Shown here: piece after piece, positions 1 to 64,000 of the stretch
Position numbering within the stretch: the first letter of the stretch is position 1
How the letters are laid out: each line of letters opens with the position of its first letter
NCBI GenBank assembly: GCA_964187785.1
Contig: OZ076416.1
Span: forward strand, 54,250,001-54,314,000
Direction: 5' to 3'
Length of the DNA: 64,000 bases
Source of the DNA: Amphiscolops sp. MND2022
Lineage: Eukaryota
Made by a program: the position numbers and the translations under genes
The notes under the pieces: model-generated
Database searches by the model: none
Seen by the model: the letters and a program-made list of their open reading frames with translations, nothing else
Told to the model about the DNA's origin: nothing

Positions 1-137
1 GCAATATTCAAGGAATTTATGCTAACAGTATTAGCTCTAAGTAGAGCAAAGAGAAAAAGCAGCATGGTACAGAGAAACCTAAACTGCATGTATGAATATT
101 CATCAGACATCCTCAACACTGAACAAATGGAAAATTA

Positions 138-1015
138 TCAGTTGAAGTTTCTCTGATAATTGAATGATCTCGGATAATTCCAATAATTTCTCTTTTGAAC
201 CAGTTGTTCACGAGGTACATTGTTTGAGTATTTCAAAATATGTGAGAGTAAGGAAAACTTTATCAAAGGCAACCCATATTTATAATTGAAATGTATATTG
301 TCGAAAAAAGGATTGTTTGAATTATTAACAGCACATATTCGTTCGTGTAAATTGATTATTTCAATCGCTGGATTATCATGATATTCGTTATTCAATAGAT
401 TATTGAAATTTCGAATTTGCTCATTGACAGTATCATCATTTTTACCGGTGGAATTTCGCAAATGAAAATTTTCTGTGGCTTAAATTTCGAAGATAATTTC
501 TCAACTAACAGTTTCTGTTTTTTGAAATGATTTTTCACATTGATACTTCTCTGCTTTAGCAGGCTATTTGTTCCATCCTGGAGGGTTATCGTCCGTAGTT
601 GTTTGTTTTCGTATGAGTCCAGTATTCCTGCCTTTTCTTCGGTCGTTGATCCTGGATAAGCATGGATAGCCACATCACGAGGAAGGTCGTTCTGATTTAT
701 TCTACTGATGATGCTCGATCCAATAATAAGGTTTTCCGTTTCTGGATTCAGCAAGTGAGGTCGAAATGAACGAATTTGTATTGGTTGTTGTTGATTGTCT
801 TTGATTTCTGTTACATTGTTGGGATTATTCACTTGGTTGGTTTCTTGATTGCGTAATATGTCATTCAATTTTTTCTCATGGGTATCCAGCCTCATCGTAA
901 CATTTTCAAGTAAATTGTTGAGTTTGACGTTTTGTTGGTAAACTTTTTCGAATAGGTTGAATTTTTCTTCCGTGTTTAGTTTCTTGAACGTTTCGAAATT
1001 GATCATATTTTCCAT
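138..1015 (-). pseudogene. LINE ORF1 (coiled coil plus SGNH/GDSL esterase-like domain), frameshifted; 5' part of a non-LTR retrotransposon that runs off the window start
   Basis: Overlapping ORFs 392-1015 and 138-461 contain LIIGSSIISR, HAYPGSTT, LQDGTNSL and DNIHFN (SGNH blocks I, II, III and V). The same motifs occur in 13673-14543, which is followed by RT remnants. Confidence 0.7.
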
Positions 1016-1381
1016 TGTTTAACAGTGTTGAAGGTGTATAATTTAACAGTACATCAATAGTTGTTGACAAATAAAATGAGGGATAAAACCTTTGTTGACA
1101 AACAAGAAAATGAAAGATCAATAAACGTAGATAGATTGACAGCTAAATATGGTATTAGAGTGAAATAAGAAAGCAATTTTAACCGACTGCACCCTACGAA
1201 GTCTAAATTTGTTGTCACCAATTCGGGTTTTCTTGATATTCTCAGTCCAGAAAAATCTTCACCATGAACGATCCCCTTTGAAATATGTTTCTATGGAAAA
1301 TTTCACTTTCTTGAATTTGTTTTTCATTTTACAGTAACCCCAGCGTTGTAGTCCCGTGTCAGACTTCTGTAACTTGTCAAT

Positions 1382-1616
1382 TTATTATTTTCCGCCCACA
1401 TATATGGGGGAGGAAAATCATAATCTGTGTTGCGTTTTTTTCTCTGAATTCTGCCAAAACTCCACTTCACTTAGCTACTTGACTATTTTTTAGTTACTTG
1501 ACTCTTTTCAGTTTTTTGACTGTTTTACCAGTAACTATATTACTAGTATAATAGTCAAGTAACTAAAATAGCGCCATGGCGCAGTTGATAGTGCGTGTGC
1601 CTGGCAGACACATGGT
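1382..1616 (+). repeat. Composite dispersed repeat with tRNA-derived (SINE-like) head, copy 1, truncated before the B-box
   Basis: Shares TTTTCCGCCCACATATA(A)TGGGG(G)AGGAAAATC with the copies at 1807 and 39348. A-box-like TGGCGCAGTTG and anticodon-arm-like sequence at 1571-1616. Confidence 0.55.
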
Positions 1617-1806
1617 TACATAAACAGCTTTCGGATACATTTAGGTCGATGCAGATAGATCTATATCCAAATTGTTGGCGTTATTCTCGATTCATTTTGT
1701 CTTGACAGGCTTAAAAGAATGTTTCGAGTTTGTTCGTTTCCAAACGTTGTTTCCAATATAGCTCTGTAAATTTTTCTTTTTACGAAACATAACGACAAAA
1801 ATGTAG

Positions 1807-2062
1807 TTTATTATTTTCCGCCCACATATAATAGGGGAGGAAAATCGTAATCTGTGTTGCGTTTTTTTCCAAATTCTGCCAAATCTGCGTTTTTAAATTC
1901 CATTTATTACTCCATTTAGTAAATAGTAATTTGGATATTTTAGTCACCGTGGCACAGTTGTCAGTGCGTCTGTCTGGCAGACACAAGGTCGTGGGTTCGA
2001 ACCCGTGCTGATGCGTTATATTTTTGGCGGAAAATATCCCGGTGCTTAGCGGGCGTCTTGTT
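1807..2062 (+). repeat. Composite dispersed repeat with tRNA-derived (SINE-like) head, copy 2
   Basis: tRNA-like segment at about 1943-2015 with A-box TGGCACAGTTG and B-box GGTTCGAACCC. Ends AGCGGGCGTCTT like the copy at 39348-39540. Stems are imperfect, so it is not called a functional tRNA. Confidence 0.6.
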
Positions 2063-2608
2063 CAAATTAATAACTTTTATGAATTAGGTCATATTCAGGA
2101 CAAAAGAGTAAGTGGTTGAATACTTTTTTTACCAAATTGCCCTTTAGGACCCTATATACAAATATGCATGATATGATTTTCAGATCATTGTAGGCTTTCC
2201 ATGTGCGACCATTCTGTAGCTTTTTCGTTTTGGAACAATTGTTTTGTAATGTCGTAGTTTTTCCAAATGCTCCTGAGAACTGCATATGAAAAATATTGTA
2301 GTGCCATTCCGCCTCTCAAACCATTTATTCCAAAAAGATGTTCCTGTTTTTAAGGTAAAAACATTTTGACGTGTGAGTAGTTTTTCAAGCAGTGAATAGT
2401 ATCATGATTCTGCTCCTGAATGTTTCTTTTTGAATATGTACACTTACAGACGAAAGTTCTGTCCCTGGCTGAAGAAGTTCAATTGGTTGAAAACGTTTCA
2501 CAAAAAATCAAATTTAAGAATTTGTTCATAGAATCAGTGCCTCATCAGAAGAGTCCCAAAAATAATTCTACTCCCATAAAACTCGTGTTCCAAGATACGC
2601 ATAATGAC

Positions 2609-5014
2609 TGTCACGGCCCGCTCCCGGTCATGGTTGCAGTTTCTGCTATGTGATGGGGAGAGGGAGAGGACGCGGCTATTGCAAGTACCATTAAACTATT
2701 AATATAATTCTACTTACAGTATAGCTAAATTGATTGTAGATAATCTCCCAGTTACAAAATCCAACGTAAGCGTTACGGGATATTTTCAGAAATGATTTTG
2801 GACTAGCTAAAACTTCCGGTCTAATGTTTTCACGCGCAACGCTATTTCTTACTTCCGGTTTCATCTCTTGATTTTTTCCATTTCAATCTAAATACTAAAA
2901 TAAGGACATTTTCTAAAATGGGATCATTTTCCTTTTCCGCTGCACCCAAAAGAAAACATTAGCAATAAAGTTTCACTCCGAGATCCCAACGGAGCTCCTA
3001 CGATCTAAAACAAAAGAACATACAAAGTATAGTGGAATTGTTTTCCAGTATTAAAGTAGTTGTCAATATTCACTTAAAGTCCCAGTCAAGTGATTTTAAG
3101 CAAATGTTTACAACGTTATGACAGCGTCACTCAACTAAGCTAGTAATGGGTGTTCCTGTTTTTACGGACAAATAGGGTTGTTTCTCAACTGAACTATTTG
3201 AGCTCGCACTGATAGAATTATGCTCGGTTGCCCCTAGCAACGCCAATTAGCTGAGAGAAAGAATAAATTCGCCTACGCTCTCTGCTTTCTCTCCGTCAGC
3301 CACCGCTGCTCAGCAATAACTAATCTTAATACGTACGGATCGACTACGGAGCGGATTGTAAGATTGTATTCCGCTGAATAGCTATACTTAATCCTAATAT
3401 GTACGGAGCATCTACGGAGCGAATTGTAAGATTGTTGCCTTAAAGCATTAGTTCAAACGAATTTCAAACGAAGTTCCTTTTGAATTGACGCATTTAAGAG
3501 ATTTTAAAGATAACTTCTTTATAGGGAAAGCTGTACTGTAAGGAAGAATATGAAAATGTTTATTCTGATAAAAGTGCTACCTTAAAGCGTATTCTTGGTA
3601 AAAAGCATTGAAGTCACGTCCACCTTACGTTGCGAACAACCTTCTTTAGAACGGCTACAATCAAACATTACATCATACCTATGAATTATGATTTAGAATT
3701 AACATCGAAGTTGCAACGTACGGTTATCTAAGTCCAAAGCTGCTATCCATCCTTTTTTTCCTTTAAATCATTGCTCAAACAAGCGTCTTAATAATGGAAA
3801 GTGTGCTTCTGAAGTCTTAATTTTGTTATGCAGTCAATTTCAATCATGCAATAATACCAATGTTTCATTCATCTGAATTTGTACTGGAATGACGGATACT
3901 TTCCGTTAGCAATAAATTTTGTTTCCTTGAATTAGTTGCTTACTATAATTTATACTTTTAATTTGGACCTCGAGTTTTGTAATTTCGTACTCTTTTCTGA
4001 TGGAGCCACATATAGGCCAAATTTGAGTTTGATGTAAATGTATCTGTTTAATTTATACACTTAATAGCCGACCATCATTATCTTTCCAGCATCGTTTGAT
4101 CCTCGGTAATATCTAAATATTCACATTATCGGATTTTCTTTGCTCCGATTCAACTCCGTCACAATTTTTGCGAGTCATCTTTTTGCTTCGAATCTCAACT
4201 TCCTCAGTTGGAAATTGACTAATTGATCACGCCGGCGTGCCTACGCTGATGAAAATGTCAACTAGACTTTTATTTTGCCGCAATTTTGAAGAGCAAACAG
4301 GAAATGGAATTGCCTGAACAAAAATGATTTCAACAAAGTTTATGGAATAACGACGCAACTAGGAATTTCGATACCTGATTTTTTGACGCGGGACTGAAAT
4401 AATTTGAATCATATGCGCCGTTTGATAAACAAACCCGATTTTCATGATACCTAGGAATTTTTAGGTGAGGAACAAATGATGCTGGGAAAGTAAAAATATC
4501 AAAATAAAACATGTAAATGCAGTTAATTAACTTTGTGAGTTGCAATAAACTTAAACTGTTCCGTTGTTTCAACGCTAAACAAAAACTTCCTCGAAGAATT
4601 CACCTCTTGCCGAAGACTACTTTTCCAATTGAAAAATGACAACTAGAAGTCAAAAGAGGAAAGCCGTAGCTGAACTAGTTTCTGGAGACTTTGAAACTTC
4701 TATAGCCGGAAACACTCCGTCTGAGAATCTTATAGCTGGACCTAGTAAAGTTCCTAGGGTAGAACCTGAGAATCTTGAAGAAATAAAAACATCTTTGAGA
4801 AAAGAAATCATGTCAGACTTGACTAAAATACTTGTTGAGAATCAGAAGGAAATGCTTAAACTAATAGCACCTTCGAATAAAAAACATGCTGTCCGTTCAA
4901 ATATTCAAGACTCTGACTCTGAACCAGAAAACATCTCCGTAGCGAGAACGTCCACACCTGTAAAAACATACACTGCGACTAATTCTAAAACAATGCCGAA
5001 CAATGGTCGTAACA
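2609..5014 (+). mobile_element. Solo LTR (2406 bp) of a third family of the same Gypsy clade
   Basis: Termini TGTCACG...CGTAACA; 5-bp TSD ATGAC at 2604-2608 and 5015-5019; a gag-N-terminus-like ORF runs off its 3' end, as in the LTRs of elements 1 and 2. Confidence 0.85.
3321..3435 (+). repeat. Two imperfect 47-bp direct repeats inside the solo LTR
   Basis: TAATCTTAATACGTACGGATCGACTACGGAGCGGATTGTAAGATTGT (3321-3367) versus TAATCCTAATATGTACGGAGCATCTACGGAGCGAATTGTAAGATTGT (3389-3435). Confidence 0.85.
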
Positions 5015-5028
5015 ATGACGACTTTTAA
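4636..5028 (+). CDS. LTR-encoded Gag N-terminal segment (126 codons inside the solo LTR, stop in the flank)
   Basis: Starts MTTRSQKRK (compare MPTTRKQKK and MVNTRSQAR of the two gags), has an amphipathic helix, and crosses the LTR end in the same codon phase as the other two LTRs. Confidence 0.7.
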   Translation: MTTRSQKRKAVAELVSGDFETSIAGNTPSENLIAGPSKVPRVEPENLEEIKTSLRKEIMSDLTKILVENQKEMLKLIAPSNKKHAVRSNIQDSDSEPENISVARTSTPVKTYTATNSKTMPNNGRNNDDF

Positions 5029-5855
5029 AAAATCTCTTGCAAGAAATTGCTCTCTACAAACCTTGTTATCTAAAGGTTTTTGGAAACTCTACAACTGACA
5101 AGAAGGTTTTTTTCCGACAAATGCTTCAGGGCTGCGAATTTTGACGAGAACTGCAGAAAAAGTTTGAATTTTAATTGCTGTGAATGTTTTTTTTTCATTA
5201 CAGCAGTAGTTCGGTATAAAAGTGTTAATAAATTCTTTCTACAGCAGTAAATTCTATATGCAGTTTTCATTTCTGACGCTCAAGGTTTCCTTTACAAAAA
5301 GTTTTCACACCCTTCCTGTTTTTTAAACTAAAATTCATTACGGACAGATCTTGTTGGTAAGTATTTGTTAGTCAGAAGAAATCCAACTAATTTTTCAGAT
5401 GCAGAACATTTCAAAAAAGCTGTCTGTTCGTCTTTCTAGCTAGTAGCAACAGTTTCAATTTTAGAGAATATTTTATGGAATGTAGAATTTCCAAGTGAAT
5501 ATTATAGTCAACAATACATACGTGCTTTTACACTACAGGTTGAAATACAACAGAAGCCGAATAATATTATAGTCAATCCCCAAACAGTATGGAATCGAAA
5601 CTTCGAATTGTAGAATCATTGATATACCTTCTGAGATTATTGTTTCTCCATTAAGCTTCATTTAAAATGGCAGGAAATTTGAGCAATGAATAATTGCAAT
5701 TCATTGCAAATCAGGAACTTGCAAATCCATATGCTTTTTGTACCGGATTTCATTGCTTGAAAATTTTATTGCGAAGTCTTCTTGCAACAAAATTGAAACA
5801 AAAAATGTTGTTTTACCTAAATTAGCTGATGAATAACAAAGTACTTTTGTTTTAG

Positions 5856-7591
5856 ATTTGGACTCGATTGCACAATTTCTGCCTCTCCGAATGAAGTTCC
5901 CGCCAAGTTCGACGGACAGAGCCCCCAAAGCGCCCCACCGCCCCCAATGATTGTTCCGGAAGATGATGGAATCGAAATTGTGGTGGACCTGACAGACAGC
6001 GAAGATGAGGATGATTGCCAGATTATTTCTTCATCCTCGCCCGATTGCGACAATATTTTTGAGATTGCAGGGATGTTGGACGCGCAAGTGCAGAAACGTT
6101 CTGAGAAAACTGAGACAGAGAAAGTTTTGGACACCGCTGCGACGAGGAAGAATTCGATATCCAAAATGGGGCAAATTGGAAACTGTTGTTCTTTTCGGAA
6201 AAACTCAAAATCTGTTGCAGGCTCTGCTTCTGGAAGTTTGGATTTAAGTTCGAATTCAAGTAACAGCAAAAGTTCCGCTCCTAAACATTCCCGAAGGGAA
6301 TCTACGTCAAAAAACGAGAAGCATCATGGTTCAGGTAGTGATACTGAGAAAACATCGGACATCTCGAATCCAAAGAAATACGATACCAATAGAAAGCAAA
6401 ATTCCATCACCCTTTCACAGTTACCTGAGAAACTTGGAAATTCTAAGTCCTCGGGGTTTAAAGTGGATACCCAAATGTTTGGGTTCACAGAAGGTTCAAC
6501 TTCAGAGGAGCCGAAAAGAAGTTCGGGTACCGACGTATCAGAAAATCAAGAAGAAACGGACCAAAACTCCGAAATTGGCGAGTTCACAAACGGGAAAAAG
6601 CAATCTGAAACGGCAGCGTTGAAGACTCTGAATTGTGCAGCAAATAGAAGAGTAACAGATTCCAACCAAGATCATATACTAAAAGCTACAAATCAGAAGG
6701 GTTCTGACTCGACCGTGAAGAATTACTCAAAAACCGAGTTGCAGAAGAGTTCTGATTCATCAGCAGCTTCTAATACTGTAAATATCAAAACTTCTCGCAT
6801 CACAGAGCAAAATGTTGCAGTCAGCGATATTGATAAAGATGGTCCTCAACCTGGAAAAAGATGCCGAAAAGTGGGTAGACAGGTACCTAACATGCATGTA
6901 TCACCAGTATCACCAGCTGCTGTCTCCTTGAATGAGCCCAATGATTTGGAATACGGGAGTGCATCAAAACAAAAGAACCAGTTAGCTGACAAAGTTTCTG
7001 TCACCGCTACAGAGTCACAAATGGAAAAAGAAAAATGCCAATCATCGCCGACTGGAACCCGCCCGACTGCTGAGTCATCGGGTGCCAGTTCATCACACCA
7101 TTGCCATCTTCTACCTCAGAAACGAAAGTTTCCTGAAGAACCACAAAGTGGTAGTTCTGAAGAAACGGACCAATCAGAAAAGGAGACTAGCGAAGCATCA
7201 AATCTGTCCCGGAAACCTTTCCGTTCTATTGCATGGGAGGACAAGCTCATAACAGTTTCTGTCTGCAATAACTTCACTCCAATCAACCCACCCCCGAAAA
7301 GCCCCGTCAAACATCTCTCGAGTATCCCAGTCAAACCTGTAGTTATTAACCGCAGGATACCCCCTGCGCCCAAACCCATAATCATACCACCCAAGCTCAC
7401 ATCGGCCGATCATTGCGAACTGTGTGAGAAGGAGTACGAAAGAGTGGATGAACATTTGGCTAGGTGTCACTCGCCGACTCCTTGCAAAAACAGGAAGTGG
7501 GGTCGAGATAGCGACTACTGCTGTGGTCTCTTTTTCAACAAGTACAATTACGGCAAACACAGAAAGCGCTATCATCAGGCCCCCAGTCCAG
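5856..7591 (+). CDS. Large exon of a probable host gene: Ser/Glu/Lys-rich low-complexity protein with a SIM-like motif and two C2H2-like zinc-finger motifs
   Basis: Open frame includes ORF 5947-7602. Acceptor TTTTAG at 5855, donor CAG|GTAAAT at 7592 (phase 1). Motifs CELCEKEYERVDEHLARCH and CCGLFFNKYNYGKHRKRYH; IVVDLTDSEDEDD near the start. Upstream exons not resolved. Confidence 0.6.
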
Positions 7592-7717
7592 GTAAATACT
7601 GAAACACGTACGTTCTTCATGAGGAGACGTTAATCTGAATTACTACTTAACGTCCTGAAAACTAAACAGATACTGAAATTCTTTCAGTTTTTCTGTCAGT
7701 CATTTAGAAAGAAACTA

Positions 7718-8078
7718 CTAGGTGAACCAAAAAACAGAACGCACAAATTTTTTTGTGCTCTCAAAATGTCAAAATGTTTCAAAACAACTTTGAACGCTGA
7801 AATTCAGCTTGTCAATGATTCAATTTGACAACATTGCTTTCACACATTCAAGTGTCAAAGAACTTTCACACATCAGAAGTGCCAACAAATTGACTGGTAA
7901 AGATGTCTAGAATTTCACTGAGGGCTCCAATCCAAATCATTCTTTGTTGAAGATTCGATTACGTAATGAGAGCTCCGATTTGAAAAATTGACAGGACAGA
8001 TTTTTTGAGCGTTGTTTACAAATATTACAATTTTGAAGAGCGAAACTTTTGTGCCTTCCGTTTTTTTGGTTCACCTAG
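7718..8078. mobile_element. MITE, Tc1/mariner-type (TA target duplication)
   Basis: About 30-bp imperfect TIRs CTAGGTGAACCAAAAAA...TTTTTTGGTTCACCTAG, flanked by TA at 7716-7717 and 8079-8080. Confidence 0.75.
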
Positions 8079-8983
8079 TATCATTACGTAAATACATCTT
8101 CAACTAAGGATGGTTCGAATCATGAGAAAATATCTAGACATCGCTACGAGTCATTTCGTTCTCATTTTTGATGTGTGAAAATTCTTTTGCTTCAAAAGAC
8201 GTTGCCAAGTTGAATGATCGACAGCAGCGGTCAACGTTGTCGTCAAACGTTATTTGACAAATATTTGAAACTTTGAAAGGTAAAAAAATTCTTTGCGTTC
8301 CGTTTCCTAGTAATAGGCGACACTAGGAAAATGTGAAAATTTGCTCGTGAAAATTGTTCGGACTTTTCCAGTTTGTCACATGTCAATAAAATTGCTGTCA
8401 AGTTTGAAATCTTTGGAATCGTCAAAAATCAGAAAATTGGTCTACGGATTCTTGCTGGTATTTTGAATTCGAAGCCACGTTTTGTTTCTAAACTGATGTG
8501 CAATTCAGAATGGTTGACAAACGAAAAGGTTGAATTCAAGTATCTTGTCTTTAAATGTTTACCCTTCAAAATTTTTTACGTGTAATATGTTCATGGATCG
8601 GCTTGGAGTAGCAAGCGATAATCACCAGATGTTCGCGAAGTTTCACAAATAGGAAGGTATATATAAAATGAGATATGTTTAATTGGTTCGCTGAGTTCGA
8701 AAACTACTTTCAAATCAGGGTTTTGACATCGCTATTTTTTCGCTAATCGCTAAAGCGCTTATTTCAAAATCACTATTTTGCTGAAAAACTGTTTCTTGGA
8801 GCTATTAAATGTTTGACTTATTTAAGTATCTTTTAAAATTAAATGATAACTTCAGATTTTACCAGAAAAGTTTTTTAAATACTGTGTGGGTTTTACACGG
8901 AGTTTGAATTTTTTTGAAATTCATTTTGAAACTCCGTGTATACTCCGAGGAACTGAATTTAAACAGTTTATTAGTTGCTGCTA

Positions 8984-9149
8984 CAGTGGAAGCCGCTTAT
9001 ATGGGACGCCTCAGAACCGGGAATTTTTGTCTACTATATCCGTTGTCTCTTATATCAGTGGTACAATTGACCGGGCCAGGGGACCGAAATATGCGTGCCA
9101 ATTAAGCATTGTCTCTTATACGCATGTCCAATTTAAGCGGCTTCCACTG
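8984..9149. mobile_element. MITE, pogo/Tigger-like
   Basis: 16-bp perfect TIR CAGTGGAAGCCGCTTA/TAAGCGGCTTCCACTG, extendable to about 24 bp with mismatches; TA on both sides. Confidence 0.85.
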
Positions 9150-9832
9150 TAATTTGAATCGCTAATGGAATTGCTGACTTCATAATGAAAAACTTTGTAA
9201 CACAGTGAATTTTGACTTAAAGAGGGGACATAGCTTCACACGTTTAGATAACTGGTCAAGGAGGAGGCTTCTTGGTAAGACGCGGGTTTTTTCCGTCACA
9301 ATTGTCTGGAATTCATGAAACTTTCACTCACTCGTTTGTCGCTCGAAATAACCTTCCTTTCAAAGCAACTGTTTTTGTATTTCGACTAATTTCTGATTTC
9401 AGCGATTATTGGCAATCTTTTACAACTGATAAAATGCTGTCTCAGTAGTTTGCAAAGTGAACTCATGTGAGGTTGTAGTCGATTGAAGTGTCTCCTCGGA
9501 ATATTAGGACACCCTCGAGTTTAATGTGCAGGGAGGGGAGTCATTAATACAATACGGACTTTCATTTGAACAATGATACTACTTTACTTTTAAGAGATAC
9601 TGAATTCCTAAGATTGAAAATTCACACATAAATGGAATTCGTTATTGGACCTGTCAAAAATTGATTTCGGAGAATTTATACATCATGGACATTCTGTCAG
9701 TCTATATCATGGAAAATAGAGATTTGATGGCCATGTTTTTAGTCGGCGCTTTTATAAATAAGTCACTCGTTTTTTAGTCGGCGCTTTTCTTAAGAAAAGA
9801 GCCCGACTATTACAGTCACTGGTTTTTTTTTA

Positions 9833-10707
9833 TTTAAGACAGACTCGAAGCGACGAACGTTAAAATTAACGTTCAACTACTAAACTACTAAATACAGTAC
9901 TAAACTACTGGACCGGTAAAGGCAAACGGGGAGCGCATTCATTTACTTTTTAAACGTTACCTACAAGCCCGGACGGGACTAAAGGGTCCCCCCTTTTGAT
10001 TTTTTTCGGCACTGTGAGACTTTTTTTCGAAATTTTTTTAATGTCCCCAAAGGGTCCCCCCCTTTGAGTTTTTTGTTATTTTGCTACAGAATGCGTGTTT
10101 ATAAATAAAAAAGGGTCCCCTCTTTTACATTTTTCGGCACTGTGCGACATTTTCCGAAATAAATTTTTTTTTCGAAAATTTCAAGTTTTTTTCCAAAAAA
10201 AATGTTTTGCGCTTTTTGAGCCTTAGATATAGCGCCGACTTGAGACGTTCCCGTCTTGTTTTCTTTAAGACAGACTCGAAGCGACGAACGTTAAAATTAA
10301 CGTTCAACTACTAAATACAGTACTAAACTACTGGACTCTGGACCGGCAAAGGCAAACGGGGAGCGCATTTAGGATAGTGCAAAGGGTCCTCCCTTTCAGT
10401 TACTCCATTTTTATCGTAAGATACAAAACAGGACGAGACTATAGGGTTTGAGATTTTTTCGGCACTGTGCGACTTTTTTTCGAATTTTTTTTGTCTTCAA
10501 AGGGTCCCCCCTTCAAGCTTTTTGATATTTTACAGCAAATTGAAGTTTCAAAAAGCCCAAAGGGTCTCCCCTTTCAAGTTTTTCGGCACTATGAGACTTT
10601 TCTTTTTTTTCAAAAAACCCAAAGGGTCCCCCCCTTTTACAATTTCAAAAAGTGTGAGCTTTTTGAGCCTTGAGTATGGCGCCGACTTGAGACGTTCCCG
10701 TCTTGTT
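9833..10707 (+). repeat. Diverged tandem duplication: two units, each a ~107-bp repeat plus a member of the AAAGGGTCCCCC dispersed repeat family
   Basis: 9833-9939 is nearly identical to 10264-10369. Both units end GCGCCGACTTGAGACGTTCCCGTCTTGTT (about 10260 and 10707). Confidence 0.75.
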
Positions 10708-10937
10708 TAGCAATACTTCAATACTGAATTGTGCTGTGATTGATAATTGAGCGCAAAGTTGAAGAGCACTGATGCTTATTTTGCGTCCACATTGGGTATT
10801 ATATATAATTATAAATTTGCCTAATGTATTGTATTAACGTGAGATAAGCGTGAGATTTGAATTTCTGAAGCTGCCGACAACAATTGTTTCTCGTGCGATG
10901 GAACGAGCGAGTGGTAATTATGCGTTCGTACGCCGAG

Positions 10938-11085
10938 TTATTGAGATGAAGCGAACGAGTGTTAATTATTCGTTCGCCGAGAGCTTCGCCTGCATTCAAA
11001 TGCGAATGCGAAACTTCCTCTACGCTTTGTAGTTATGTTTGCTTTAGTCCGAGATTTAAAGGCTGTATAAACTGGTACAGTGATT
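10938..11085 (+). repeat. Dispersed hairpin-containing repeat; an inverted copy lies at about 62636-62785
   Basis: TTGAGATGAAGCGAACGAG...TTCGTTCGCCGAGAGCTTCGCCTGCAT matches the reverse complement of 62693-62770 and continues with weaker similarity. Confidence 0.7.
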
Positions 11086-11137
11086 GAATAATTGTGCGCT
11101 AAATAATATTTTACAGGAGTGTATTTGTATTCCAGAT

Positions 11138-11654
11138 CAGAGATGTTACAATTATGCGGCGCATAATCCCGCACAATTCCGCATAATCTGACGTAATTTT
11201 CGTCGCGCACAAATTGCCGCATAATTGCGTTATATTGACAAGCGTTGCCGCATGTTTCTGAGAAATGTAAATCAAAATATAAGCTATTATTCAAAATGAA
11301 TGATTCTGGTAATTCTTACTTGGAATTAATTATGCCCAGCCCTGTAAGAGGTTACAATCGGTCGTTTCTTTTACTGGAAAAAACAAAGAAACGAAAAAGA
11401 GATCATTCTTCATCTGTGGATGCCCAAACACGCGCAAAAATGTTCCAAAACTCATACTTTTTGCCGAAAAAGCCTATTATTCTGCAGATTGAGTTGAATT
11501 TCAGTTTTGACGAACTTATTTTTCCCCGCATAATTCTTCTGATTTGCGCATATTTCACATTTTTGTACGAGTTTTAGCGCATAATTTCAATAAAAATTCC
11601 GCATTCCGCATCGCATAATTCCGTGAAAATCCCCGGACTAAAGTAACATCTCTG
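11138..11654. mobile_element. MITE with 12-bp TIR and 9-bp TSD
   Basis: TIR CAGAGATGTTAC/GTAACATCTCTG; direct repeat ATTCCAGAT at 11129-11137 and 11655-11663; many subterminal GCATAATT-like motifs. Confidence 0.85.
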
Positions 11655-11975
11655 ATTCCAGATATGATTCTATTATTAATGAATGATTAAAGCAGAAATA
11701 ATAGTATTATAAAATGTGTTATAATAGTGTTAATAAAACTGAAATGTTTTCACAAACTTAATAATATTTGATCAAGCATTTTTTGATTACCTCCAAAATA
11801 ACTCTGGTTTCTGTCGGTTGGCTCATTTAATTTCTCTCCAAACCATTTTTCACAATCAGGGGTCCAATTCATTTATTACATACATTATGGTATTGTATAT
11901 TAATCCAATGAAACTCAATGTTCAAGATATGTTGAATGAAAAAGATGGGTTTTGAAGGTGTGAACTACTTTTCAG

Positions 11976-12157
11976 ATAGCCCCGATCATCAGTGTAACAA
12001 GTGCAAGCAGAAGTTCCCCCATTATGGCTACCTCATAGACCACTTGGTGTACGAACACGACATCTGTTCCAAGCCCTTCATGGACGTGGCAAGCGCCAAA
12101 GACAAGTATTACTCTCGAATCAGGGCTACCACCAAACCGACGGCACCTCTGCGATGA
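11976..12157 (+). CDS. Probable terminal exon of the host zinc-finger gene (one C2H2 motif)
   Basis: Acceptor ACTTTTCAG at 11975, phase 1, compatible with the donor at 7592 (G+AT = Asp). Encodes CNKCKQKFPHYGYLIDHLVYEH; stop at 12155-12157. Confidence 0.55.
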
Positions 12158-12519
12158 GAGAACATTTCGGAAACAACGAAAATGTTGCCGCACAAATTTA
12201 TTTCTGTACTGCCCAAACTTATTGTATTGCTGAGGTATTCAGCTCATCAGTTGATTGTAATTCTCAATTTCAATTCTCAAAAATGTTCTTTTCCACATAT
12301 TTTCTTGCATCTTTGTCGCAGGATATTAAAATTTCTGTATTTCAGTTCTGATATATTTATAAATTTGGTTATTTTCTACTCTTTATACAATTGACTTTTT
12401 ACGTTCTGTATTAATTCTTTTTATTCAATAGTAGCAATTACAGTGAGAAAAAGTTACTTTTTAAAGTCTTTGCTCTGCTGAATGCGGACATAAGTGACAG
12501 AGCCACTGGGCATTTTGCA

Positions 12520-12930
12520 TTTTTTTAGTAGGCACTTTTCTTGAGAAAAGAATTGACTGTAGTCATGGCTTTTCGTCAGTGTTTTTTTTCTCGATACACC
12601 TGAAGTGATAAAAATAGTTCTACCAAAAGCTCTACAAATTTTTAAGGTGTCGCCAAAATGTACCTGTTGGCCCAAGGAATTGAACCAAAAAAGCTTTTCC
12701 TTTTTTCCGCGTAACACACAATACCGGGCGAGACTAAAGGGTCCCACCTTTGAGTTTTTTCGAAAAAAAATTATCCCCAAAGGGTCCTTAAATTATTCGG
12801 AGTTTTGCGACAAAATGGATGAAAAAATTTTCATCAAAGGGTCCCCAATTCACCAATACTTTGGCACTTGGAAGTCTTTGCTATTTTTGAGTCTTTGATA
12901 TGGCGTCGACTTGGGCCTTCCCAGCTTGTT
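12520..12930 (+). repeat. AAAGGGTCCCCC-family dispersed repeat
   Basis: Repeated AAAGGGTCCC motifs. Shares CATGGCTTTTCGTCAGTGTTTTTTT and the 3' end GACTTGGGCCTTCCCAGCTTGTT with the copies at 40.3-41.0 kb and 42.2-42.7 kb. Boundaries approximate. Confidence 0.65.
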
Positions 12931-13619
12931 AAACAGAAAGCATTACTTTAATTCCAATACTTGTTGGCATAGATGACCATAGCGTGAAATTCTATCATAG
13001 AAAAACTATAATGGCAGCAATAATGATAATACCATTCATTCTGTTATAGCGCGATTATTGAAATGCATTTGGCCTTTTTTGTTCCAAATTGCAAAGTCTT
13101 CTTAAAATCTGGATGGACACCTCATAATGAGTCAAAGAATTTGAATTTCGTATGAAAATTTTAAAAGTGGCCTTATTGTTGATTGCTATCTTAAGTAGTT
13201 CATGTTCATAATTTTCAATGAATTATGTCGCATTCAGCTTTCCCAGAAATGACAAAGTGACGCTTTTCGAAAAGTTACATTCCTTCTATCAAAAGAGCCA
13301 CGTCAGAATCCTATCCTATAATTGTTTATGGTATAAGCTATACAGTAATGTGATTAAGAAATCGTTACCCTTTGCGCTGAGCGTCGTTATCAACTAATTA
13401 AAATGGCTCATTATGCTCCCACTTTTATATTCGATTGGCGCATCAAGTGAAATCTCGGGCGCAGAAAGATAACCAGTTGTGTTAGAAGGGTTTTGAATTT
13501 TTTCCTTAAAATTTTGATTTCATCGGATTCTGAAGATTGTATAGATTTCAATGATAATCTAAAACACACAACATTGCTTTCATTCACACACAACATTAAT
13601 TTCATTCAAAACGGTCGCT

Positions 13620-16600
13620 TCATGTTTACCAACGCCAACGTTTAATTAAACTTTTGTGCAGACTACGACGAATTGTTACCATGTTATCTGGAAGAGCTTT
13701 CATGCAAGTCCAAAATGTACAGTCTTTATTCTCAAGTCTATAACAAACTAGAACAAAAGGAGAACCTTATCAGAAATTACATTCGACAAAAAAACACTGG
13801 CAATCAAGAAGAACAACCGCGCAGCAATATGGATACCGTGAGTACAAGAAATTTCCCAGTGCGTACTCATCACATTGAATATCAGTTAAAAGAAACGCAT
13901 AAAAACCTGGTTATTGGAAGTAGTCTAGTAAGTAGGTTAAATAATGATCCTAGTTTTCCTAATGATTGCACAATACATGCGTACCGTGGATCTACAACAA
14001 AGGAAACAATTGCTATATTCGAAAAGTATACAAGCAAAAAACTTGACACTGTGATTCATCAAGATGGTACAAACGCCCTTTTAAAAAAGGGATGTGCAAG
14101 TACAGAGAATCTGCCTGATGACTAAATTTTTGGTCGAAGCAATCCGTGAAAAAGTTGAACCCACAAATTTTCTAATTTGCGAAGTGCCCCCAGTCTTGCA
14201 GATCGAAGAAATGAATCAGAAAAATACCGAGTTCAACAAACTCATACATGAGAAATATGATGGGTGTTTTACTGTGTTAAATCTGAACCATATGTACAGG
14301 AGATTGTCAAATATGCAGAGTTTCTTCTACGATAACATTCACTTCAACCGCAAAGGATTAGCTGTTTTGAAAAACACCCTATTATCACAACTTCTTCGCA
14401 TTTCGAGTGGTGTTTCAACAAAACATTGTACGAGTTACAATGGGAAACCCATGAGAACCAACCAATACATTAAAAAAATTGCATATACCCTATTAAACCC
14501 AAATATAAACATAACAAAACGTCAACGTCTGCTACAAAACTAACAATGAAGTTTTTTTATCAACGAACTACTTTCTTTAGGTTTTCTACTACTTTCTTCA
14601 ACCGCTCCAACATTGAACGATATGAAACAGAGAAGTAATGGGTTGAAAAATCGATGGATCTGCTATCTAGTTTTTGCAAAATTAATCGAGCCGCTAAAAA
14701 AAGCGAATGGGGGGAATATAATCAATTACTGTATTTTGAAATCCGGTGACGTTGAGTAAAACCCTAAGGCAGCGCCGCAAATCATTTACAAGCTGCTTAC
14801 TCAAATGTTTATCATGAACAAAAGAAAACTGAAGTTCATTCATATCAATTGTCAGAGTTTAAACAGGAAATGAGATACCTTAAAAGAACTAATGGGTGAC
14901 CTAGGAAAAAATAATCCCCACGAGAGTCGTCGGAACATCGAATACTCCTTTTCGTACATCAAAAACAAACCCATTGATCATCGAGCAACATCAATTTTTA
15001 GTGACTTTCAAATTATTACAAATAAAAAGGGTTATAGGTAAAGAAGTTTTTGATAAGAAGAATTACAGGAAAGATCTTTTCTGTAGGGATCTGGAATTGA
15101 GCAACTGGAGCAGGTTTTACCGCCAAAATAGCGCCAAGGATATGTTCTCAGTATTCAGTAACATCTTTGAAAAACCTCTTGAAAAGTGTGTTACGAAAAG
15201 AAAAGTGTTTATACGCAATGACAAAAGCTCAATCACTATTCAAAATTCTCGGAGCGAAAACGAAACTAAAAAAATGTTTGTAAAAACGAAAGAATTCATG
15301 CATCCTGATGACATTTCATGTAATTTAATTCAACAACATTTTTTCGAGAAACTGGATGAAAACCGCCTCAGTCAAAAAACTAACATTTTCAAACAACTCC
15401 AGTCAAATTGCCGAAAATGGAACTTCAAAAATGAAGCTCGAAGTTCCAGAAGATGCAAAACAGAACTAGTTTCTTTGAAGAATTCAATTGGAGATACCAT
15501 AACTGACCAAAAAAAGAGTAAATTTACTCAACTACCGCTTCTCTAAACTCGGTGACTACTAAACTCGAAACAAAAATCGTTTGATGAAGAAATTGAAACA
15601 AGAGTCAAAGCGATCGTGACATTCAAATTTCAAGCAATTACCTTGTTTACTTGCAAAAACTTTGTTGAAGAACTTAACATGAATGAAGCTTTGGGTCCGT
15701 CCAATATCCCAGCTTGGACTCTGAATGATTCCCTCAGTGTGATAGCTGAGCCTCTCTGCTTTCTCATGAACGCATTTTTGAAGGAAGGTAAGTTTCCAAG
15801 TAATCTTAAACAAGCTCTTGTTTGCCCAATCTTCACAAAGGGTGACAGTGAAGATCCAAACAACTATAGACTTATTTCTATTACAGCAGCCTTGTCCAAG
15901 ATTTTTGTAAAAGTCATTCGAGAACAAATTACCAACTTTGATAACAACAAATTTTTTCCCCTGTAGAATTTCGTTTCAGGAAAAGTAAATCCACGACTGA
16001 TGCACTGATTTTCACAGCTCAAAAAATCAGAAAAGAAATTGATAACAATCACTTCGTTGCTGCTGCTTTTTTGGATCTATCAAAAGCCGTTGACTCTATT
16101 TCACATGAAATACTTCTCAAAAAGCTGGAAACATTTCTATTTGATCTAAACGCAGTTTCATTGATACAAAGTTTTCTCACTAGACGGACTCAAAGAAGTT
16201 TGTCCACATCCAAATTGGACTGGATTAATATATATCAAGGCGTCCCACAAAGTACTGGTCTCGGCCCGTTGCTTTTCAATCTTTATGTCAATAGTATGCA
16301 GAACAAAATGCCGGAAAGTTCAAATTTGTGCAGTATGCTGACGATTTGTTTGTCTTTGTTGCTGCATACCAATCTTGAGAGAAGTTTAGAAAAAATAATT
16401 CATTACTTCGTCGAACATCGACTAAACGTAAACGCCGAAAAAACTCCGAGTTTTTGTTCTTCTGTAAACCATCGAAAAATGCGTCGATAAAAAATGTGGA
16501 GTTACCAGTTCACAGTCATTCTATCAAACAAAGAGAGTGTATAAAATATCTTGGTGTGCAATTGGATCAGAACCTTAGCTATCAGAACGAAGTAAAGAAA

Positions 16601-17280
16601 TTTTCTACAGAAAATGGCCTGCGGTATCAAAACAGTTTACTGTGTTCGTGATTTTTACAAAAAAACCATACTACTGTTACTAAATGCCCTTGTCATCAGC
16701 CACTTACATTACTCTTCTATACTCTTGAATGGCATTTCTCGAAGCCACATTTCGACCCTGGAAAAACAACTAAATTGGGGAATCAAAGCATGCTTTAATA
16801 GATACAAAATGGATTCAGCACACGACCTTAGGTTACACTATAGAATTTTATCGGTTCATCTTCTCCTGGACTTGAATGCTGTTTTATTTTTCTGGAAATG
16901 GAAAACAACCTTTTGCCCGCTTTTTCACGGCTTCAGATCGCCACTGCAAATCTGAAAACACATGAAAGAAGATCAAATTTAACATATCACAGTTTTGCCA
17001 AAAGGAGCAGCTGAAAAACAGCCTTTTCAAGAGAGTAGTACCTTTATAAAACGCGTTGCCTGAAAACCTGAAAGTGTGAAATCAGACGTATGAAAATGTA
17101 AAGAAGAGGTTGAAAACGTTTTTTATTGAGAAATCTGTTAATGACATCGATAGACCTCAGTATAGTCAGAAATGTTGGAGTGAATATCGTTTCAAGTAGT
17201 CAAATTTTAATGCTCAATATTTGCTTTTTATACAATTTTTTGTAATGTCCATTTTTTTAAAACTACGGGTTTACACTGCC
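13620..17280 (+). mobile_element. Degenerate LINE (CR1/L2 group): esterase-type ORF1, ORF2 with largely deleted APE and fragmented RT
   Basis: ORF1 fragments 13673-14543 (LVIGSSLVSR, HAYRGSTT, HQDGTN, DNIHFN); SGDVE*NP at 14742-14765; APE start INCQSLN; RT motifs PIFTKGD, NYRLISI, DLSKAVDSISH, GVPQSTGLGPLLF, an out-of-frame QYADD, and YLGV. Many stops and frameshifts; boundaries approximate. Confidence 0.85.
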
Positions 17281-18641
17281 CTCCATATATTTGTTTACAT
17301 TTTAGTTATTTTATATGAAGGAATACAGTGTTTTTTCTTTTTTAAGTGAAAAAAATAATCGCATTTTTTCACCGCGAAAACTCAATTTCCCATCCTAATA
17401 CATGTAATAATACATTCAACCAATGAATATAGGGTCATCTCTGTTGCTGTTATCTGAAACTGCCACTCATATATTGAACCGTTCGTCGAACAATTCGAAG
17501 GTTGATGGTGAATTTAAAATTAGTGCTCAGAATTAATGCTCGGAAAATCCTCCAAAATGTCGAATAACTGTCCCAAAATTTCCTTCGATTCCGCTTATGC
17601 TAATACCAAAATCCTTCAAAGAAAACATGCCACACATTTCCAATTCTGTTAACAGGGTCCTTTTTTGCTATCTTGATCATGTTGAAATGGCAAAAAAATT
17701 TCAAGATGTGTACTGTGATCATTAGTTTGAAATTGCTACTGAAAAATTTAATCAGGTATCACTGAATGAAGAACATGCGAGCTTCTTGTCAAATCATGGT
17801 AAACTCGGAAATGATGACCAAAGCAACCGGAGTTGTGTCAAAATTGCAACAAAGATTTGAAACAACTCATTTTCAACTCGAAGAGTCATTTTGCTTTACT
17901 ATTTGGAAGGAAAAAACTGATCTTTTATCCGCGTTAAAAAACTTTTGTCATTTTTCAATTTTATACTCTTGAGGATACAGGTTTCCGCGTTTGCAGAAGT
18001 ACTAGCACAAAACCAGGTTCGTTGCATATTCTCAGAGAGCTCATTGAACTTCTCAAAGAAAATGTCTGATACAAAATGCCACAAAAATCACGGAAGGACA
18101 CTTTTGCCAGTTTGGTACAACGTTTCGATTGTTTTTGCTGGTATGGGCATCGGGAGTTCAAAGACGAATGAATTACCAGCTTAGCAGGTTCCGTCTGTCA
18201 AGAAGGTTGACTTAGCAGGCTTTACCACGCATCTCGTTTTCACCGAGGATCATTTTTTTTCCTGATTTTTTAAAAACGGCTCTTGCTGGATTCTTGACCT
18301 CTTGTGAATCTTCGATAACATTTCAATACTATGATTTATCCTGATTTCTTATTATCCCGCTTTTGTCGCCAATTCTGATAGCAATGAGGCAGCAATACTC
18401 CAAGTCTTTGGCTAGTTTATTTGATTCTGAGAGCAGCGATGAAGACATTCGCGCGTTAGATATTCGTATGCAGAGAGGTTCGCCTACATTCCAATTCTAT
18501 TGCGAACTTGATAGTTGTATCTTTTAACCCGAGAAGAACCAAAGGCTGTAAAAACTGGTATAGCGATCAGTTCTGCGCTGTATACTGACTTAACATGAGT
18601 ACATAGTCAATTCAAATATGTTTCATTATTGAACATTAAAG

Positions 18642-18977
18642 CTAATTGTCGGAACGTGCACTAGTCTTATCGATAACTGTATTTTGATCGTTCCCTTCTC
18701 CATGACTGGAGGATAACTTTTCCGTTAAAGCTAATACTAGTCCAGTAAGCTCATTAATTTGTCTATTCATACTCGAGAAACGTTGGTCAATAGTCATTTG
18801 ATCGGAGTGTTGTTCAGAATGAATGAGGTTTTCATTATCTAATTCATCAATTTGTTCTCTTGTGAGGAGGTCGGGAAGACTGCATTCACTTTCGGAATCA
18901 CTAACACGGTCATTTCTACTTGTTTTACCCATGAATACTGGGATGGAACTTCTTGCCTGAGATCGCGTATTTACCAT
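18642..18977 (-). CDS. Copy of the Gag N-terminus in the 3' LTR (111 aa; stop supplied by the TSD)
   Basis: Nearly identical to the first 110 aa of gag 31689-33212; GAC A|AT TAG at the LTR/TSD junction. Confidence 0.8.
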   Translation of the reverse strand: MVNTRSQARSSIPVFMGKTSRNDRVSDSESECSLPDLLTREQIDELDNENLIHSEQHSDQMTIDQRFSSMNRQINELTGLVLALTEKLSSSHGEGNDQNTVIDKTSARSDN

Positions 18978-19850
18978 TTTGTATAAAGAAACTGGAGTTT
19001 GTTGAAAGAATTTGAATTGAGATTTTAAGGTTGAATTTAAGTTTGAAGAGAAGGATTAAAATCTTTCGCAGTGATGTGGTAAGCAACTGAGCGTCAAGTT
19101 ATACCAAAAGTTAATGGCTGTCTTTTTGCACCTCTTACCAATTTCGCGATGTTGGTCAGGTGACAACGTCACGTGACTGTATCGACCAATAGCACTGCAC
19201 TACTAATGAGGTGTTAATTGCGACATACTGGTGGTTTGTACCATTTGAGGCTTTACGATGATGTTGCGTTGCCATCGCTACGCATAATGTTTGTTACTTT
19301 TACTACACTAATTGAAATGAGTAATAATTGACTATAATGGTGGTATATTACCATCGTTACATGTAAATGTTTAATTTAGAAAGCACTGTGATGTGGTTAT
19401 ATCACCAACATCACCTACATATGGAATGAAATATGTTTATGTTACTAGCGCTATATGATTGAGTAATGAAATGAAGTGGCTGAGTAACCAACATAGCCTG
19501 GTTTAACTAATGGAGAAATGAATGAAATAGTTACTTTAACAATGGTTCTGACGATAGTATATCAACTACACTACGTGATGCACTTTAGGAATGGGTTGGG
19601 AAAGGTCATGTTAAGAGTGTATGATTATAATAAAAATGAGATTGGGTTGTTATGTGAAGACATGTAAATAATGTACACATGATATAATTGAAGAGTTTTA
19701 GTTTTTTGGTTTTAGTGATGCCGTGTATATAACTACATTCTTTTCCCCATTTGCATTTCGGCGCGTATTGTCGGTTCATGCTTCATCTTTTACTGATGTT
19801 GTTTAGTTGAGAGCATCGTTATTCAGTATTATCATGCGTCCGGCATGACA
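18647..19850 (-). repeat. Element 1 3' LTR (1204 bp)
   Basis: Direct repeat of 32882-34080; at least 10 substitutions and one 5-bp indel seen by eye (about 99% identity). Confidence 0.97.
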
Positions 19851-20701
19851 CTCCGGGTCTTTTTTGAAAAGAGCAAGTGGTGGGGGTGGAGGAGAGTTGT
19901 TTGTAATTGTTCGTTTCTATCGGCTAATTTGAGCTTTGTGTTGAATATTTGTTGGAAGTGGCAGTGACGTTGTCATAGTAACTGCATCATGGTGGATGGT
20001 TCGGCATCATGCTTGGAAAAATGTTCACTGCACTACGAGCATTCCACTTCGGTAAAGAGTAAATATAAAGTCGATGTGGCGAATGTAGCCACGTCATCCA
20101 ATCGTGCGCATTGTTTGCAGTAAGAGAGTGAGAGCGAGAGTGAATTTGCCGGAAATTAATAACGTGGCAGCGCAATTGTAATAACTCGGCCCATTCGGTA
20201 ACTGTTCGGAAGTAAGATGCAGTGGAATATCGCGCGTTATGTAAACAAATCTTCATAGCTGCAAAAACTGAGCGGATGAATTAAACCATTTGTCACGATA
20301 GAACTGTTGTTAATTGGAATTGCTGTAAGTTGTTGAGCGGTATACCAGATGGAAGTGAGCTAATCAAAATGGTCATTTTTGAATCGTTTAGGATGGGGAT
20401 TACATCAGGAAGTTTTGTGCATAAAGTTTTCCTTTCTCCGGAGAAATTTAGCGATTTTTGGAAATTCGAACCTCGTGGTTTTTTGATTGGTAGGGTGGTC
20501 AAATGGTTGTATTTCGAGTAAATTTTTTATCAAATTTCCCTTTGACGTGGGTGGTAGGCTATCATTTCCAGGTGATAAGGGTGATCAATCCTCATTCTGT
20601 ATAACGATAGCTGCTGAAACCTGGTAAATCGCAAATTTGTTCCAGAGACTGTTTATATGCTTTGACATTCGTTATTGATTGTTCTTGGTTATTTGTTAAA
20701 A

Positions 20702-23700
20702 ATGGCCGCTGGAGAATTATCGGAAGGAGAGGTTGCATCATTAGTAGAAGCGGCAGAAGGAGCGTTAGCTGAGCTATCCAGTTTAGACCATTTGTCGGAC
20801 GAGGAAGGTCTCGTTGCATCAGTGGACGAATTACTAGAGGGTGCGACTCATTCGGTATGTTGTCAGTTTGCCGGGCGAGTAGATGAATCCAATGTGGAAA
20901 CCGCTACTACTTTGCTGGGAAATAGCTCTCTCTAGTGAATTCCGTGAGTACTCCAACAAATTTTCGTATTGTTTTCTTTGTATTGATGATCTGTTGATAA
21001 GGGCAGGCATTTATCATTTTGTGTTTAACTTCGGAACTCATCAAGGTAATGTGTGTGTGTGCATAGCATCGTTAATGCAGGATATGATTAATGAGCGGCA
21101 CTCTGTAGGCTCTTCCCGGGATCTATTACCTTGGGTAGACTGTTGAAACGTTGGTTTTAAGCCGATGAACTGCTTGGCTGATTTTTCCCCATGTGTGTTG
21201 TAGAATCCTTGAATATGACCGATATTGTTGCCATGTTGCGGCGGATGCTACAGTCTAGAGCGTCGTCAGGTGATGTAGCAAGTGTGGGTGCGTGCGAATC
21301 CGAGCTCAGGGGTTACTGCTACACTCAGAGTGGTAAGTGATCAACTTGGTATCTTCTGTATGTTATGGTGTAAGATAGGCATCATTTCAATCATCTACTG
21401 GTAGTACCGTATGACAGTCGTCCCTTGATTTTCACTGACATAAGGGTAATGTTGGAGAGGTCGTTGTTAGGGGTGACGTATGTATGGTGACGTCATTGTT
21501 TACCCTTTTGTAATTTATTCCAGGTGTCGCGAGTGGTTCCGCTTTGAGTGTCAACACTGTGGTGGCTGCAATTACTCGGTTGGAAAAGGAGTTGGCTAGG
21601 GTTGTCAAGGCAACAGTTGAATCCACCCTGGGTCGGTTAGGCACTGTGGGCGCGCTAGCTGTGGATGATTTCGTTCAGCGATTGGTCACGGCTGTATCGC
21701 AGTTGAAAACCTGTCAGTGGTTCGCTTGTTGCCGTCCCTGGATACGATGTGCCTGTGACTCTTACATTGCCTGCTGGGATAGTGTCGGTTGGATCTGCTG
21801 TCCCTGTGACTCCCTCAGTTGCTAGTTTGCAGGAGTCAGTCGCGCCATCATTGTTCGGCGAGAGTGCTGTGTTCGGGCCGGCCAGTGTTGCGAAGTCGGT
21901 TTGTGTTACACCTGGTAAGAATCTCATAAGATCATGAGGGGGGTTTTTAGGGGAAAATTTTAAGTGATTACAAGAGCATCTCCATACTAAGATTTAAAAG
22001 TTTTTTTTGAGTTTCATTTGTTTGTTGCAGCGCGTACTAAAAAGATCAAGACGCTGAAACCTTCTTACTTTGTGTCGAGTGTTGTGGGCACCTTCGTTGG
22101 TTTTCCTTGCAACAAGAGAGTGATTGATGGTTACGCTCGTTGTCTGCTATGCCGGGCGGACCTGAGCATTGCGGGGCGCGGGATCTCATCTCTGTGGGAT
22201 CATTGGAAGGGTGTGGAGCACACCCGTTTGGAGCAAAAATATCGGATAATGACTCACAGACCGCTCTTAGACAAGTCCTGCAGGCCTGTATCAGCAGATG
22301 AGGATCGCCGGATCAGACTTGCTCGTTCTACCGAACCGCCAGTTTTTATGGAAACTGACCTGAACCTGACAGTCGAAGAGCGCATGGCTATTGAAGAAGC
22401 TGAGGCAACCGAAGGGGCGCGACCACATTTGCCGGACGATAGTGTGGGTTATCTGTGGCTGAATAATTTTATATCTAGTTTCCTGGTTGCGAGGTCTATC
22501 GAGGGGGTGCTCTATTCAATGGATTCCTGAAGAAATTGCATGGCGAATGAACTACATTTCGAGTGCCGGACACTGGACTACGCGCGTTGTCAGGTTATTT
22601 GAGATAGTATTTCTTTAACATGTAGAGGGTCGTACCGCGTTGTTAAATCGTGTATAATGCGATTGTTGGGGTTGCTTTGTGGTTTTAATGTCGTTATGTT
22701 CGGGACGTTATTTGTTATTTAGAGTCTGATACTGTACGGGTGTTACCCGTATGTTGTGGAGCAGTTGGATACCCTTGTGGAGGCGAGTTCATGTTTTGGC
22801 GTCAGCATCCGTCGGAGTGGCTGGCAGTGGCGTGGTGAGCTTCACATCATCGGCAATCATGGTGTGAAATCGATGGTGCTCGCTCTGGTGACCGATGGAA
22901 CTGGATGGGAGAAGAGGATGCTGGGTAACGTGGTACCCTTGCTTGCATGTCTGAAGGACAGAACATTGCTAAAAACAGTGGCGGTCGAGGGAGAGACTCA
23001 CGTTGGGAGAGCAGTGGCGGGCATGGTAGCTCCCAAGACGCCTCTCGTGGTTGGGCTGCTAACGGCAAAGTCAGTTTTCAATGAGGTGCAGAGGCAATTC
23101 CGGGTGGAATTTGCAGGATTGGACCCGCTCAGTGTCTTAGAATACTTCCGTGTGAGAATGCTACCTGTAGTCCAGGAGAAGTTTTTGGATCGATTGCCGT
23201 TGTTACGACAGGTGAATATGTTATAAAGTAATGCAAGTAGTTTGCTGAAGTCGCTATTTGTGACTTTAGCTTCTTTTATTTTTGTTTTTTGGAGTTGCTA
23301 AGTGTAGTATAAGGTTTATGTATTCGGACAGCTCTTTGGAGGTTGGTTTTGAAACGCAATTTTGTTTCTGTTGTTCTAGTATGTACGTGTCGGTGGAGAG
23401 GACATCACTCAGTTAGCATCCGTCTGTGCAGAAATTGTGGAGTACTGGAATGATTTATCGTTGTACTTCGGGACTCATCGTCCAAACGTCACCTCAGAAC
23501 TACGGCCGATTACACCACTGGAAATCCAAGTGTTCAAAGACGCGATGATTCGTCCTCGGTTTGCTATCTTGCGGCTCGTTTTGGATTTAAGTGAGTGAGA
23601 CAATAAGTTGGATAGAGGAAGGAGAAAAAAATGTTTTTTTTGAGTTATCTTTTCCGTCGTAGTAGTGAGGACTCATTTGCGGTGTTAAGGCTACTTTTGT

Positions 23701-25082
23701 ACTTTACTTTGTTTGCAGTGGTGAAGCATTGTCCTCGACTGTGTGGACGTGGTCGAGACTACGGCGTTGTTGTGGAGAGGGAGCTAGCTCACTTATTGCG
23801 CGGGTTAATGAGGTTCATTTACCCAGTTACCAGTATTCCTGCAGAGTACGAGATTACAGCATTGCTTCAAGTTATTGACTCTGATTGTGTGGATGTCGAT
23901 GCCCATTTGTACAAGAAACATTTCGGGCAATATTTCCTCTACGACATCAGTTCCCAATTATCCTTCTTTTATAAGGCAGTACAGAAGATGCTGGTGGGTT
24001 TGTGTCGTGGGTTAAGTGGATTGTGGCAACGGACCTGGCCGAATCATCTAAGTTTAACACCGTTTGATCCAGTACTTATACACCAGGGTTCGGATGATCG
24101 TCGTGTGGACTCATTAGTGGAGACCTGTGCTGTATTGACTGCCCACGGACTAGTCGATCTGGACGACGGCGGTGTAGTACAGCAGCAGTACAGAGAAGTC
24201 ACACAATTCTTTAAGAAGCGGTGGTCGTTTTGTGTGGACGAACTTCCTGCTGTGGACGATGTGATTGCTATGTGGCTTTCTTATCCTCATTGGAGTCGGT
24301 GTGCTCAATTGCGCCAAGTAGTAAACCTAGTGCTCAGTGTGGTTGTTGTCAGTAGTTATCAGGCTGAGTTTGTTGACAACGCCGCTACAGCTTTGGACCC
24401 TGATGAACTTGCTTCGAGCTTACATTTAGTTCGTAGTTGGTTCGGACATTCCTTCGTTGGAAAATCACGCCGTGATTTACGTGGCCTAATGCGCATTGCC
24501 GAGACGACGGACATGCAAGTCTCTCGTCTGTCCGATAGTGTTCGGGCCAAGCCCTGGGACCAATTACTGAAAGTCGGGCTGGATCAGAGCTTATCATTTT
24601 GCGTAGCCTTATTGGATAAGGGACCCGAGGCACCTGTAGTGCCTATCGTGGATGAGTACAGGTTGTTTATTCTCGCACAACTGAATGTGATGGAGGTCAT
24701 GGCAGCTAGCCCTATTCGTGTTCCTCCCAAACTTACTGCACTGCCGTCAGGATCAGGAAGTAAGTCTAAAAGGCCTCGCAGTCAATCTGACGTGAAATTG
24801 AAAACGCCTAATAAGGATGCTAATGTGGTTGCGTCTACTATTTCTAAATCTGCCATACTGTCAAAGACTCGTGGTCTCATTCGCAGGAGTAGTGGGAGGA
24901 AAACGCCGTCGTCTACAGGACGTCGAACTGGAGGGAAACCTCAAAGCGGCAAAAAGCTAGTATTGTCATTGGTTGCTAGTGAGTCGGCCGATCAAGAAGA
25001 TCAGTTAACAGATGACGGTTTAGTGAAAACCAGTCGTCGGGGAAAACGTACTATGAGGATCGAATCGTCTGACGAATCCTAA
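20702..25082 (+). pseudogene. Element 1 antisense multi-exon gene: BED-like zinc finger plus hAT-transposase-derived protein; two frameshifts and one nonsense codon in this copy
   Basis: Phase-compatible GT-AG exons 20702-21045, 21204-21332, 21524-21914, 22031-22593, 22723-23211, 23380-23590 and 23719-25082. Zinc finger CLLCRADLSIAGRGISSLWDHWKGVEH. TGA at 22528-22530, an extra A near 21708, and a probable 2-bp slip in (CT)n near 20930 (a 28-nt intron at 20855-20882 is an alternative). Confidence 0.8.
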
Positions 25083-26684
25083 TGAGAGAAAACTCTGTAT
25101 GTGTTGTTATCAAACTTTTGACTGATATATTTACAATGGTTTGGCATTGTGTTCTGTATGTATTGCCCTTCATTCTTTGTGTTTCCCTTTTTTTTTGTTG
25201 GAGTTATACTCTCACCAGATGCTTGAAGATTTGTGTGAAGGCACTACATGTGTTGTTTTACACGTTTTTGCTCTGTACTTAGTATGCTGTTGTTATCGTT
25301 ACGTTTGTTTGGACTCTGTCCTTTCTTGGCTTAGTAGCTCGGGTAGAATTTACATGTTGCCTGTATTATACTAATTTTTTAGCCTAATTTGCATGTAAAC
25401 TTAGATAGCTGGTCTCAAAATGTTGGAGCGATAGGCTCAGCTTTGCAAGTCGTTCAAGTTCTAGTAGAGTAGTCGCCTAGGTAACTACCATTGAAAAGCT
25501 CTCACTTACCAAGTGCCATCCTCGTGTCGGCGTTGTTCATGATTATAGCGTACATATGACAGAGGTGGAAACTTGGTGGGTGGGTGGAGTCGCTCAACTC
25601 CTACAGATGATTTGAACTTTTGAGTAGCGGCTTTTATAGTGCTCTAGTTGGTTGTTTGACAGGTGTTTACTAACTTAGGTGTCATTCTAATCTGTCAGTT
25701 CATGTCGAGTTTTACATGTATTCATTTCTCATGTAGCGTTATTCTTGACGTCGTCATCGTTGATGTGTGTCATGCGACGTCATCACTCGTGTCGTGTGTC
25801 ATGTGTTAACGTCAATCTTAATAGTAGATGGGTTTCCCCATAGCCATTAAACTTTTTGACAAGGGGTGGTGAGTACCATCCCTTGTTACGAATCTTCGGT
25901 GATGTAGTGAATAAGACTGCATGTTTTTTGTTGTTCTGTCCTTCCTGCCGCGAGGCGAAGCCTACGAATCAACAGTAAGAACAAAAGTATCATCACCTGA
26001 ATTCGATGTAGAGGTGACGACTGCATTTTACTGTCCTAGGAAAAGTTTTATATGTTGTTCATTGGATTGGGAAGTTTATTTGCCGTCGCAAAAACCCATA
26101 CAAAACTAACACCGAATCCACTTGCTAAAGAGCAAGCTTCATCTGAATGTTTGTACAACCACACAGACGCGCATTTGACGACGCACCCACACAGCCGAAC
26201 CACATCATGATTTCCTGGGCGGAAGTGCGGGACTAGATTTTGGCGGCGTAACTTAACTGAGGCAGCTATCTCTTTTGCATGTTCGGTTGTGTGTTATCAC
26301 TTTTGCTAAATTAGTTTATTTCTGTCGCAATAAAGTAGGTAAGAACAGAATTGCAAAGCAATGCCTTTGAAAGCGTGTGGTTGGGGTTTTCTGTGAATTG
26401 CATGAATTAGTAGCTCGTTTGGATGTGTTTTACATGTACTTGATAATTTCCGGTTGATGTGATGTGGTGTGTATGACTGCATTGCATGTAGTTACTTTTG
26501 CGCTTAGCTGTCTCGGTAGAGAGTAACACTATACTCTGCCGGTAAACTCAAGTATGTCGGACAGTGAGTATCAGTCGTCACTGAATGGCGTAAATTAAAC
26601 TAGGTAATTTAAAGGTATGATTGATGCATGTGGTGATGTAGACTACATTGAATTTCATGAAAAATAAATTTTAACGGAATCCAA

Positions 26685-29600
26685 CTAAAACTCTGTGGAT
26701 TTGCGTTGCATGAATTTTACTAGTGCTGGTTTTGCATGTAGCTCGTGAACGAGGAAGTTATTGTATGTTTTTGGTACAGGCGCTTCTCTAAGGCTATATC
26801 TGGTAACATTGTTTCGCGTGATTGGTTCGGGTGCTCCAGGTGAGGATGTGGTTGGTCCTACATCATTGTTGATCGGCAAATTCATTTCTTCAGGCAGACT
26901 TTCAGATTCAGCTTTTTCAGTGTTGTTTGTGTGAACGGTATCTCGTAATGGCTCGGGCATAGGTGGAATCTCGTACATTTGTTCCTGTTCATACGAGATA
27001 ATACCAAATTGTACGTCGGTCATGTCGGATTGTTTGTCAGGGTGAACTATATCGGGTAGAGCGTTCGGCAGAGGTGGAACCTCGTGCATTTGTTTGCGTT
27101 CGTGATAGATTGTTCCGTGTTCTCTATCGACACTCTCAAATTCATTAGTGTCGGTTTCAGTTGTGTTTACAGCCGGAGTTAGTATATCGGGTGCAGGCAA
27201 GTTTTCGTTAAAAATGGTTTGGTCGTCGGTAGCGTCTGGATCACTATAGTGTTTTTTCGCATCGTCATCTATGTCGCCAATGGGGTCGTGTGGTACGAAT
27301 GGGCGAAGCCGCATTCTATGTACACACTGTGTTCGGAATGTACCCACCTTTCTAATGATGTAGTTTGAATGTGATAGGACTTTGACTACCTTGTAGGGAC
27401 CTTCCCATTTAAAGGAGTTGAAGGGAATTTTGTCAGAATGTGTTGCAATTTTAGGATTCAATAGGAAAGCAAAGTGGTTTACTTTCAGTGGCGATGCTTG
27501 CGCTTTTCGGTCGTAGTACGCCTTGTATTTGTGGAAAGCCTTGATGATGTTGGCGTGTGTCTCCTTAAACTTTGTATTCTGGTTGTCCACTAATGTTTTT
27601 GTGTCAACAGTGTTTCGTGGTAGATTCAGAGGGTTGCTAAATTTCAGGTCTAGAGCGTTGTATGGCACTCGGCCGTGGAAGACTTCAGTTGGAGAACACT
27701 TTAAGGACTGATGATAAGTTGTGTTATGCGCCATAACTGCAAGGTTAACATATCGGTCCCACTGGGGACGGTCCGCAGAGACGTTTATTTTCAGAATCTG
27801 TTTTAAACGTTGGTGTGACCTTTCGACCATCCCAATAGATTGGGCGTGTTTGATTGTCGCGTGTGAGACCTTGATTCCGGCTCTGTTCATTAATTCGGTT
27901 ATAACTTGTGAAGTGAAAGCAGAGCCTTTATCGGTGATAATGTGCTTCGGTATGTACGCATGCTTTGTGAAAATGTCTAGCAGAGCATCAACGACGGATT
28001 TCGTATCAGGTTTGCGGATCGGGATAGCAAACAGGTAACGTGAAAAATAATCACAAGCCGTCAGGATGTGTGAGTACCCATTAGATCGCGGTAACTCACC
28101 TACGAGATCAATTTCAAGGATGTCTTCAGGGCCGTTGCAGGGGTCGTATATTGGTTCAAGTGGAGGTACTAGAGTATTAGGTTTCGCAGGTTTTGCTTTG
28201 ATACATTCTTGACAATTGTTTACAAACTCTTGCACTTTTTCAGTTAGGTTTGGGATGTAGTACCGTTTCCTTAGTTCACTTAACATTTTGGAAGCGCCAG
28301 GGTGTCCCTGCATGGGGTCGCCATGCATCGTCCTGATTGTGGCTTCAGTAGTTTCTGGAGGAACTACAATTTGTCGGTAAGCTAGGTGTCCAACGTCGTC
28401 AAAAAACTGTCTGTACAAGACGTTGTTAACCACTTCAAGTCTTTAAAGGTTCTTGAACGATTTTTGGAAAAAGGTACTTTCAAAGTTCACGTGGTTAGGA
28501 GGTGTTTCTTGGACAGTAAGGATCCTAATTACACGTTGTACGTCACTACTTTCGCCTTGAGCCTTAACAATTTCTGAAGCCCCCGAAGGGCATACCTGAT
28601 TTACCATGTGGACCTGGTCCCATCGGTGAAATCGGGTGAAGAGAAGAGTTGGGTCAGAGGGCGTCACAAATGGTTGTATCTGGGACCTGATCTCCTCGAT
28701 ACGTCTGTCGTATTGGTCGTTACTTTCACGCTGTTGTTGCGGGAACATTGTCATCAGTGTTTGGATTGTCTGGTTCGGTGACGTGGCGACATCTGGTACA
28801 TCATGATCGTCAGGGATGTACTCTTCCTCGTCATCGTCTTGCTTGGGCGTCTTGGATGCCAGGTCGATTTCCACCTTGAAGACCGGTATCTCATCGTGTA
28901 ACTTGAGGTGGATCCTGTCTGCTGGGTCGATATCGATCCTCGATAGGTAATCGGCAGCTGGGTTCTCGACGCCGGGGACGTGGGCTAAGACGAAGTCGAG
29001 TTGGAGTGCTTGATCGCAGTAGTTCCACAACTTGGGTGGTATCCGCTTTGACTGGAAGAATCTTGTGAGGGCTCTGTTGTCTGTCATGACAATGGTTGGT
29101 TTCTTCACACCCCACAAGATATGAGCAAACTCGTCGAAGGCGAAGTGCATAGCCAGGAACTCCTTCGCGTACATCGTGAGTGACATCTGGCCCTCAGTGA
29201 ACCTTTGTGAACCAAACGCCACTGGAGCATATGACCTCGTCGGACCTTCGCTAGTTTCAGTGTAATCTTCTATCAAGAGGACACAACCGGCTGCGTGCTC
29301 ACTGGCGTCGCACATGATCACCAATTGCTTGTCAGGAAGTGGTAACCTCAATGACATCTTAGCAGCGTTTGCCAAATTTTCGTTGATGTCAAATATTGCG
29401 TCTTTGTGGGCTTGCGTGAGTTGAAATTTTACGTCCTTTTGCAACAACTTGTATAGGGGCACTAACTTTTCGGCTAGTCTCGGTATGTACTGCCGGTAGA
29501 ATTGTACAAATCCAATGTACCGCTGAAGTGATTTCACTGACGTCGGCAGTTTGATGTTTTTCAGGAAGTCGTCAATCTTCTTCTCGATGGGCCCGATGCC

Positions 29601-31701
29601 TTTACTGGTAATGCTTCTGCCAAGGAATTCGATTTCGGGGTGACCAAATGCACACTTCGACATCGAAAGTTTGAGACCTGCTTGTCTGACTTTGGTGAAC
29701 ACGGCCTCTATGTTGTCGACTAATTCTTCAACAGTGCTGGCTGCCGATTTCGTCAACGTACTGCGCACACTTGTCAGCTTTGACCAGAGGGTCCAAGTAC
29801 TCTCGAACAGTACTATTGAAAGCTGACAGGGACCGGTTCAATCCTTGGGCCAGTCTGAGGAAGGCGAACGTCCTGCTCCCAAAGTTGAATGCAAGCAACT
29901 GAATTGATTGCTCGTCTGCCATCTGCAAGCAGTGATACGCTTGCGAACAATCCAGTTTGCAGAAGTATCGCTTCCCAGCCATATGTTGTGCTGCATCGGC
30001 CATCGTCGTCACTGGATGGTTATGCTGGTTATAGTCATTCTTCAACAGGTGATTGATCCTCCTAAGGTCTACGAGTATTCTCAGTTTTCCATTCGGTTTA
30101 CGCTGGGCGAAGATGGGTGATGAGTACTTGCTGTACGGTAATGTTGTGATTATGCCGTACTCTGGCATCAACGCCAGTTCAACTAGGAGGTCGTCTTTCA
30201 AGTTCGTCGGTGTAGGCATACTTTGTGCATAGACTGGCTCGTCGTGTTTAGGAGTCAACTTTATCTTGAATTCGGTGTTGATTCCAATATCCAGTCTATG
30301 CCTGGCGAAGATGTCATGGTACTTAACCAATAGGGCCTCAACTTGCTGCTTTTCGTGCGGGCTCAGTATTGATTGTTCCCACTGAAAGTTTGCCAGGAAT
30401 TCGTGTCGTTGCTCTTCGCTCGTCGTCGGATCAAGTTTCTCCTGTTCCCTGAGTTTGATGATCTCCTCATAGATTCGTTTCTCAATCTTGTTCAGTTTTG
30501 ATGGGTCGTCACACGTCTCAGGGGTAGGGTACCATCGTCTGTCTGATTTGGCAGTAGGGTCCTGGAAAATCTGGTTCAGTACAGCTTCAGCTTCGTCTGG
30601 GTACTGTGAGATCAGATTCAGTTGATGGTCGGTCATCGGCTGCAGATTGGTTGCTTGCTTCTGCGTCAATATTTTGAAGGATGCTACAGCCGTGCCCACC
30701 TTGATCGGTATCTGATAATCTAGTGGATTGGTAATCTGGACATGAGTCCGGCCCTCCTGGGTTTCGCTGAGAGCTGGCGACACCAGTAGGTTCGTGCGTC
30801 GTTCAAATGCAGGTAATCCTTCGACTGTCCCGGTGATGTCGCCTAGATCACGTTCAATCACCACTGGAGTGAACACTTGTTGGTTTGGTTGAAGCACTAT
30901 CTTCTGGGTGGTCTTCAGTTCTAGTAGTTTATTTTTGAATCTGCCGTTGACTGATCGCAATTGGAGTGTGATGTCCGGGAAATTGACGATGTTGTTGGCG
31001 AGGTCTAGGGTGACTGAGTACTTTTTAAAGAACGACATTCCTATGAGGATGTTCCCCATCGTCGGGACGACCATGAACGTTTCCTCGAAGATTTTGCCGC
31101 CAATAAAAAATCGTAGAAGGACTTGTTTCCTCACAGGTACAATATTGCCATTGGCGATTTGTACCTTGAACTCTGGAGCAGGGAGTTCTTCAAGGAGGGC
31201 TGCTGGGTGAGCCGTGAGGATTCGACGGAGTTCAGCTTCAGAGGGGGCGCTCTGGATTGCGCGGGTGTCGAGTAGACCGAAGTTCTCGTATGCACGGAAT
31301 TGAAGTGGTACATAGAGCATCCTGTTTTTTCTGTTCAGTTGAAGAGTGGCACTCAGCTGACGTATTCCATACTTCGGCTTTCTTGGTGATTTTGGTGATT
31401 TGGCGGATGTGGTTGTTGTATCAGCGTTTGTTTGGTTAGGGGCTGCGTCATTGGTGGGAGGCTGATTTATGTTGTTGACTTCACTTCTTGGTTTCGTCTC
31501 TTTTGGTTTAATGGAGTAATTATCAGTCGAATGTTGGGTGATGACAAAGTTTGTAGTCTCTTTAGTGTAAGTTGAAGGACGGGACTGCCACCCCGTGTTG
31601 TTTCCAGTATGTAGTCGAGTCTGGGTCATAGTTTGTTGTCGTTGATTTAGTACCGCACTTTTGTATGATTGTGGAGGATGACGTGGCTCTACAAGTTTTT
31701 T
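26685..31701 (-). pseudogene. pol: Element 1 pol (protease, RT, RNase H, integrase), disrupted
   Basis: ORFs 29728-31629, 28443-29768 and 26685-28433. LLDTRA replaces DTGA; YVDE plus an apparent 5-bp deletion near 29745; in-frame TAA at 28443-28445. Integrase H-x3-H...CQEC, EIDLV, TDKGSAF, VERSH and GPY are present. Confidence 0.95.
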
Positions 31702-33212
31702 GGGTCTTCTACGTAATCGTGCCTCTCCGTTTCTTGGACATGATCAGTTTCATCGTTGGTGGCGTGGGACAGTTCGTTCGCGTTGTAGACCCTGTTGTTA
31801 GTTTGTCTGAAGTCGCGGCGGAACTGCTTGTTTTCTTCGGTCGACTGCTTAGAATACGGGACGCTTCTATAGGCTGACGTCGTCGTATTTCTGCAGTAGC
31901 AGTCTCGGGCGGAGTGTCCCACTTTGCCACATATTTGGCACACCAACTTGGGGTTGTATTTAGGTTTGACGTCCTGGGTGTTGGTGGGTTGAGCTGGTTG
32001 TTGTTGGTTGTGGCTGTTTTTGTTTTGCGCTTCCTCCCTGATTCGCTTACGGCATTCGGCCCACTTGTGGCCTGTGATTCCACAGTGGCGGCATTGTCCG
32101 TCGAATTTTCGTTTCGTCTCCCGGTTTTGGGGTGGTTGGGAGTTCGATGACTGAGGTTCTGCTGCATTGTGTTGTGGAGCGCTGATCTGGTTGAATGGTT
32201 GTGGCGTTGTATTTGGTATGAGCTGGGCGTATTGGCATCGTCGTTGAACAAATGTCCGTATTTCTTCCATGGACGCATCGTGTTTCCCAGCCATAGCCAA
32301 TTCGTTCTGCATCTGGACGGGCAATTTAGCGAACAGAAAGGTTTCCGTTATGTCGCTCGATTTATCTCCAAATGCTTGTTTCGCCACTTTTTTGAATTTG
32401 TTCAAAAAGTCGTTGAACGTCTCAGCTGTCGGATCGTAGCGCATTTGATCGAATTTGTATTTCGCTACTTCCTTCAGATCTTCTTTCGCGTATTCTTTCT
32501 TGAAGTAGCGGAGGACTTGGGTGAGTGTGGTCTGGCTCGTCATCTTCAGTGATTGCCAGAACTCGATGGCGTCGACTCGCAGTAAACTCTGGAAATATGT
32601 GAGTTTCTGCTCTTCAGACAGCTTGTGCTGGTGCGGTCTGAGGTGATTAAGTAGCAAGTGTTCGAATTCGTTATATTTCTCCCGGTTTCCTCTGAAGAGC
32701 GGGACTTGTGTGTGCAGGATTTTGGGATGCTGCACTGTATCCGTCATTGTGTCTCGTAGATGGTGAATTTCACTGACAATGTCGTCGAACTGGCTGGCGG
32801 GTGGCTGAGGGTATCTGGAGGTTGATTGTTGTGTTGGGTGTGGGTTCGCCAGGAGGTTGGTCTGAGGGACTCCTGTCACCATGTCGGAACGTGCACTAGT
32901 CTTATCGATAACTGTATTTTGATCGTTCCCTTCTCCATGACTGGAGGATAACTTTTCCGTTAAAGCTAATACTAGTCCAGTAAGCTCATTAATTTGTCTA
33001 TTCATACTCGAGAAACGTTGGTCAAAAGTCATTTGATCGGAGTGTTGTTCAGAATGAATGAGGTTTTCATTATCTAATTCATCAATTTGTTCTCTTGTGA
33101 GGAGGTCGGGAATACTGCATTCACTTTCGGAATCACTAACACGGTCATTTCTACTTGTTTTACCCATGAATACTGGGATGGAACTTCTTGCGTGAGATCG
33201 CGTATTTACCAT
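31689..33212 (-). CDS. gag: Element 1 Gag (507 aa) with two CCHC zinc knuckles; the first 110 codons lie in the 5' LTR
   Basis: CRHCGITGHKWAEC and CQICGKVGHSARDC; capsid-like region similar to element 2 gag (F.G..EK...FE, F.SLLR..A). Confidence 0.93.
   Translation of the reverse strand: MVNTRSHARSSIPVFMGKTSRNDRVSDSESECSIPDLLTREQIDELDNENLIHSEQHSDQMTFDQRFSSMNRQINELTGLVLALTEKLSSSHGEGNDQNTVIDKTSARSDMVTGVPQTNLLANPHPTQQSTSRYPQPPASQFDDIVSEIHHLRDTMTDTVQHPKILHTQVPLFRGNREKYNEFEHLLLNHLRPHQHKLSEEQKLTYFQSLLRVDAIEFWQSLKMTSQTTLTQVLRYFKKEYAKEDLKEVAKYKFDQMRYDPTAETFNDFLNKFKKVAKQAFGDKSSDITETFLFAKLPVQMQNELAMAGKHDASMEEIRTFVQRRCQYAQLIPNTTPQPFNQISAPQHNAAEPQSSNSQPPQNRETKRKFDGQCRHCGITGHKWAECRKRIREEAQNKNSHNQQQPAQPTNTQDVKPKYNPKLVCQICGKVGHSARDCYCRNTTTSAYRSVPYSKQSTEENKQFRRDFRQTNNRVYNANELSHATNDETDHVQETERHDYVEDPKNL
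31695..31701 (-). other. -1 ribosomal frameshift heptamer A AAA AAC (gag/pol)
   Basis: CCA AAA AAC TTG TAG at the gag end; the -1 frame (CTT GTA GAG CCA...) is open into pol. Confidence 0.8.
32870..32881 (-). other. Primer binding site TGGTGACAGGAG
   Basis: Directly follows the 5' LTR, begins TGG (complement of tRNA CCA), and is identical to the element 2 PBS. Confidence 0.85.
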
Positions 33213-34080
33213 TTTGTATAAAGAAACTGGAGTTTGTTGAAAGAATTTGAATTGAGATTTTAAGGTTGAATTTAAGTTTGAAGAGAAGGATTAAAATCTT
33301 TCGCAATGATGTGGTAAGCAACTGAGCGTCAAGTTATACCAAAAATTAATGGCTGTCTTTTTGCACCTCTTACCAATTTCGCGATGTTGGTCAGGTGACA
33401 ACGTCACGTGACTGTATCGACCAATAGCACTGCACTACTAATGAGGTGTTAATTGCGACATACTGGTGGTTTGTACCATTTGAGGCTTTACGATGATGTT
33501 GCGTTGCCATCGCATAATGTTTGTTAATTTTACTACACTAATTGAAATGAGTAATAATTGACTATAATGGTGGTATATTACCATCGTTACATGTAAATGT
33601 TTAATTTAGAAAGCACTGTGATGTGGTTATATCACCAACATCACCTACATATGGAATGAAATATGTTTATGTTACTAGCGCTATATGATTGAGTAATGAA
33701 ATGAAGTGGTTGAGTAACCAGCATAGCCTGGTTTAACTAATGGAGAAATGAATGAAATAGTTACTTTAACAATGGTTCTGACGATAGTATATCAACTACA
33801 TTACGTGATGCACTTTAGGAATGGGTTGGGAAAGGTCATGTTAAGAGTGTATGATTATAATAAAAATGAGATTGGGTTGTTATGTGAAGACATGTAAATA
33901 ATGTACACATGATATAATTGAAGAGTTTTAGTTTTTTGGTTTTAGTGATGCCGTGTATATAACTACATTCTTTTCCCCATTTGCATTTCGGCGCGTATTG
34001 TCGGTTCATGCTTCATCTTTTACTGATGTTGTTTAGTTGAGAGCATCGTTGTTCAGTATTATCATGCGTCCGGCATGACA
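32882..34080 (-). repeat. Element 1 5' LTR (1199 bp)
   Basis: Direct repeat of 18647-19850; reads TGTCATG...CCGACA on the minus strand. Confidence 0.97.
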
Positions 34081-34928
34081 CTAATGGTGATTGTAGCTTA
34101 AAGCGAAATATTACAGAGCTCCACCGCGGTCTATGTTGTAAAGAACCTCATCTTTGAGAGCCACGATGGGCTTCACTCGAAGTTTTCGATTTTGAAAGTA
34201 TTTTTGTTGATTGCCTTCGCCATTCACTTGCCACGAATAGTCAAAATTTGAACTTTTGATGGAACAAAGCTTTTACTACGTCAAAAATTCCAGCCTTCCT
34301 GGCCAAAAGTGTTATCAGGAGCAAATCTCTGATGTTCGAATGGACATCAAAGTATCCCAAGGACAACAAGACGGGATTGTCTACAAGCTCTAAGTCTCAT
34401 TGAAGTGCTCAAAGTTTCTTGTAAGAAATTTTTCTTATTTTGAAAGTGAGAAAAACATTTGAAGTGAAGACCTGAGACTCTCAAAAATGTTTTAATGGAA
34501 GCATCAGAAAATACCTGAATTGAAGAAAACAGTTTCTTCGAAAAAAAGTCAAACAGCGCCAAAGTACTCCAAGATGTGACCGTTGAGGTAGACTTAAAAA
34601 GACTTTTTCGGAAGTCAAAAGACGAGAAAAATGAAAAATAGAAAAAATATCAAGGAAAACTACACAGTGCCAAAAAACCCAAAAGGGGACCCTTTTACCA
34701 CGTCAAGGGTTTGCAATCAGAACAGAACAGAACAGTTTATTCAATTGGATATTTGAAAGTACATAAAGAATCAAAGAAACAGAAAAAAAAATTCATCGAA
34801 ACTATATATATATATATCCAATTAGGACGCAAAATGAGTATTACTACTCTTCTAAGTTTGCGCCCTTGAGAACCAAACATGTGCCTCACTTAATTTCATT
34901 TTTTCTTAGAAAAACAAATTGAATAGAT

Positions 34929-37727
34929 CTAATAGATCTTGTTATCAACTATATATAACTTTGTCAATGTCACGATATAGTTCTTGACAGTTATTGCCGG
35001 CAGATCTTTCAGGTTCATAGGGATGAGTTTCAGTTCCATTAACCAGTTATGTGCTATGCGTAGCGAGTTTGTCAGAGATTTACGCTTTAAAGTAGTTCTA
35101 CAGTAAATAGATGACAGTAGTTGTTTTCTTCTGAACCTAGTTAAGTGTATATTTTCGGGCATACTTCCAAGATTCAAAAGCTGTGACGGTGATTCCAATC
35201 TTATTTGCTTAAACAGTTCTTTTATCAGTTCCACAAGAAACAGCTCAAAAACAGTGAGAACACCTTCTTTTGTAAAGATTTCACTTAGTGAATCCGTCCT
35301 TTGCATGAAAAAGATTGCCCTCAGGATTCGTCGTTGCGCCTTTTCAATTTTTACTAAGTTTGTTTTTGCAGCAGAGCCATATACAAGTATACCGTACATA
35401 ATTATTGATTTAGCAAACGAATTGTAGAACAAGAGTAAACAATTTTTCGGATAGAGATGACGAACACGATAGAGAAATCCACAAAATATATTGAGTTTTT
35501 TTACAACATAATCGATGTGATCTCTAAACTTCAAATTTTTGTCTATGTACACTCCTAGATACTTACATGCATTTTTGTACTCAACTTGTTGTCCATCAAT
35601 TTCAACTTTCTCTGGTTTTCCTAAGCCGAAACAGATGCTCTCGCATTTGTCTATGTTAACAGTTAATTTATTGGAACAGAACCATTTAAACATACAGTCA
35701 ACATCTTTTCTAATTAAATTATCAACTCGTTTTCCTGCTTTAATTACAGTTGTATCGTCAGCAAACATTGCTAATTGACTGTTTTCAACACATTTATCGA
35801 TGTCATTGATATAAATGAGAAAGAGAAGCGGACCTAAAACTGAACCCTGTGGAACCCCGGTACTTAACAAATTTACTTGGCTTTCCATTCCGTTAATTAT
35901 GGTATATTGTCTTCTTCCATGGAGATAACTTTCAAGAATTTGCAATACTTTTCCTCTGAAGCCATATTTTTCAATTTTATCTAGCAATATGCTGTGATCA
36001 AGTGTATCAAACGCTTTTTTAAGGTCAATGAAACAAGCTTGGCCGGTTGACTTTTTGTCAATTTCATCTCTCATATACTCAGTGACTGAGATAATTGCAT
36101 TAATACAGGACATTTTTTCTCTGAAACCAAACTGCTTTGATGACAGTATTTCATTTTTTTTGCAGAAGACTACCATTCGTTCGAACAAAAGATGCTCGTA
36201 AACTTTAGAAAGAGAACTTAGTAGGCTAATTGGTCTATAGTTTTCAGGATTCGAATAATCACCTTTTTTGTATAAAGGTATTACTTTCGCCAATTTTAAA
36301 GACGATGGGAATACACCTTGATCTATTGATTTATTAAAAATGTCAACTAAAAAAGGCTCGACTATTGGCGAGCAACATTTTAGAATTTCGTTGCTTATTC
36401 CATCGTGACCGGCACTTTTCTTGTTCTTAAGTTTTCTCAGAACCTTCGAAACTTCATCTTCGTTGGTATGTGATAGTACCATTGTTCTCTTAATTCGCTC
36501 AATTTTACATTTACGTTTTTGAATCGGTATTTCAGATGATAATGCCGGACCGATTGAAGTGAAATAATTGTTCAATATTTCTGAACTTGGTGTCTGTGGA
36601 ATGCTACGTTCTTGTCGTTTTTGTTGCTTCAATGTGTTGTAAATTGTCTTTGGAGTTGGTTGGTGACCTAGTCTCTTCAGATTAGCATCACGTTTTGCTG
36701 CTCGTATTTTTTGTGTCACTTCATTCCGTTGTTTTCTATAGGCTGAACGATTAGTCTCATTGGGATCATTAATCCATTTTTGAAATAGTTTGTCCCGTTT
36801 CGTAATAGCTCTCTTTATTTGATTCGTGATCCATTCAGTAGGTCGCTTGTTTTGCGCAATGTTCTTTTCCGGAGCAAACTTTTCAATACACTCCATTATT
36901 GTTTTCGCTAACAATTCAACTTTGTGATTTATGTCAATTTCATCAGGTATTCGCTGTAGTTTATTCAGCAGGAGGAATAAGAAGTTCGGCGCCTTTTCAC
37001 CTTTGATTTCCCTTAAATTGCGGTATTTAGTTACTGCTGTTAAATTTTGAGGCAATACTGAGGAACCTCTAAGTAAAATATCTGCAGTAACTGTGTAATG
37101 ATCGCTGATTGTGGTGGGTATAGTGTTCGTTTTTAAAAAGCTTGAAGTTATCATATGATCAAGACAGCTTCTTGAATAAGGGGTAACTCTCGTCGGCAGT
37201 GTATTTTGAATTTCAAAATCATATGCAGCCAAAAGATTCTCATATTGTTTTTTTTCAGCGCTTTCTTTCAGTGTGTCAATGTTAAAGTCACCGAAGATCA
37301 ATGTGTCGACCCTCTGGCTTTTCAAAAAGGATAGGATGTTTTCGAATTCCTCAAAGAAGTAATTTAGGTTGACACTGTCAGGTCTGTATATTAGACAAAA
37401 ATTCATTGTATTCAAGTCATCAAACTGGACTTCGAACAGCGAGCACTCTAACTTATTTTCGTTTTTCAGCGGTTTGTTTTTTACTGAGTTTTCGAAATAG
37501 AAAGCGACTCCTCCTGATCGTCGCTTACATTCAGTTCTCGCAAAAGACCTAATGGGTTGATAGCCTTGCAAATCGTATTGATCCATATCATCATTTCCAC
37601 CTATCGATGTTTCTTTTAATAGAATTATTTTTGGTTTTTTTTGCAAGGTGTTAATCATGACATTTAGCTCATCAAGATGCAGCTTTAAAGATCTTATATT
37701 CATTCCTAACACTACTTCATGTTTCAT
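34929..37727 (-). CDS. LINE ORF2: apurinic endonuclease plus reverse transcriptase (CR1/L2 group), 932 aa
   Basis: APE motifs MNIRSL, YRP, GDFNID, LDHM and SDH; RT motifs YRPISLL, DLKKAFD, GVPQGSVLGPLLFLIYIND, FADD and YLGV; uninterrupted frame. Confidence 0.95.
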   Translation of the reverse strand: MKHEVVLGMNIRSLKLHLDELNVMINTLQKKPKIILLKETSIGGNDDMDQYDLQGYQPIRSFARTECKRRSGGVAFYFENSVKNKPLKNENKLECSLFEVQFDDLNTMNFCLIYRPDSVNLNYFFEEFENILSFLKSQRVDTLIFGDFNIDTLKESAEKKQYENLLAAYDFEIQNTLPTRVTPYSRSCLDHMITSSFLKTNTIPTTISDHYTVTADILLRGSSVLPQNLTAVTKYRNLREIKGEKAPNFLFLLLNKLQRIPDEIDINHKVELLAKTIMECIEKFAPEKNIAQNKRPTEWITNQIKRAITKRDKLFQKWINDPNETNRSAYRKQRNEVTQKIRAAKRDANLKRLGHQPTPKTIYNTLKQQKRQERSIPQTPSSEILNNYFTSIGPALSSEIPIQKRKCKIERIKRTMVLSHTNEDEVSKVLRKLKNKKSAGHDGISNEILKCCSPIVEPFLVDIFNKSIDQGVFPSSLKLAKVIPLYKKGDYSNPENYRPISLLSSLSKVYEHLLFERMVVFCKKNEILSSKQFGFREKMSCINAIISVTEYMRDEIDKKSTGQACFIDLKKAFDTLDHSILLDKIEKYGFRGKVLQILESYLHGRRQYTIINGMESQVNLLSTGVPQGSVLGPLLFLIYINDIDKCVENSQLAMFADDTTVIKAGKRVDNLIRKDVDCMFKWFCSNKLTVNIDKCESICFGLGKPEKVEIDGQQVEYKNACKYLGVYIDKNLKFRDHIDYVVKKLNIFCGFLYRVRHLYPKNCLLLFYNSFAKSIIMYGILVYGSAAKTNLVKIEKAQRRILRAIFFMQRTDSLSEIFTKEGVLTVFELFLVELIKELFKQIRLESPSQLLNLGSMPENIHLTRFRRKQLLSSIYCRTTLKRKSLTNSLRIAHNWLMELKLIPMNLKDLPAITVKNYIVTLTKLYIVDNKIY

Positions 37728-37875
37728 TGGCGCAATGATTTGGTTCTCAAAACAAAAAGAGTTTGTTGCGTTTTTCCGAGAAGATTTGCAGTCAAACTTT
37801 GTTTTTAATTTTTTGGTGTTGTCGTTGAACCGTTTTCTTATTTTGTTTTTTTGTTAGTTCAAGTTTGACCGCAAA

Positions 37876-38724
37876 CTATACGCCCGAAGTGTTTGTTTTT
37901 GGAGAAGCCTCTGTCAATCGCAATGATTTTTCCTGAGCACCAAAATCACCAGGAGATTCTCTGACTCTTTTAGGATTGCTCGATGATGACTGATGTGGTG
38001 TTTTTGGCGGATTATCATCGGCTGGATTCTTTTGCTTCCGTTTCATTCTGAGGATAGCACACTTTTGTATATCATCAACTGCTTTAATGCTGTTTACTGT
38101 AACAGTTTTGAAAAATCCATTGTCATCTTTTTTGAAGACTTTCACATCACAATTGTATGTTGTAGTTATCAATCCAAGGCTGTCGGCGTGCGCTTGAATC
38201 TCTTTTTGCACCCGCGGTAGACGTTCTTTGATGTAAATACCTTTTCCATTTAAAGAGTTTGATTTTCCTGCCAACCAAGATTTTCGTCCCAAAATTTCTG
38301 CTTTTTCGTGGAAATACACAAATTTGACAATAATAGCTGGAGGAAATAGCTGTGACTGTGATTTCCCTAGATAGTGGCATGCTTTGAAATTGCAGGGGTC
38401 TGTATCGAAGTTTAGGAAATATTTCAAAAAGTCGCAAACCTGGTGTGAAAGAGGAAGCATTGGGTCCTTTACCGGCATGTTCTCCAAGATTAAGCAGTCT
38501 TTTGAAGAATATTTTTCCCCTGCTGTAACTCTAAGTTCAAGATCAGATACTTTATTCTGTAACGTTTTGATTTGATGATCTTTAGCAGTAATTTCCGAGC
38601 ATAAATGTTGAAGAATTTGTTTAAGTTTTTCATTCTCAAGATTTTCTATTTCAGATAATACATTGAACGAATCCATATATGGTACCTCGAACAGTATAGC
38701 GTGCAAAAGATTACGTAATAACAA
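37876..38724 (-). CDS. LINE ORF1 of the coiled coil/RRM/CTD (L1-ORF1p-like) type
   Basis: Heptad coil (IKTLQNKVSDLELRV) followed by EKYSSKDCLILENMP, ACHYL, IIVKF and IYIKERL; lies directly upstream of ORF2. Confidence 0.8.
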   Translation of the reverse strand: MLLRNLLHAILFEVPYMDSFNVLSEIENLENEKLKQILQHLCSEITAKDHQIKTLQNKVSDLELRVTAGEKYSSKDCLILENMPVKDPMLPLSHQVCDFLKYFLNFDTDPCNFKACHYLGKSQSQLFPPAIIVKFVYFHEKAEILGRKSWLAGKSNSLNGKGIYIKERLPRVQKEIQAHADSLGLITTTYNCDVKVFKKDDNGFFKTVTVNSIKAVDDIQKCAILRMKRKQKNPADDNPPKTPHQSSSSNPKRVRESPGDFGAQEKSLRLTEASPKTNTSGV

Positions 38725-39347
38725 GAATAAGAATACAGCTGTAACGACCGACTGTTCAGCTCAACATTTGACTTCAGCACAACAATCAGTTGGTCATATG
38801 ATCGAATGGTGAGATTAACAGCTTTCTCAGAGGATTTTATTGAGCTTGTCGTGAGGTCAGCGAATCATCCAACGTATTGGATGAGTATTGGAGGTGGTGA
38901 TAGCATTTTCGAAAATCTTTTACTTTGAGAAAAAATCTCGAAACACTCATGGTCGAGCAAAACTCAAATTTCACCTTGGTTCATCGGCTTTTTTAGACGG
39001 CGTTTCTATGAAAGGTAGAATCTACTATGGTAAGGGGTTTTTTGTCCGTTTTTTCAATCGTCTAGTGCTGAGCAAAAAAGTTCCATAAAATTCTCTGCAA
39101 TTTCAACTTATTATATACAAGGCATAGATAGGGCCCAAGTTTTTGATTTCCATTTTTACAATTTCGGAAATTTGATAAATTTAAGTTTAAAATACCTTTC
39201 GAGCCTTGAGATTATTTGCGATACTTTTCAGCACGAGATTTCGCTAGAATTTCTCAAAAACAGCCTCTAATCTTTTTCTCTAAATCTTTTGAACCCTAAA
39301 CGTGCCCTGAAATCTTCTGTTTGCAGCTTGTTTCCTTTTTTTTAAAA

Positions 39348-39540
39348 TTTTCCGCCCACATATAATGGGGGAGGAAAATCATATTCTATGTTGCGTTTTT
39401 TTTCCAAATTCGGCCAAATCTCCACGATCTCCATCGACTTGACTATTTTAGTTATAGTAACTAAAATAGTCAAGTAATTAAAATAGCTATGGCTCAGTTG
39501 AAGCGGAAAATAGCCGGTGAACAGCGGGCGTCTTTTTTCA
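39348..39540 (+). repeat. Composite tRNA-derived repeat, copy 3 (internally deleted)
   Basis: Same CCGCCCACATATAATGGGGG start, A-box-like TGGCTCAGTTG, and AGCGGGCGTCTT end as the copies at 1.4-2.1 kb. Confidence 0.6.
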
Positions 39541-40440
39541 TTATCAACTTTGATGATCAAGCAGATTTAGTTATATTGACAAAGTTCACTGTTCCATTGA
39601 TTGGAAGTATCACATCAAATGGAACAAGAAAAGTGAAATGAAACTTCGACTTTATCGATCGAATACATGTAACAAAAGCGGATCTCGAAAAGTTAGTTAT
39701 GTATCGTCCTGTAACATTTTATGTCACTCTGTGCTTCTCTCAAATTTTTCAGCTCTTTAGAAAAGCTAATTGTTCACCAAGTCGACCACGCTCTTGACGC
39801 TATTAGTTTCCGTTTTCTTAAGAAACGAAAAAAATAGCTTTAGCACGGGCTTTTTCTCCAATTTCATTTACTGCATCATTTTTGCCAATAGCTACTAAAT
39901 GCGTTTGGAAAGCTAAAGAGTACTTTCCAATTGGCCTAGAGTTAACAATAGTTTATTTGTCTTGTGATCGGCCTGCGAAGCAAGAGTACGTGGGTTCGAG
40001 ACCCCGCTAGACCAAAATGCTTACAAAGGCACAGGGAAGGCGAAATGCCCCTTTAAGGTTTTCTGACACTCTTTCGCAACAAAACCCACCAAATTTTGGT
40101 TATTTGGTTTTCTGTTGAGAAAAACAGTTTTCTAGTGCTAAGATGGGCTTTTCGTGTTATATATTAGTAATCTGGGACTGATAAGAGTTTTCCAAAAAGT
40201 GTTTCAAAGTATAAGAAAAAGACGCAAGGCTTTTTTGACTCTGTGCACTTTTTTCAATCACTTTTCTCACTAAAAAATCTCAAGCAAGCTGTTTTTGAGT
40301 TGGCGCTTCTTGTAGAAAATGCAGACCATAGCACTGGCTTTTCTTGTTTTTAAGACCCACGAAGTGACATATTTTATAGGCTTTATGAAGAAACTTTGAA
40401 AGAAGAGCGTGTTTTGAACTTTTTAGCCGAGATATTTGGT

Positions 40441-40630
40441 TTCGGATATAGCGTTTCAAAATTCAGATGTAACGTTTTCAAAGTTAAGGATCGGATGTAC
40501 CGTTTTTAAAGTTCAGTTACAACGTTTTCAAAGTTCGGATATAACGTTTTAAAAGTTCGGGTATAACGTTTTCAAATTTCGGATTTAACGGTTTTCAAAG
40601 TTCGCATATAACGTTTTCAGAGTTCAGATG
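40441..40630 (+). repeat. Minisatellite, about 9 units of ~22 bp
   Basis: Consensus TTCGGATATAACGTTTTCAAAG repeated head to tail with no spacers. Confidence 0.85.
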
Positions 40631-40639
40631 TAATTTCAG

Positions 40640-41020
40640 CTTTGTGAGATTTTTTCGAACTTTTTTTTAAGTCTCCAAAAGGTCCCCCTTCAATTTTTTG
40701 AGAGTTCGCATCAGAATGGATGTTAAAAATCCCCAAAGGGTCCCTCCTTAGGGTTTTTGGCACTATGCGACTTACCGGATACATTTTTTGAAAAAAATAT
40801 CGAAATTTTTTCTCATTTTTTGTTTTTTTGAGAGGTTTTCGATTGAGTAAGTTTTTTTGGTGTTTCCAGTTGGGGAAAAGGTGATTTTCGAGTCTTATAC
40901 GTATCATTCGAGGTATTTTTGGAACTGTAGAAATGATGAATTTTTAACAAAAATGTCCTTTGCATATTTAAAAGACATTTAAGCCTGCGGGGCGCAGACT
41001 TGGGCCGTTCCCGGCTTGTT
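40640..41020 (+). repeat. AAAGGGTCCCCC-family dispersed repeat
   Basis: GGTCCCC motifs and 3' end GACTTGGGCCGTTCCCGGCTTGTT; boundaries approximate. Confidence 0.6.
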
Positions 41021-42214
41021 TAAATTTTTAGAGGCACTTCAGATGAGACGATTATATTCTGGTTTTCTTTTTGAAAGAATTGGCTTTCGTAAGTGTATTG
41101 GGTTTCGCATTTATTGTATACTAAAAAATCGCAGTGCATCTGCGCCTCCTCTTGAACTCCAAGCTCAAATGTGAAAAGTGAAGCAGCTTCGTTGTTTTGC
41201 CCGTTTCTCATATAGCAAAGAAAAACTTTTCTCAACCTTTTTCGCAAATCTTGCCATTCTTCAATTTCATATTCAAAAACTAGAGCTCCTTCTAATGCTG
41301 AATTTGCTTCCTTCAAAATTGATTTTTTTTCGACTTGTTGAAGTAGTACCAAAATAGTAACTGTTTCGAAAACATTTGAAGGCGTTTGATTTTACACATG
41401 TCAATCATAATTATTTTTTTTCACATTTCAATTTCATATTTGAAAATAGTCACTTCTTGAAAAATCAATCCCCAATTTTGTAAAAGTAATTATCTCTTCA
41501 TTTAAGGTCTTCAGAGAGGCGAGTTTCGCAAGCAAACTGATTGTCTGGTTCTATTGATTGATAACTCAGTGACTTGATTTTATTTTTTTTTAAAAAAACC
41601 AAAGCCATGTTTTTTAAATGCAAACCATTGGAATCCCTTGAGATGGCCAGAAGCCACTTTACGATTAGAAGATATCAATAGACATATAGAACCGAGTACC
41701 GTGAAAAACATCTGTCATTTAGAGCTTTAAATATCTAAATGCTCGCATCCGATTCCCTTCAAGCCAGTGAAAGTAAATTTGTTTTCCTTGATGTTTACTT
41801 ATTTTCATTATAACTAGAACTCCCGATTCATTCCGTGATAGTTTTGTTTTGGCTGATCATTAATATGATCATTAATATCATGTTATAATCAATTTTTCTA
41901 AACTTTCGTATTAATTGCCCTCAGATACACCGTGTAGTCTTGCGCAAAAAATAATCACTTTGTTTCGAAAAGTCTCATGTTTTATAAAGAAACGTGGAAT
42001 TTTGTTTCAATTATCCTTTTGGACGATATTCCGTGCTGGCAAGGTGTAGGGGATCTCTTATCGTTGCTACATTTTGATAAAGATAGGTCAATTCGTGAAA
42101 AACATTTTCGAGTTCCTCAGTGTTTCAGCGTTTTTCAAATTTGTGTGTATCTTTTTTCTGATGGATAGATGTGTTACATGCATTATTTCATACCCTGTTT
42201 GACAAATCCTTGTA

Positions 42215-42685
42215 TATTTTTTAGTCGGCGCTTTTCTAGAGAAAAGAGTCGACTATAGTCATGGCTTTTCGTCAGTGTTTTTTTAAGACCACCTGAACTG
42301 ACCAAAATAGTTCTACCAAAAGTTCTACTAAATTTCAAATTTCATCTGTTGGCCCAGGGAACAGAACCAAAAAGTTCCCCGCATAACATACAATGCCGGA
42401 CGAGACCAAAGGGTCCCCCTTCCAGTTTTTTTCGGCATTGCGAGACTTTTTTTTCTGAAAAAAAATTTCCCCAAAGGGTCCCCCTTCAATTTTTTTGGGT
42501 TTTGCGACAGACTGGGTATAGAAAAATCCCAAAGGGTCCCCTCTTTCAATTTTTTTTTCGGCGTTGTGAGACTTTTTTCAAAAAATTTTTTAGTGCTGTA
42601 GAAGAGAATACTTTGAAACTTTGATGTCCTTTTGCTATTTTTGAGCCTTGGATATGGCGCCGACTAGGGCTGGTCCCGGCTTGTG
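42215..42685 (+). repeat. AAAGGGTCCCCC-family dispersed repeat
   Basis: Colinear with 12520-12930; ends GGCGCCGACTAGGGCTGGTCCCGGCTTGT. Confidence 0.65.
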
Positions 42686-43159
42686 TCTACAAAGTTTCTG
42701 TTCATGCCGTACATTAAACTTCTTTCTGATACACTTTTGAAGATGATTGACCGAAGCAATGATTTCGATAGTTTTATTTGACTCATTTTTTACATGTCTC
42801 GATACAGTCCGTTTTTTCTTCACATGCACTTGATAAATATGTTCGTTAGTGTTTCAGTGAAGCTAACTTAAGCGATTCTAGATTTTCCTGTGAAGTTTAA
42901 AAAACAAGGCGTTCCTTTCGTGTAAATCAGTCCTCTAACACTTTTTGTACATTGTTCTTCAAACAGGCAGTCGATACCCGTATTGCTAAGAACCCCGTAA
43001 ACATCTATCATTAAAATCACATTAAGAACCAAATTGTATCCTGAAAAGACAACAAAAGTGTGATCAAAACACAAATATTTCAAATCCATAATTTTTGCTC
43101 AGTTACCAAATTCTCACCCAATTCCTTTTACTGTTGTTACCCAGAACACATCAGATCAG

Positions 43160-43363
43160 CTGTCACACTATTGGCCAGTGTGTGTATGACGTCATGAGTG
43201 GCGAAGTGGGTGGGGGGTTGTCTTCTGCGGGAGGGGGAGGGGCAACTGGTGTGAAGAGGGGCAAACAGAAAGATAGAGCGGCCTCCATGAATGTACGCGA
43301 GATGCAGAGATTGCAGAGACAGCTGGTAGTCCTTGAAAAAACCCAGAAGGCCGATATGAGGAG
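43160..43363 (+). promoter_or_regulatory. Possible promoter and first coding exon of a host gene
   Basis: GC-rich island with reverse CCAAT (43170-43174), TGACGTCA (43187-43194), ATG at 43287 (MNVREMQRLQRQLVVLEK...) and donor GAG|GTAGGT at 43364. No downstream exon identified. Confidence 0.3.
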
Positions 43364-43606
43364 GTAGGTTGAGTTTACGAATCCTTTACCCTCATTTTTG
43401 AGGTCTTTTAACTCGAATTAGAATAGACTTGTTCAGTTTTTATTGAGCTTTTTGAAAAAAAACATTCAAAAGTTAGGAAAACAGTTTTTGGAGACCAAAA
43501 ACATTACCCGGGTTGTCAAACCAGAAAAATACTGTCTTGGTAATATCTGGCCCCAGTTCTGAATGTGAAAGAATCTGTGACAAGATTTCAAGATTTGAAC
43601 ACAGAC

Positions 43607-44234
43607 TAGGGCTGTGCAATTATCATCTTTTTGAGTTCGGTCGGTTATTTATAAAAAAACGTGTGAATCAGTAATTTTTAACATCATTTTTGAACAATTT
43701 ACTCAAAGCAATTTCTTGAAAGAAAACAAGTTTGCCGAAAGTTTCTGGGCTCAGAGATTCTCTTCGCGTAGTGATAATGTTGCCTGAATCGGCCAAATGT
43801 CGTTCGCTAGGAGCTGCTGTAGCTGGTATTCCAAGTGGTCGTTAATCAATTACGCAATTCAAGCACTGAGTCGGTTTTATTCTTTATAATTTATGTTTTC
43901 TTTATGCAATTTGAAAGAAATTTTGGAACTTTTTCCTTTTACCCAAAGGATTCAGATACAAACTTTGTTCACACTTTTTCATTGGTAGTTACGCATTTTT
44001 GATGAAGAAATAAACAGATTCCTGTTTTGAGTCATCAATAAACACTCAATACTAACATAATTAGTCAAAATGTGTGAACAATGTTTTGTTCAAGCGGAAA
44101 ACTACTCGAATAGTGTTGGTCTCCTAATTGGTTGAAAGAATTAACCGAAGTTGGTTATATGATAGTCGGTCGGTTTCGGTTATTGACAACTTCGGTGGGT
44201 TAATCGAGTTCGGTCGGTTAATTGCACAGCCCTA
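43607..44234. mobile_element. hAT-type MITE (628 bp)
   Basis: 16-bp TIR TAGGGCTGTGCAATTA/TAATTGCACAGCCCTA; 8-bp TSD ACACAGAC/CCACAGAC (one mismatch); subterminal TCGGT repeats. Confidence 0.85.
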
Positions 44235-44534
44235 CCACAGACTTGAGAAATGTCTGATACATAGGCTTTTTAGGAATCACTCAAAACTTTGTACTCCGGC
44301 TAAAAGTGTGGCAAAAATGAAGTGAGTCAAATTCCCGAGCCCAACTCATTTATAGCTTTTGTGGCGATGCAATCTCCAGATAACAAAAGGAACAAAGATT
44401 GAATTTTTGTCGGTTTTCTTCATTTTTTCAATCCACACGAAGTGACAAAAATAGTTCGACTAAAGTTCTTCAAAATCGTAAAATTTTGAAATGTGCTATT
44501 TGACCAGCACGCAATATCCGAATTGTTGACTACA

Positions 44535-44735
44535 TCCGAAGTAAACTGCATTTTATTAAAGGGGAGGCGGATGTTTGCAAATATAGTGCTACATCCGAAT
44601 TCTCTCATTATGTCCGAAGAAAATTGCGTTTTACTAAGGACGAGGCAAAAGTTCGGTAATAAAGCGCTATATCCGAATTTTTGAAGTTATGTCCGAAGCA
44701 AACTGCGTTTTACTGAGGAGGAGGCGGAGGTTCGA
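44535..44735 (+). repeat. Three diverged tandem units of about 78 bp
   Basis: TCCGAAG-N-AAA(C/T)TGC(A/G)TTTTA...GAGGC recurs at about 44535, 44611 and 44690. Confidence 0.65.
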
Positions 44736-45417
44736 ATCATTTCAGTTCGATGTTTTGTTTCCTTCCAAAATCGAAAGATGAGCACACCCTATATGAAATT
44801 TAGATCTTATATCCGAAATATTTGATATTTCTGGTAAGAAAAAAACATAGAGCTATTTTAGATCCAAAAGATTATCCTTCGGGTTTTTATCGGTATTGTG
44901 AAATTGAGAACTTATTAAAAAGAAAATCCTAGACGCTTTATGGAAATTTTGTCTTTCTGTGCAGTTCAAGGGTTGTTTTCACAGAGTATGCAATGTTACA
45001 ATAAAAGCAGAACAATACAACAGCCCAAATAAATATATCCCATCAACAATATCAGTATTGGCCAGCATTGATTAAATATAGACTTCAGATGAGAGTTAGT
45101 TTGGATGCCTGGTAAGTTCATGTTATGAGAAGCCTGGTTTTTTCGAGATCCTATAAGCACTAATAATTACTCACTCGGTCCGAAATTTAGTATATTAGGG
45201 CTGGATAGACGTCCTCAAAAAAAGTAAGGGATTAGATGTCGTCGAGATAAAGATTAAAAGACAGAATTGGCAGGACATTCTAGCTTATAAAAAGCTGAGT
45301 ACTTTAACCATAAATTATATCAACGTTTTTCTAAGATCAACAGTTGCTAGATCTTTGACAAAATTGTCTAAGGTCGAGAACTTTACGAAGTCTTGCAATT
45401 TCAAATAAGTTAATTTC

Positions 45418-47156
45418 TGTCGCAGGCTGCCGCTTGCGATGGGACACGGATCACAACGACTACTAACGAGCAAGAAGCCGTACCAGGTACTTTGCCCACA
45501 TTTTAAGAGAATTTTTCAAAACTTTTAGTAAAACTCACTGTTGTTTTATTATATTCATTATGTATTCGGATTGTATATTAGTCTGATTAATACTCGTGTT
45601 AGAATTCAAGCGGTGATGATTATGCTTATATGATGAATTGCTTAGCAATAACGTAATATAGTAAAGGCAAGTGCAAAGCTTAAAGGAAACGAGTTCAAGT
45701 GAACGAAACTCTAATTCCGGAGACGTCACTTGAGCTCATTTCATTAGCCAATCAGAACGCTCTATCCTGCTGTGCATTATACTATCATATTTGTTTGGCC
45801 GTATACGGCCACTTGACGCTATACCTTATTTTGTAAGCGGAACAAAGGCAAATGGCCGGATTAGGCCATTCCAACTATTAGCTTGTGTAATTGTTTAATT
45901 TGAGTATGCATGTTATTTAAAGTCATGTAAGATTATATTTGTACTTAGAAGGTGCTAATGGGCCTATTTAAACCTAATTGATGTATTTGTGACCACCAGT
46001 CATAAACTCTAAATAATAGTCCGGTGGACTAAACCGGTCGCTTTAATTGGCTGGATCCTTTGTCAAATGGCCGAATTGGGCCACATCCACCTTTTATTAG
46101 TGCATGTAATTGGAGTTGCTACTTGATGAATTAACTTGCGTATGTAGGCACGTGCCTTAGATACCTCACATACCTGTTGACACAAATATTACTTTGAAGT
46201 GTCTGAACGTATATTTGCTTTGATGTTAACTGTTACGGGAATGCGGACTAAACCGTCCCCCGTACTTTGAAGCTATCATGAGTATGTAATTGAGTGCATT
46301 CCTCAGGAATTTTTCCGACCCTAAATTCCTGAATCACTTTGATGCAATAGCTATTTTTTAATACTCGTAAAATTTCACGACCCTTTAGAACATGTAAACA
46401 TTTCAATAATATGTGGAAAATGTGAGTGTCATGCCTCAGGAGGTATATATATACACACCCCCTTCCTGAGGGGACACAAGTTGCTTTCTTTTCACAACGT
46501 TCAGTTCATTGATATTACCAGTTTTCCGAACTAATTCAATATTAACCTCGGACTTTCTTCCTAAATGCCTACCACTAGAAAACAGAAGAAAACATGGAAA
46601 TCTAGAGAAGCAGAAATGCTATCAGACATTGAGAATTTGGATATTATGCTCGGAAGAAATCATTTTGATAGAAATGAGAGAAATGAAAGTGTGAATAGTA
46701 ATCGGACCGGTAGGCCAGAAAGCTTATTCGGAGATGAGTTCGGAGAAGAAAATGAGAATGAGTTCCCAAACCCGGAAAATAATGGACCTAGTCCAAATAC
46801 CGAATTAGGCCATAATTCAATCAGAGAGTGTTCAAGTGTTGAGATCAATAGATTGTCGAGTGAGTTAAATTCCCGTATATCTCGAGAGATGGATGAAATG
46901 ATGAATAGCGTCAGTGTTCAGATCCAGAGAGCCATAAGTGAAGCCATTAGTAGCCAAATTTTGCCTCAAATCCAAAATGCAGTTATGGCCGGATCGGGAC
47001 AATTGACCAAAGAGAGATGGAACGTTCCGGCCGAGAGACCGGAAGGATATTCCGAAGTGCTGCAAAACTTAGAACCTAAGAACAATTCTAAGAGTAAGCA
47101 AGGTAACGACCGTCCCAAAGACGGATTCACAAGCACGAATTCTCGTGCTTACGACA
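45418..47156 (+). repeat. Element 2 5' LTR (1739 bp)
   Basis: Direct repeat of 59700-61442; only about 2 substitutions and two 2-bp indels seen by eye. CCAAT at 45748-45752 and TATATATATA at 46444-46453. Confidence 0.98.
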
Positions 47157-48283
47157 TGGTGACAGGAGAAAACGAATCTCCAATCGAAATTCCTGAGTTT
47201 CTCACGGGACGAATCTCATCCAGAAACCATCTCGACAGGTCCTATGAGGATATTAACCTTGACACGACGATCCCAGCGCAAGAGAGAAATGCTCCGGCTG
47301 CTCAAACTGACCCTATTACTCGACTAGCAGATGTCTTGACAACGATGCAGAATAGGCCGACAGCCCAACAACTCACTATACGCCCAGTCAATTCAAACAC
47401 AATGACTTTTGATGGCAAGAGTGAAAAATTCGAGCTGTTTGAGGACCTGTTCCACACGATGATCAAGATGCAACCGGAAATGACGGAACAGATGAAAATC
47501 AATCACTTCCACTCACTGCTGAGGAAGAATGCTCTCCAAACCTTCCGGAACATCAGCTCGAGCAATAGACAGACTTTAGAGGACGTCTTGATAATATTCA
47601 GACGAAAATACGTCAAACCCGAATCACAGGCAACTGCCAAACATAAATGGCACCGTCTAGTCTTTGATCCCAGCACGATGAAACTGCCAGATTTCCTTGA
47701 AGAACTAAATCAAGGGGCAGAAAAAGCATTCGGGGATCAAGCACAAAAGATGATTGACAGTTTGCTTTACGCAAAACTGCCACCGAAACTAAAGCGGTCT
47801 GTTAACATGGCCAGATTAGAAAATGGCTCATACGATGAGATAGTTGCTCATTTGGAGAGAGAATTAGAGCTTAACGCCCTCGAGGAGTCAGACGATCTAC
47901 CAATAGCAACAATGACCTCCTCATCGACTAAGCCCAAAACTCCTCTGTCCACTGGGCAAATGTCAGACATTACCTGCAATTATTGCAAGGAAAAGGGCCA
48001 CATGGTAAAGGACTGCAAAAAACTCAAAAAGAAAAAGGAAAAAGATGCCCAACAAGGCAAACAGACTCAGAAAAAGACGTATCCGGAGTGTGGTACTTGT
48101 GGTAAAAAGAACCACCCCGAGGAAAGATGTTGGCAAGGCGCCGGTGCGCATCTCAAACCCAAACGCAACAGACCAGATGACGCCAATGACGGAAAGCCCA
48201 ATTCAAAGGCGCAGAAACCGCAAAACAAGTCAACATCTTCAAACTCACAATCCTCATCTTCTAATGATGAGTTAAAAAACTAA
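46565..48283 (+). CDS. gag: Element 2 Gag (572 aa) with two CCHC knuckles; the first 197 codons lie in the 5' LTR
   Basis: CNYCKEKGHMVKDC and CGTCGKKNHPEERC; capsid region similar to element 1 gag. Confidence 0.95.
   Translation: MPTTRKQKKTWKSREAEMLSDIENLDIMLGRNHFDRNERNESVNSNRTGRPESLFGDEFGEENENEFPNPENNGPSPNTELGHNSIRECSSVEINRLSSELNSRISREMDEMMNSVSVQIQRAISEAISSQILPQIQNAVMAGSGQLTKERWNVPAERPEGYSEVLQNLEPKNNSKSKQGNDRPKDGFTSTNSRAYDMVTGENESPIEIPEFLTGRISSRNHLDRSYEDINLDTTIPAQERNAPAAQTDPITRLADVLTTMQNRPTAQQLTIRPVNSNTMTFDGKSEKFELFEDLFHTMIKMQPEMTEQMKINHFHSLLRKNALQTFRNISSSNRQTLEDVLIIFRRKYVKPESQATAKHKWHRLVFDPSTMKLPDFLEELNQGAEKAFGDQAQKMIDSLLYAKLPPKLKRSVNMARLENGSYDEIVAHLERELELNALEESDDLPIATMTSSSTKPKTPLSTGQMSDITCNYCKEKGHMVKDCKKLKKKKEKDAQQGKQTQKKTYPECGTCGKKNHPEERCWQGAGAHLKPKRNRPDDANDGKPNSKAQKPQNKSTSSNSQSSSSNDELKN
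47157..47168 (+). other. Primer binding site TGGTGACAGGAG
   Basis: Immediately after the LTR end and identical to the element 1 PBS. Confidence 0.85.
48274..48280 (+). other. -1 ribosomal frameshift heptamer A AAA AAC (gag/pol)
   Basis: TTA AAA AAC TAA at the gag end; the -1 frame CTA ACT TTG CCA is the pol frame. Confidence 0.82.
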
Positions 48284-51200
48284 CTTTGCCACGACTCCAA
48301 TACAACGAACTGATATCCGTCCGCCAATACATCAGGTCGGATCCTCCAACGCAAACTTTCCACCAATACAATCAGCAATTGATGGGCTATCCCTCTGTTG
48401 TCTGGCAGCAACAGATGGACAAGGCTACCACCATCACCTATAACAACACCCATTTATTCCAAAAACCAATTCCTGTTTGGGACCCTGACTATACCACTAC
48501 CTTCACTACCCGGTTCAGGCCCATTCCCCTGGTAGATAATTACAATCCAACGTACATCGACCCAGACTACGGCAGAGATCCCTATTGGGACACCGAGATT
48601 TACAACCAAGATTTACTGCAATTCCAGTACGTTCTAGATGATATCGAACATTACAATCGATCAGTCCACGAGAATCCTCCCATCACCCACAATAAGAAGA
48701 CCAGAGCATTAATTGAAAACTGGCAAATGAATGATGGCACGAACCACCCAGTGTTCCCAAACCCATTGGAGACCGAGAACCATGACAACAATACTGAACC
48801 CATACAGCAATCACTACTAGATGAGAAACAATTCCAAAATGTCCTAATCACAAGGGACGGCGAACCAGACTGTATACCTTTGTCAAACAACATCAATCTC
48901 AAATGCAAGAAACGCATGTTGTATTTCCCAATGGACTTTGGGGAATTGACCATTGATGGACTCATCGACACTGGAGCGCTGTCCAGTGCAATTCCTGAAA
49001 TGGACATCCGGAAAATCCGACTTTTATCTCCACAATCTGTTATCCGGGAAGGCCCGCCTCCGAATTTCCAAATTATGGTCGCTAATGGGCAATTGGAAAC
49101 CCCCAAGAGTACCATAGAGCTCAAATTTGAAGTTGGTGACATCGAATTTCACGAGATTTTCATAGTCATGGAACACCTGACAGGTCCGATCATTGGACTA
49201 ATGTTCCTTCAACGAAATCATACAGTTCTGGACATGAGACAAGGAATACTAAATTTCCCGTTCTTTTCAATGCAGCTCAAAACAGCAGACCATAAGTACT
49301 CAAACGTACTTGAACCAATCCTCAACCCTGCTGAAATAACCATTCCGCCAAATGACAGAGTCCTAATCCGAACTAATTCCCTACTCTACCCTGAGAATGC
49401 TGTCACTGGAATTTTGCAACCGAGCGACCTTCTACATGAGGAAGGCGACATCACATTTTGCCCAGCTTTGGTCACTCTGAATGACGGCAATATATTGATA
49501 CCAGTGAACAATTTCACAGACCACCCCTATAAACTCAAAAAAGGACTCCATATTGCCAATTTCTCTGTTATGACGCCAGAACAAATGAAATATGTCAAAC
49601 CGGTGGACCCGGCATCAACCTGGCATTTTTTACAGAATGATCAAGAGCAGGCAGCCCACTATGTCAGCAGTCTCATCAAAACTAATAGAAATCCACAAAA
49701 CTCCGAAAATTACTGGTTCCCAACCACAGAAAATCCTGGAAATCCCGAGGAACATACACCGATACAAAAACGAATCCTCCAGGAATTACAGGCCTTACAA
49801 GACCTCGAGACACTTGACCCTACTCAAAATGAAGAATCACGTACAAAGTTCTTAGAAAATTTCGATTGGAAAGATTCCATCCTTACTCCTGAAGAGAAGG
49901 AGAAAATAGAGGAATTGTTAGTGGAATTCCATGACATCTTTGCACGACACCGATTTGATATAGGCATGAACGAAGACTTCAAGGTGAAACGGACACCTAA
50001 AGACGATTCCCCAGCCTATAGTCAAAGTCTTCCAGCCCCTATCAACTTGAAGGAGGACATCCTAGTCGAATTAGCCATGTTGCACAAATATGGCATAATA
50101 ACCACACTACCGTTCTCGAAGTATGCAAGCCCAATATTCGCCCAAAAGAAACCAAATGGGAAGCTACGACTTTTGGTTGACTTGAGAAAAATCAACATCC
50201 TCATCTCGGATGATTATATAAACAATAATCACCCTGTTAGCACCCTTGTTGATGCCGCCCAACACTTGGCAGGCAAAAAACTGTTCTGTAAATTAGACTG
50301 TTCGCAGGCATACCACTGCCTACCAATGGCTGACCAACGTTCAATCGAAATGCTGGCTTTCAATTTTGCCAGTCGCACATTCGCTTACAGACGCTTAGCA
50401 CAAGGCCTTAGTCGGTCACTATCCGCATTCTCGAGTTTCATGAGGGAATACCTCGACAAAGTCATTAAAGCGGATCAGTGCGCCCAGTATGTCGACGATA
50501 TCGGCATCGCAGCCAATGATGTCGACCACCTCATGACGAACCTGAGAGCAACATTCAAATGCATTCAGGAAGCAGGCCTCAAGTTGACAATGCACAAATG
50601 TCACTTCGGTGCAAAAGAAATTGATTTTCTCGGACGGACTATTACCCCGCAAGGAGTCAAACCCCAGAAACAGAACGTGCAAAACTTTCTGGAAAAGACC
50701 AAATTCCCAAAGTCAAAAAAGGCTTTGCAGCGCTACTTGGGATTCCTGAACTACTACAGGAATTATGTCCCAAGACTCTCCGAACGCCTTGCTCCATTCT
50801 ACAAGATGCTCAAAAGTGACGAAAAGGTCCTAGTATCGAAAGAATTAGTCCAACAATTCGAAGAAATCAATAGAGCGCTAGACAAATGTTGCGACTTAGC
50901 CCTACAGCAACCCATTCCGAACAAGCAAATAGCACTAATGACTGACGCAAGTTTTGGTGCAGCCGGATACGCGGTCTTAATTGAAGATGACCCGAACCAG
51001 AAATTCACGTCACTCAGGAAATCGTATGCTCCAGTCGCATACGGATCGAAAACTTTCACCCCAGCACAGATAAAGATGTCAATTTACGCAAAGGAATTCC
51101 TTGCAATTTATTTTGCATTTAAAGAATTCGGACATATATTCTGGGGTGCGCCGAAACCAGTCATCATCCTTACCGACAACAAAGCAGTCACGAGATTTTT

Positions 51201-53484
51201 CCAAACAAAAATAATACCCCCAGCCCTATGGAACGCGTGTGATTATGTCATTCAGTTCAATTTTGTCATAGCACACATCCCAGGGGCACAAAATACAGCC
51301 GCCGACTACTTGTCCCGATTGGAAGCAGATCCAAAGGACAAATTAGTAATGAAAATTCGTGAAGATGTACAAACACTACCAATCGAAATCAATGTCCAAT
51401 CCGCAGGGGTGTCGCAAGAAGAACAAATCTTCTACACCAATGACGACGATGAGACAGAGGAACAGTATTGGGCAAGAAAAGAAGCAATCAGGAAAAATCC
51501 AGCAACTGATGAGCCCACTGTTACTATACAAACTCTGTCAACAAATCTGGTCAAACAACACCCCGATATACAAGTCCGATTGAGGAAAACGAACCAGATC
51601 ATTATTGAGCAATCCAAAGATACAGTATTACAACAATTGAAGGCAAAACTCCTTCATGAAGACTATTCAGAAAACATACTGCAACAGGATACTCGATATA
51701 GACACTATGCAAATAATCTGGAACGAATCGTACTCAAGGACGAAATCCTGACGAGGCAATATTTTGATGAAACAGGGAATGTTAAATACCATCAAATTCT
51801 ACTCCCGCAACACTTACTCCGGGAATTGCTTCAATCCCTTCACGGGACAGCGCATAAACACCCCGGGATTTCAAAAATGCTACAGGAAATTAGACAGAGG
51901 TATTACTACCCTAGCATGGCTAAACACGTCAAAAAGTGGGTAGAAGGGTGTGAACAATGTGCCAGAGACAAGAGAGTCCCTAACGCAACGATCACACCCG
52001 AGCTGCTCAACTTGCCCGAATGGGACCTTGGACCTGAAGACGCTATGCAGATTGACCTATTGCCGAATCTTCCCCCAAGTGGAGGGTATGAAAATGTCCT
52101 AACGGCAATTGATGTTTTCTCCAGATATTTATTTGCTTACCCTCTCACGGACGCATCAGCTATCAACGTGGCAAAAGCGCTCATTGATATAATGACTAAA
52201 CACTCATATCTACCAACGACTCTTATCACTGATAAAGGTACTGCATTTACTTCTACAATTATCGCGGAAATTACGCAGATTTTGGGCATTACACTCAAAT
52301 GCGCCACGACGAAGCACCCGCAGACAATTGGGAAATTGGAGCGAACTCATGCCTCATTGAAAACAAATCTCAAAATGGCATGTGGAGAATATCGCCGACA
52401 ATGGCACAAATACTTGCCATTAGCAGTACTGAATCATAATACTAGCTATCACGCCAGCATCGGTTGTGAACCGACGAGAGTATTCCATGGAAGAATTCCA
52501 TTTAATATCTTGGATCACAAACTTGGAAATAATCCAAATGAGCAGATTAACCCCACAACCGAATTTGCTGAAGAAATCCAAAACCAGACAAAAATCCTAA
52601 TTGATAAAACGAAACAGAACATTATGCAGTCGTACATCAAGTACAAAGAATATTACGACCGCAAAGCAAAAGCTGCTCCATTGAAGGAGAATGATTACTG
52701 TTTCGTCTTACAGCCGAAAGCGGATCATCAAGGATCAAAAATTCCATTCCGCGATTACCGTTGGGTTGGACCATTTGTAGTCCAAAAGGTTTTGCCAAAT
52801 GAAAACTACATAGTACGAAGGATCAATACGAACAAAACTCAAATTCTGCATCGCATTCGTCTTAAAAGATTCATTCCCAATCAACCGCTTGAGGACAATT
52901 TCCGAGAACAACGTCTACAGCCAGATGAAGAAATTGTCATTCCGCAAGACGACTTATACGTCATAACGTGGGAAACAGACTTCGGCGAACAGCTAGTTAC
53001 ACGAGGCAACGAACCTATTCCGACTAGCTTGCCGAACGGCGAACGACCGAATACGGCAGAAACGAATACAAGTGACGTAACCGAGAATGAAACGGATTAC
53101 ATAATCACGCGAGAAGAATTAAACAACGACAACGCGACACACAGCCGGAATGAACGCTTGGATGATGACGTCACTGAGAGAAATAAAGCTACTGCAGTGA
53201 CAGAAAATACCAAATCTGATTGGCCGAATCCGGCCGTTTCCCCAAAAAACCAAGAAAATTCTTTACCGAGTACGGCAAATGGACCGGAAAATGATGAAAT
53301 TTTTTCAGAAAGAAACCTAATGAATGAAAACGATGCACAAAACTCTCAAAAAAGGTGGGATGATATTATCGTGCCCGAAATATCTGAAAACGATGCTAGA
53401 AATGAAAGTCTGAGCCCTAGAGGAGGGAAATATAATCTCAGGCCTAACCCTAATCCGAACTACTCAGAAGACTTCAGATACTAA
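48280..53484 (+). CDS. pol: Element 2 Pol: aspartic protease, RT, RNase H, integrase (intact frame; ORF-track start 48286)
   Basis: LIDTGA, YVDDI, TDAS, HGTAHKHPG...CEQC, QIDLL, TDKGTAF, LERTH and GPF; ends YNLRPNP. No env or chromodomain recognised. Confidence 0.97.
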   Translation, partial: LTLPRLQYNELISVRQYIRSDPPTQTFHQYNQQLMGYPSVVWQQQMDKATTITYNNTHLFQKPIPVWDPDYTTTFTTRFRPIPLVDNYNPTYIDPDYGRDPYWDTEIYNQDLLQFQYVLDDIEHYNRSVHENPPITHNKKTRALIENWQMNDGTNHPVFPNPLETENHDNNTEPIQQSLLDEKQFQNVLITRDGEPDCIPLSNNINLKCKKRMLYFPMDFGELTIDGLIDTGALSSAIPEMDIRKIRLLSPQSVIREGPPPNFQIMVANGQLETPKSTIELKFEVGDIEFHEIFIVMEHLTGPIIGLMFLQRNHTVLDMRQGILNFPFFSMQLKTADHKYSNVLEPILNPAEITIPPNDRVLIRTNSLLYPENAVTGILQPSDLLHEEGDITFCPALVTLNDGNILIPVNNFTDHPYKLKKGLHIANFSVMTPEQMKYVKPVDPASTWHFLQNDQEQAAHYVSSLIKTNRNPQNSENYWFPTTENPGNPEEHTPIQKRILQELQALQDLETLDPTQNEESRTKFLENFDWKDSILTPEEKEKIEELLVEFHDIFARHRFDIGMNEDFKVKRTPKDDSPAYSQSLPAPINLKEDILVELAMLHKYGIITTLPFSKYASPIFAQKKPNGKLRLLVDLRKINILISDDYINNNHPVSTLVDAAQHLAGKKLFCKLDCSQAYHCLPMADQRSIEMLAFNFASRTFAYRRLAQGLSRSLSAFSSFMREYLDKVIKADQCAQYVDDIGIAANDVDHLMTNLRATFKCIQEAGLKLTMHKCHFGAKEIDFLGRTITPQGVKPQKQNVQNFLEKTKFPKSKKALQRYLGFLNYYRNYVPRLSERLAPFYKMLKSDEKVLVSKELVQQFEEINRALDKCCDLALQQPIPNKQIALMTDASFGAAGYAVLIEDDPNQKFTSLRKSYAPVAYGSKTFTPAQIKMSIYAKEFLAIYFAFKEFGHIFWGAPKPVIILTDNKAVTRFFQTKIIPPALWNACDYVIQFNFVIAHIPGAQNTAADYLSRLEADPKDKLVMKIREDVQTLPIEINVQSAGVSQEEQIFYTNDDDETEEQYWARKEAIRKNPATDEPTVTIQTLSTNLVKQHPDIQVRLRKTNQIIIEQSKDTVLQQLKAKLLHEDYSENILQQDTRYRHYANNLERIVLKDEILTRQYFDETGNVKYHQILLPQHLLRELLQSLHGTAHKHPGISKMLQEIRQRYYYPSMAKHVKKWVEGCEQCARDKRVPNATITPELLNLPEWDLGPEDAMQIDLLPNLPPSGGYENVLTAIDVFSRYLFAYPLTDASAINVAKALIDIMTKHSYLPTTLITDKGTAFTSTIIAEITQILGITLKCATTKHPQTIGKLERTHASLKTNLKMACGEYRRQWHKYLPLAVLNHNTSYHASIGCEPTRVFHGRIPFNILDHKLGNNPNEQINPTTEFAEEIQNQTKILIDKTKQNIMQSYIKYKEYYDRKAKAAPLKENDYCFVLQPKADHQGSKIPFRDYRWVGPFVVQKVLPNENYIVRRINTNKTQILHRIRLKRFIPNQPLEDNFREQRLQPDEEIVIPQDDLYVITWETDFGEQLVTRGNEPIPTSLPNGERPNTAETNTSDVTENETDYIITREELNNDNATHSRNERLDDDVTERNKATAVTENTKSDWPNPAVSPKNQENSLPSTANGPENDEIFSERNLMNENDAQNSQKRWDDIIVPEISENDARNESLSPRGGKYNLRPNPNPNYSEDFRY

Positions 53485-53698
53485 AGATTGAATTTTCCCG
53501 AAAATGGGAGCTCTCTTCCTTCATTTTTTAGTTTCATTTTTTCGGCCCCTTTAGTATCTTTTGAGTAAATAGCGGGACATCTAGAAGACCCCTCGGAAAG
53601 AGAATAAATATGGGATCAGAAAGAAACAAATACAACAACATTAAGAGAATGAACAAAAGTTTACAGTTTCAAAACGTACATAAATACATATGTACATA

Positions 53699-56600
53699 CT
53701 AGTCTTTAGAAGAACCTTGGACAGGCTTCTTAGAAATTGAGGAAAGACTTGAGCTGTTGCTACCCTGCCTTTTTCTTCGCAACTTAGAAGGAATCTTCAG
53801 AGCAGACTCATCGGGGACGGATGAAACACTCCTCTCCTCCAAGCGAACTGAGCGAGCAACAGAGATGGATGTAGTGAGCTTATATGAAGCCAATAAGCTC
53901 TTATAAATTCTGGATCGCCCAAACACATCAACATACGTCCACGGGTCATAATCAGCACCAAAGGCAGACTGTTCGAAGGTGGCACTGAGATGCGAAAATT
54001 TATCCAAATTGGCATCGGTCACGCAACCAGAGATGGAATCAGGAACGGAGGAAAGATAACTTTGACAAGGCAGGACCAAATCAGTAAAGCGCCCACGATA
54101 TCCAGTGGTGTCTACACTCCCAAATAACACAGGAGGATACTGAGGACTGGAACTAGTCAAACACAGACAACACAATTTGAACAAATAAAGCAAATGTTCA
54201 TGAGTCTGGAAGAACTCTAGTCCCATAATGAAGTCGATGAGGTCCTTGGAATTCTCTAGGAGATCGAAGTCAGGGGGGTAGCTCACTCGAAGATGGTCCA
54301 ATAGGGCGATGTATTCCTCCCGGCAAGCATCCTCGTTGGCAGATGAGACCCAAGACCGATGTTGGAAGGTAGCGTATAACAAATCGAAGTGACGAAGGCC
54401 GACTTCTGAAGGTCTTTTGAATAAAATGAAAGGGTCGAAAGCTGCCAACCCCTTCACAATCTCTGATCGTAATCCAGCCTGATTGAGAACCTCCTTCAAG
54501 AGATACTGTACGAAGTGGAGGCCTTCCCTGGCAAAACTGGAAGTTGCCTCATCCGCCGTCTTCTCAATTGCAGCCTTCTCAGACTTCTTATTTAGGTGAA
54601 CGATTTCAGCACTCTGTTTGCTTGCAGTTGCTACTTTGTTCACCAAGCGCAGTCGAACCAGGAAGTCCTCCTCAGTAAGGAACTTGCCTTCACTGACGGC
54701 GAAACCAAGCAAGAGGAACCAATCTTTCTCGACAGGGATCGTTTCAGGCAGATAACAACGGGAGCACAACTTGGAGATGAATCGGCAGACTTCCCCACAA
54801 AGGAAGAAAGTAGCATCTCGTCTGCCTTGAAGGTTGACAACGAAACTGGACACGTCTGAAACACAACCGGTCACATGAAAAAACCCAACCGCATGCCTAA
54901 ATGACTAACCGAGGAAACAGGGCTTACTGCCCTACCAGGATTCAAGAGTTTGGGATATGAAGCTAGAAGCGAGCAGTGATAAACCCAAAAGGTCCGTATA
55001 CTTACAGTCACTGATAATGCGTTGGAAGAATTCCAATTTCACAACAAAGAAGGTGTCGCAGATGAGGGACCATTCAAAGCTCTGAACCTGTAACATGATC
55101 TAAGTAAGTCACATGCAACTGATATCGCCGGTCCATTAACCCATTGACTTGGAAACCAACTCATTGAAATTCAAAAGGCCCGAAGAGGATCCTTACCTGA
55201 TTATGAACCCCTTGCATGCCTTGATGGGGAGTGTGAGCAGTCAGAAAGGAACGCACTGCTTTCCAGTTTTTTGACAAGTCACGACAGAGACCAGGGAGAT
55301 CGGGCAAATTCAGTTTGCAAGTGGAAATAGCCTAAAATGGACCACTATTAAACAGGGAGTCCTGTGTACTAGTTAACACTATCGACGTGTGAAAGGAAAG
55401 ATACTAACTTGAAGTAATTCGGGTGATTGCATGGCCCAATCCTCATCGGCAGCAGATCCTAAGGACACCAGTAAGCTCTTCAACACGGAGAAAAAGTCGA
55501 TTCTGCCGAACACACTATAAGTAGGTTTGCGCATCATGGTCTGCAAATCCAAATGTTCGAATCGAAAACAGCTCTGTACTGCTCGTGGAAATAGTGCACA
55601 TCTGTCGATAGTACAAATCAGCTCAACGGGGCAGCCGGAACAAGCAACTATGTCTGCCTTGTTAGACACGACCGAGAGAAATCTGGAAAGGGACCCCAAT
55701 TCTCCTGTCAAGTCGGTTGAAGGAAGCCCACTTCGACAAACGAAGACTCTACACAGTGAGTCTCCCTTCCAAAATCTCACAGACATTAGCTTGTTGACTC
55801 CAACCCGTTCGTACTCGAGCCCAAAGCACTGTGTTGCCGCTATTTGTTCTGCCATGTCCTCCATGGCACAGTTGAAGATGTGCTGGAAGATCGCCTTAAA
55901 AGAAAATAGGAATATTAATTCGGATATTTACAGTGCACCTCGATAGTGAAAAGAAAAAAACAAAACTACCAACCGAGACTCTATCTTCACTCCAGTCAAA
56001 ATCGCAGTAGCTGGCTTGGTAGTTGGTTAGGGAGCCGACCTGTGACCACATCCGCCGTAAAATAGAAAGGTCTCCCTGATGCTGCACAAAATCTGCGATG
56101 AGGTGAATCTGAGTCTTGGCACGAGACGCTGGAGTTACGAGGGTGGTCGCTGTTCCTTTGACGAAATCGTCGTAAAAGGGGAAACGTTCCCCGATATCAA
56201 CCAACTCGGCATGTATGAACAGAGGAGTTCTTTAGCCAGCTCTATCTTGGTCAGAACTTTGCCGTTTCTGCCCCTCACACGGTGTTGCACCTTGCCAGTG
56301 ACAGGATGGACGCTTTTTAGGTGCTCATAACGCCATCTCTGGTCCTTGCGCAAGTGTTTTTCTGTCCGGTGATGTCGTAGAATCTCCAGAGTGCCTTTGG
56401 TTTTCACGGAAAAATTCTTCTTACAGATATGGCACCAGACCATATGGGGATTGTGCAATGGGTCGGCTGGTCCAGAGATGAAAGATCGGGTCCACCCAAT
56501 CTTCGCAAAGAATTCCTCCTTCATGGGGACCCCTCTAGTGGGCCCGCGACGCTTCTTTTTGGATTCTTTACGAGTCTCGCTTGGACGCGGTACTTCCTGG

Positions 56601-57985
56601 TGACGCAACTCTGACAATGTTGCATCCAAGCTTGATTGCCCAGTCGACTCATGACCTTCATCTCGACGGCCGACATCTACTATTCTTTGGCTGGTCGGAT
56701 CAGGTTCAACCAAGTTAGGCTCTTTGAAAGCCTGAGAAATTAGGGCCATTTCCGCGGAACTGTCAGTCTCGTTGGGGGAATCGAAAACCCCATCTTCGCT
56801 CTCAGTATTGGGGTCACCGGCAGAATCCGTACTTGAGCCAAAATTGTCGTAACTCTGTGACCCATCACTGCTATCACTGAGGTCTCGTGGATGAGGAGTT
56901 TGTGCCCTGCGTCTGATTTTGAAATGGTCCGTACGAGACTTGGCCGTAACTGGAGCTCCTCTGACTGCACCTAACACCATTTCTTCCATGGTCGTATAAG
57001 ACATTCGCAACGTCTCGTCAGCAAGAACACGGAGGAGGTGATAAACCTGTGGTTCCGTGAATGCGACAGTCCGATGGCCTAGAGGAAGAGAGACAGTTGT
57101 GGCATCTTCATCAAAATATTGTTTCAGAATAGCCGTACTCCGTCCGGATAACTCCCTCAATTCAGAATGAGTTGGACCTGAGGGACCGGGTCTAGACTCA
57201 GCAGTTGGGTCTTTGGGACTATGAGTAAGGGTGTCTTCTTCACTCGATGTTGGGTTGTGGGGTGCAGGGATAAAACTGTATAACTCGGGACAGCTAATCT
57301 GACTTGTCCCATCCCCTGTCTCTTCTGTCTCGGTTCCCCCGTCTAGGAACCGCACCTTGGTTACTCCTTGGGGAAGCTCTGGGGCGTCACAGAAGGACGA
57401 ACTATCGTCAGTCTCGTGCTGGAGGAAAGAAACCGCAGACGTTTCATTGTTAGAATGTCCGGCTGGTAGTAATTCCGGTAAAGTGGTTCGGGAGGAAGTA
57501 GCAACCTTTAGGCCACTTTCCAACTGGGTCAAATCCATCTCCAGCTGGATATTGGAAGTCCCTGGAGTTGGGGTGCTGGCACGAATGTTTGGGGAAATCG
57601 GATCAGTTTGGATCGGATTGATGGGTGAGACGCTGGTAGCACCCTCCCTGGCCTCCGTTGGCTCTCTTCCCTTGGCTTCTTCAGACTCACCAATCTTCTC
57701 GGGAACGTTGTCGGCTAAGTCGATATTCGGAGTTGAAGTCAACCCCTGAATGTGCTCGTAAACCCTGACTCTTTCTTCAGCATATGCAGTGACATCGACG
57801 TTACTGTCAGTACTGCTGGGAGAGATGGGGGCTCTGAGGGGAGGAAATGGCGGTGGAGATGGCATCACATTCGGTGTAGACTGGATGTGGGAATCAGAGG
57901 CTGGTGTTTGTTCTTCCTCGGTATTTTCATTCCCTAAATGGAAGGAGATAAAATTAGGCGGTATGCTTCCTTGGAAGAAATCCAT
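53699..57985 (-). CDS. Element 2 antisense five-exon gene (about 1290 aa): acidic disordered N-terminus, BED-like zinc finger and hAT-transposase-derived region; one 1-bp frameshift near 56224
   Basis: Exons 57985-55974, 55894-55409, 55331-55197, 55087-55006 and 54855-53699. GT-AG introns of 79, 77, 109 and 150 nt with compatible phases 0, 0, 0, 1. Zinc finger WCHICKKNFSVKTKGTLEILRHHRTEKH. Adding one C at GAACTC(C)CTCTG restores the frame. Confidence 0.82.
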
Positions 57986-58918
57986 TTTACCGCGTTAGAA
58001 AACTTCTAGAAGTGCCTTTCAGTGTGACTATTTAGTCGAAACATGTGAAACAAAAACAGAAACAGGAAGCGTTTGTGAACAAGTTTTGTCTCTGATCAAG
58101 TCAAAATTGTTCAGTCTATTGAAAGAAAATCCAGACCAACCTGATTTTGAAGCCATGAAGCTGCTCCTTTTGGAAGATGAGACGTAAGTCTACAGGAGAG
58201 AGTCTGTGGAGAAAGGCCGAATACGGCGATGATGGAAGATCAGGAAACAGCAACAAAGTTCGTGAAGTGTAACAGCGGGGAATCCCAGGAGAGGAAAATT
58301 GCAAAGATAGAAGAATTGGAATTGGGTAAAGAATTGAAAGTTGGAGTTCGTGGCTGAAGATTTACCAGACTAATATTATTTGATTATCTACATATTTAAA
58401 TCTGTACACGGAGTCTGCCAGCGAAATGTACAGGACGTATCTCGCTATTTACAACCTTGTTACAATTAGTGGCCGATTATGGCCGTTTACCCTTATTCAT
58501 GTTGCCGCTTTGTTCAGTTTTCCTAGTTACCTTAGTTAGATTTTCGCCATTTTAGTTATTCAGAATTATTATTTTCCGCCATCTTTATTATTCATTTTTC
58601 CAAATTTATCGAAGCTCAAATTTGATTGGCTGAAGCCATTTCAGTGAGTTTCATCAGACAAGTACCGTTAATTGCTATCAAGCTTGGTGTTGATTACCCA
58701 CTCGAAGTGGAATTATTTGTTGTTGTCAACTTAACACCTCTTTGCATACTCACTTGAGAGAGTGAGACAGGGGGGTTCCATTCCGAATTTCAAAGGACAA
58801 ATAAGCCGCTGAGAAATTCCATTCTAGAAACTTTACGACGGATCAGGGCGATTGGCCATGGTCTCTCCCGCCGAAATGGGACTCCGGGAAAATAGCCTGA
58901 ATAGGCCTGAAGAAAATT

Positions 58919-59788
58919 TTGACAAATTCATTCAACTTTGAATCCTGCAAGCAACAAGTCGCTCTGCGAATCAACAAAATTGCAAAAAAGATAATAATGG
59001 CTAAATTTAACTTAGCAAGAAAGCTTTTCGACTCAGAGGAATCGGACTCAGAAGCCTCCGTAAATTCAGTCATCTACCTATCGAGTGACGAGGAGGAAGG
59101 CACTTCATCTACCTCATGGGACTCCGATTGGTCCACAGACACCGAGGCTATCATAGAGAGAATCGAGAGGGAAGTCAAGTCAAGCCCAATTTTAATCGCC
59201 GGCCGCAAGATGACTGTGGAGGAGCAGGCTACAGAATCAGCAGCCGGACCGAGTAACCTTCGAATGTGGCCGCCTTCGACCCCGAAATTGGGATTCAAAC
59301 AATTTGACGAGAAACTTCTGTATGCACCGATGAGAAAGGCAGAAAGAACCCGGATAGAACTTTGCAACACAATTCTACCAGTGTTGGAATCGCCGTTGTC
59401 TCCGCCCGAACATGAGAGAGGGCCGTCCCAAGACGTATTCATGGAACAACCAGTTAGCACCAGCTTCCACGCATCTTACCACATCCAACAAGTACAGCCG
59501 TATTCGGATCTTAGTAGACAGTTGGGCCGTGGATGCATGGTCTGTGGGAGATCAGTGGACGAAATTAAACAAGAGAAAGTGAATTGGTACATGAATAGAT
59601 CAACGCCGCGCAATGAACCAGCTTATATAACGAACTTGAGGAGGGAAGCCTATGAGAATGGTCTAAACGCCGGAAGTCTTCTTTTCTTAGCACTCGCAGT
59701 GTCGCAGGCTGCCGCTTGCGATGGGACACGGATCACAACGACTACTAACGAGCAAGAAGCCGTACCAGGTACTTTGCCCACATTTTAA
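58919..59788 (+). CDS. Element 2 extra sense ORF (289 aa; first ATG at 58997) with acidic N-terminus, SIM-like motif and CxxC; ends inside the 3' LTR
   Basis: Uninterrupted ORF containing VIYLSSDEEE and CMVCGRS; the last ~29 codons lie in the LTR that starts at 59700. Confidence 0.65.
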   Translation: MTNSFNFESCKQQVALRINKIAKKIIMAKFNLARKLFDSEESDSEASVNSVIYLSSDEEEGTSSTSWDSDWSTDTEAIIERIEREVKSSPILIAGRKMTVEEQATESAAGPSNLRMWPPSTPKLGFKQFDEKLLYAPMRKAERTRIELCNTILPVLESPLSPPEHERGPSQDVFMEQPVSTSFHASYHIQQVQPYSDLSRQLGRGCMVCGRSVDEIKQEKVNWYMNRSTPRNEPAYITNLRREAYENGLNAGSLLFLALAVSQAAACDGTRITTTTNEQEAVPGTLPTF

Positions 59789-61442
59789 GAGAATTTTTCA
59801 AAACTTTTAGTAAAACTCACTGTTGTTTTATTATATTCATTATGTATTCGGATTGTATATTAGTCTGATTAATACTCGTGTTAGAATTCAAGCGGTGATG
59901 ATTATGCTTATATGATGAATTGCTTAGCAATAACGTAATATAGTAAAGGCAAGTGCAAAGCTTAAAGGAAACGAGTTCAAGTGAACGAAACTCTAATTCC
60001 GGAGACGTCACTTGAGCTCATTTCATTAGCCAATCAGAACGCTCTATCCTGCTGTGCATTATACTATCATATTTGTTTGGCCGTATACGGCCACTTGACG
60101 CTATACCTTATTTTGTAAGCGGAACAAAGGCAAATGGCCGGATTAGGCCATTCCAACTATTAGCTTGTGTAATTGTTTAATTTGAGTATGCATGTTATTT
60201 AAAGTCATGTAAGATTATATTTGTACTTAGAAGGTGCTAATGGGCCTATTTAAACCTAATTGATGTATTTGTGACCACCAGTCATAAACTCTAAATAATA
60301 GTCCGGTGGACTAAACCGGTCGCTTTAATTGGCTGGATCCTTTGTCAAATGGCCGAATTGGGCCACATCCACCTTTTATTAGTGCATGTAATTGGAGTTG
60401 CTACTTGATGAATTAACTTGCGTATGTAGTCACACGTGCCTTAGATACCTCACATACCTGTTGACACAAATATTACTTTGAAGTGTCTGAACGTATATTT
60501 GCTTTGATGTTAACTGTTACGGGAATGCGGACTAAACCGTCCCCCGTACTTTGAAGCTATCATGAGTATGTAATTGAGTGCATTCCTCAGGAATTTTTCC
60601 GACCCTAAATTCCTGAATCACTTTGATGCAATAGCTATTTTTTAATACTCGTAAAATTTCACGACCCTTTAGAACATGTAAACATTTCAATAATATGTGG
60701 AAAATGTGAGTGTCATGCCTCAGGAGGTATATATATACACACCCCCTCTTCCTGAGGGGACACAAGTTGCTTTCTTTTCACAACGTTCAGTTCATTGATA
60801 TTACCAGTTTTCCGAACTAATTCAATATTAACCTCGGACTTTCTTCCTAAATGCCTACCACTAGAAAACAGAAGAAAACATGGAAATCTAGAGAAGCAGA
60901 AATGCTATCAGACATTGAGAATTTGGATATGATGCTCGGAAGAAATCATTTTGATAGAAATGAGAGAAATGAAAGTGTGAATAGTAATCGGACCGGTAGG
61001 CCAGAAAGCTTATTCGGAGATGAGTTCGGAGAAGAAAATGAGAATGAGTTCCCAAACCCGGAAAATAATGGACCTAGTCCAAATACCGAATTAGGCCATA
61101 ATTCAATCAGAGAGTGTTCAAGTGTTGAGATCAATAGATTGTCGAGTGAGTTAAATTCCCGTATATCTCGAGAGATGGATGAAATGATGAATAGCGTCAG
61201 TGTTCAGATCCAGAGAGCCATAAGTGAAGCCATTAGTAGCCAAATTTTGCCTCAAATCCAAAATGCAGTTATGGCCGGATCGGGACAATTGACCAAAGAG
61301 AGATGGAACGTTCCGGCCGAGAGACCGGAAGGATATTCCGAAGTGCTGCAAAACTTAGAACCTAAGAACAATTCTAAGAGTAAGCAAGGTAACGACCGTC
61401 CCAAAGACGGATTCACAAGCACGAATTCTCGTGCTTACGACA
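59700..61442 (+). repeat. Element 2 3' LTR (1743 bp)
   Basis: Direct repeat of 45418-47156. Confidence 0.98.
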
Positions 61443-61468
61443 ATTTCCTTCTACATCTGCTCGACTAG
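60851..61468 (+). CDS. Copy of the Gag N-terminus in the 3' LTR reading into host flank (205 aa)
   Basis: Matches the first 197 aa of gag except one I/M change, followed by 8 flank-encoded residues. Confidence 0.8.
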   Translation: MPTTRKQKKTWKSREAEMLSDIENLDMMLGRNHFDRNERNESVNSNRTGRPESLFGDEFGEENENEFPNPENNGPSPNTELGHNSIRECSSVEINRLSSELNSRISREMDEMMNSVSVQIQRAISEAISSQILPQIQNAVMAGSGQLTKERWNVPAERPEGYSEVLQNLEPKNNSKSKQGNDRPKDGFTSTNSRAYDNFLLHLLD

Positions 61469-62929
61469 GTCGTGATGGGCAATTTTCCCACCAAGCCTGA
61501 AACGTGATAAAGTTCGTCAGCAATTTCTAAGCTAAGTTATGGTCAATGATAGGAGAGGCTATGCCTGTTCGCGTTGGCGGTTTGTAAGGAAAGGTCTCAA
61601 TTTGAGAAAAGGTGTATTTGGCGACCTCCGCTTGAATTCAGAATACTCATAAGCTCAAGATTTTCAGGAGAACCTCATGAGGTATTTTTTCTCCAGTTTA
61701 TCAAATTTCAACTAGTGAAAAAAAATATTTCGGTTGAAGCACCTGTTTCTTTTGTTGGGTAGAGATGAATTCACCAGAAAGTTGAAGCTTAGTTCAAAGG
61801 GCAAAAGGTTGAAAAGATTTTCTCTCTAGATTGTTTGTAAGGGTTTTGATTCTTTTGAGAGTCGATACTTTTATATGATCGAGCGAGGGGTTTTAACCAG
61901 TGAAATCGTTCGGGTGTTTTCATTGGACACGAGTCAATGTCGCCATTGTTTCGGCTCTAGTGATATCCTTTAATAACATTAGACGGCGGGTCTACCTCAA
62001 TTAGACGACCCCTCAACTAACCGACTGATCAATTGGAAGACTGTTTCTAAAATATTATTGGTTCGGCTGACATACTCCGAGTACGTAATCATTACCAGTT
62101 GTAAGCGGAACTTAAAATGGAATGCATGCAGAAACGATCAATTGCACAGTCGTCTAATTGAGCGGTCGTTCAATTGAACAGTTCCCATTGGATGGTATAG
62201 GCAGCCGTGGCTTTAACCGCTCAAAAATATAACCGAATGGTGTTATAGGAAAATTTGCATGCATTGACTTTCATTTACTCTGGTCAGTTGCGTAATAAGT
62301 TACGTAATAGTTTCATCATTCACTGTTCACTGTCGAACAGAGCAACCAATCATAATTGACAATTTGGTTCGGTTCTGCTATAAATTGTTTCTGCATTATT
62401 ATGGAGCGGTTATCCTCACTATCACCGACAGATGCGACAAATTCACACATCCAATAAGTCGCCTGCTCTAGCTCAATACAACGTTGAAAGTTTCGATGAG
62501 AAGTCACTTCATGAAAAACTAGGCTCCGCCGAGGAACAGTATTATTCTGCTTTTAGGCTTTCATCTTTAATACTAGAGTCATATCTTAATCATTTAATAG
62601 CGCTTATAAATAAACAATTTATAATAAACAATTAATCACTACCAGTTTAAACTGCCTTCTCGGACTAACGAAAAAATTACTACGCATAGACGAAGTTTCA
62701 TATTCGCATTGGCATGCAGGCGAAGCTCTCGGCGAACGAGTAATTAACAATCGCTCGCTTCATCTCAATGAATTTGAGCCGATAATAATATAGGCTTAAA
62801 AATTGAAACATGGAGTATAAAACGTGCCTAAAATAGGTCGAACAAGTGATGAAAAATGTGCTTTCAAATATTGAATTTTGTATAAATTTATAGGCAAAAT
62901 GACTGAAGATCAGAGTTACAAGAGCAAAA

Positions 62930-64000
62930 CAACATTTACGCAATGTTGTCCTCAGTAAGTCTTCACAGTATATCATTGTGTCTGCTGAAAGACCGTTCCA
63001 CAAAGCAGTTTTGGATAGGAACGCTTTTAAGAAGATCTCTATTAGCAGCAGTCCACAGGTTTCCTCGATCATGGAATCTTCACTGGACCATCTCAGAAAG
63101 TTTTGTGCCATGTTCTCGTAAAGTTTGGCTTTGCTGACTGGATCTGGCAATCTTCCACACACAATATCAAGCAATTTCACACTATCCCATAACGACATAC
63201 TCCTTTCTAGTTGAAGAATATAGTCGATAAGGAAGGAATGCTTACGGTCAAAACATTGATTTTGTTGAAACAACGGTTGGGTTACTGATTAAACTTTGAC
63301 ATTTTTCAATAACGACCAGCTCATCTGGGTTGAAAGTGGATATTACCCGCAGCATTTGTTCATGATGGTTGTTCAAAATAAGAACCGCCTTCAGTCAAGT
63401 AGTCCATCGGGTAGAAACAGGTTCTCGGGGCAAAGGCAAGTCTGTACATATTTCGCGGAATTTCTGAATTCGACAAAGCGATTTAAAAAAAACTCAATCC
63501 ACAAACCAAAGCTTCAACATCTGAATAAGATTTCATGGCAGTTTCAGCAACATGGTTGAGTTGATGGGCGACACAGACAACGTGTATAATCTTCGAGAAG
63601 AAAGATTGCAATACGTCTCGGTATCTTTTCTTTTCATGTAAGATGTCCCAACGGTAACCAAATTCAAAGCATTTGCATACTGGATACCATTAGAATAAAA
63701 TAATTGAAGTCCATTCATCAAACAAGCAGTAATCAACGAAAAATAAATTGCGTCTAAATATTCGGTATAGGCAAAACAGTTTTTGTCTCACCAGTATGTT
63801 TTTTCTAAGTACAAAATATTTATAGTCAAGTAAGAGCAATATAAATATGTTTAGTTTGAGCAAAATTTTTTTGAATTCTTTTTTTACAACCCTGACGACA
63901 GTTGGATAGTAAAATTTGTCGCTCCGATAGTTGCTCTTTGCTCTTGTGTCTCTCAGTTTTATATTCTGAAGGACTTTGCTTCGCATTCCATGAAAAATTT
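62930..64000 (-). pseudogene. Decayed hAT DNA transposase (DUF659/CGGBP1-like subgroup by motif); 5' end is beyond the window
   Basis: Across frameshifts: IHVVCVAHQLNHVAE (CxxH, about 63550-63590), LPLPREPVSTRWTT*L (about 63400-63445) and PIQNCFVERSFS (dimerisation motif, about 62985-63020). Confidence 0.8.

Follow-up and report, generated by a model that had tools for sequence, protein, structure and literature searches.

A probably hAT-derived, intron-bearing antisense gene inherited within a Ty3/gypsy retrotransposon clade

A clade of Ty3/gypsy LTR retrotransposons in Amphiscolops sp. MND2022 carries one inherited antisense accessory gene with three or four core introns, here called the cargo gene. 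In both full-length elements of the window, the 64,000-nt stretch of genomic DNA that was analysed, it lay between the integrase and the 3′ LTR (Table 1), and it was compared across 63 genomic loci. The explanation that we favour for its evolution, origin and role is, taken as a whole, somewhat likely, with its evolutionary part the firmest.

Table 1. Positions of the two retrotransposons, their genes and the cargo introns in the window
Feature	Position	Strand	Details
Element 1, full-length Ty3/gypsy LTR retrotransposon	18647..34080	-	5-bp target duplication CTAAT
Element 1 3′ LTR	18647..19850	-	
Element 1 5′ LTR	32882-34080		
Element 1 gag and pol	26688..33212	-	pol broken into three reading-frame pieces
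Element 1 swapped cassette	20255..25254	+	flanks share 91-96% identity with L011/L012/L015
Element 1 antisense cargo gene	20702..25082	+	7 exons, ~1130 codons
Element 1 cargo exons	20702-20943, 21204-21332, 21524-21914, 22031-22593, 22723-23211, 23380-23590, 23719-25082		
Element 1 extra 5′ introns	20944-21203, 21333-21523, 21915-22030	+	all phase 1
Shared intron 1, element 1	22594..22722	+	phase 0
Shared intron 2, element 1	23212..23379	+	phase 0
Shared intron 3, element 1	23591..23718	+	phase 1
Element 2, full-length Ty3/gypsy LTR retrotransposon	45418..61442	+	5-bp target duplication ATTTC
Element 2 LTRs	45418-47156 and 59700-61442		
Element 2 gag and pol	46565..53481	+	gag 572 codons, start within LTR; pol frame open over 1737 codons
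Element 2 antisense cargo gene	53699..57985	-	5 exons, ~1290 codons
Element 2 cargo exons	57985-55974, 55894-55409, 55331-55197, 55087-55006, 54855-53699		
Shared intron 1, element 2	55895..55973	-	phase 0
Shared intron 2, element 2	55332..55408	-	phase 0
Shared intron 3, element 2	54856..55005	-	phase 1
Fourth intron of element 2	55088..55196	-	phase 0
Second conserved accessory ORF, sense	58997..59785	+	263 aa; extends into element 2 3′ LTR

Both elements had paired LTRs with TG...CA ends, a 5-bp target-site duplication and, after the 5′ LTR, TGGTGACAGGAG as a putative PBS; element 2 was without a clear polypurine tract. The pol domains of element 2 followed gag in the order PR-RT-RH-IN, and element 1 was collinear. 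The LTR pair of element 1 differed by 10 substitutions in 1201 positions and that of element 2 by 2 in 1739. The LTRs of one element could not be aligned to those of the other (the best blastn hit, 19 nt long, had E 0.02), as the original prediction had claimed. The CpG observed/expected ratio was 0.91–0.95 in LTRs and pol, that is, without CpG depletion, and thus gave no sign of DNA-methylation silencing for a cargo protein to counter. The second accessory ORF was confined to the element-2 side and had no match in Pfam. The cargo gene was antisense in both window elements, the opposite of an env-like gene, and lay tail-to-tail with the integrase at 58 of the 63 loci; the other five were without an adjacent antisense integrase. 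L035, L045, L046 and L017 were pol-less cargo copies.

Both window copies of the cargo gene were broken: in element 1, exons 1 and 3 are frameshifted and exon 4 contains an in-frame stop, and in element 2 a single frameshift disrupts exon 1. A conserved box lay upstream of 20702 in element 1. All six junction peptides quoted in the original prediction were present, at GT-AG junctions with the phases it gave, and identical GT-AG sites were seen again in most of the 63 genomic copies. This conservation of splice sites suggests that the cargo genes are spliced. The introns (n = 207, tallied without the truncated copies L018 and L052) were 47–1012 nt long, with lengths modulo 3 of 65/73/69, and showed about 50% identity between subfamilies; intron bodies drifted and splice sites were conserved. 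Shared intron 1 opened at 22594 in element 1 and at 55973 in element 2, and the exon between shared introns 1 and 2 measured 489 nt (163 codons) versus 486 nt (162 codons), the predicted sizes. The three additional introns at the 5′ end of the element 1 gene, also foreseen, were cleanly called in 16/16, 14/16 and 15/16 copies, respectively; they sit in the N-terminal region, and no element 2 counterpart was found. The extra intron of element 2 was there as well, but not as a private gain: it occurred in 32 of the 43 copies on the element-2 side and in none on the element-1 side, which rules out a gain by element 2 itself, and one element-2-side sublineage had lost it precisely. Precise intron loss with collinear flanks affected one intron at 11 loci, another at three and a third at one.

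A direct tblastx comparison of the two cargo genes gave no match, and HMMER with a profile of close relatives did not link them; deeper profiles were needed. Profile–profile alignment of 17 spliced copies against 42, from which short cores and copies broken more than five times had been left out, gave P 96–98%, E 2e-9 (local) and 17–18% identity, compared to E 0.4 for a reversed control. Core identity between the two sides was only 12–19%. Judged by these profiles, the two cargo proteins are homologous, and they were as strongly diverged as predicted. Shared intron 2 occupied the same column whether the alignment came from MAFFT or from any of the three hhalign modes; shared intron 3 matched exactly in MAFFT and was displaced by one column in hhalign. 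Shared intron 1 was displaced by one column in MAFFT, but by 14 columns, across a gap, in hhalign, which makes it the least secure and method-dependent. Of the three shared positions originally proposed, introns 2 and 3 were thus confirmed to within 0–1 column, whereas intron 1 fits the MAFFT alignment and lies in an ambiguous stretch in hhalign. By a rough estimate, same-phase matches within one codon would arise by chance with a probability of 1.5e-7 for three introns and 8.5e-5 for two.

The zinc ligands CxxC..H..H of a BED-type CCHH finger were nearly invariant in the 17 and 42 copies (59 in total). Pfam searches of the cargo proteins gave no match passing the cut-off; zf-BED fell short at E 0.083, and TRP28 (PF04195) was not matched. 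Among ESM Atlas clusters to which a Pfam family is assigned, the nearest carried DUF4371/FAM200-ZBED5 RNase-like for the middle exon (0.86) and Dimer_Tnp_hAT for the last exon (score 0.93), a domain that a Pfam search found in none of 35 last exons. The predicted structure had RNase H topology at low confidence (models pLDDT 57–61). Hermes came top on re-alignment (Z 5.2, rmsd 3.4, 106 residues) but tied with glucokinase and other RNase H-like folds; it was only at rank 24 (Z 4.4) in the wide structure search, and the Foldseek rows for the middle exon were all RNase H-like matches of ribosomal L18/L5 type, at E above 0.002. The last-exon model (pLDDT 61) had no informative structural match, which does not demonstrate a new fold. 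A PDB sequence search was empty, and hhalign of the cargo against two hAT alignments gave P of at most 1.4%. hAT transposases carry a DDE triad and a CxxH motif, and the hAT ORFs of this genome show both. At the DDE sites, assigned by eye, the cargo has E/Q/A/R, S/T/L and then no E; there is no His at CxxH and no conserved acidic column there across both clades. From its residues, with no conserved DDE, the cargo protein is not a transposase. A hAT element has its own terminal inverted repeats and an 8-bp duplication; no inverted repeats of at least 40 nt were found around either cargo gene, and the genes move inside LTR elements. On evidence that is weak, we consider it likely that a hAT transposase, or a host gene of hAT descent, gave rise to the cargo.

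A donor search that took 11 free-hAT loci from 150 PF05699 hits gave just a weak finger match (E 0.007). The five longest ORFs at these loci were unbroken (597–697 codons), so there were no donor introns to compare. L045 was rejected as a free hAT donor because it nests within the element-2 side and retains a pol remnant. Relatives outside the assembly were found on short ENA/JGI contigs (best own-genome hit of P0131, 40%), and a metagenome scan yielded one 1.2-kb contig, too short for context. None of 4150 database candidates was a longer, spliced form of the cargo, which is weak evidence.

The cargo gene was under strong purifying selection, with a median dN/dS of 0.088 over 6 unsaturated pairs and of 0.060 over 48, and a maximum of 0.12, compared to 0.037 for pol. 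Antisense introns cannot be spliced from the packaged RNA of a retrotransposon, and their retention therefore needs no selection. The long-term selective retention that had been read from the gene structure is supported by dN/dS, but the keeping of introns is no evidence for it; that the gene is a functional module of the retrotransposon clade holds as well, on grounds other than those first given. Trees were built without the copies that had no complete adjacent pol (L004, L014, L017, L035, L039, L045, L046, L048 and L063). Four deep clades matched between the cargo and pol trees, and the cargo/pol distance ratio was 4.5–5.0 at the deepest node and 5.5–7.3 at inner nodes. Thus, at deep levels the cargo has been passed on together with pol. 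The expected co-divergence of RT and cargo trees was found there but failed at the tips, where exchange of the cargo as a cassette led to rejection of its topology for pol (AU p 1e-79).

Within pol clades, pol was 95–97% identical versus 60–65% for the cargo, with saturated synonymous sites. Among pairs with pol dS below 0.5, which are not independent, cargo dS exceeded 1 in 14 of 20 and 81 of 97. Fast cargo evolution alone was rejected as the cause of this gap, since cargo dS was saturated at pol dS of 0.08–0.4. The swapped cassette of element 1 had sharp breakpoints at 20254 and 25255, with no stringent alignment to L011/L012/L015 between them. The LTR did not travel with the cargo type in L011/L012/L015 or in L033, which rules out strict co-segregation and argues against strict matching of a cargo to its own LTR. 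Swapping was confined to within pol clades. These results showed that the whole cargo gene is exchanged by recombination among elements of a single pol clade. Loci were picked by cargo hits, mostly stop-free ones, and intactness counts are therefore biased. Taken together, we regard this evolutionary account as very likely.

The shared introns imply a common ancestor of the cargo genes and say nothing of the number of captures. The original step from gene structure to one ancient capture therefore held for common ancestry, while the support for a single ancient acquisition comes from the shared site and orientation, the four matching deep clades and the distance ratios. It is improbable that the two pol clades independently captured the same intron-bearing donor. 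Two captures would account for the completely different N-terminal regions and N-terminal introns, the low core identity and the restriction of the sense ORF to one side, and no donor or outgroup was found; against them, position and orientation are identical, the start of the putative PBS is shared and the distance ratio at the deepest node is near those of the inner nodes. That the cargo is a nested hAT remnant hitchhiking without function is extremely improbable. The breaks in both window copies, the automatic retention of antisense introns and the existence of pol-less copies speak for it, but dN/dS was at most 0.12 in 54 of 54 unsaturated pairs, which refutes a passive passenger unless the alignments are wrong, and open frames, splice sites and zinc ligands were preserved across saturated synonymous divergence.

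We propose that the single acquired gene has its own antisense transcript, which would be processed by the host spliceosome. Because its introns run in reverse in the packaged RNA, they would persist through retrotransposition, and the rare precise losses could come from reverse transcription copying the spliced antisense mRNA. A hAT-type ancestor would have lost catalysis; what remains would be a zinc finger of BED type, a scaffold resembling RNase H, a helical region and basic tails. By analogy with ZBED-type factors and transposon anti-silencing proteins, the cargo may act in the nucleus, binding DNA and promoting or protecting the transcription of its own element, a role that is plausible if slightly short of an even chance. 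An unlikely alternative is that it tethers or chaperones the pre-integration complex, acting on nuclear import or target choice and not on transcription. The predicted finger and basic tails would suit this, and the captured MBD of CopiaMBD, in the part of that report consulted, steers insertion (PMC6673714); but the cargo would be a separate transcript and is not an integrase fusion, and no target motif was visible by eye in a small sample of 17 LTR flanks. Confinement of swapping to pol clades would be expected if the cargo must fit a backbone partner, but also from the homology that recombination requires. Marginally less likely again is that a dead transposase-like protein represses rival elements, hAT transposons or its own family, with cassettes as specificity or immunity types. 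Very old cargo alleles on near-identical backbones agree with such competition or copy-number control, and antisense transcription itself can regulate via dsRNA (PMC7264820), but pairwise dN/dS was low and the 11 sampled free-hAT loci shared just the weak finger match. A broader version of our preferred account is more speculative and somewhat doubtful: a DNA-transposon enzyme domesticated by the retrotransposon clade, which turned it into a DNA-binding factor that is antisense, spliced and without catalysis. Its many ancient versions would serve as swappable specificity cassettes in conflict with the host or rival elements and would lose introns when their own antisense mRNA is copied during reverse transcription, leaving a natural record of RT-mediated intron loss.

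No description of this gene was found in the literature searched, the scope of which lay outside subscription papers, Repbase entries and supplements. Like the cargo, the antisense additional ORFs of plant Retand/Grande-type elements lie between pol and the 3′ LTR and have a proposed DNA-binding regulatory role; they are conserved family-wide, as the cargo may also be. They carry TRP28 and are described without a known origin and, in the main text, without any mention of introns (PMC11963269), in contrast to the 4–6 spliceosomal introns, predicted hAT-like architecture and cassette exchange of the cargo. ZBED/DREF and LIN-15B-type hAT-derived host proteins (PMC3606216, PMC12570147) reuse a BED-type finger and RNase H-like scaffold for DNA binding and regulation, as is proposed for the cargo, but these are host genes at fixed loci whereas the cargo is carried and selected within a retrotransposon, and no sequence match to them was found. 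According to the portion consulted, hAT transposases have an N-terminal BED finger with CCHH/CCHC, and Hermes has a CCHH finger at the core start as the cargo does (PMC10368747, PDB 2bw3/8edg). The predicted helix and RNase H-like sheet of the cargo aligned to Hermes 149–264; unlike Hermes, the cargo has no conserved DDE or CxxH and is not a free element, and the similarity does not reach significance. The ORF3 genes that rotifer LTR elements have captured (PMC5408684) and CopiaMBD, for which Ka/Ks <0.1 is given (PMC6673714), are also modular extra coding sequences taken up by animal LTR elements, but encode GDSL, DEDDy, env and MBD proteins, and the parts consulted describe no intron-bearing antisense gene. 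The VANC anti-silencing proteins of Arabidopsis MULEs (PMC13547354), from what was consulted, offer a functional analogy as transposon-encoded accessory factors; they differ in their MAIN-like fold origin and DNA-transposon host, and this genome region showed no CpG decay.

The origin and function of antisense extra ORFs of LTR elements are not known (PMC7264820), and the cargo family provides a candidate hAT-like origin for them. Its many copies, natural swaps on near-identical backbones and pol-less copies would make a direct functional test possible, and its repeated precise loss of introns, within an element that undergoes reverse transcription, offers a test system for RT-mediated intron loss. 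A first look at the genome gave about 7,850 and 1,080 cargo candidates, which are not copy numbers; if they reflect abundance, the cargo would rank among the major repeat-borne protein families of this genome and would probably be mis-annotated as host genes.

The window of the 1.07-Gb eukaryotic assembly holds two full-length Ty3/gypsy retrotransposons with the domain order PR-RT-RH-IN (Pfam). Their pol proteins are ~52% identical, and their LTRs could not be aligned, as originally observed. In both elements a spliced antisense gene, here called the cargo, lies between integrase and the 3′ LTR; it is disrupted by two frameshifts and one stop in element 1 and by one frameshift in element 2. 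Because gag starts inside the LTR, the 3′ and solo LTRs carry a copy of its N-terminus. No polypurine tract was evident before the element 2 3′ LTR (59670-59699), where the stretch is pyrimidine-rich. The second accessory ORF was matched in 20 of 20 element-2-side loci tested (28-98%; a few frameshifted) and in 0 of 16 element-1-side loci, with no match in Pfam.

Features of the window
Feature	Position	Strand	Remarks
Element 1, full-length Ty3/gypsy	18647-34080	minus	LTR pair 10/1201 bases different; target duplication CTAAT
Element 2, full-length Ty3/gypsy	45418-61442	plus	LTR pair 2/1739 different; target duplication ATTTC
gag start inside LTR, element 1	33212-32882		PBS within gag
gag start inside LTR, element 2	46565-47156		PBS within gag
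gag N-terminal copies in 3′/solo LTRs	60851-61465, 18645-19055		probably also 4633-5025
Second conserved accessory ORF	58997-59785	plus	263 aa, sense, extends into element 2 3′ LTR
Candidate antisense promoter	~20000-20275		non-coding box
Low-complexity ORF	5833-7599	plus	589 codons; Cys/His-rich finger-like motifs at end; no Pfam match
LINE adjoining element 1	34932-38760	minus	open endonuclease-RT frame (974 codons), 294-codon upstream ORF
Decayed LINE pieces	13646-16952, 141-1018
Degenerate palindrome and non-autonomous repeat family	7732-8305, 9822-10708, 12521-12929, 40452-40773, 42217-42686		several copies of the repeat family, with internal tandem units

Direct comparison of the two cargo genes showed no similarity. 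Profile-profile alignment matched last exon to last exon (P 94%, E 1.4e-7, beginning at residue 8 in both) and the whole core (P 96-98%, E 2e-9, 17-18% identity; reversed control E 0.4). A purpose-written spliced aligner recovered all of the predicted junctions and phases. Of the three intron positions proposed to be shared, introns 2 and 3 agreed within 0-1 column by all methods, whereas intron 1 was method-dependent, with an offset between the two sides of 1 column in MAFFT and 14 in hhalign. The three extra 5′ introns of element 1 were conserved in its relatives (16, 14 and 15 of 16), and on the element-2 side 29 of 42 copies have the 5′ region as one uninterrupted reading frame, at least 400 codons long.

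Searches of the same genome gave 100-122 scored matches each, drawn from first-look candidates (~7,850 on the element-2 side and ~1,080 on the element-1 side). From these searches 63 cargo loci were fetched, selected to be diverse and, in most cases, to have a last exon free of stops; in 58 an integrase lay tail-to-tail on the opposite strand. Introns 1-3 were called at exact columns in 16, 19 and 20 of 20 copies on the element-1 side, and the four introns of the element-2 side in 41, 40, 32 and 39 of 43; most of the missed calls come from damaged copies, in which the site is deleted or the call displaced. In length the 207 introns ranged from 47 to 1012 nt, without bias toward multiples of three, and their bodies were ~50% identical between subfamilies. 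Conserved sites with drifting lengths and bodies bear, at the sequence level, the mark of genuine splicing. With a profile search, 661 cluster representatives were recovered. The best match of one database ORF (P0131) in the genome that holds the window reached only 40%, and 7 of 10 looked-up clusters sit on ENA/JGI contigs of 2-8 kb; the family thus probably occurs in other organisms as well.

The cargo is under purifying selection, with median dN/dS (Nei-Gojobori) of 0.088 (6 pairs) and 0.060 (48 pairs), and at most 0.12 where dS was 0.3-2; pol gave 0.037. In trees of 50 copies, four groups, set after seeing the trees, were clades for cargo and pol alike, with low support for E2a (0.74, 0.39), and cargo/pol distance ratios between groups were 4.5-7.3. 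This agreement supports, without proving, a single cargo acquisition that predates the divergence of the two pol clades. The proposed co-divergence test held for deep clades but failed at the tips: cargo and pol were uncorrelated within the element-1 side (Spearman 0.01), and the cargo topology was rejected for pol (AU p 1e-79).

Cassette exchange was seen on comparing element 1 with L015. Their pol dS was 0.08, while cargo dS was saturated and the cargo proteins were 64% identical; the flanks, which run from the LTR to 20254 and onward from 25257, share 95-96% identity, with no stringent alignment in between. L011, L012 and L015 are close kin and were counted as one event. A similar swap separates L033 from element 2 (58327-53511), and in other copies the swap takes in part of the LTR. 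Near-identical flanks around unalignable cargo indicate a replaceable cassette, whose alleles are far older than the backbones carrying them. The candidate promoter box, upstream of the element 1 cargo start, adjoins the swap breakpoint and is 67-84% identical across divergent copies.

Introns were also lost precisely: 11 loci, all in one sublineage, lack the fourth intron, which element 2 has; L039, L041 and L043 lack intron 3; and L039 lacks intron 2. The deletion in L032 was imprecise. Antisense introns are not spliceable from packaged RNA, so these losses are best explained if reverse transcription switched template to the spliced antisense mRNA. The cargo would have an antisense transcript of its own. 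Database ORFs running uninterrupted across the intron-3 position (P0126, P0140, P0193, P0273), set against others starting with intron-like sequence (P0121, P0131), hint at more independent losses.

Some cargo genes lacked a neighboring antisense pol. L045 has an intact four-intron cargo gene beside a pol remnant, within a 35-kb unit (L117-L118-L076-L045-L077, contig C2 ~29.299-29.334 Mb) with a second, 99.6% identical copy near C2 56.41-56.44 Mb. With a CACTA/EnSpm-like protein (DUF1258, weak Transposase_21 and DUF4218) encoded in this unit too, a giant DNA transposon may additionally spread the cargo. In L035, a non-autonomous copy, gag immediately adjoins the cargo; L046, with introns of 1012 and 453 nt, showed nothing within 4 kb; L017 lies opposite a 1245-codon ORF without Pfam match; and L004 has pol on the cargo's own strand.

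The cargo protein has a variable N-terminus (low-complexity or clade-specific) and a CxxC..H..H finger that hardly varies among 59 copies. It further comprises an alpha/beta domain, a helical region and a basic tail. The AlphaFold model of the middle exon (pLDDT 57) is helix-three strands-helix-strand-helix-strand. Hermes transposase ranked 24th in a wide structure search and first on structural re-alignment (Z 5.2, level with glucokinase), where Hermes entries stood out among the top-ranked matches in that the alignment starts at the first helix. In ESM Atlas, both exons tested led to hAT families; neither Pfam nor hhalign confirmed the relation. We consider descent from hAT probable. DDE and CxxH are hAT transposase motifs; with sites assigned by eye, these residues were not conserved at the expected positions, and the cargo protein is not classed as a hAT transposase.

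Antisense ORFs occur at the same position in plant and fungal gypsy elements, where their origin and function are given as unknown (PMC7264820, PMC11963269); the likeness to the cargo lies in antisense orientation and position. Animal LTR elements with captured extra genes are also described (PMC5408684, PMC6673714, PMC6431247). Within the literature searched, outside supplements, Repbase and subscription papers, and including PMC13547354, PMC10368747, PMC12570147, PMC9911081 and the listing of PMC3606216, there was no multi-intron, hAT-like, swappable antisense gene. The cargo observation is real, and what is new is this form of a known class of antisense ORF.

Several roles can be weighed for the cargo product, which would be a nuclear DNA-binding protein. 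A strict VANC-like lock-and-key between cargo and LTR is counted against, because the LTR does not track cargo type and CpG decay is absent. Tethering of integration by the protein seems unlikely, and repression or competition by it marginally more so. The most likely reading, at a little short of even confidence, is that the cargo benefits its element through element transcription or escape from silencing; its mode of action may resemble that of DNA-binding regulators derived from hAT elements.

Follow-up and report, generated by a model that had tools for sequence, protein, structure and literature searches.

The analysed window is a stretch of 64,000 nt from Amphiscolops sp. MND2022 (assembly GCA_964187785.1, contig OZ076416.1, positions 54,250,001 to 54,314,000 of the forward strand) and contains two related LTR retrotransposons, designated element 1 and element 2. 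Element 2 is bounded by a 5' LTR at 45418-47156 (+) and a 3' LTR at 59700-61442 (+), of 1739 and 1743 nt, which begin with TG and end with CA and are 99.66% identical, differing by two 2-nt indels and two substitutions. The target-site duplication ATTTC is intact on both sides (45413-45417 and 61443-61447), and the insertion is young. The gag ORF (46565-48283, +, 572 aa) is open and gave DUF1759 and zf-CCHC hits just under the Pfam cut-offs; its first 197 codons lie inside the LTR, and this N-terminal part was found in both LTRs of all copies. The pol ORF (48286-53484, +, 1732 aa) is also open and shows the PR-RT-RNase H-IN order of the Ty3/gypsy type, with Pfam matches to RVT_1, RT_RNaseH, Integrase_H2C2 and rve. 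A second accessory gene, the sense ORF3 (58919-59788, +, 289 aa), runs 88 nt into the 3' LTR, is divergent from the antisense gene described below, and has no Pfam match. It is open in 7 of 7 copies, with a dN/dS of 0.09-0.16.

The minus strand between pol and ORF3 carries a five-exon gene (57985-53699). Its exons are located at 57985-55974 (exon 1, 2012 nt), 55894-55409 (exon 2, 486 nt), 55331-55197 (exon 3, 135 nt), 55087-55006 (exon 4, 82 nt, ending in phase 1) and 54855-53699 (exon 5, 1157 nt, with the stop codon at 53699-53701). The four introns at 55973-55895 (79 nt, phase 0), 55408-55332 (77 nt, phase 0), 55196-55088 (109 nt, phase 0) and 55005-54856 (150 nt, phase 1) are all GT-AG with a pyrimidine-rich 3' end. 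The exons sum to 3872 nt, one short of 1291 codons, in agreement with the first-pass annotation. Within exon 1 the frame changes between 56231 and 56138; the ATG ORF of 616 codons stops at 56135, and a second frame is open from 56231 to 55899. Alignment with a sibling copy of 99% identity (L002), whose exon 1 is an uninterrupted ORF of 690 aa, revealed a single one-base length difference at 56224-56227. This is the only indel in any exon, the other two lying in introns 1 and 4, and L002 naturally reads the residues that the first-pass annotation had predicted upon restoring one base. The break falls inside a motif kept by every family member and is private to this copy among those examined.

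Ten related copies from two assemblies (L001 to L008, L010 and L011 among the designations used here) were compared with the window copy, and it is this comparison, rather than arithmetic, that excludes chance. Across the 11 copies, 38 introns sit at the same protein positions; 37 are GT-AG and one, in a decayed copy, is GC-AG. The introns are 55-75% identical, against 70-87% for the exons, and drift by lengths that are not multiples of three, while the exons keep their length. Intron 1 is found at the same position in all copies (75-135 nt) and is stop-free and in frame in a few, so that the 844-aa ORF P0366 represents an intron read through by the ORF caller and not an allele without intron 1. 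Intron 2 also keeps its position in all copies (70-112 nt). Intron 3 is present in the window copy, L002, L003, L004, L007, L008 and L010, but precisely absent in L001, L005, L006 and L011 and in element 1. L006 is sister to the intron-bearing L004, and L001 plus L005 are sister to the intron-bearing window clade, both with 100/100 support, indicating at least two independent losses. Intron 4 is kept in 10 copies (69-169 nt) and precisely absent in L010. The junctions of the intron-less alleles are exact and in frame, as expected if spliced mRNA is reverse-transcribed. Exon 3 was recovered by tblastn in all copies, and exon 4 shows 74-100% amino acid identity in all copies. The gene was present in every full element retrieved, always antisense to pol.

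The dN/dS of the gene is 0.04-0.13 (0.045-0.093 for L002-L003, 0.041 for L001-L005, 0.11-0.13 for window-L002, and 0.13 for exon 1 overall), close to the 0.014-0.056 obtained for pol. In the congruent pair window-L003, it is 0.085 for the last exon and 0.056 for pol. Exon 5 matched 207 database clusters with E<=0.001, most of about 390 aa, and 659 clusters in a profile search, whereas exon-1 ORFs formed 267 clusters, of which 80 of the best 120 are 650 aa or longer; about a third of the listed ORF clusters are truncated. Full-length exon ORFs number in the hundreds and occur in the same genome assembly and at least two others. The cassette appears to reassort among near-identical gag-pol backbones. 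Upstream of the gene, 57986-58435 (-) is a candidate internal antisense promoter or 5' UTR, with non-coding blocks at 58380-58339, 58156-58131, 58070-58059 and 58013-58002 that are invariant among copies whose proteins differ by about 50%; their role is inferred. The block at 58156-58131, about 150-170 nt upstream, contains a conserved ATG plus donor-like motif, but it was rejected as a coding mini-exon, since every acceptor near the main ATG runs into a stop; it may be a 5' UTR exon. No TATA-like motif was found upstream, and no canonical poly(A) signal lies within 1.2 kb downstream of the stop on the minus strand.

Element 1 carries a remote homologue with the same layout, antisense to its pol (22018-25082, +), comprising a finger exon to 22593, exon 2 at 22723-23211, a fused exon 3+4 from 23380 and a last exon to 25082, with an in-frame stop at 22528-22530. 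The homology, also proposed in the first-pass annotation, is supported by four collinear weak matches, namely the finger block (E 2e-6), the start of exon 2 (E 0.003), exon 3 (E 2e-7) and the last exon by profile-profile comparison (E 1.2e-4, probability 55%). Exon 2 has 163 versus 162 codons, and introns sit at the equivalent places. A tblastn search of all open segments of element 1 against element 2 found nothing significant, and the homology appeared only with targeted pairwise and profile comparisons. The two pol genes are 44-46% identical.

The protein has no Pfam match, no Pfam family recurs at E<=1 in 38 family members, and profile searches of PDB sequences found nothing. Exon 1 encodes a disordered acidic/Ser/Pro-rich N-terminal half with conserved islands, a basic cluster (56560-56546), a C2H2/BED-like finger (56434-56354) with conserved CxxC...H....H residues, and a conserved block to the exon end. 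The zf-BED model is the only Pfam finger model that comes near, for element 1 only and below the cut-off (E 0.086). Exon 2 is predicted to form a three-stranded sheet, helix, strand and helix, an RNase H-like order, in an AF2 model of a natural read-through ORF (pLDDT 65-82 in this part). Hermes and other RNase H-fold proteins were the top Foldseek hits, but the resemblance rests on a low-confidence model (mean pLDDT 54.6) and is not significant, the best hit being Hermes 2bw3_A with E 0.012 and TM 0.25. No invariant acidic residue was seen in the first strand across both families. Exon 5 encodes a helical domain, predicted to be all-alpha (AF2 pLDDT 76.7, residues 20-240 above 90), and a disordered basic/Ser-rich tail (basic cluster 53785-53765). 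Foldseek with this model found no neighbour in PDB or BFVD.

These observations are best explained by a genuine, family-wide accessory gene of a clade of Ty3/gypsy-type LTR retrotransposons, a reading considered likely, although expression and splicing are inferred from evolution only. On the genomic RNA of the element the introns read as reverse complements, so the spliceosome cannot remove them and the intron-bearing gene survives every RNA-to-cDNA cycle. This follows from orientation, as the first-pass annotation had argued, and is borne out by intron retention between copies whose synonymous sites are saturated. The gene is inferred to be transcribed from the candidate internal promoter region and its pre-mRNA spliced, with a spliced mRNA now and then being reverse-transcribed and recombining into an element, giving the precise losses of introns 3 and 4. 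The roughly 1290-aa product is inferred to be a nuclear nucleic-acid-binding factor with a probably inactive RNase H-like core of possible hAT-transposase origin, acting in trans for the family, in which case a copy with open gag-pol but a broken accessory gene could still be served by sibling copies. Candidate roles include promoting expression, countering silencing or guiding integration; a helper of propagation is slightly preferred over other functions, but is not more probable than the alternatives combined.

A self-limiting regulator, which dampens transposition of the family or feeds small-RNA silencing through its antisense transcript, is unlikely but compatible with the evolutionary data, which cannot tell a helper from a brake. 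The antisense mRNA overlaps nothing of the coding part of pol but converges on its end, the stops being 215 nt apart, so that a long 3' UTR could form dsRNA with genomic RNA, as has been raised for plant antisense aORFs (PMC7264820). However, a brake that is dispensable in cis should decay quickly in a selfish lineage, and an RNA-only role would not hold codon-level constraint or keep ORF length. It is equally unlikely that the frame break is an assembly error and the gene of the window intact. The break is a one-base length difference in a short run of like bases, and the contigs appear to come from a long-read assembly; but the run is very short, which is not typical for long-read errors, and the LTR pair of the same copy already shows two indels, so a real post-insertion indel in 3.9 kb is expected. 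In addition, seven of 15 listed members of the same 90% cluster also have shortened exon-1 ORFs. A functionless passenger, captured once from the host or from a nested DNA transposon, is very improbable: the weak Hermes-like fold hits and BED-like finger suggest a transposase origin, and capture of foreign ORFs by LTR elements is documented (PMC5408684, PMC7264820), but retention in two element lineages with diverged pol genes, the low dN/dS, the persistence of full-length ORFs in most clusters and the preserved splice sites do not support a lack of function; origin by capture is compatible with present function. An active hAT-like transposase, despite the Hermes chains topping the Foldseek list, is the least probable, given the absence of a conserved acidic triad, of the hAT dimerisation domain (PF05699, no hit in 38 members) or any transposase Pfam hit, and of hAT-type inverted repeats with an 8-bp duplication.

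Antisense accessory ORFs between pol and the 3' LTR are known in plant Ty3/gypsy elements such as maize Grande (gene23), rice RIRE2 and the Silene/angiosperm Retand with its TRP28 domain. They are present in most family members, have in Grande an internal promoter and a nuclear product, and are suspected to be regulatory (PMC7264820, PMC11963269). The gene described here occupies the same position, but is split by four conserved introns, which neither review mentions for the plant ORFs, has no match to Transposase_28/TRP28 (PF04195), lies beside a sense accessory ORF, and is found in a genome whose TE content looks animal. The HBZ gene of HTLV-1, whose main mRNA is spliced, is likewise an antisense protein gene of an LTR retroelement (PMC11963269), but starts in the 3' LTR, has one intron and encodes a small bZIP protein, whereas no bZIP hit was obtained here. 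Drosophila TART, a non-LTR element, produces antisense RNAs with multiple introns that persist through retrotransposition (PMC1636488), although these are not known to encode a conserved protein. Compared with hAT transposases such as Hermes and their BED-finger domesticated derivatives, the predicted order of finger, beta-beta-beta-alpha-beta-alpha core and helical region is similar, but nothing reaches significance and the helical C-terminal model does not match Hermes. The parallels drawn in the first-pass annotation to HBZ and to the VANC anti-silencing proteins of Arabidopsis VANDAL DNA transposons remain analogies, no sequence or fold similarity to either having been found, although none was tested for VANC. 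No description of an LTR element with a conserved multi-intron antisense gene was found in the literature searched. A further reading, tentative and rather unlikely, is that a clade of Ty3/gypsy retrotransposons, probably of an invertebrate animal, long ago took over a hAT-like DNA-transposon gene, and that the cassette now behaves as an independently reassorting module with old, deeply diverged alleles. That pattern would be expected if the protein is engaged in a specificity or arms-race interaction such as countering host silencing, and the repeated precise intron losses would then show that the element's own reverse transcription machinery copies the spliced antisense mRNA and recombines it back into elements.

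Retrotransposons pass through an RNA stage and are therefore expected to lose introns; this family shows how a multi-exon gene can nevertheless be carried for a long time by placing it on the other strand, and provides a natural record of the few occasions when spliced antisense mRNA was apparently copied back. The protein is an unannotated family found in hundreds of clusters and is a candidate for a new kind of retroelement accessory factor. The apparent reassortment of the cassette, ORF3 and the LTRs against a conserved gag-pol is a clear example of modular evolution in LTR elements. The gene is about as constrained as pol, so it is likely to be part of the life cycle of the element rather than baggage.

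The window is eukaryotic, with a transposon content that looks animal, and holds two LTR retrotransposons of different families. A non-LTR element ORF with an apurinic-type endonuclease and RT (34929-37727, minus strand; 932 aa, open) lies next to element 1, gag proteins with DUF1759 are present, and there is a single tRNA gene match at 1943-2013 on the plus strand. Element 2 lies on the plus strand, with LTRs at 45418-47156 and 59700-61442 that are 99.66% identical and differ only by two 2-nt indels and two substitutions. The LTR ends are TG...CA, and ATTTC is duplicated on both sides. No purine-rich tract lies immediately upstream of the 3' LTR (59660-59699), where a polypurine tract is expected. 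The ORFs for gag (46565-48283) and pol (48286-53484; protease, RT, RNase H, integrase) are open. The gag ORF starts 592 nt inside the 5' LTR, so its first 197 codons (46565-47156) are LTR-encoded; the same ORF start is present in the 3' LTR, at 60851-61468, and in both LTRs of all related copies. A second accessory gene, a sense ORF of 289 aa (ORF3, 58919-59788, plus strand), lies between the antisense gene and the 3' LTR, divergent from the antisense gene and running 88 nt into the LTR. It is open in 7 of 7 copies, has a dN/dS of 0.09-0.16 and has no Pfam match. Element 1 lies on the minus strand, with LTRs at 18647-19852 and 32882-34082 (98.8% identical), and its pol is broken into pieces.

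On the minus strand of element 2 the long open frames are 57994-56138, 56231-55899, 55927-55382, 55331-55164, 55099-54935 and 54904-53702. Reading of the sequence joins them through four GT...AG introns of 79, 77, 109 and 150 nt into exons of 2012, 486, 135, 82 and 1157 nt. The total is 3872 nt, one short of 1291 codons, and the arithmetic of the first-pass annotation, which had described a five-exon antisense gene one base from intact, is right. Within exon 1 the frame changes somewhere between 56231 and 56138. The last-exon ORF finds 207 protein clusters (E<=0.001), most of about 390 aa, at 50-99% identity, and a profile of them finds 659 clusters at the 50% level in 1.84 billion representatives. 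The exon-1 ORF finds 267 clusters, most of 660-690 aa. None of the clusters carries a name. The DNA around twelve of them was retrieved (copies L001-L012), of which L001-L007 and L012 come from one assembly that also holds the window's own ORFs, L008, L010 and L011 from a second, and L009 from a third. In every full element the gene lies antisense to a Ty3/gypsy pol, in the same place. When the exon pieces of the window were used separately in tblastn, all five were found in the same order in L001-L008 and L011, whereas L010 is cut off 5' within exon 2 and L009 gives only exons 1, 2 and 5. The junctions carry GT...AG in 37 of 38 introns; the exception is a GC donor in L003, a decayed copy that also has a stop in exon 3 and a shattered pol. 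The introns change length by amounts that are not multiples of three and are 55-75% identical, while the exons keep their length and are 70-87% identical in the same pairs. In some copies (database ORFs P0366, P0402, P0412 and P0446; L008, 2109-3386) intron 1 is in frame and free of stops (75-129 nt), and its retention would only insert 25-43 residues.

Intron 3 is missing exactly, with exons 3 and 4 fused in frame, in L001, L005, L006 and L011, and intron 4 is missing exactly in L010. On a maximum-likelihood tree of the last exon, L006 is sister to L004, which has intron 3 (support 100/100), and L001+L005 are sister to the window clade, which also has it (100/100), so there were at least two independent precise removals. 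The accepted cause of precise intron loss is reverse transcription of a spliced mRNA followed by recombination, and this is the best available evidence, short of RNA data, that the antisense mRNA exists and is spliced at these sites.

Nei-Gojobori estimates per exon gave dN/dS values of 0.045-0.093 for L002-L003, 0.045-0.085 for window-L003, 0.041 for L001-L005 and 0.11-0.13 for window-L002. All other pairs have saturated synonymous sites, with dN of 0.1-0.5. Even the disordered N-terminal half gives 0.06-0.26. For comparison, 1001 codons of pol give 0.014-0.056; in the one pair whose divergence is congruent in both genes (window-L003, dS about 0.6-0.7), omega is 0.085 for the last exon and 0.056 for pol. 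Of the best 120 clusters, 71 last-exon ORFs are at least 375 aa and 80 exon-1 ORFs are at least 650 aa. The grounds of dN/dS, disablement and absence from the family that the first-pass annotation had named for rejecting its reading were therefore not found.

Copy L002 is 99% identical to the window in exons 2-5, and its exon-1 ORF is an uninterrupted 690 aa. Aligned over the whole gene, the window differs by 124 columns, of which three are indels: one in exon 1 at 56224-56227, where the window is one base shorter, one in intron 1 and one in intron 4. The break falls in a motif kept by all family members. In the window's own 90% cluster most exon-1 ORFs are 684-696 aa, and the 616-aa form of the window is seen on one contig only. 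The LTR pair of this copy already shows two indels in 1.74 kb, and one indel in 3.9 kb of coding sequence therefore fits decay after insertion. Between the window and L002, synonymous divergence in exon 1 (over 57985-56231; 0.128) is three times that in exons 2-5 (about 0.04), suggesting a recombination breakpoint inside the gene.

The antisense ORFs of element 1 (22018-22530, 22756-23226 and 23631-25082) give no BLAST-level match to element 2 as a whole. Piece by piece, however, they match collinearly: the finger block, including the stretch aligned in the first-pass annotation, at E 2e-6 against the natural L002 sequence; the start of exon 2 at E 0.003; exon 3 at E 2e-7; and the last exon, by profile-profile comparison of 38 and 26 sequences, at E 1.2e-4, probability 55%, over 210 columns. 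Comparison with L012, a relative of element 1, and the sequence itself show the same layout, with a GT donor at 22594, an exon 2 (22723-23211) of 163 codons against 162, and a fused exon 3+4 that starts at 23380, followed by a short intron and then the last exon. Element 1 lacks intron 3. Its copy of the gene has an in-frame stop in the finger exon at 22528-22530, where L012 reads on in the same frame. About 1.6 kb (25247-26806) lies between the antisense gene's stop and the end of pol in element 1, against 215 nt in element 2; this stretch is 94% identical to L012 in all frames and has no long ORF. The two pol genes are 44-46% identical, and the antisense gene is therefore older than the split of these two element lineages.

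No Pfam family matches any piece of the protein or any of 38 members, and no PDB sequence matches the profiles. The alignment of 43 exon-1 ORFs shows a conserved 15-residue N-terminus, a conserved island at about residues 279-355, long variable acidic/Ser/Pro-rich stretches, a basic cluster (window 56560-56546), a CxxC...H....H finger (56434-56354) and a conserved block running to the exon end. The last exon ends in a second basic cluster (53785-53765). AlphaFold2 on the last exon with 70 sequences predicts an all-helical structure (pLDDT 76.7, above 90 for residues 20-240), with no neighbour in PDB or BFVD. For the middle part, the natural database ORF P0366 (residues 558-836) was used, in which intron 1 happens to be in frame and stop-free. 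The resulting model is poor overall (pLDDT 54.6) but reaches 65-82 in exon 2, where it shows helix, three antiparallel strands, helix, strand, helix, which is the order of the RNase H-like fold. Foldseek gave no significant hit, although the list is led by the hAT transposase Hermes (2bw3_A, E 0.012, probability 0.85, and eight further Hermes chains among the top 20), followed by RNase H domains of reverse transcriptases, RuvC-type resolvases and integrases. A transposase origin is a lead, not a result, and there is no conserved acidic triad across the two families.

It follows from the orientation of the gene that on the genomic RNA the introns read as reverse complements and cannot be spliced out, so they are copied into every new insertion. 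Transcription is inferred to start from an internal promoter upstream of 57985, where minus-strand non-coding blocks at 58380-58339, 58156-58131, 58070-58059 and 58013-58002 are invariant or change in a compensatory way among copies with about 50% protein identity. The blocks include a 12-nt palindrome with a TTCnnGAA core whose centre changes TA to CG in a compensatory way, and an ATG plus donor-like AG/GTTGGT motif that may mark a 5' UTR exon. The transcript is inferred to be spliced and translated into a nuclear nucleic-acid-binding protein, which is inferred to act in trans on the family.

Antisense additional ORFs between pol and the 3' LTR are well described in the plant Ty3/gypsy elements Grande, RIRE2 and Retand; their function is unknown, and the Grande product is nuclear (PMC7264820, PMC11963269). 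Those reviews do not mention introns, and the conserved domain of the plant ORFs, TRP28, is absent here. HTLV-1 HBZ is a spliced antisense retroviral gene, and the antisense RNAs of TART contain several introns (PMC1636488). The gene described here is an antisense accessory gene of an LTR element; it has four conserved introns, encodes a new protein family, is accompanied by a sense ORF and lies in a cassette that reassorts.

Element 2 and L006 are 91-94% identical in the LTRs, gag, pol and ORF3, but only 64-73% identical from 53488 to 58330, which is exactly the antisense cassette with its proximal upstream region. Element 1 and L012 are 94-96% identical outside 20267-25246 and about 67-69% inside. 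Across seven copies, identity to the window is 81-94% for pol, 64-75% for the antisense gene, except in L002 and L003, and 68-71% for the LTRs, except in L002 and L006. Synonymous divergence tells the same story: for window-L001 the dS of pol is 0.30 and the cassette is saturated, and window-L002 shows the reverse, with a dS of 0.31 for pol and 0.04 for the cassette. The cassette alleles are therefore old, and recombination deals them out among backbones, which is compatible with, but does not show, a role in which allele identity matters.
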